A stretch of DNA of 20,300 nt, taken from Candidatus Nanohaloarchaea archaeon. GTDB lineage: Archaea > Nanohalarchaeota > Nanosalinia > Nanosalinales > Nanosalinaceae. Position numbers and translations under genes: made by a program. Within the stretch, counting starts at the first letter, position 1, and the number at the start of each line of letters is the position of its first letter. Under the pieces are notes generated by a model. It did not search any database and had not been told where the DNA came from. It saw only the letters and a list, made by a program, of their open reading frames with translations. Positions 1 to 20,300 of the stretch are shown here, piece after piece. The stretch spans positions 1 through 20,300 of the forward strand of contig JBKHHG010000013.1 in the NCBI GenBank assembly GCA_046539225.1, given 5' to 3'.

Positions 1-363
1 AGAGGAGAAGGCCTGGAAAAAGAAGCTGAAGAAGTCAGGGAAAAATTTGAGGAGTTCATGGCCGATGATCTTAACACTGCGAAGGCGAAACAGGCCTTGC
101 TCAGGTTTGCGGGAGAGGTCAACTCGAGAGGCGAGGCCTCAGAGGAAGTTGGAGAGACGCTGAGAAGGCTTTCAAATGTTCTCGGTGTCGATGTCAGGTC
201 TTCGGCGACTGAGCGAGAGGCCTCGATGGCCGACCTTCTGCTTGACCTGCGGGATGAGGCCCGTGAACGAGAGGATTACAAGGCCTCGGATTATATCAGG
301 GATAGGCTTGAAAGTCTTGGTTTCGATGTGGAAGATACGGGGGAAGGATCGGAATGGTTTTAG
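1..363 (+). CDS. cysS: Cysteine--tRNA ligase, C-terminal part (5' end outside window)
   Basis: Frame is open from base 1 (RGEGLEKEAEEVREKFEEFMADDLNTAKA...). F..M.DDLNT..A matches the CysRS DALR-like region and R.EAR...DY..SD.IRD.L...G..VED...G..W matches the anticodon-binding domain. Confidence 0.9.
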   Translation, partial: RGEGLEKEAEEVREKFEEFMADDLNTAKAKQALLRFAGEVNSRGEASEEVGETLRRLSNVLGVDVRSSATEREASMADLLLDLRDEAREREDYKASDYIRDRLESLGFDVEDTGEGSEWF

Positions 364-402
364 AAGATAGAGAAGAAAAGGAAGTCAGGCCTTGAAGAAG
401 GT

Positions 403-540
403 TTACTGGTCTTCAAGTTCTTTCTTTTTCTGTTGTTTTCTGTCGGGTTGTTCCTCGAAGATTTCCTCTGCTCTTTCATCGGTTATGCCAAGCATTTCTT
501 TTGCCTTCTGTTTCTGATCATCTGCCTTGTTTCTTGCCAT
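403..540 (-). CDS. Small charged hypothetical protein, 45 aa (below ORF-track cutoff)
   Basis: ATG at 540 to TAA at 403 gives MARNKADDQKQKAKEMLGITDERAEEIFEEQPDRKQQKKKELEDQ. TATA-like TTTTTTAAC at 570-562 lies about 25-30 nt upstream, as for other genes here. It fills the gap between cysS and the DHH gene. Confidence 0.65.
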   Translation of the reverse strand: MARNKADDQKQKAKEMLGITDERAEEIFEEQPDRKQQKKKELEDQ

Positions 541-572
541 AACCCGGGTTTGTAGGCCTATGTTAAAAAAGC

Positions 573-1664
573 CTATACTTTTTCCAGAAGGTTCTGCTTG
601 AACTCTTCGTAGTACTCTTCAGGCATGGAGGCGCCGGCGGCTTTTCTGTGGCCTCCGGCCTCGGCTCCTTCCTCAACGGCTTTTTCAGGCAGGGAGGCCT
701 CCATGACTTCTCCAAGGTCGACGCGGCCGCTCTGGCACCTGGCCGAGATATTTACTTCTTCATCCTTCTGCACCACGAGATGTATCCATTCAGGGGTCTT
801 GGTTGACATGTTGGTGGAGATCGAGGAGGTAATGTTGAACTCTGAGTCGATCTCGAAGAAGATCACCATCTTCTCCCTGTTGATCTCTCTTTCCTCCTCG
901 TAGTTCTCCACCGCATCATTGAACTCGTCCTGCATCTCGATGTAGACCTCGTATACCTGGCGGTACTCTTCCTGGGCCTCCAGCTCCATCAAATCCTCTG
1001 ACTTCATCAAGGCCTGGTAAGCCAGTTTCGCGAAATGCGTGGAATCCCTGTAAGGCTTTATGTTCAGGACTGAAGCGTATCTGCCGTACTCACAGTTTTT
1101 CGCCAGTTCATGCTGTGAAAGCTCCTCCGGCAGGTATTTTTCATAGTCTTCCTCAAGTTTTTCGAAGAGGCCCGGGCATGAGTCGACGCCGAAGTCCTGG
1201 ATGACTCCCATTCCAGCTATCCATCTTACACCATCCTCGAGTCCAAACTCTGAGGCGATATCGAGGCAGATCTTGCTGCACGGTACGTAGACATCAGCTT
1301 TGAACTCTCGCGGGTTCACAAAGTCGACTTCTGGAACCCTGTCGAAATCGTGGTGGTCAACGACGAGAACATCGATGAACTCGTTCAGTTCTTCAAGCTC
1401 TTCTGCCTTCAAATTAAAGTCCAGGACTATCAGTTTATCGAAGTCATGGAGGCCCTCCTTCTCCTCTTCCGAGAGATGGTAAGCCCTCTCTAAAGGAATG
1501 GAAACATCATCCCCCTCTTCGCCGCGTTCCTGCCTCAAGATCTTCGAGATTATGGCCGCGGAGGCAACACCGTCCATATCCCAGTGATGAAGGATCTTAA
1601 CCCTTTCATCTTCATCAATATCTTTCAAAAACTTTGTCGCCGGCTTTAAATTCTTTTTCTCCAT
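573..1664 (-). CDS. DHH/DHHA1 family phosphoesterase (archaeal RecJ-like)
   Basis: Motifs HHWDMDG, IVLDF, VVDHH, GVIQDFG, ISAR and AGGHRKAAG. Start moved to ATG 1664 (MEKKNLK), which has SD-like GAGGTG at 1676-1671 and avoids overlap with ileS. Confidence 0.85.
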   Translation of the reverse strand: MEKKNLKPATKFLKDIDEDERVKILHHWDMDGVASAAIISKILRQERGEEGDDVSIPLERAYHLSEEEKEGLHDFDKLIVLDFNLKAEELEELNEFIDVLVVDHHDFDRVPEVDFVNPREFKADVYVPCSKICLDIASEFGLEDGVRWIAGMGVIQDFGVDSCPGLFEKLEEDYEKYLPEELSQHELAKNCEYGRYASVLNIKPYRDSTHFAKLAYQALMKSEDLMELEAQEEYRQVYEVYIEMQDEFNDAVENYEEEREINREKMVIFFEIDSEFNITSSISTNMSTKTPEWIHLVVQKDEEVNISARCQSGRVDLGEVMEASLPEKAVEEGAEAGGHRKAAGASMPEEYYEEFKQNLLEKV

Positions 1665-1674
1665 TGGAGACACC

Positions 1675-4600
1675 TCAGTTAGGCCTCTCAAAGGAGAAAC
1701 GAAGTTTTCTATCCCTGAACCCGACTTCGCCAGAGTGTTCAAAGTCTTCAGACCCGTAACCTATGCTGGAGACGTTCATCCTGTTCCTCAACTGTTCCTC
1801 TCTCGATTTTACCGGTTGGAAGTCTCCTTCAAACATTATATCGACTTCATCCTCTACTTCAAGGCCTGCGTCTTTTCTCTTCTGCTGTACCGCACGAATT
1901 ACTTCTGCGACAAAGGCCTCTTCCTCGAGCTCGGGCGTCATCTCATCATCGAGGTAGACTGTTCCCTCGGAGAACTCTTCTCCCTCCATTCCTTCTGGTA
2001 CATGAGCTCTGACCTCGAACATTTCAGCCCCAAGTTTTTCTCCGGCGAGTTCGACTTCAAGGCCTTCTTCTATCTTTTCAGCTATTTTTCCGTGGTCTTC
2101 CCGGGCCAAGGCCTGTTCTACCTCTCCTACTTTGTCGCCGAGTTCTGGACCTGCGTTGGCGTAGTCAAGCTTGACCTCGTAGTCGAGTTCAACTTTTTCG
2201 AATTCAACCTGTTTGGCGTTTAAACGGTCTTTCAGAAGGCCTTCCAGGTTTTTAACTGCTTCCTCTACTTCTTCCGATCCGCTGACCGTCACCTTCTTGA
2301 CTGGATGCCGGAGCTTTACCCCGTTCTCCTGTCTCAGCCTGGCGACAGCCTCCTCAATATCCTGAAATACCTCCATGCTTCTCTCAAGGCCTGGATCCAT
2401 CATTTCTTTCTCCGGCTCTGGATAGGCCTCGAAATGGATTGAATTCTTTTCTCCCTCGTAGAGATGCTCTGTAAGGAATGGTATAAAGGGTGAAAGCAGT
2501 TTCAGTAGTTCAGAGGATACGTACCTCAGCGTCCATTCCGCTGCTTTCCTGTCCTCTCCGTTGTAGCCTGGTTTCAGTCTGTCGCGGATCATTTTGATGT
2601 ATCCACGGGATAGATCATTCTTGGTAAAGTCCTCGATCAGTTGAGCAGCTTTGAACCCTTCAAAGTTTGGCTCGGTCGAGTGTTCACGGGATTTCTCTAC
2701 TACAGTATTCAGACGGGATAGAATCCATTCATCCTCTATTTCAAGGTTTTCAGGCCTTTCTCTCTGCTCGGTGTAGGTGTCTCTGTAGTTGTACGTGTTC
2801 CAGAGGATGTTCATGAACTCCATGTTTTCATCCATTCCTTCCCAGGTAAAGTTGAGGTCGTCGCTTGGATCATTAGAGAGCAGGAAAAACCTGAGCACGT
2901 CTCTACCGTATTTCTCGATGGCTTCCTCCGGAGACACGACTATTCCACGGGATTTCGACATCTCTTCTCCGTCGAGCATGACTTTTCCGTGGTAGATCAC
3001 GTTGTCGAAAGGCCTCTGCTCAAATGTCATATGCGATGTGATGAACTGGCTGTTCCACCATCCACGGATCTGGTCAAAACCTTCTATCTCAAGATCTACC
3101 GGGTTGTGATCCTCAAAGCTGAAATCTATCTCTTCATTCTTCAGTGAGGCCCATGGTGCAACGCCTGAGTCAAACCATACGTCAAGCACATCCGGAATTC
3201 TCTCCATTTCTCCGCCGCAGTCGCACTCCAGTGTTACCTCATCGATGAAAGGCCTGTGAAGGTCGTCAGGAACTTCCGGAAGCTCGGATCTATCTCCTAT
3301 AACTCTTGTACTGTCGCATTCCCTGCACTCCCAGATTGGTAATGGGATTCCCCAGTAACGCTGCCTGGAGACAGGCCAGTCGCCGAGCTGCTCCAGCCAT
3401 TCATCGAACTTCTGGCCTGACCAGTCAGGAACCCAGTTGATCTCCTCGTTGCTTTCCAGCAGTTTGTCACGGAACTTTGTCGCGCCGAAGAACCACTGAG
3501 GGATAGAAAGCTGCAGGAGGGGGGTGTCGCATCTCCAGCATTTCGGGTACTCGTGCGAAATCTCTCCAGAGTATAGAAGGTCTCCGCCGAGATCATCCAT
3601 GATCTCGCTGTCAGCATCTTTAACGTAGAGGCCTTCATACTTTCCAGCCTGGTCTGTAAACCTTCCTTCAAGATCCACGGGAGAGATCATTTCAAGGCCT
3701 TCATCCTGGCCTACCTCGTAATCCTCTTTTCCGTGGCCCGGCGCGGAGTGGACAAGGCCTGTACCACCCTCAAGATCCACGTATCTCTCGGTTAATACGA
3801 CTCTTCCCTGCACATCTTCCTGGACCGGAACTTCGTCCTCCAGCGGATGGCTGTACTCAAGGCCTTCAAACTTTGAACCCGATCTTTCTTCAGTTATCTC
3901 ATAGTCTTCCTCGTCGAATCCAAACTTCTCCATGATCTGATCCACGAGCTCGGAAGCCATCCAGATCTTCCGGTCGTTGAACTCCACCAGCGAGTATTTG
4001 AACTCGGGATGCATCATCACGGAGGTGTTTGCAGGCAATGTCCATGGAGTAGTTGTCCAGATCAAGAGTTCCTCCTCGGAGTCCTGTAGCTGCATCGCGA
4101 CGTAGACCTCTGGATCCTCGAGATCCGTATACTCGATCTCGTTGTAAGCTACAGCGGTCTCGCAACGGGTGCAGATATGCACAGGGTACTGATCCTCGTA
4201 TAGAAAGCCTTTGTCGTAGGCCTCCTTGAATGTCTGCCACGCACCCTCGATATAGTAGTCATGGTAAGTTACATACGGATTCTCGAAGTCCATCCAGACC
4301 CCCATATCCTCGAAATCCTTGTTCATCTGATCGATATGTCCATCGACAAAGGCCTGGCACTCATCGATAAAGTTCTCTACTCCAAACTCTTCAATCTCTT
4401 TCTTGGAGTTGAAGCCTTTCTCCTCCTCGACCTTGTTTTCTATCGGAAGGCCGTGTGTATCGTAACCCGGCTGGGCGTGGACGTTGTAGCCAAGCTTCCT
4501 GTGCAGCCGGATGTAGAAGTCTTTCAGTGTTTTGTTCAGGCCTGTCCCCATGTGAATGTTTCCTGAGGCATATGGAGGCCCGTCAAGAAAGTAGAATCTT

Positions 4601-4701
4601 TCGCTGTCCTTGTTAAGTTCTAAAGCCTTTTTTCGTGTATAATTATTTTTCCACTGCTGTTTAACCTGTTTTTCGACTCTGTTAGGATTGTACTCTGTCA
4701 T
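1675..4701 (-). CDS. ileS: Isoleucine--tRNA ligase (archaeal/type 2)
   Basis: GPPYASGNIHMGT (HIGH region), WTTTPWTLPAN and GTGLVHSAPGHG (CP1 editing domain), SRQRYWGIPLP, DVWFDSG, DQIRGW, EMSKS; 1008 aa. Confidence 0.97.
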   Translation of the reverse strand: MTEYNPNRVEKQVKQQWKNNYTRKKALELNKDSERFYFLDGPPYASGNIHMGTGLNKTLKDFYIRLHRKLGYNVHAQPGYDTHGLPIENKVEEEKGFNSKKEIEEFGVENFIDECQAFVDGHIDQMNKDFEDMGVWMDFENPYVTYHDYYIEGAWQTFKEAYDKGFLYEDQYPVHICTRCETAVAYNEIEYTDLEDPEVYVAMQLQDSEEELLIWTTTPWTLPANTSVMMHPEFKYSLVEFNDRKIWMASELVDQIMEKFGFDEEDYEITEERSGSKFEGLEYSHPLEDEVPVQEDVQGRVVLTERYVDLEGGTGLVHSAPGHGKEDYEVGQDEGLEMISPVDLEGRFTDQAGKYEGLYVKDADSEIMDDLGGDLLYSGEISHEYPKCWRCDTPLLQLSIPQWFFGATKFRDKLLESNEEINWVPDWSGQKFDEWLEQLGDWPVSRQRYWGIPLPIWECRECDSTRVIGDRSELPEVPDDLHRPFIDEVTLECDCGGEMERIPDVLDVWFDSGVAPWASLKNEEIDFSFEDHNPVDLEIEGFDQIRGWWNSQFITSHMTFEQRPFDNVIYHGKVMLDGEEMSKSRGIVVSPEEAIEKYGRDVLRFFLLSNDPSDDLNFTWEGMDENMEFMNILWNTYNYRDTYTEQRERPENLEIEDEWILSRLNTVVEKSREHSTEPNFEGFKAAQLIEDFTKNDLSRGYIKMIRDRLKPGYNGEDRKAAEWTLRYVSSELLKLLSPFIPFLTEHLYEGEKNSIHFEAYPEPEKEMMDPGLERSMEVFQDIEEAVARLRQENGVKLRHPVKKVTVSGSEEVEEAVKNLEGLLKDRLNAKQVEFEKVELDYEVKLDYANAGPELGDKVGEVEQALAREDHGKIAEKIEEGLEVELAGEKLGAEMFEVRAHVPEGMEGEEFSEGTVYLDDEMTPELEEEAFVAEVIRAVQQKRKDAGLEVEDEVDIMFEGDFQPVKSREEQLRNRMNVSSIGYGSEDFEHSGEVGFRDRKLRFSFERPN

Positions 4702-4734
4702 GTATAAATCGGTGAAGCAGAAAGTTAAAAGAGT

Positions 4735-5088
4735 TCACCACATGTTTCTCGCCTTTCTGTAACCGAGTGCGCCTATACCGCCCAGGACAAGGCCTCCGAG
4801 ACCGTACTTTGCAGCGGACGAAATATTTTCAAGAGACTCTTCCGAGTACTCCGGCAGCTCGAGTTCAATATCTTCAAGGCCTGACTCCTCTTCGTCGAGA
4901 TACGTGTTTACCGCGTCGAGGCCTGTCTCCGCTGTCTCCATGATGTCGGATGCTTCCTCTGTCCCGATCTTGCTTGCGCCGTAGATCAGGGATGCGCCTC
5001 CAAGAATGGCGAACGGCGTTGACAGGGTTCCAAGGCCTAAAGCCCCTGTTTTCGAGGCCGCGGACCTTCCATAGTTTAAAACAGACAT
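4735..5088 (-). CDS. Hypothetical membrane protein (two Gly-rich hydrophobic segments around an acidic loop)
   Basis: 117-aa ORF filling the gap, with hydrophobic stretches at both ends and a basic C-terminus (YRKARNMW). Confidence 0.7.
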   Translation of the reverse strand: MSVLNYGRSAASKTGALGLGTLSTPFAILGGASLIYGASKIGTEEASDIMETAETGLDAVNTYLDEEESGLEDIELELPEYSEESLENISSAAKYGLGGLVLGGIGALGYRKARNMW

Positions 5089-5120
5089 ATTTGTTACTTG
5101 TTAGTCAATATTTATATGTT

Positions 5121-5720
5121 TTACTGCCAGTGCACTGACTCTCCTCTTTTCGTCAGGTCGACTTCCTCAACATCTTCCGCTTCATCTTCTTTCTCTTCTT
5201 CAGGCTGTGAAACGTTTTCTTCAGGCCTCTCATCTCTGTGAAGCTGTGAATCCGGATGCGGCTCTTTCTTCTCCTTCCTGAACTCGAAGCTCACCGAGTC
5301 AAGACTGCTCAACGTATCTTTGAAGTACTCCTCCGTCTGCAGATCCTCTCGCTGCGGGAAGATCGCCCCTATCGGTGTACCGGCGTTCTCCTCTTCCCGG
5401 AAACGCGGAAAGACCTGTATGTAGGCGTGCGGCAGCATCTGGCCCGCGGCCTCCTCCACATTCATCGCTATAGATAGACCGTCGGCGTCAAGGCCTTCAA
5501 TCTCTTTCTCCATTACCTCCCGCAGAAGCTTCATCGCCTCCATGTACTCATCGGGAGAGAAATCCATGACCGACTCTGTATGTTCTTTGGGTACGATGTT
5601 GGCGTGGCCTTTCGCCCTCGGCTGCGGGTACTCCAGCCAGGCATAAAAGTTGTCGGTCTCGCCTATAATATTCAGCTGTTCCGGGTTCTCCATGAGCTGG
5701 CAGAAAGGACAGTCTGTCAT
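5121..5720 (-). CDS. HIT-fold protein with degenerate histidine triad and acidic C-terminal tail
   Basis: DCPFC, KGHANIVPKEH and AGQMLPHAYIQVFPRF follow the HIT layout, but HxHxH reads HAYIQ. Confidence 0.85.
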   Translation of the reverse strand: MTDCPFCQLMENPEQLNIIGETDNFYAWLEYPQPRAKGHANIVPKEHTESVMDFSPDEYMEAMKLLREVMEKEIEGLDADGLSIAMNVEEAAGQMLPHAYIQVFPRFREEENAGTPIGAIFPQREDLQTEEYFKDTLSSLDSVSFEFRKEKKEPHPDSQLHRDERPEENVSQPEEEKEDEAEDVEEVDLTKRGESVHWQ

Positions 5721-5757
5721 AAAGAAAAGTTAGAGATATGGAAAGTTAAATTTACCC

Positions 5758-6039
5758 CTACATAGGAGGCATTTCATCGTCCGGCATACCTGGTTCAGGC
5801 CTCGGCTCCTCAACGAAATCATCTCCAGACCCCTGGACCTCATCCATCAAATCCCTGACCTCGTTAATCAGTTTCTTCAGGCTGGACTCAGAATCAGGCT
5901 CCTGCAGCTCCTGCTCAAGCCTTGCAATACTTGACTCCAGTTCCCTCGCAGACTTCCCAGAACTTCCAAAGGTTTCCAGAGTCATCTCAGCCGAGTCAAG
6001 AACGGCTTCAGCCTCCTCTTTACGTTCTTTTAACCCCAT
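5758..6039 (-). CDS. Acidic helical/coiled-coil hypothetical protein
   Basis: Start moved to ATG 6039, which has TTTATATA about 23-30 nt upstream and GGTGA just upstream. Heptad-like LESSIARLEQEL. Confidence 0.65.
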   Translation of the reverse strand: MGLKERKEEAEAVLDSAEMTLETFGSSGKSARELESSIARLEQELQEPDSESSLKKLINEVRDLMDEVQGSGDDFVEEPRPEPGMPDDEMPPM

Positions 6040-6088
6040 ACCCATCACCGAGGACACATCATATATAAACCTTTCCACAGATCAAAAC

Positions 6089-7207
6089 TTAAATCTCTTC
6101 TTCCTTAGAAGACTCGAAGGCCTGCTCTACAAGCCTTTCAAGGCCTATATACTTCTCAAGTTCCTCAAGCCTCTCAGGATCCATTGAAGTAGCGGGAGAA
6201 TCCGGAACCATTTTCTTACAGGCAGAGTCGATCTTCGAATGCTCAAAGGTGCCAATTCTACAGGCCTGCTCCTGGATATCAACCTTGTTTTCATTGAGCA
6301 AAGGCCTGAAAACCGGGAGATCCCGAGAAGAAGCAAAAAGATTCCGCGGAGTCTGGGACGACTTCTGATTGAAGGACTCGCCCGTCACAGTACCGTCAAG
6401 GCCTCTCTCCTCTCTAACCCGTTCAGCAACTTTAAACATCGCCCTCCTGTGCAGAACCATTCTACCCTTTTCAACACTGGAAAGAGCTTTGTTAACCTCT
6501 TCCATATCGACCAGAATATAACTCCAGTCCTTTCCTGGATGAAAACGCTTCAACTCTCTGACCACGGCCTCAAAACGCGCCAAGTGATCCTCAGCAGCGT
6601 AAGGCCTGTCATAAAAATAGATAGGCGTGACATCAAGGCCTCTCTTCAGGGCTTCAAAAGCAGCTACAGGCGAATCGATACCTCCGGAAATCATTGAAAG
6701 AACTTTGCCCTCTACACCGGCTGGAAGGCCTCCAGGACCTTCAAAACTGTCCTCGCTTGTAAAAACATGTGCATGATCTTCTGTAACCTCTGCCTTCAGC
6801 CATATACCAGGATCTTCGAGATCTACTTCTTCACCGGTCTCCTGCTGTACAAAAGAACCGATTTCTTCTTCCCAGTCCTGGCTTGAATCTTCAAGGCCTC
6901 TCAAGTTAATTCTGACTCCGAAAGAAGTATTGAAATCGAGGGGAAAAGCCTTTTTGACTTCTTCTATTTCAGGCCCTGTTTTTTCAGCGATTGAGCAGCT
7001 TTTGACGCCCGGCAGTTCCGCTACAACTCTGGAGTCGCGGACAGTATCCTCTACAGTTATCCTGCCGGGCTTTACAGCTACTTTGCCGTAATAAAGGCCT
7101 TCAAACTCAAGCTTGTCCTGCACGCGCTGCCTCAGGGTCTGGACAAATCTCTTCCTGACGTTGCCCTGTTTCTTGTGTATCTCACTGTACCTGACGACTA
7201 AATCCAT
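6089..7207 (-). CDS. thiI: tRNA 4-thiouridine synthase ThiI (THUMP + PP-loop, no rhodanese domain)
   Basis: VRYSEI..K..N.R N-terminus, THUMP-like region with VDLEDP, GPGGLPAG, SGGIDSPVA PP-loop, TGESFNQKSSQT, RPLL. Confidence 0.92.
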   Translation of the reverse strand: MDLVVRYSEIHKKQGNVRKRFVQTLRQRVQDKLEFEGLYYGKVAVKPGRITVEDTVRDSRVVAELPGVKSCSIAEKTGPEIEEVKKAFPLDFNTSFGVRINLRGLEDSSQDWEEEIGSFVQQETGEEVDLEDPGIWLKAEVTEDHAHVFTSEDSFEGPGGLPAGVEGKVLSMISGGIDSPVAAFEALKRGLDVTPIYFYDRPYAAEDHLARFEAVVRELKRFHPGKDWSYILVDMEEVNKALSSVEKGRMVLHRRAMFKVAERVREERGLDGTVTGESFNQKSSQTPRNLFASSRDLPVFRPLLNENKVDIQEQACRIGTFEHSKIDSACKKMVPDSPATSMDPERLEELEKYIGLERLVEQAFESSKEEEI

Positions 7208-7566
7208 TACTCCTGGATCTCAGCGAACGCGAACTTGTTGCCGACAGAAGTAACTTCCACCTCATAGGTCTCTCCGACCTCTGCACCGGGTACAAAGACT
7301 ACAAATCCTTCTACACGTGCGATTCCGTCTCCCTTGCTTCCAAGATCGTCGATCTCGACTTCGACAACATCTCCTTCACTGACCGGTTTATCGAAATCAT
7401 CTGAGGAATCTCCGCCGGACTCTTCCGCTGTATCTTCGGGTTCGGAGGCCTCTTCTTCTACTTCTTCGGCCTCATCGACTTCAGCGGTTTCTTCCATCTC
7501 CTGTTCTGGTTCTTCGGTTTCGTCTGCGTTGAACTCTTGACCTGCAAAATCATCTTCTTCTGTCAT
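7207..7566 (-). CDS. Single TRAM-domain RNA-binding protein with acidic N-terminal extension
   Basis: PVSEGDVVEVEIDDLGSKGDGIARVEGFVVFVPGAEVGETYEVEVTSVGNKFAFAE. Stop overlaps the thiI start (TAATG). SD-like GGTGA upstream. Confidence 0.92.
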   Translation of the reverse strand: MTEEDDFAGQEFNADETEEPEQEMEETAEVDEAEEVEEEASEPEDTAEESGGDSSDDFDKPVSEGDVVEVEIDDLGSKGDGIARVEGFVVFVPGAEVGETYEVEVTSVGNKFAFAEIQE

Positions 7567-7700
7567 ACGAAAATATTCACCTTAAAGTGTATAGAAACTA
7601 TAGTTCGGCAATCTTTAAAAAAGAGATTTTCTGGCAGGTCCAGACTTCAATAGTATTCTAAGAAATTTCTGCTCTAAGCACGAACATTGAGATTCGTGCG

Positions 7701-7733
7701 GTAACCAATCGCCAGCGACCGGATTAATGAACC
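7701..7733 (-). repeat. Direct-repeat copy of the tRNA-Ser 3' end plus trailer
   Basis: 7701-7725 is identical to 7801-7825 (25 bp, period 100). The match continues with TGAACC after a 2-nt insertion in the T-loop. Confidence 0.95.
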
Positions 7734-7809
7734 AAACTTCTGAAAGTTTGATCATCAGATTGCATGGTTCAGAGAACCATGCGTTGCGTATCGATCGAGC
7801 GTAACCAAT

Positions 7810-7899
7810 CGCCAGCGACCGGATTTGAACCGGTGAGGGGCGGGTATGCCCCAGCAGATCTCGAATCTGCCGCGTTCAACCAGACTCCGCCACGCTGGC
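7810..7899 (-). tRNA. tRNA-Ser(CGA), intronless, CCA not encoded
   Basis: Acceptor GCCAGCG/CGCTGGC with G discriminator, anticodon arm GCAGA-TTCGAGA-TCTGC, long variable arm GGGGC-ATACCC-GCCCC, T arm ACCGG-TTCAAAT-CCGGT. Confidence 0.95.
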
Positions 7900-7949
7900 A
7901 CAGCTTTTCAGACCTGTATAACTTTCAAGGCGAAAAGGCCTTTAAATAA

Positions 7950-8276
7950 ATCGGAGAAGTTAATCTTGAAAGCCTGGATAAGTCTTTAGGCCTTGTAACC
8001 AATGCTTCAAAGGACAGTACAGATTTTTTCCTCGAAGAGTTTGGTCTGGAAGAAACTTTTGACTGTGTTGTGGCGCCGCCCCGCAAAGTCAGGGAACGAG
8101 TGGAAAAGAGAAAGCCGCATCCTCACATGTTAAACAAAGCAGTTGAATGTCTTGGGTCAGATAACCCTGTTTTCTTGGGCGACTCCATGAAGGACAGGTT
8201 GGCGGCGGAGAACGCCGGGGTAGAGTTTGTGAAGGTTGATGGAAATATTGCAAGTTTATTAAAGAAGTTCAACTGA
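7950..8276 (+). pseudogene. 5'-truncated HAD hydrolase paralog
   Basis: Open frame from 7950, directly after TAA 7947-7949: ...LDKSLGLVTNASKDST..FGLEETFD...KRKPHPHML...GDSMKDRLAAENAG. It aligns by eye to the C-terminal half of 8287-8943 but has no motif I DxD and no ATG ahead of the homologous region. Confidence 0.75.
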
Positions 8277-8286
8277 ATCCTGATTT

Positions 8287-8943
8287 ATGCAGTATGATGC
8301 AGTTATTTTTGATATGGATGGTGTGATCCTGGATTCAGGCCTGAACAATTTTCAGTGGATGGATCAGATTCGGCGGAAGAAGGCCTCGCAGCTGGGATAT
8401 GATTACTCTGAGGATGATGCGATCCAGGTGGTGGGTGCCACGCAGATGTCTGAGCTGAAGGAGTTGATGGAGAGGAAAGAGATGTCCTTAAAGGAGGTCA
8501 AGGAGGTGGAGCAAAGGGTTCAGAACGCCAAGATCAGCCTGATCGAGCACGGGGCCATAAGGCTTTTCCCGGAGACTGAAAAAGTTTTAAGGGGGCTTGA
8601 CAGGCCTGTAGGCCTTGCGACCAACTCTCCGCGGAACACGGCCAGGTTCACGCTCCGGTACTTCGGCATCATGGATCTCTTCGATTCTTTCCAGGCCCTG
8701 CCTCTAAACGATCTTGAAAGCTACGTTGGAAGGAAGAAGCCTCATCCCTTCCTGCTGAACAACGCGATTGAAGAGCTTGAAGCCGAGAACCCTGTGATGG
8801 TGGGCGACACAAGGACCGATGTGAAGGCGGCGGAGAACGCGGGAATTGACTCTGTACTTGTTGAAACCTACTCGAAACACGACCACCTTGAACCCACGCA
8901 CAGGATCAGAAATATCGCCGAACTTAATTCATTGCTGAAATAA
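8287..8943 (+). CDS. HAD-superfamily hydrolase (phosphoglycolate phosphatase-like, subfamily IA)
   Basis: FDMDGVILDS (motif I), ATNS (II), KKPHP (III), VGDTRTD (IV). Confidence 0.92.
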   Translation: MQYDAVIFDMDGVILDSGLNNFQWMDQIRRKKASQLGYDYSEDDAIQVVGATQMSELKELMERKEMSLKEVKEVEQRVQNAKISLIEHGAIRLFPETEKVLRGLDRPVGLATNSPRNTARFTLRYFGIMDLFDSFQALPLNDLESYVGRKKPHPFLLNNAIEELEAENPVMVGDTRTDVKAAENAGIDSVLVETYSKHDHLEPTHRIRNIAELNSLLK

Positions 8944-8995
8944 GGCCTCTGTTACCACCAAAAAGTTAAAAAGAACTGTCTTTTCTTTTCTCTTT

Positions 8996-9688
8996 ATGAC
9001 TGAAGAAAACCAGGAATCTGAAGCCGCGTCCGAGGAAGAAGCCGAAACGCCTGAAGAGGATGAGGCCTCCGAAGAGGTAGAAGAGTCGCAGCCAGAAGAA
9101 TCTGATTCTGAACCTGAGGAAGGCCTCGAGGAGTTAAAAGACGCGATGCTTGAAAACTCGGAGGAGTACTACGGCTCCGTAGAGGAGCTTTACGCCGATG
9201 CAGAGTCCCTGGATAGTATAGACCAGTACTTTGACAGACCTCAGGGGTTTGATCCGGGTGAGGAAGGCCTTGAAGGCTATCTGGCGGTGGAAGACACCGA
9301 AACACTTCTGATAGGAGATAAGACCGCGGAGGATCTTGACGCGGAGCTTGAAGCCGTTGACGAAGCCCTGGAGTCCGACGAAGGCCTTATGGAAAGCCTG
9401 ATGGATAAACTCAAGAGCTACACCGATATACTCAGGCCTGAGGACAGGTGGGACTGGACGATGTACGGAGGTGCCGCACTCGGAGTTGGAGGCCTTGTGC
9501 TGGGTTCGCCTCTCGCCCTGGGAACAGGCCTATTAATCGAAGGCCTGGGTGTTGCTGGAAGCCTTTACAGCCGGGATGAACCTGTTCAGGAAGAAAGTGA
9601 AGATGAAGAAGATTACGATCTTGGAATGCTTGACGAGATCTCGGGTTACAAGGTCCGGGTCATCGACGAGGAAACCGTACCAGAGTAA
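8996..9688 (+). CDS. Very acidic hypothetical membrane protein
   Basis: 230 aa, E/D-rich, with a Gly/Leu hydrophobic hairpin (GGAALGVGGLVLGSPLALGTGLLIEGLGVAGSL). AAAAGTTAAAAA about 30 nt upstream. Confidence 0.75.
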   Translation: MTEENQESEAASEEEAETPEEDEASEEVEESQPEESDSEPEEGLEELKDAMLENSEEYYGSVEELYADAESLDSIDQYFDRPQGFDPGEEGLEGYLAVEDTETLLIGDKTAEDLDAELEAVDEALESDEGLMESLMDKLKSYTDILRPEDRWDWTMYGGAALGVGGLVLGSPLALGTGLLIEGLGVAGSLYSRDEPVQEESEDEEDYDLGMLDEISGYKVRVIDEETVPE

Positions 9689-9724
9689 GGCCTACATAAA
9701 AAATTCGCATCCCGATTCTCGAAC

Positions 9725-10708
9725 ATGACTGGCAAAAACCAATGCAGTAAATGCGACAATGAAGCAGTAATCTTCCGGGATCACGAGGGGAGAGGCCTCT
9801 GCAAAAAACATTTCTCTATCGACATCAACAAGAAGGTGAAGCAGACCGTCCGGAAAGGCGACATGGTCAACTCCGGCGACACGATAGCAGTAGGCCTCTC
9901 CGGAGGTAAAGACTCGGCGGTGATGCTGGAGCAGCTTGTTGAAATATTCGGCGACAGGCCTGACATCGAGATAATCGGAGTCGCAGTACATGAAGGAATC
10001 GACGAGTACCGGGATGAATCAATCTCCGCGGCTGAAGAACTCTGCGAAGAACTCGGTGTCGATCTCAAAGTCGGAAGATACAGCGACTACTACGACCTGA
10101 AGATGGACGATGTCGCGGACGCGGGAGAAAAAGGCAACTGCACATACTGCGGTATCCTGAGACGCGACATCCTGAACCGGCTCTGCCGCGAGGTCGACGC
10201 CGACAAACTCGCGATAGGCCACAACCTTGACGACGAGGCCCAGAGCATCCTGATGAACCATATCAAAGGCGACATGAACCGGATGGCAAGAATAGGCCCA
10301 AAGAAAGACCCTGTAGACCACGAAAAATTCGTGCCGAGGATCAAACCTTTACGGGACCTGATGGAAAAAGAGATCGCCCTCTACTCAAGGCTTCACAACC
10401 TCGGCGTCATCGACCGTTGCCCGCATGTGGAAGAAGGCGCGCTCAGGCCTATGGTGAAATCCTTCATCAACAAGCTGGAGTCAGAGATGCCGGGCATCAA
10501 GTACTCAATAGTCTCACAGGGCCGGGAAATCTCAGACCTTGTAGAGCAGGACATCGACTGGAAAGACGACAACAACCAGATAGAAACATGTGAAAGATGC
10601 GGAGAACCATGCAGCGGAGGCCTCTGCCGCAAATGCCAGCTCCTCGACGAGTTGAAGACCGCGGCCGACAGTTCAGATAAGCACGGCTTCAGGATGGAAC
10701 AGGAATAA
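9725..10708 (+). CDS. ttuA: tRNA 2-thiolation protein TtuA/Ncs6 (TIGR00269-like)
   Basis: N-terminal CxxC...CxxH zinc finger, SGGKDS PP-loop, CTYCGILRR, GHNLDDEAQS, RIKPL, CPH, C-terminal CERCG...LCRKC. Confidence 0.9.
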   Translation: MTGKNQCSKCDNEAVIFRDHEGRGLCKKHFSIDINKKVKQTVRKGDMVNSGDTIAVGLSGGKDSAVMLEQLVEIFGDRPDIEIIGVAVHEGIDEYRDESISAAEELCEELGVDLKVGRYSDYYDLKMDDVADAGEKGNCTYCGILRRDILNRLCREVDADKLAIGHNLDDEAQSILMNHIKGDMNRMARIGPKKDPVDHEKFVPRIKPLRDLMEKEIALYSRLHNLGVIDRCPHVEEGALRPMVKSFINKLESEMPGIKYSIVSQGREISDLVEQDIDWKDDNNQIETCERCGEPCSGGLCRKCQLLDELKTAADSSDKHGFRMEQE

Positions 10709-10733
10709 AAACCAGAAGGTAATACAGTATATT

Positions 10734-11699
10734 ATGAAAGCTGTTGTACTTTCTGGAGGCCATGCTACGAGGCTGTGGCCGGTTACAAAGGATCGTGCAA
10801 AACCTCTTCTGCCGCTCGGGGAAAGGCCTATCATCGACTATATTGTCGAGGAGATGGAGGATTTCGATGAGGTTCTTATCTCGACCAATGAAAAGTTTGC
10901 GGAAGACTTTGAAGAGTATATAGAGTTAGCAGGTTATGATAATGTCCGGGTGGTTGTAGAGGAGCAGGACAGCGAGGACGAAAAACCAGGTACTATCGGC
11001 GCAATCATCAATATTCTCAACCAGGAGGAGATCGAAGACGATCTCTTGATCATCGGCGGCGACAACTACTACAGCTTCTCCATCCAGGACTTCGTTGATT
11101 TTTCAACGAAGAAAGACGCGCCTACAAACGTCGTATTCGATGTAAACGATCTGGCGAAGGCCTCAAGCTTTGGAATCGTTGACACAGAAGAGGAGGAGAT
11201 CGTGGCTTTCGAGGAGAAACCCGAGGAGCCGCCGTCAACCCTTGCATCAACCGCGTGCTACTTCTACCCGGAGGAAGAACTCGATCTTTTCCACAGATAC
11301 GAGGAACATTTCAGGGAAAATACTGATATTCCAGAGGACCAGTTCCTTGACGAGCCCGGCAGACTGATTGAATGGGCCCACAAAGAGACCGATATGTACG
11401 CATTCAGCTTCGATGGAGAGTGGCACGACGTCGGAACACCTGAAGGTTATCTCGATGCCCAGGCCTCTGTAATAGATGAAGAAATAGTGAAGGGAGAGGT
11501 AGAGAACTCCGAACTAAACGACAACGTCTTCATAATGGAAGGTTCAAAGGTCAAAGACTCGGAGCTTGAAAACGTTATCGTGTTCCACGACACAGAGATA
11601 GAAAACTGCGAGATAAGGAACTCGATCATCGACAACAACTGCGAACTCGAAGAAGCAGACCTCAACGACGCGATAATCGGGGAACACACATCAATGTAG
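10734..11699 (+). CDS. Sugar-phosphate nucleotidyltransferase (NDP-sugar synthase) with C-terminal beta-helix repeats
   Basis: VVLSGGHATRLWP, KPLLPLG, GDN, FEEKP, WHDVGT, then hexapeptide-like repeats. Confidence 0.9.
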   Translation: MKAVVLSGGHATRLWPVTKDRAKPLLPLGERPIIDYIVEEMEDFDEVLISTNEKFAEDFEEYIELAGYDNVRVVVEEQDSEDEKPGTIGAIINILNQEEIEDDLLIIGGDNYYSFSIQDFVDFSTKKDAPTNVVFDVNDLAKASSFGIVDTEEEEIVAFEEKPEEPPSTLASTACYFYPEEELDLFHRYEEHFRENTDIPEDQFLDEPGRLIEWAHKETDMYAFSFDGEWHDVGTPEGYLDAQASVIDEEIVKGEVENSELNDNVFIMEGSKVKDSELENVIVFHDTEIENCEIRNSIIDNNCELEEADLNDAIIGEHTSM

Positions 11700-11713
11700 G
11701 CCTGAACCCTGCC

Positions 11714-11734
11714 TTTACTTTTTCTCTTTTCTCT
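11714..11734 (+). terminator. Putative oligo-T archaeal terminator
   Basis: T-rich tract 15 nt after the 11699 stop, in a convergent gap facing the 5S gene. Confidence 0.45.
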
Positions 11735-11777
11735 ATAAACCCGCAATCTTTAGTTGAATTAGAGAAGTAAAAACAAG

Positions 11778-11886
11778 TGGCGACGTCCTGAGTGTCCCGC
11801 CAAAGGCAGTACTGCTCAGATCGCTGAGGGACTTTACTTCCGTGTTCGGAATGGGTACGGGTGTAACCCCCTCGCTATGGTCGCCA
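11778..11886 (-). rRNA. rrf: 5S rRNA (stand-alone, about 109 nt; ends approximate)
   Basis: Reverse complement TGGCGACCATAGCGAGGGGGTTACACCCGTACCCATTCCGAACACGGAAGTAAAG...AGTACT...GGGA...GTCGCCA contains the universal CCCAT.CCGAAC.C.GAAGT motif and helix I TGGCGAC/GTCGCCA. Confidence 0.93.
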
Positions 11887-11910
11887 ACAAGGAAGAAGTA
11901 GGCCTGAACT

Positions 11911-11919
11911 CTTTTAAAG
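11911..11919 (-). promoter_or_regulatory. TATA box of the 5S rRNA gene
   Basis: CTTTAAAAG on the minus strand, 25-33 nt upstream of the 5S 5' end. Confidence 0.6.
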
Positions 11920-11971
11920 GAAAGGAAGTCTTGCTGAAAAGTTAAATACCAGCGAGGCCCACACCAACGTA

Positions 11972-12460
11972 ATGAGCAAAGGCCCGAACCTTGTGAAAAG
12001 CCTGGAGCAGATGCCAAAAATTGATGCGTTGGCGATCGGTGCACTCGGCCTGAATATCTATATAGTATTCCAGCTTTCAGGCCTCAGCCTTCAGGACTTG
12101 ATGGAGCCGATGGCAAGCGAAGCCGTCACAGTAATCCAGGTCTCAGGCCTTGTAGCACTCCTCTACCTTGTAGAGTTTATGGGTGATGAGGAAGATAACT
12201 CGAGAAATACCTTCGCCTCTTCGAGCAGCGACGAAGGCTTTTTAGGCTGGATAGCAGGCCTTGCAGAGGGCTCCAAAGTCGTGGACGCTGTAAGTATCGC
12301 CGCGGTTTTCCTCGGCTACAACTATATCAGCCAGAACGCAGGCTACGGAGCAAGTATCACCGAGTTATCAATGAATCCCGAGGTTATCGCTATGCAGCTC
12401 AGCGTTTTGATGATGTTGAACTTTGGAATCTTCCTGATATCGGACCTGATGAGCAGTTAA
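11972..12460 (+). CDS. Hypothetical four-TM membrane protein with internal repeat
   Basis: Four hydrophobic segments in two similar halves. GTTAAATA about 30 nt upstream. Confidence 0.75.
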   Translation: MSKGPNLVKSLEQMPKIDALAIGALGLNIYIVFQLSGLSLQDLMEPMASEAVTVIQVSGLVALLYLVEFMGDEEDNSRNTFASSSSDEGFLGWIAGLAEGSKVVDAVSIAAVFLGYNYISQNAGYGASITELSMNPEVIAMQLSVLMMLNFGIFLISDLMSS

Positions 12461-12464
12461 GGCT

Positions 12465-12869
12465 TTAATCCTCCGCAAGTATAGGCTCGGGGTATTCCTG
12501 GGCTACCTCACTGTAAATCCTTTCCAGATCATTTTCAACTTTGTTTTGGAGATTCCCGGGCTTGCCTGATGCAGGGCTTCTCAACACTTTAACGCCTAAA
12601 TCCTCGGAGTCAAGTCCAAGGCCTGAACCGTTCTCCATAAACTCCACCATAACTCTCCAGGGCTCCGAACTTGCTAAAACGACTTTTCCCGCCTCCCCGT
12701 CAGACTCTACCGAGGCGATGTTGTAGTCTTTTTCCAATGCATAGGTTTCAAAGGCCTCAGCCACGTCTTCAGGCAGTTCTTCATATAGAGCCCTGGGGCT
12801 CTCAAATCCTATGGCGGCGTTTGGGTTTCGATCGGTGTAGGAGTTCTGTCCGTTCCGTTCTGTATCCAT
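12465..12869 (-). CDS. Hypothetical acidic protein
   Basis: 134-aa ORF with host-like composition and TTTAAAA about 27-33 nt upstream. Confidence 0.7.
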   Translation of the reverse strand: MDTERNGQNSYTDRNPNAAIGFESPRALYEELPEDVAEAFETYALEKDYNIASVESDGEAGKVVLASSEPWRVMVEFMENGSGLGLDSEDLGVKVLRSPASGKPGNLQNKVENDLERIYSEVAQEYPEPILAED

Positions 12870-12930
12870 AACACAACGTATTACGATGTATTACCTTTTA
12901 AAGGTTGGTGACCCCAAACAGAAAACAGGC

Positions 12931-13332
12931 TTAAAGAGTTTTGATAAGCTCCTCAAACCTTCCCTCTGGAATCCTTGAGGAGACCAGTCCATCCATGTAG
13001 AAGCCGCAGCCCAGGACTCGATCTTCATACTTCAACGCGACATAGCCCTTGGACTCCATATCTCTCTGGATCATCCCCCCTTCCTCCAGTACTTCAAGCT
13101 CCTCTCCTGAAATATTCACAACGTTTTTCTCAAGTTCAGGGCCTAAAAGCTGGAGGAAGTAAGTGGTCGGCTTAAGGCCTATATTCATTTCTCTGACCGC
13201 TCTGATCCCGTTGGTCTCATACTTTTTGTCGGGTTGGCGGCAGTACCAGTAATCCCCATTATAGTAGAACTCTCCTTCAGGCTCGACGCCAAACCTTTCA
13301 TTCAAGTAGTTTCTAACATTTGAATCTGGCAA
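12931..13332 (-). CDS. PUA-like protein resembling the RsmF/NOL1-NOP2 C-terminal region
   Basis: YLNERFG, GIRAVR, KPTTYFLQLLG..L.KNVV.I, GYVALKY..RVLGCG....G.VSSRIP. Start uncertain: TTG 13332 has a G-rich SD-like run upstream, whereas the track start at 13434 overlaps the methyltransferase gene by 122 nt. Confidence 0.7.
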   Translation of the reverse strand: MPDSNVRNYLNERFGVEPEGEFYYNGDYWYCRQPDKKYETNGIRAVREMNIGLKPTTYFLQLLGPELEKNVVNISGEELEVLEEGGMIQRDMESKGYVALKYEDRVLGCGFYMDGLVSSRIPEGRFEELIKTL

Positions 13333-14188
13333 CGTACATCCCCCCGCTCTGCAGATGATGCGGGTAAATCCTGACAGTTTTTCCCATTTCCTCACCGAAC
13401 TCAAGGTTTTGAAAACTTTCAAGGCCTCTATCATGCCTAAACCCTAACTCTATCCTTTCAAGCTCCACAGCATTATTTTTCAAGGCCTCTGAAACCACGT
13501 TTTCATTCTCTATCGGAGAAAAAGTACAGGTCGAGTAAACCACTACACCATCGTTTTTGACAAGTGAGAAGGCCTTCTCCAGCAGATCCAGCTGTAACCG
13601 GGCTAAATCCTTCGACTCCTGTTCAGAGGCCCTCTCCTCCTCTTCTCGACGACAGTTGTTTCCCTCGCCTGAGCACGGCGCGTCCACGAGAACCCTGTCA
13701 AAACTTCTGTCCTCAGGGATTCTTCTGCCGTCCTTATTCAATGCGTTGACGGAGAATGCGCCGGTCCTGTAGATGTTAGCGTGGAGGCTTTTCATCCTCT
13801 GCCCCGACTTCTCATTCGCAACTACGAGGCCTTTATTATCCATCCTGTCAGCGATCTGCGTCGTCTTTCCGCCTGGCGCGGCGCACATATCCAGGACTTT
13901 CTCTCCAGGCCTCGGATCCAGAACGTCCACAGGGACTGCGGCGGACTCCTCCTGAACGTAGTACTCGCCGCGCCAGTGAAGCATCGACTTCCCCGGCTTC
14001 TTCTCGTTCTTCAACCTGTAAATCCTGTCGTTCCACGAGGCCTTTTCAAAATCAAAGTCTCCCGCCAGTCTATCTTCAAAATCTTCTCCCGATTTCAGAT
14101 CGTTTCTCCTGATAGTTGAAATAGGTTCTTTCCCGCATTCCTGTTTGAAGGCCTCGAAATCCGGGATCACAGATCTGTACTTCTCCAT
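13313..14188 (-). CDS. RsmB/NOL1/NOP2 (NSUN) family RNA m5C methyltransferase
   Basis: YYVQEESA, VLDMCAAPGGKT, VLVDAPCSGEG and YSTCT, with both catalytic cysteines present. Confidence 0.93.
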   Translation of the reverse strand: MEKYRSVIPDFEAFKQECGKEPISTIRRNDLKSGEDFEDRLAGDFDFEKASWNDRIYRLKNEKKPGKSMLHWRGEYYVQEESAAVPVDVLDPRPGEKVLDMCAAPGGKTTQIADRMDNKGLVVANEKSGQRMKSLHANIYRTGAFSVNALNKDGRRIPEDRSFDRVLVDAPCSGEGNNCRREEEERASEQESKDLARLQLDLLEKAFSLVKNDGVVVYSTCTFSPIENENVVSEALKNNAVELERIELGFRHDRGLESFQNLEFGEEMGKTVRIYPHHLQSGGMYVARFKC

Positions 14189-14218
14189 AAACTAAAATTA
14201 CTGGGATAAGTTAAAAAC

Positions 14219-14758
14219 TCAAACTTTTGTAGTATGACCTAACCGTTTTTGGATATATTCCCAGTTATCGTCTGTACGGCCTAAAAAAAGACTTGCTAAC
14301 TCCTCGCCGTTTTTCGAAGCTGTAACCTTGACGCTTTCATGACTTCTTTCTTCATCAGGCCTAATGTCGGCGACAACCTCGTAACTGGCTTCTCCATCTA
14401 CAGGCAAGACATACCTTCTGAAGCCATCTTTTAGGTCGTCTTTCCTTCCCAGAAAAGGTTCGATCCCGGAGGCAGGATAATCACCTGACTCCAATCTTTC
14501 AGTAGTATCCGATTTTTCAATCCCTGTCACTGTCTCCGCAATAAAACTTTCTCCCTGGAAACTGTAGCCACTGCTTGCCTCACCGCCGTAAATACATAGA
14601 AGCGGCTTAGGCTTAATTCCTCTCTCTTTCCGAGAGAACGGTAAATTAAAGACTACTCCGTAAAGGCCTGAAGCATCTTCTATATCCGATACTCTGTAGG
14701 CCTTGACATCTTCACGTTCAGGTTTAATAGGCTCCTGACCGGCTATAGGTAGAGTCAC
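14219..14758 (-). CDS. Hypothetical protein
   Basis: 179-aa ORF with GTG start filling the gap, ATTTAAG about 25-30 nt upstream; no family recognised. Confidence 0.65.
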   Translation of the reverse strand: MTLPIAGQEPIKPEREDVKAYRVSDIEDASGLYGVVFNLPFSRKERGIKPKPLLCIYGGEASSGYSFQGESFIAETVTGIEKSDTTERLESGDYPASGIEPFLGRKDDLKDGFRRYVLPVDGEASYEVVADIRPDEERSHESVKVTASKNGEELASLFLGRTDDNWEYIQKRLGHTTKV

Positions 14759-14796
14759 TACCTGAAAATTACAACCAACTCTTAAATCTTTGAACT

Positions 14797-15363
14797 CTAC
14801 AACTCATCCAGTTTCTGCTGGCCCGACTCTTCTTTACCAAAGGCCTTTCTCAGGTCTTTCTCCAGTTCCGGTGTCTTTGAGCGGTCGTACAGGGTTGCGG
14901 CAGGATGGAATACCGGCATGATTTTCTGGCCTTTTCTCGAGAAGATACGTCCGTGTATCTGGCTTATACCCTTTTCTGTATCCAGGATGTGGCGGGATGG
15001 AAAGTTACCTAAAGTAATTATAATCTCGGGATTCACATCCTTGATCTCTTCTTCAAGCAGCGGCGCCCAGGCCTCTATCTCCTTCTTTTTCGGGTCTCGG
15101 TTGTCCGGAGGCCTGACCTTTACAAGGTTTGTGATGTAGAGCTCAGAGCGTTCCACGCCGATGTCATGTAGAATGTCGTTCATTTTTTCTCCGGCTCTTC
15201 CGACGAACGGTTCTCCCTGTTCCACCTCGTCAGCGCCTGGTGCCTCGCCTACAAGCATGTAATCGGTTTCTTCAAGGCCTACAGCCGGGACGAAACGTTC
15301 CTCGTCAAAGTGGTTGGGGTGAAGAGTGTCGAAGAAGTCCTGATACTTTTCACGGAACTCCAT
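14797..15363 (-). CDS. udg: Uracil-DNA glycosylase, family 4
   Basis: VGEAPG..E...[34 protein letters not shown]. Confidence 0.92.
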
Positions 15364-15441
15364 AGATACTTCACCGCTGGAAAATTTTTTACCGTTACGG
15401 GCAGCGGTTTATGTCTAATGTTTTGAAAGTTGAATGTTTCC

Positions 15442-15894
15442 ATGGATTTCGATGAGTGGGAAAAAGCACTGGAGAAAACCGGGGAAAGTATCGGCTTCTC
15501 CGGTATCAGGCCTTACCAGGAGATTGACCGGTTTGAAAATATTTCCCTTGAGGAGTACTACGCGGCCTCTACAGTCCTTACATTCCTGAAGTACTCGGAA
15601 ACAGCCGGGGCAGAGAAAGAGGTGGAGACCGCGGTCAGAGGAGTGGAAAAGTTCCGTGATCGAGGCCTCATAGGAGAGAAAGTAGGCGAATTTGCGGGAG
15701 ACATGGAGAACTCTCCGGTGTTCCTGGGCTGCGCCGAAAGAGATCCGTATATTCCCAAAAAGCGGGTGGACGAGACGGAAGAAGTATTCCAAGGCCTTAA
15801 CGCAGAAGTAGAAAAATACATTTTCGAGGGCTCTCAGCACGGTATCACAGGCCATGAAATAGAGAAGGCCTCAGAGCTGATAGAAACTCTATAA
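15442..15894 (+). CDS. Protein with the C-terminal half of a phospholipase/carboxylesterase (alpha/beta hydrolase); possibly chimeric or a remnant
   Basis: GLIG...GD...PVFLGC..RDPYIP..RV.ET..VF..LNAEV...IFEG..HGI...EI matches the family C-terminus with the Asp and His of the triad. The N-terminal HGRG and GFSQG motifs are absent. ATG 15442 has TTTATG about 30 nt upstream. Confidence 0.65.
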   Translation: MDFDEWEKALEKTGESIGFSGIRPYQEIDRFENISLEEYYAASTVLTFLKYSETAGAEKEVETAVRGVEKFRDRGLIGEKVGEFAGDMENSPVFLGCAERDPYIPKKRVDETEEVFQGLNAEVEKYIFEGSQHGITGHEIEKASELIETL

Positions 15895-15916
15895 CCCTGT
15901 TATTTTTTAGGCTGAG

Positions 15917-16585
15917 TTGACAAACCTTGGACAGGTGATTTATCTGGGGGTCGACAGGCACGAGTTTCAGACAAGGTTCCTGAACCATCTTATCAGTTTT
16001 CTTGACTCCAAAGAGGAGATAGTGGAGGAGAAAACCCGTTTCAAGCTGTACATGGAGGGGCAGCTCGGATCCTACAACAAGCAGAGCTTCAGAGAGGTAA
16101 AGGCCTCGCGCCCTTTGAAAGAGCTGAAGCAATCAGACTTAGAAAACAAGAAAGAAGAGTTTCTTGAGGCATTAAAGATCTCTCTTATACTGTTGAAGAC
16201 CCAGGGCCACAATGAGATAGCTTCAGAGCTGATCTCCAAGTCAAAGGAGAAACAGGAGAATTTGGAAGGATTCAATGTTTCGCCGGAGCTTGAACAACTG
16301 GAGTCCTCCTTCGCAAAGCTGAATCTTCAGTCTAACCTTGAAGATGTCTCTTACTTTATCTACGTTGAACGCGGAGGTTCATGGCATAGAATTCTGGAGC
16401 ACGAAGGAGATACCGAGATAGAACTCCCTGCGGCAAAGTATAGAGTGAAATGCGTCAGGTCCCGCAGTTACATCCAGAGAGAAGTCGAACTTACAAAAGA
16501 CACTGAGGTTATCTTCGTATTCGAAGAAGGCCTAAACGAGATAGAGGAGGAATACCTGCTATCAAAGTTGAACCCTTTCTCCTAA
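15917..16585 (+). CDS. Hypothetical protein (helical N-part, beta-rich C-part)
   Basis: 222-aa ORF with TTG start; start uncertain and no family recognised. Confidence 0.6.
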   Translation: MTNLGQVIYLGVDRHEFQTRFLNHLISFLDSKEEIVEEKTRFKLYMEGQLGSYNKQSFREVKASRPLKELKQSDLENKKEEFLEALKISLILLKTQGHNEIASELISKSKEKQENLEGFNVSPELEQLESSFAKLNLQSNLEDVSYFIYVERGGSWHRILEHEGDTEIELPAAKYRVKCVRSRSYIQREVELTKDTEVIFVFEEGLNEIEEEYLLSKLNPFS

Positions 16586-16611
16586 TTTCTCAGGCCTGAA
16601 AAAAGAGGGTT

Positions 16612-16947
16612 CTATTCCGAGGTTTCCTCCATGTTTGCTTTAATTTCTTCTTCGTCCATCTCTGACTTAGGTTCGTCCGGTACAGCAGGTTCCTCCTCGA
16701 TGAAGTCGTATTTTTTACTTGGAGGCCTCGTATCTTTTTCAGGTTCTTCCTCGTACTCCATGGCAAGGCCTTCTGACTCCAGAACTTCGAAAAATTCATC
16801 CCAGGAAATTTCCTCCAGCTTCTCACCTTCTTCGAAGTCGACTCTGAGTTCGGCAAAGGTTTCAGGAACTTTTGAAGGTGTTCCCCCGTGTTCAGTGATC
16901 CAGTCCTCAATCTCTGTGTGATCTCGAGTAGTAATAGTATCATTCAT
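16612..16947 (-). CDS. Small acidic conserved hypothetical protein (TT.DH..I..W....GG.P...LR.DF...LEEISWDEFF family)
   Basis: The pattern resembles a widespread uncharacterised small-protein family. GGAGGT SD upstream; directly follows 16960-17223. Confidence 0.75.
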   Translation of the reverse strand: MNDTITTRDHTEIEDWITEHGGTPSKVPETFAELRVDFEEGEKLEEISWDEFFEVLESEGLAMEYEEEPEKDTRPPSKKYDFIEEEPAVPDEPKSEMDEEEIKANMEETSE

Positions 16948-16959
16948 TTCTAAAACCTC

Positions 16960-17223
16960 CTAAGACTGTATCTTTTCCACTATCTTTACCGCCTGATCCC
17001 GGGCCTTTTCCTCGCCGGCCTCCTTCTTTATCAGGACGCTCTGAATAGTCCAGTCATCCTCATCTTCAAGCTTTCCCATCCTTACCTCGCTTCCCTCGGA
17101 TACAGAGGTGGCGGCGTTTTCAGCCCAGTCAGGCGTTCTAATCGCATCGAACTTGTCCGGATCATTAAACCTGACGTGGTAGTATTCTCCCTCAAGCTCA
17201 ACTTTTTCTACATCTGGAACCAT
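16960..17223 (-). CDS. Small conserved hypothetical protein (YYHVRF.DPD.F..IRTPDWA)
   Basis: Start moved to ATG 17223 (MVPDVEK), which has TTTTTTAG about 23-30 nt upstream. Resembles haloarchaeal hypothetical proteins from memory, unverified. Confidence 0.75.
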   Translation of the reverse strand: MVPDVEKVELEGEYYHVRFNDPDKFDAIRTPDWAENAATSVSEGSEVRMGKLEDEDDWTIQSVLIKKEAGEEKARDQAVKIVEKIQS

Positions 17224-17313
17224 ATTACATCTCTGACCCCGCATCTAAAAAAACAAAATTACAGGCCTAAACATTCAACACTCCTCAACCAAAATCCTCA
17301 AAACTGAAAAGCA

Positions 17314-17339
17314 GAAGTCCCGACTCCAGGATTCGAACC
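17314..17339 (-). repeat. Direct-repeat copy of the tRNA-Tyr 3' end plus trailer
   Basis: GAAGTCCCGACTCCAGGATTCGAACC is identical at 17314-17339 and 17388-17413 (26 bp, period 74). Confidence 0.95.
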
Positions 17340-17391
17340 CTACGAAAATCGGAGATTTTCTGGAGGATATCGAATCCGAATTAAATTGAAG

Positions 17392-17465
17392 TCCCGACTC
17401 CAGGATTCGAACCTGGGACAATCCGCTCTACAGGCGGACGCTCTGCCAGACTGAGCTAAGTCGGG
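17392..17465 (-). tRNA. tRNA-Tyr(GUA), intronless, CCA not encoded
   Basis: CCCGACT/AGTCGGG acceptor (archaeal C1-G72, A73), D arm GCTC..GAGC, anticodon arm TCCGC-CTGTAGA-GCGGA, T arm CCAGG-TTCGAAT-CCTGG. Confidence 0.96.
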
Positions 17466-17507
17466 GATCTCTCTGTCTTAGCCAGGTAAGAAGCGTGAGA
17501 GCTTCGT

Positions 17508-17523
17508 ACTGAGCTAAGCCGGG
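17508..17523 (-). repeat. Direct-repeat copy of the tRNA-Tyr 5' end
   Basis: ACTGAGCTAAGCCGGG matches 17450-17465 (ACTGAGCTAAGTCGGG) at 15/16, period 58. Confidence 0.85.
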
Positions 17524-17620
17524 TTTTTGCTCATCAAGAGCAAGGCCTCGGACTGAGCAACGTGTTCAGGCCTGTTTGAAGGCCTGTGTTAAATGTAAGG
17601 GGTTGAAAGTTTTTTTATAC

Positions 17621-18949
17621 TTACTCGGGTTTGAACTCTGCGTTGATGGTTTTCGAGGTATCGAGTACGTGTTCTCCGTCTCTGAGGACTGCGGGGTCGA
17701 GCTCTACTCCTTCCTCTACTTCTACCTTGGGCTCGATGCTGTACCGGAAGATTCTCTGATCGCCGGGGTGAAGATCCTGAATCCACCAGCGTAGCTCCGC
17801 GCCATCTCCCGTCTGTTTTACCTCTGGATCGGCCATGTCAAACTTCGAGTTCAATCCGGCTATATTCGGTATAAAGTCTTCAAGAAGAACATCACCATAG
17901 CTCTGGGAGCTCGAGTTTTCGACCTGTAAAGTGATGTCAAGGCCTTTGTCTGTTTTCTTAACGGTTTTCTCAACGCTTACAGTTGAAGTAATCCTTTTCA
18001 ACGCGACGAGGCCTATCAAAAGCGCTAAAACACCTGAAACAGGAATCCAGTAGTCAGTCCTGACCCTGAGCTCCATCTCCTCTCCTGGTTGAAGGTTTTC
18101 GCTCCAGCTGTAAACCGTGCTGGAACCGTTATCGGTTTGAACGGCTTCAGGAGCATAAACAACCGGGGAAATGTATGAAGGTTTCTCGATCGAGTAGTTA
18201 AACGTTGATTCGACGTTGCCGGTGTTTCTAACGTTCAGGACATCGTTGACCACGAGAAGCATGTCTTCCCTGCTCCTGTTCTTTTCAAAGGACTCGACTT
18301 CTTCTACCTGAATGGACTCTGTGTACTCTCTGCCGTTAAGGCCTATCGACAGGGTTTTCCTGCCAGGTGATTCATACCTTGGGACTTCAAAAGTCGTGGA
18401 AACCCTTCTCTCTCCGCCAGGAACTATAGGCCCGAGCTCCACAGTCTTTGTAGAATTCAAAAGGTTTATCTCGACGTCTCTGTATTCTGATGTCGAGGAG
18501 TCGACGTTTCTGAACGTTAAACCTATTTCAATAGTTTTTCCAGGTTTGTAGCTTTCGTTTTTGTCCAGGTTAAGAAGGTTAAGGCCTCTATCTCTCTGAA
18601 CATTGAAGCTGAAACTGTCTCTAACTTCTTCTCCTTCTTCGTTGCGTATCACAAAGTCTGTACGGTAGTTTCCACGTATCGCTGATTCTTCAGGGTTTAT
18701 CTCGACATTGAAGTAAGAATTGGAAGAGTTCAGGGTTTTGGAGTCGCTGTATGAGTACCACCGGCTTCTGTGGTAGTCAAGAATACTTAAATCGTATTTT
18801 TGCGGAGATCCAGAGTTTTCAACGTTTAAACGGATCTCGGCAGAGTCATCCATAGAGGCCTGAGGATCTAAAGCTTCGGAAGTTACCTGAAAACCCGATG
18901 CGAGGCCTACAAGGATGAGAAGTGCCGGGATCAGCGCCGTTTTCTTCAT
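17621..18949 (-). CDS. Exported/membrane-anchored cell-surface protein with Ig-like (CARDB/DUF11-like) domains
   Basis: Signal-peptide-like MKKTALIPALLILVGLASG, beta-rich repeats (L.VEN.G, V.NTGN, L.PGE), a TM helix (YWIPVSGVLALLIGLVALKR) and a further beta domain. Many NxS/T sequons. Confidence 0.75.
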   Translation of the reverse strand: MKKTALIPALLILVGLASGFQVTSEALDPQASMDDSAEIRLNVENSGSPQKYDLSILDYHRSRWYSYSDSKTLNSSNSYFNVEINPEESAIRGNYRTDFVIRNEEGEEVRDSFSFNVQRDRGLNLLNLDKNESYKPGKTIEIGLTFRNVDSSTSEYRDVEINLLNSTKTVELGPIVPGGERRVSTTFEVPRYESPGRKTLSIGLNGREYTESIQVEEVESFEKNRSREDMLLVVNDVLNVRNTGNVESTFNYSIEKPSYISPVVYAPEAVQTDNGSSTVYSWSENLQPGEEMELRVRTDYWIPVSGVLALLIGLVALKRITSTVSVEKTVKKTDKGLDITLQVENSSSQSYGDVLLEDFIPNIAGLNSKFDMADPEVKQTGDGAELRWWIQDLHPGDQRIFRYSIEPKVEVEEGVELDPAVLRDGEHVLDTSKTINAEFKPE

Positions 18950-18987
18950 GCATAAGTCTTTGACGGGTCTGCATAAATAATCTTGGT

Positions 18988-19794
18988 TTATACACCTGTC
19001 GCTGCACGGAGCAAAACCCGTATACCAGTCGCAAATCCTACAGTGTAAAGTCCGAGCAACAGGATCGCCCTCCAGCTCTCATCCATATCAAAGTAGATCT
19101 TCAACGCCAGTAAAAGAACCACGCATTTTACACCGAGAAATCCCATGGGTCCGAAAACGTCGACAACTGTAGAGGTCAATAGCTGACGGGGCTCAAATCC
19201 CTGGCTCACAGCATACATTGAGGAAAAGGCCTCAAAGAACTGGCTGGCGACAGCCAAAACAAGCGGTAGGACCCCTAGTCTTTTTCCTGTGAAGACGAAG
19301 AAGTAGAGGCCTGAAACCGCTGCCGTTGCCGCAGACACAGCGATCAAAGGCGCAGGATTTACAGCAGGCGACATGTAAACCACCGCGGAAAACACCGCGA
19401 CCGCCAACACGGATAAAAGATATACAGCTTTTCTGTCAAGGCCTCTGTACAGCATTAAAGTTACCGCGGCCGCCATCCAGGCATGGATCACCGGAGTAAT
19501 CAACAATACCTCCACGAAAAGAGGGAAAGAAAACGCGTCCTGAGCAAATCTTAGAACCCCGGCGAGAAACACAACCGGTAGAAGCTTCAATGCAGTTTCA
19601 GGCCTCAACTCTATCTCTTTCTCCCGGAAAAACCTGTGAAGTATGTAGACACCGAGGACAGCCGTAAAACCCCAGAGAACAGTATTGTACATATTGTAAC
19701 CAGCCAAGGCCTCAACACCTTTCCAAGTCGCTGAACCGTTCAAGGCCTCGGCTACTATCGGGCCAGCGATGTACTGCCACAGGAACTCCAGCAT
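18988..19794 (-). CDS. DUF63-like polytopic membrane protein
   Basis: FLWQYI.GPIVA.A...GYN.YNT, G.LR...D, LLITP, and C-terminal GFATGIR..LR...GV. Confidence 0.75.
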   Translation of the reverse strand: MLEFLWQYIAGPIVAEALNGSATWKGVEALAGYNMYNTVLWGFTAVLGVYILHRFFREKEIELRPETALKLLPVVFLAGVLRFAQDAFSFPLFVEVLLITPVIHAWMAAAVTLMLYRGLDRKAVYLLSVLAVAVFSAVVYMSPAVNPAPLIAVSAATAAVSGLYFFVFTGKRLGVLPLVLAVASQFFEAFSSMYAVSQGFEPRQLLTSTVVDVFGPMGFLGVKCVVLLLALKIYFDMDESWRAILLLGLYTVGFATGIRVLLRAATGV

Positions 19795-19872
19795 ATAGAG
19801 CTATTACTGCTGTAGATTGAAAAAGAGAGAGGCCTCCGGAAAAGTTTTCTTACTTGCCATCAATCCAAGTTT

Positions 19873-20094
19873 ATGGAGCTTCCATCATTCAGCTTCAGAG
19901 AGTTCTACCGAGGATTCGAAAAAAGAAAATACCTGACATACCACGGCCGCTGGCAGCTCTCCACTCTTGTAATGCTGCTCCCGATGACAGTCCTCGACAT
20001 CTTCAACCTGCCGGTCCAGCTCAACCTTGTAGCGACACAGTTCATCGGCGCCTGTATCTTCTGGTCAATCGATAAAAGAATCTTCAACGACTGA
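19873..20094 (+). CDS. Small two-TM membrane protein (RWQLST...IG..IF..ID..IF; GtrA-half-like)
   Basis: 73 aa with two hydrophobic helices; family assignment is tentative. Confidence 0.6.
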   Translation: MELPSFSFREFYRGFEKRKYLTYHGRWQLSTLVMLLPMTVLDIFNLPVQLNLVATQFIGACIFWSIDKRIFND

Positions 20095-20099
20095 ACCCT

Positions 20100-20300
20100 T
20101 CAAAAATCCAGTATCTCCTTGAAAAAATCGTAGGCCTCGCCACCTGACCCACTGTACCCGGTCTCAGGCCAGAGATCCAAGTTTTCGCCTTCTTTCCTCG
20201 GCACCAGATGAAAGTGGAAATGGCTGATTGACTGCTGCGCCGACTCCCCGCTCGCATTCAACAGGTTGACACCGTCAATCTCACCCTGTTCCCTCAGCCT
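20100..20300 (-). CDS. HIT family hydrolase, C-terminal part (5' end outside window; not in ORF track)
   Basis: Reverse frame from 20300 reads RLREQGEIDGVNLLNASGESAQQSISHFHFHLVPRKEGENLDLWP...EILDF*, with an intact HxHxH triad and TGA at 20102-20100. Confidence 0.9.
   Translation of the reverse strand, partial: RLREQGEIDGVNLLNASGESAQQSISHFHFHLVPRKEGENLDLWPETGYSGSGGEAYDFFKEILDF

What the first reader, a model, noticed from the sequence alone, without database searches (positions are those of the whole stretch)
9..20137. AGGCCT behaves as a highly iterated palindrome (HIP-like), more than 20-fold enriched
Seen: about 118 exact AGGCCT by hand count (about one per 170 bp; 13 in 8943-9961) versus about 5 expected. 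Sites occur in all three codon phases (Gly-Leu, Arg-Pro, Glu/Lys/Gln-Ala-x), in genes on both strands, in conserved housekeeping genes and between genes (e.g. 387, 554, 11900, 17262, 17543, 17568, 17580, 19830). None fall inside the two tRNAs or the 5S gene. Established: cyanobacterial HIP1 (GCGATCGC) is a frame-independent iterated palindrome that has been linked to a cognate DNA methyltransferase, while 6-bp palindromes are usually avoided in prokaryotes. Inference: an analogous system may generate or retain AGGCCT in this archaeon, for example methylation-coupled repair bias around GGCC, a chromatin-protein binding site or a recombination/uptake signal. I do not know of a description for this lineage but cannot check the literature.
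Basis: partly seen in the sequence, partly recalled or inferred. Interest (0 to 1): 0.9.

Follow-up and report, generated by a model that had tools for sequence, protein, structure and literature searches.

The report
Hyper-abundant AGGCCT palindrome in tiny archaea
A six-letter DNA palindrome, AGGCCT, has been written into almost every place the genes of this tiny salt-adapted archaeon can tolerate it, which resembles the unexplained HIP1 palindrome of cyanobacteria but shows no sign of the matching DNA-methylating enzyme thought to explain that case.

Summary
AGGCCT occurs 118 times in the window (5.75 expected). It occurs 2,850 times in the 607-kb genome, where it is the commonest hexamer at 20-fold over expectation on all 38 contigs. 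It is a DNA-level signal: all three codon phases, coding 4.6/kb against non-coding 5.4/kb, and 2,507 sites against 431±16 under a protein- and codon-usage-preserving shuffle. About 78% of all peptide-compatible positions carry it, and such contexts are about twice as frequent as in relatives. An IleRS gene 74% identical to orthologues with 0-1 sites has 18, made by synonymous and amino-acid changes. The trait is on in 12 of 70 genomes of the order and varies within two genera. No DNA methyltransferase, Vsr, restriction enzyme, ComEC or DprA tracks it. The only correlate is an AddAB helicase-nuclease: 12/12 rich against 16/37 poor genomes. Best reading: a HIP-like palindrome kept up by a continuing recombination- or repair-linked bias with an unidentified reader. 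I found no description in print.

The parts
9..20137 (.). 118 exact AGGCCT sites, on average one per 172 bp, spread over the whole window (which is the whole contig C13 of G000)
   Evidence: 118 found, 5.75 expected. (the window is G000:C13:1-20300).
1675..4701 (-). Isoleucyl-tRNA synthetase gene carrying 18 AGGCCT sites; the test case for how sites arise
   Evidence: Pfam tRNA-synt_1, E=1.3e-105. Orthologues 66-74% identical in six AGGCCT-poor genomes carry 0-1 sites. At G000's site positions they show synonymous variants or other residues, e.g. QNF>QAF, EDL>EGL, KP/EP>RP.
8943..9961 (.). Densest stretch, 13 sites in 1,019 bp, mostly inside ORF 8996-9688 (+), a 230-aa protein with no Pfam family
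   Evidence: This fits the genome-wide rule that less conserved proteins carry more sites.
17543..17585 (.). Three sites within 43 bp of intergenic DNA between the tRNA and ORF 17621-18949
11775..11888 (-). 5S rRNA gene, free of AGGCCT (nearest sites at 11698 and 11900)
   Evidence: The genome's 16S rRNA gene (C30:4263-5736) has 1 site against 6.9 expected at genome density.
7810..7899 (-). tRNA gene, free of AGGCCT
17392..17465 (-). tRNA gene, free of AGGCCT

Best explanation
What it is. AGGCCT is a genuine highly iterated palindrome. Its weak palindromic flanks give roughly TTnV-AGGCCT-BnAA. It occurs in a subset of species in one family of small-genome, acid-proteome (halophile-type) DPANN archaea.

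What is shown. A strong, still-acting, sequence-specific pressure at the DNA level converts near-cognate sequence into AGGCCT wherever protein and RNA function allow. It does this first through synonymous change and then through amino-acid change. The motif is not a by-product of codon or peptide usage.

What is inferred. I take the pressure to be a transmission bias (biased gene conversion or repair during recombination between genome copies or cells) exerted by a dimeric DNA-reading protein. The only co-occurring machinery is an AddAB-type end-resection helicase-nuclease. My leading concrete version is therefore that AGGCCT halts or modulates resection, so that motif-free alleles are erased and recopied more often than motif-bearing ones.
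For: DNA-level, not coding.
- 2,507 coding sites against 431 +/- 16 under a protein-preserving synonymous shuffle.
- 455 of 553 Arg-Pro pairs are spelled AGGCCT.
- Density is equal in coding (4.59/kb) and non-coding DNA (5.39/kb).
- The flank preference also appears in 252 purely non-coding sites: T at -3 is 0.48 against a background of 0.28.

Saturation and continuing action.
- 82/75/78% of peptide-compatible positions are occupied in phases 0/1/2 in G000, and 82/72/71% in G005.
- Positions compatible only in G000 are occupied just as often, 807 of 994.
- Sharing with G005 is close to independence: joint 0.614 against product 0.569.
- Compatible contexts number 17.8 per 1,000 codons. Four poor genomes sampled at 20 kb each have 7.0-10.2 per 1,000 with 7 of 184 occupied.
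- IleRS has 18 sites against 0-1 in 66-74%-identical orthologues.

Opposed by constraint.
- Density falls from 5.3-5.8/kb to 3.3/kb with protein conservation (rho = -0.36).
- 16S rRNA has 1 site against 6.9 expected.

Foreign DNA lacks it.
- G000 C24:1-4500 and G005's R-M islands are motif-poor and low in GC.

On/off among close relatives.
- 12 of 70 genomes in the order are rich, including 4 of 5 in g1 and 2 of 6 in g2.
- G003 is intermediate: O/E 6.8, occupancy 35/18/21%.

AddAB.
- Pfam finds PD-(D/E)XK in one protein and UvrD plus PD-(D/E)XK in its neighbour, next to RmuC.
- AddB-like is found in 12 of 12 rich genomes against 16 of 37 poor ones.
- In g2 both AddB and AddA are found in rich G005 and G059 and not in poor G058, G060, G061 and G062.

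Spacing.
- Gaps under 30 bp: 167 against ~309 expected in G000, and 214 against 374 in G005.
- Gaps of 400-1000 bp: 294 against 394 in G000, and 643 against 788 in G005.
- CV is 0.95, against 1.01-1.13 for three control hexamers.
- This is what a gain proportional to the motif-free gap being interrupted would give.
Against: No reader protein is identified. Drive and selection are not separated by my data.

AddAB is not sufficient.
- 16 of 37 poor genomes have it.
- The three AddB-positive poor genomes that I sampled (20-34 kb each) show no other hyper-abundant word.
- G003 keeps AddAB yet has few sites.
- On an AddB tree (quick search only, single gene) the rich genomes are not one clade. g28 groups with poor G007 and G017.
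- With about four independent rich lineages and a base rate near one half, 12/12 carries little statistical weight.

One-off variants are not depleted, as classic very-short-patch repair would predict (0.85-1.63).

All seven gene candidates tested by distribution failed: PolB2, its neighbour, RadC, a coiled-coil protein, TrmB-like, HxlR and MazG.

G000 is 82% complete, and MAGs lose plasmids, so a determinant could be unassembled.

The 40 strain variants listed (of 117) include 1 inside a site against 1.4 expected, so there is no sign of protection at that sample size.
Confidence: 0.45

Rival explanations
1. Selection for a function at each site. AGGCCT would be the binding site of an abundant chromatin, nucleoid or self-marking protein, and evenly spaced coverage of the chromosome would be what is selected. 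This is the reading Xu et al. give for HIP1.
For: - Spacing is more even than random in both G000 and G005, with a deficit of gaps under 30 bp and of gaps of 400-1000 bp. CV is 0.95 against 1.01-1.13 for control hexamers.
- Non-coding density is no higher than coding density, although constraint there should be weaker.
- The weak palindromic flanks suggest a ~14-bp dimer footprint.
- Foreign islands lack the motif.
- Xu et al. 2018 argue for selection and nucleoid structure for HIP1 (abstract read).
Against: - About 2,850 sites, each of tiny marginal value once they lie 200 bp apart, would have to be held at ~78% occupancy in a small-genome symbiont-type organism. That is far stronger than ordinary codon-usage selection.
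- Occupancy is the same at conserved and at lineage-specific contexts, as expected of a blanket pressure rather than selection of particular places.
- No candidate protein tracks the trait. The winged-helix candidates from the 61-gene list also occur in poor genomes.
Confidence: 0.25
2. Methylation-coupled repair, as in Elhai's HIP model. A methyltransferase specific for AGGCCT or GGCC plus a mismatch-correcting nuclease or glycosylase would ratchet sites upward. The enzyme would be of an unrecognised family, or sit on an unbinned plasmid or virus.
For: - This is the published model for HIP1 and for alternate HIPs (Elhai 2015; abstract and passages read).
- StuI-type systems that methylate AGGCCT exist in bacteria (PMC12128166, passages read).
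- G000 has an EndoIII-like HhH-GPD glycosylase. It is the only hit to PADLOC's 'type II nicking endonuclease' model (E=1.1e-9).
- G004 has a C5 methyltransferase on a 2.7-kb contig.
- Within-genus on/off fits a mobile determinant.
Against: - Six-frame searches for PF00145, PF01555, PF02384 and PF07669 over 31 genomes, and for PF02086 and Vsr over 5 rich genomes, find nothing that tracks the trait.
- Single-contig rich G005 and G010 lack C5, N4/N6-beta and Dam-class enzymes.
- Only 2 of 649 G000 ORFs carry a (D/N/S)PP(Y/F/W/H) motif. One is HemK-like and the other has no family. None carries PCQ.
- PADLOC on 647 ORFs finds no MTase or REase.
- GGCC outside AGGCCT is not enriched, and one-off variants are neither depleted nor biased to the outer bases.
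- The glycosylase has a homologue in G003 (it is not among the 61 genes).
Confidence: 0.12
3. DNA-uptake signal (USS/DUS-like). Cells would preferentially import, and then recombine, DNA that carries the motif, and that bias would spread it.
For: - The genomic signature matches what I recall of uptake sequences (Findlay and Redfield 2009, recalled, not read): present in all frames, changes peptides, rarer in conserved genes, AT-rich flanks.
- HIP1 itself is now proposed to be an uptake sequence (GBE 2026; abstract and passages read).
Against: - ComEC (PF03772) has 0 matches in 50 genomes of the family. DprA (PF02481) matches 1 of 50, and that one is a poor genome.
- Known uptake sequences are asymmetric, 9-12 nt long and about five times sparser (recalled).
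- Six base pairs give little discrimination.
- Archaeal uptake machinery is poorly known, so absence of the bacterial genes is not decisive.
Confidence: 0.08
4. By-product of composition, codon or dipeptide usage, or an assembly or binning artefact.
For: - The codons AGG, CCT, GGC, GCC and CTN are common in this genome.
- A maximal-order Markov model gives O/E 1.11.
Against: - The Markov figure is circular, because the 5-mers AGGCC and GGCCT are themselves made of the motif (6,825 copies).
- The protein- and codon-preserving null gives 431 against 2,507.
- The motif is equally dense in non-coding DNA.
- Its one-off relatives are at 0.85-1.63.
- 134 kb pooled from poor relatives has O/E 0.72.
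- The trait is on all 38 contigs, in independent contigs of two runs and in four single-contig relatives.
Confidence: 0.01

Closest known systems
HIP1 (GCGATCGC) and alternate HIPs of cyanobacteria
   Same: - A short GC-rich palindrome, 15- to 300-fold over-represented (Xu 2018, abstract), found in genes in every frame and between genes.
- Lineage-specific presence, with exceptional strains that lack it.
- Quasi-regular spacing.
- An origin that is still debated among repair bias, selection for nucleoid structure, and uptake signal.
   Different: - This case is archaeal and a hexamer rather than an octamer. It is denser, at one per ~210 bp.
- No cognate methyltransferase was detected, whereas HIP1 is recognised by DmtA and DmtC (GBE 2026 abstract).
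- One-off variants are not biased to the outer bases, as Elhai reports for HIP1.
- It switches on and off within genera.
- The 10-90 kb periodicity of HIP1 was not tested here.
Chi sites read by RecBCD/AddAB
   Same: - A short over-represented word of the resident genome that is scarce in foreign DNA.
- An AddAB-type helicase-nuclease is present in all 12 motif-rich genomes, and is missing from the four poor genomes of genus g2.
   Different: - Known Chi sequences are asymmetric, oriented with replication, and only a few-fold enriched (recalled, not read here). AGGCCT is a palindrome at 20-fold.
- AddAB also occurs in 16 of 37 poor genomes.
- AddB lineages do not sort by trait.
- Recognition was not tested.
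DNA uptake sequences (USS of Pasteurellaceae, DUS of Neisseriaceae)
   Same: A molecular-drive signature: all frames, altered peptides, preference for less conserved genes, AT-rich flanks (properties of USS recalled).
   Different: - AGGCCT is a palindrome of 6 bp, not an asymmetric word of 9-12 bp.
- It is about 5 times denser.
- No ComEC or DprA in the family.
StuI-type restriction-modification (AGGCCT) and very-short-patch repair (Dcm/Vsr)
   Same: - The same recognition word is methylated by a bacterial R-M system (PMC12128166).
- Vsr-type repair is known to raise the frequency of its target word (recalled).
   Different: - No methyltransferase, restriction enzyme or Vsr was found (and the Pfam searches).
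- R-M targets are normally avoided rather than enriched.
- Vsr effects are about two-fold, not 20-fold (recalled).

Membership tests
Highly iterated palindrome (HIP) class | Short palindromic oligomer hyper-abundant genome-wide (15-fold or more) | tested here: met
   2,850 copies, O/E 20.25, the commonest hexamer, on all 38 contigs. The next palindrome, AAGCTT, is at 2.3.
Highly iterated palindrome (HIP) class | Independent of reading frame and of coding status; survives codon-usage nulls | tested here: met
   Phases 455/894/1,158. Coding 4.59/kb against non-coding 5.39/kb. 2,507 sites against 431 +/- 16 under the synonymous shuffle.
Highly iterated palindrome (HIP) class | Cognate (often orphan) DNA methyltransferase recognising the motif or its core (Elhai 2015) | tested here: not met
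   Six Pfam families searched in six frames, a motif scan and PADLOC on 647 ORFs. Nothing tracks the trait. Caveats: G000 is 82% complete, and novel families or unbinned plasmids cannot be excluded.
Highly iterated palindrome (HIP) class | One-nucleotide deviants biased to the outer positions (Elhai 2015) | tested here: not met
   One-off variants are at 0.85-1.63 of expectation at all six positions, with transitions slightly higher.
Highly iterated palindrome (HIP) class | Sites conserved between genomes beyond neutral expectation (Xu 2018) | tested here: inconclusive
   455 of 1,391 aligned G000 sites are also sites in G005. At positions compatible in both, joint occupancy is 0.614 against 0.569 if independent. 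Sharing is explained by parallel saturation.
Highly iterated palindrome (HIP) class | Periodic distribution at 10-90 kb (Xu 2018) | not tested
   Only short-range spacing was analysed. G000 is fragmented. G005 could be used.
Chi / AddAB-RecBCD system | AddAB or RecBCD helicase-nuclease encoded in the genome | tested here: met
   AddB-like (PD-(D/E)XK) and AddA-like (UvrD plus PD-(D/E)XK) are adjacent on G000:C2. Found in 12 of 12 rich genomes.
Chi / AddAB-RecBCD system | Motif asymmetric and co-oriented with replication | tested here: not met
   AGGCCT is its own reverse complement, so orientation cannot exist.
Chi / AddAB-RecBCD system | Motif specificity follows the AddB/RecC lineage | tested here: not met
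   On the AddB tree the rich genomes are not one clade (quick tree). 16 of 37 poor genomes have AddB. No other hyper-abundant word appears in three AddB-positive poor genomes.
Chi / AddAB-RecBCD system | Motif attenuates nuclease activity and stimulates recombination | not testable with these tools
   Needs biochemistry with purified AddAB.
DNA uptake signal sequence | Competence machinery (ComEC, DprA) present | tested here: not met
   PF03772 matches 0 of 50 genomes and PF02481 matches 1 of 50.
DNA uptake signal sequence | Preferential uptake of motif-bearing DNA | not testable with these tools
   Needs a culture.
Type II R-M target (StuI-like) | Methyltransferase and endonuclease pair for AGGCCT | tested here: not met
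   No MTase or REase model hit in 647 ORFs, apart from an EndoIII-like glycosylase matching 'type II nicking endonuclease' at 1.1e-9.

The most novel reading that the evidence does not exclude
AGGCCT is a palindromic, orientation-free Chi-like signal for an archaeal AddAB. After a break, resection erases DNA up to the next AGGCCT, and the gap is recopied from a sister chromosome copy. Motif-free alleles are therefore replaced more often than motif-bearing ones. This biased gene conversion fills long motif-free gaps first and ratchets the genome to near-saturation. It also marks resident DNA as self against motif-poor viral DNA. If true, it would be the first Chi-like system in Archaea and the first palindromic one. 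It would also offer a methylation-free mechanism that could be tested on HIP1 itself.
Probability: 0.15. Interest if true: 0.9.

Novelty: new variant of a known kind. Interest (0 to 1): 0.8.

Why it matters
What generates hyper-abundant palindromes has been unresolved for cyanobacterial HIP1 for three decades. The HIP1 papers I read still weigh three ideas: repair bias, nucleoid structure and DNA uptake.

This case is a second, independent example in another domain of life, and it is more tractable.
- The genomes are 0.6-1.1 Mb.
- The trait is on or off among species of the same genus (G005/G059 against G058/G060/G061/G062; G002/G004 against G003).
- Four rich relatives are single-contig genomes.
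- A full phylogenetic-profile screen over about 70 genomes could therefore name the responsible gene.

The apparent absence of a cognate methyltransferase challenges the leading HIP model. The case also shows how far a DNA-level pressure can rewrite proteins: 3.9% of all codons touch a site, and the peptide contexts that can host the motif are about twice as frequent as in relatives.

There is a practical consequence too. Markov-model binning, gene finding and codon-bias analyses of these lineages will be distorted by a single hexamer.

Tried and rejected
Gene-content screen. I fetched all of G003 (794,531 bp) and G005 (1,046,238 bp) and compared them with 649 G000 ORFs by tblastn. 61 ORFs are shared with G005 but lack a G003 match.
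- Most are housekeeping genes lost in G003 assembly gaps, such as the ribosomal proteins L2, L3, L4, L23 and S19, MetRS and CTP synthase.
- Three 'very conserved unknowns' turned out to be the 16S rRNA gene read as protein.

Candidates tested by distribution and rejected because they also occur in poor genomes:
- second PolB, its 211-aa neighbour and RadC;
- 403-aa coiled-coil protein, found in 38 of 50 genomes;
- TrmB-like HTH, HxlR and MazG.

Other leads.
- Truncated or pseudogenised G003 orthologues: nothing convincing, mostly contig ends.
- Phosphorothioation or deazaguanine modification: the PADLOC 'PbeA' and 'DpdJ' hits are XPB and Lhr helicases. 'DndA/SspA' is a lone cysteine desulfurase.
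- G005's HsdM and Eco57I-like enzymes: low-density islands, no homologue in G000 or G003.
- Alternate hyper-abundant word in poor relatives: none in 20-34 kb each of G050, G014, G018 and G042.
- Conserved partner gene next to AddAB: none shared between G000 and G005.
- One-off variants in G003 as proof of decay: weakened, because AGACCT is already at 1.9 in pooled poor loci.
- Shared orthologous sites as proof of common descent: withdrawn after one search showed near-independence.
- Strain variants in two runs: 1 of the 40 listed lies in a site against 1.4 expected, and 77 more were not shown, so this is uninformative.

Literature.
- Searches for AGGCCT with archaea, palindrome, (nano)haloarchaea, DPANN or over-representation found no description.
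- The one nanohaloarchaeal methylome paper reports GDGcHC, not AGGCCT.
- I did not read the supplements of any paper.

Full report
**The observation.** The window is the whole 20,300-bp contig C13 of a 606,781-bp, 38-contig, 82%-complete genome, G000. AGGCCT occurs 118 times in the window against 5.75 ± 2.46 in dinucleotide-preserving shuffles, where the largest count was 13. Genome-wide there are 2,850 copies. It is the commonest of all hexamers, at 20.25 times the base-composition expectation, and it is present on every contig at 1.7-5.8 per kb. The next palindrome, AAGCTT, stands at 2.3. Of the 4,549 GGCC tetramers, 63% lie inside AGGCCT. AGGCC is followed by T 5,700 times (both strands counted) against 299-438 for each other base, so the unit is the full hexamer and not GGCC. 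The one exception is that 17262 should read 17263.

**It is not coding bias.** I called 649 ORFs of at least 90 aa, covering 90% of the genome.
- Sites lie in phase 0, 1 and 2 a total of 455, 894 and 1,158 times. Density is 4.59/kb in coding and 5.39/kb in non-coding DNA.
- Shuffling synonymous codons within each gene keeps every protein, every dipeptide and each gene's codon usage, which the motif itself inflates. It gives 431 ± 16 sites against 2,507 observed. Shuffling codon order gives 192, and uniform synonymous choice gives 200.
- 455 of 553 Arg-Pro pairs are spelled AGGCCT, and 1,282 of 1,687 Gly-Leu pairs begin GGCCT.
- The maximal-order Markov ratio of 1.11 is circular, because the 5-mers are made of the motif.

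**Saturation.** I counted every position whose peptide could host the motif: Arg-Pro, Lys/Gln/Glu-Ala-(codon starting with T), and (codon ending in A)-Gly-Leu.
- In G000, 82%, 75% and 78% of these positions are AGGCCT. In the rich relative G005 the figures are 82%, 72% and 71%. In the intermediate G003 they are 35%, 18% and 21%.
- Such contexts number 17.8 per 1,000 codons in G000 and 12.2 in G003. In 20-kb samples of four poor genomes they number 7.0-10.2, and only 7 of 184 are occupied there.
- Sites touch 3.9% of all G000 codons.

**How sites arise.** The window's IleRS gene (1675-4701) has 18 sites. Its orthologues in six poor genomes are 66-74% identical and have 0 or 1. At the 18 positions the orthologues carry either the same peptide in other codons (ACCGGGCTT against ACAGGCCTG) or another peptide (QNF>QAF, EDL/YDL>EGL, ESY/EDY>EAY, KP/EP>RP). 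G000's own congeners carry a different IleRS lineage, 43% identical. Whether by transfer or by sorting of paralogues, this gene lineage therefore acquired full motif density on the way to G000.

**A blanket, continuing pressure.**
- Across 339 G000-G005 orthologue pairs (64.5% identity), 455 of 1,391 aligned G000 sites are also sites in G005. At the 741 positions compatible in both genomes, joint occupancy is 0.614 against 0.569 expected if the two genomes were independent.
- The 994 contexts found only in G000 are occupied at 81%.
- Shared sites therefore reflect parallel saturation more than inheritance. I withdraw my earlier reading as evidence of common descent.
- Density falls with protein conservation: 5.3-5.8/kb below 55% identity to G005, 3.3/kb above 75%, rho = -0.36. 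The 16S rRNA gene has 1 site against 6.9 expected at genome density.
- The only motif-poor region of G000 is C24:1-4500. It has low GC and encodes glycosyltransferase and radical-SAM genes. G005's motif-poor windows include its two restriction-modification islands.

**Anatomy.**
- Flanks are weakly palindromic: T is favoured at -3 and -4 and avoided at -1. This is stronger in 252 purely non-coding sites, where T at -3 is 0.48 against a background of 0.28.
- G005 prefers GAGGCCTC, an 8-mer at 62-fold.
- One-off variants are neither depleted nor biased to the outer bases (0.85-1.63).
- Spacing is more even than random. In G000, gaps under 30 bp number 167 against about 309 expected, and gaps of 400-1000 bp number 294 against 394. 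In G005 the figures are 214 against 374 and 643 against 788.
- CV is 0.95 in G000. In G005 it is 1.11 overall and 0.95 without 15 gaps over 2 kb. Three control hexamers give 1.01-1.13.
- Position relative to gene starts and stops is nearly flat.

**Who has it.**
- Of 70 genomes in the order, 12 are rich (2.0-4.7 sites/kb), all in family f1: G000, G001, G002 and G004 (genus g1); G010, G045 and G046 (g7); G055, G056 and G057 (g28); G005 and G059 (g2).
- G003 (g1) is intermediate at 0.95/kb. Four other g2 genomes and the remaining 53 are at background.
- A pool of 134 kb from poor genomes has O/E 0.72.
- On an AddB protein tree the rich genera are not one clade. This is a quick tree of a single gene. 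It implies several gains or many losses.
- On lineage: the nearest named record is a Woesearchaeota MAG at 37% identity. The proteome is acidic, with D+E 18.4% and K+R 11.1%. The window is held by two runs labelled microbial mat metagenome, from a study that also holds a hypersaline lake run. A nanohaloarchaeon-like identity is my inference, not a result.

**Not an artefact.** Logan contigs of runs X1 and X2 cover 30 of 30 bins, with pieces of 1-3.4 kb that show no difference. These are probably the source samples, so they count as an independent assembler rather than an independent sample. Four single-contig relatives show the trait.

**The search for a cause.**
- *Methylation.* PF00145, PF01555, PF02384 and PF07669 were searched in six frames over 31 genomes. 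PF02086 and Vsr were searched over 5 rich genomes. None tracks the trait. Rich G004, which is 97% complete, has only a C5 enzyme on a 2.7-kb contig. Single-contig G005 and G010 have no C5, N4/N6-beta or Dam-class match. G005's HsdM and Eco57I-like genes sit in motif-poor islands and have no homologue in G000 or G003.
- *Defence systems.* PADLOC over 647 G000 ORFs found no methyltransferase or restriction enzyme. The only related hits were an EndoIII-like glycosylase and a lone cysteine desulfurase.
- *Uptake.* ComEC matches 0 of 50 genomes and DprA matches 1 of 50.
- *Gene content.* 61 ORFs are shared by G000 and G005 but not matched in G003. Seven plausible ones, tested by distribution, all occur in poor genomes too.
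- *The one correlate.* An AddAB-type module sits next to RmuC on G000:C2. AddB-like is found in 12 of 12 rich genomes, in G003, and in 16 of 37 poor genomes. In genus g2, both AddB and AddA are found in the two rich genomes and in none of the four poor ones, which are 77-89% complete. It is not sufficient: AddB-positive poor genomes show no other hyper-abundant word, and AddB lineages do not sort by trait. With about four independent rich lineages, the association is suggestive only.

**Interpretation.** It is shown that a sequence-specific, DNA-level, still-acting pressure writes AGGCCT into all tolerated places, and that close relatives differ in having it. It is inferred that the pressure is a transmission bias tied to recombination or repair, and not site-by-site selection. 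The grounds are the equal ~80% occupancy of conserved and lineage-specific contexts, the amino-acid rewriting, and the anticorrelation with constraint. The even spacing fits either selection for coverage or a gain proportional to the motif-free gap that a new site interrupts. The latter is what a resection-stop (Chi-like) model with AddAB predicts. I give the general drive reading 0.45, selection for a binding or self-marking function 0.25, hidden methylation-coupled repair 0.12, an uptake signal 0.08, and the specific AddAB/Chi-like version 0.15.

**Comparison with what is known.** The closest known thing is cyanobacterial HIP1. I read the abstracts of Xu 2018 and of the 2026 GBE paper and passages of the latter, the abstract (in the search listing) and passages of Elhai 2015, and the search listing only of the 2024 transformation preprint. 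A term search of Elhai 2015 and of the 2026 GBE paper found no mention of archaea. This case behaves like a HIP but fails the methyltransferase criterion and the deviant-pattern criterion, so I file it as a new variant and not as a member. Five searches combining AGGCCT with archaea, palindrome, (nano)haloarchaea, DPANN, StuI or over-representation returned no description of this phenomenon. The one nanohaloarchaeal methylome paper reports GDGcHC (140 copies) and not AGGCCT (abstract and passages). A bacterial StuI-like system that methylates AGGCCT is described in PMC12128166 (passages). The library holds only open-access papers and preprints, and I read no supplements.

Noticed in passing
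window 17315-17340 and 17388-17413: A ~26-nt direct repeat: the 3' half of the tRNA gene at 17392-17465 (- strand) is duplicated about 73 bp away. It may be the remnant of an integration (att) site.
   Followed up: no
window 7810-7899: This tRNA match spans 90 nt rather than ~74, suggesting an intron or a long variable arm.
   Followed up: no
window 1675-4701; L067-L084: Two IleRS lineages about 43% identical circulate in the family. G000 carries the type found in AGGCCT-poor genera (74% to G014 and G009), while its congeners G002-G004 carry the other. This points to xenologous replacement or paralogue sorting.
   Followed up: partly
L201 (G060:C13:11020-17079): G060 is motif-poor genome-wide (0.40/kb), but this contig's IleRS has 8 AGGCCT sites and is 80% identical to that of rich G005. 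It is either a recombinant or a mis-binned contig.
   Followed up: no
G000:C2:27538-34074 (L006:8402-14938): RmuC plus an AddB-like and an AddA-like helicase-nuclease in a DPANN archaeon. The module is found in 29 of 50 genomes of the family. From memory, AddAB is a bacterial system, so its presence here is notable in itself.
   Followed up: partly
whole genome G000: CTAG is extremely rare (tetramer O/E 0.056). GCTAGC occurs 3 times, ACTAGT 5 times and CCTAGG 8 times in 607 kb. This is the opposite fate to AGGCCT and is reminiscent of the CTAG methylation and avoidance reported for haloarchaea and their viruses (PMC11001535 introduction).
   Followed up: no
G000:C24:1-4500 (L039): The only motif-poor stretch of the genome: 2-3 sites per 3 kb, GC 0.42-0.45. 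It encodes a family-2 glycosyltransferase and a radical-SAM (viperin-like by PADLOC) protein and is probably recently acquired.
   Followed up: partly
window 9382-9397: A strain variant in run X2 removes the AGGCCT at 9382. It combines C>A at 9385 with a 12-nt deletion at 9386, inside ORF 8996-9688.
   Followed up: no
L029:290-3691 (G000:C14): A 1,134-aa protein with a C-terminal HerA/FtsK-type ATPase region (PADLOC HerA, E=4.7e-41). It could be a DNA translocase relevant to DNA exchange.
   Followed up: no
G005 and G000 whole genomes: Flank dialects differ between rich lineages. G005 strongly prefers GAGGCCTC/AGAGGCCT (8-mers at 60-62-fold). G000 uses GAGGCCTC, AAGGCCTT and CAAGGCCT about equally.
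   Followed up: no

Follow-up and report, generated by a model that had tools for sequence, protein, structure and literature searches.

How does a tRNA gene come to lie between duplicates of both of its own ends, each of them joined to a short sequence that folds back on itself? The question is raised by a tRNA-Tyr gene in a 20,300-nt stretch of nanohaloarchaeal DNA (called the window below, by which we mean the whole stretch), which belongs to a 607-kb, 82% complete genome (G000). Acidic proteins and the range of taxa in which the element occurs point to a nanohaloarchaeon as well. Read from the outside towards the gene, both flanks begin with a copy of the gene end; after 0-4 nt there follow a C-GAAR..YTTC-T hairpin, a degenerate inverted copy and a spacer. 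Between the tRNA and its duplicates lie 48 bp on the 3' side and 42 bp on the 5' side (Table 1). The initial annotation had described this arrangement as one design shared by both flanks. Every position that it gave for the exact 26-bp repeat, the 15/16 repeat, their spacers, hairpins and inverted segments proved correct, and the shared design was confirmed and recurs at many tRNA genes. Two features that it had overlooked are a third, decayed 5' unit and a likely promoter farther upstream.

Table 1. Parts of the tRNA-Tyr locus (positions in the window).
Feature	Position	Strand	Remarks
tRNA-Tyr(GTA), intact, intron-less, without encoded CCA	17392..17465	-	Rfam RF00005, 67.9 bits
3' duplicate, exact: tRNA positions 52-73 and the next 4 nt of genomic trailer	17314..17339	-	= 17388-17413
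3'-unit core hairpin: perfect 7-bp stem, 3-nt loop	17344-17360; with fixed unpaired neighbours 17343..17361		
3'-unit inverted arm (degenerate copy of the T-arm duplicate, closest over the 8 nt 17370-17377) and A+T-rich spacer	17362..17387	-	
5'-unit degenerate inverted copy (17477-17485) and spacer reaching tRNA position 1	17466..17488	-	
5'-unit core hairpin: 5-bp stem, 6-nt loop	17490-17505; with neighbours 17489..17506		
5' duplicate of tRNA positions 1-16, differing at a single base (G5)	17508..17523	-	15/16 vs 17450-17465
Third 5' unit, older and decayed: D-arm remnant, shrunken hairpin, inverted arm	17527..17560	-	
Likely promoter: A+T-rich motif also present in the empty alleles of G001 and G004	17607..17620	-	

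On the sense strand of the tRNA, the core hairpin of the 3' unit reads A-GAAR..YTTC-G and that of the 5' unit C-GAAR..YTTC-T, which is the mirror orientation. The 3' duplicate bears the G57 allele of its home genome. The A+T-rich motif upstream likely acts as the tRNA-Tyr promoter; in empty alleles of the same genus its distance to the tRNA is 20-28 bp, and here it has been pushed outwards. The three ORFs flanking the gene (16612-17244 and 17621-18949, minus strand) have no Pfam match at an E-value of 1e-8.

The locus is not a product of misassembly, an outcome that the initial annotation had named as refuting: in two samples of the same study the whole stretch lies on a single contig without joints, one of these contigs being possibly the source of this DNA, and the layout recurs in other genera. 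Within the 607-kb genome the 26-mer repeat reaches a BLAST E-value of 5e-8. A region of 241 nt folds with a z-score of -4.1 (0 of 200 shuffles were equally stable), and each flank folded alone scores about -2.2. Taken by themselves the inverted arms are weak in the window, with shuffle p-values of 0.025 for the 5' unit and 0.05 for the 3' unit, and we regard them as real because such arms recur in other units. At the locus Rfam reports only the tRNA, plus two chance matches.

Several tRNA-based arrangements were considered and rejected. Against a split or permuted tRNA, whose leaders would be mutually complementary, each flank folds on itself and an intact gene is present; no separate middle piece of a tRNA was found in the 82% complete genome. 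A nested spliced tRNA was dismissed after analysis of bulge-helix-bulge motifs and folding. Retrocopies of mature tRNA do not fit copies that lack CCA and extend as far as 17 nt into the genomic flank, and a single composite element around the tRNA is contradicted by 5' and 3' units that occur separately. The above-chance co-occurrence of both kinds of unit probably reflects the genome-wide load.

Among 106 tRNAs of four genomes (ARAGORN calls, of which some are possibly false and to which some missed genes might be added), 31 have a 3'-end and 11 a 5'-end duplicate, a raw count without a shuffled null. The pattern is not absent at other tRNAs. The 5' copies mostly end at tRNA positions 14-17 and unsplit 3' copies begin at positions 52-55, with duplicates of 12-40 bp as called; where a single end sits at a D- or T-arm, the gene-end copy beside it spans 14-40 bp. 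An inverted arm passes the shuffle test in 16 of 23 5' units and 20 of 39 3' units, leaving 26 of the 62 units without a significant arm, and the GAAR..YTTC motif is absent from 6 of the 5' and 9 of the 3' units (15 of 62), with other hairpin modules occupying the same places. One example of such modules is tRNA-Ser(CGA) in the window (7700-7900, minus strand), where a 25-bp duplicate of the 3' end encloses different hairpins; the head of its module recurs in several introns and trailers, and seven of its eight sites in G000 lie within 250 nt of a tRNA.

A genome-wide search for the spacer hairpins, one of the checks proposed for this locus, found a family well above simulation. We defined its motif as a perfect GAAR..YTTC hairpin with a stem of at least 7 bp and C..T or A..G neighbours, and compared each genome with three order-5 Markov simulations. 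Perfect hairpins numbered 19 in G000 (simulated: 1, 2 and 2), 40 in G010 (6, 5 and 6), 52 in G021 (4, 4 and 2) and six in 240 kb of G022 (2, 1 and 0). Stems vary in sequence, yet 132 are perfect, compared with 12 in simulation. Of the long repeats that enclose the hairpin, 20 lie at tRNAs, two at the 3' ends of protein genes and none in plain intergenic DNA. In the two protein genes (L039, G000:C4:4478-4567; L120:16748), the last 26-30 bp are duplicated around the hairpin, in one case with a clear inverted arm. The idea of tiny palindromic elements at D- and T-arms holds at many tRNAs and is too narrow as a description of the family, since its hairpins also occur in tRNA introns, at start codons, before a 16S rRNA gene and in frame in a protein gene. 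At L047 (G000:C30:4173-4227) two tandem family hairpins stand just 5' of a 16S-like sequence, which we take to be the 5' end of the 16S rRNA.

Could the flanks instead be eroded attL/attR sites of ordinary integrative elements, as left by a provirus? Archaeal tyrosine integrases are known to use att sites in the T-loop or in the 5' half of tRNA genes (pTN3-like), where a partial duplication of the tRNA restores the gene (PMC8371274), as the duplicates do here. Tyrosine recombinases (PF00589) are present in 26 of 36 relatives, none of them conserved and none in G000, and a recombinase site with a fixed 6-7-bp overlap reached only a z-score of about 2 in 27 double hairpins. Neither an integrase nor the kilobase cargo of such elements was found beside the tRNA-Tyr, whose flanking ORFs belong to no Pfam family. 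Unlike att sites, the units have a cargo of about 45 bp and an inverted copy of the target, and spacers of a uniform 40-60 bp with one motif stand at many tRNAs and many non-tRNA sites. The explanation is already largely refuted and, in our judgement, hardly credible. A weak and seemingly conserved PF00589 match, inspected in G010 alone, is presumably a DEAD-box helicase, going by its motifs.

The units are patchy within genera. The region matched in 55 of 61 genomes, and from the best 29 relative loci together with the window we scored 29 intact tRNA-Tyr loci, one further locus (L013) being incomplete. The 5' copy is present at 13 of 28 scorable loci and the 3' copy at 8 of 27, fractions that are upper estimates because similarity to the window decided which loci were included. 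Among the 26 loci scored on both sides, seven have both copies, five only the 5' copy and one only the 3' copy. The empty alleles sought by the initial annotation are present in genomes of the same genus: G001, G003 and G004 have neither copy. Where copies exist, they match the allele of their own genome at 91 of 95 variable sites (55 expected). In a tRNA-Leu 3' unit common to G000 and G004, gene and copy have changed together with the inverted arm unchanged, and its presence in both genomes indicates that some units are old.

In a second form of the family, two ends stand face to face as a double-hairpin unit of 43-54 bp. Filled and empty alleles were found within a genus at four such loci, two of them gene junctions and two in-frame sites in one protein gene with inserts of 48-54 nt. 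At two of the four, degenerate sequence of about the same length stands in a third genome; another two sites failed to align cleanly. A target duplication of at least four out of five bases flanks 28 of 57 double hairpins, compared with 5.2 in permuted pairs (p 0.0005), and the other 29 have no clear duplication. Double hairpins adjoin an ATG in 22 of the 57 cases, and at one junction the unit forms a mini-ORF overlapping both neighbouring genes (read by eye). Of 21 co-oriented junctions that bear an element nine precede ribosomal-protein genes, as opposed to one of 40 controls, which were sampled from 647 junctions with gaps of at least 25 nt and so under-sample the tightly packed ribosomal genes. 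In a pattern scan of GTDB, 35 of the matches listed (120 of about 170) pass the two-hairpin test; among these, 31 are in records titled as nanohaloarchaea, four in records of an 'uncultured archaeon' and none in bacteria. One 532-aa gene (L042, G000:C12:19140-20075), whose start we take to be asparagine-synthetase-like, contains two in-frame double hairpins and a single one and is variable within the genus. Elements are also nested, with double hairpins in dead T-loop copies and in older hairpins (L039, G000:C4:11100-11240; L002; L129; L140).

We consider it likely that the hairpin family is mobile. Our preferred reading, which we hold with somewhat better than even confidence, is that the two flanks of the tRNA-Tyr gene are separate footprints of one tiny, non-coding family of hairpin repeats, likely mobile, likely acting as single-stranded DNA and predicted to be moved in trans. 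The best description is that of a non-autonomous palindromic element similar to REP and MIRU, whose one-ended insertions would be resolved by fold-back copying. A predicted trans-acting enzyme would engage the single-stranded hairpin end at strongly transcribed DNA such as tRNA genes and junctions of ribosomal-protein operons. Two-ended events would give the compact double-hairpin insertion. In one-ended events the new strand would fold back, copy the gene end backwards with errors and re-anneal further in, so that the gene would be whole again and a dead copy would stay behind; later recombination between gene and copy may keep both alike, and insertions in the anticodon loop might survive as intron cargo. 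Fold-back agrees with the structure of L002, which looks the youngest of the units: its duplicate takes in 17 nt of trailer, and the last bases of this flank are a 4-nt match to the T-arm, at the very point where the inverted arm begins. A double hairpin landed later inside its core. No insertion event in progress was seen among the units. For the single-strand, fold-back route as such our confidence falls a little short of even.

The wobble pairs bear on which strand folds. We counted transition mismatches between copy and arm in those units whose arm is significant (36 of 62). On the sense strand, 3' units have 19 G.U and 4 A.C pairs, whereas 5' units have 1 G.U and 11 A.C; on the strand that reads arm-hairpin-copy, which is antisense in 5' units, the count is 30 G.T to 5 A.C. 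The G.T-rich strand thus leaves the gene and reads through the arm, A-GAAR..YTTC-G and the copy. Counted as distinct events the ratio is 25 to 5 (p 0.0003), or 21 to 5 without four junction events; because the genomes are related by kinship, the p-values overstate significance. Inside double hairpins the ratio is 7 to 1 (p 0.07), and single core hairpins are at chance level (5 G.T, 2 A.C). Composition does not cause the bias, since the aligned copies contain G as often as C, and transcription-linked deamination does not fit the 5' units. The bias speaks for a single strand oriented by the element.

The same counts bear on the suggestion that the flanks are selected RNA structures, be it leaders and trailers for the folding or processing of pre-tRNA, stabilisers of operon mRNAs or decoys for integrating viruses. 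Enrichment at highly expressed loci, copies that follow the tRNA allele and the junction mini-ORF are in its favour. Yet a role in pre-tRNA folding is hard to reconcile with wobble pairs that follow the orientation of the element instead of the tRNA transcript, and a selected structure should be neither patchy within genera nor inserted in frame within a protein gene. The leader/trailer proposal of the initial annotation is accordingly not supported, and we consider selected RNA structures as a whole very unlikely.

The main rival to a DNA element is a route through RNA, by which the archaeal splicing endonuclease would act, or once have acted, on the hairpins: intron-like RNAs, once excised, would re-enter abundant RNAs and be copied back into DNA, and the copies of tRNA ends would be leftovers of intron-containing genes. 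The targets are indeed abundant RNAs (tRNA, rRNA and ribosomal-protein mRNA), and transposition of introns among tRNAs has been reported in Thermoproteales (PMC4033280). Introns were called in 52 of 99 tRNAs of G000, G010 and G021, mostly 40-250 nt long, and 16 of the 52 contain the hairpin (0.31 expected), 14 of them with an A before it on the sense strand; none of seven tRNAs called in the G022 part has an intron. The introns give the impression of mosaics assembled from a small set of hairpin modules. Moreover, 5' units often have a 7+7-nt spacing, a 4/4 central helix is present in four of 16, and the third, oldest unit of the window (17527-17560) is the only one there to form a full bulge-helix-bulge between copy and arm. 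Real introns are relaxed as well, with 18 of 52 passing a strict bulge-helix-bulge test. Set against these points, the precursor of the window has no more bulge-helix-bulge motifs than shuffles (13 vs 14.4), none of 18 3' units has a 4/4 central helix and both main units of the window score 2/4, so that they differ from bulge-helix-bulge introns. Splicing would not rebuild the tRNA, copies with genomic flank and without CCA are not expected from mature RNA, the wobble pairs of 5' units lie on the antisense strand, and reverse transcriptases are found in just five of 36 genomes. We therefore regard the RNA route as improbable. The few reverse transcriptases seen (L036-L038), of about 340-350 aa, occur in a minority of relatives and possibly belong to diversity-generating retroelements.

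If the family moves as DNA in trans, an enzyme might be expected to accompany it. None of the five families considered (HUH, Cas1, reverse transcriptase, DDE and tyrosine recombinase) tracks the element. The Y1/HUH transposase (PF01797) is present in six of 14 controls and in none of 36 family relatives; neither it nor a tyrosine integrase, both of which the initial annotation had suggested looking for elsewhere in the genome, was found in G000 (82% complete). Cas1 was detected in three genomes (3/24; 3/41) and not in G000, which together with the variable length of the duplicates separates the units from casposon- or CRISPR-type integration, and DDE_Tnp_1 (PF01609) in 4 of 24.

This result also suits an explanation without any dedicated mobiliser, in which template switching during replication or repair of strongly transcribed genes makes the fold-back duplications, ordinary recombination spreads the motif and quasi-palindrome correction keeps it perfect. 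Such correction would account for stems that vary in sequence and remain perfect, and several tRNA-Leu 5' units consist of a copy and an inverted arm without a core hairpin. What template switching leaves unexplained are the clean 43-54-bp units with fixed ends and duplications of about 5 bp at unrelated sites, and the insertion of units into units. We give it little weight, if somewhat more than selected RNA structures.

Taking the family as a mobile element, we compared it with known systems. Double-hairpin elements of fungal and algal mitochondria consist of two adjacent hairpins without coding capacity, and we know of no mobiliser for them; the present elements differ in their prokaryotic chromosome, A+T-rich fixed motif and gene-end duplication. 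Like MITEs, double hairpins have 5-bp terminal inverted repeats (CGAAR..YTTCG, partly by search definition), target duplications and the four filled/empty loci; unlike MITEs, the single-ended tRNA units have no second end. REP, BIME and REPIN sequences served by TnpA(REP) are short, extragenic, strand-oriented hairpins that occur singly or as inverted doublets and are non-autonomous (PMC6006769). The family hairpins resemble them in size and in standing singly and as inverted doublets between genes. They differ in having NCA/NGA feet on the folding strand instead of a 5' GT[AG]G foot (the window does have a GTAG, but on the 3' side of the hairpin, and orthologues do not conserve it), in the lack of a Y1 transposase in the family, in the inverted copy that accompanies their long duplications of gene ends, and in targeting tRNA arms, introns and start codons. 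Mycobacterial interspersed repetitive units (MIRU) are 40-100 bp long, lie between the genes of operons and show 4-bp direct repeats, filled and empty sites and overlapping mini-ORFs (PMC3184786). The likeness, which is one of layout, extends to operon-junction insertion, short direct repeat and mini-ORF, whereas the present family is archaeal, has two separate short hairpins and takes a second, single-ended form at tRNA ends. Palindromic elements of Rickettsia (RPE) and Methanocaldococcus jannaschii are found in frame in protein genes, and RPE also in RNA genes (PMC2229807, citing Suyama 2005); the elements here are half the size of RPE and duplicate tRNA ends instead of lying inside the mature RNA.

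The family is real and lineage-wide and apparently undescribed, its unusual traits being the duplication of gene ends with an inverted copy and the overlap with tRNA introns. We found no description of it in the open-access article texts searched; the matched passages of PMC10266531 give tRNA intron counts and do not mention such repeats. It touches on two open questions, namely how REP- and MIRU-like repeats spread without a transposase and where archaeal tRNA introns come from, for which these 1-Mb genomes offer a compact test case that combines an end motif, filled and empty alleles, two outcomes of insertion, a strand rule and intron hairpins. A bolder view, which we put forward as unlikely, is that an undescribed, gene-less selfish DNA uses a host-encoded activity to enter the most highly transcribed genes, repairs them by duplicating the gene end through fold-back and gave rise to the long modular tRNA introns of nanohaloarchaea. 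In practice, dead copies mimic att sites and may mislead the annotation of proviruses and tRNAs, and double hairpins introduce mini-ORFs as well as peptides inserted in frame.

Two observations concern neighbouring matters. Viruses were considered as carriers and set aside: one hairpin variant has 39 matches in IMG/VR, and none of the flanks printed there shows a second hairpin or a tRNA copy. The palindrome AGGCCT, with 118 sites in the window, exceeds expectation about 20-fold in both G000 and G010 and 12-fold in the part of G022, and is under-represented in G021.
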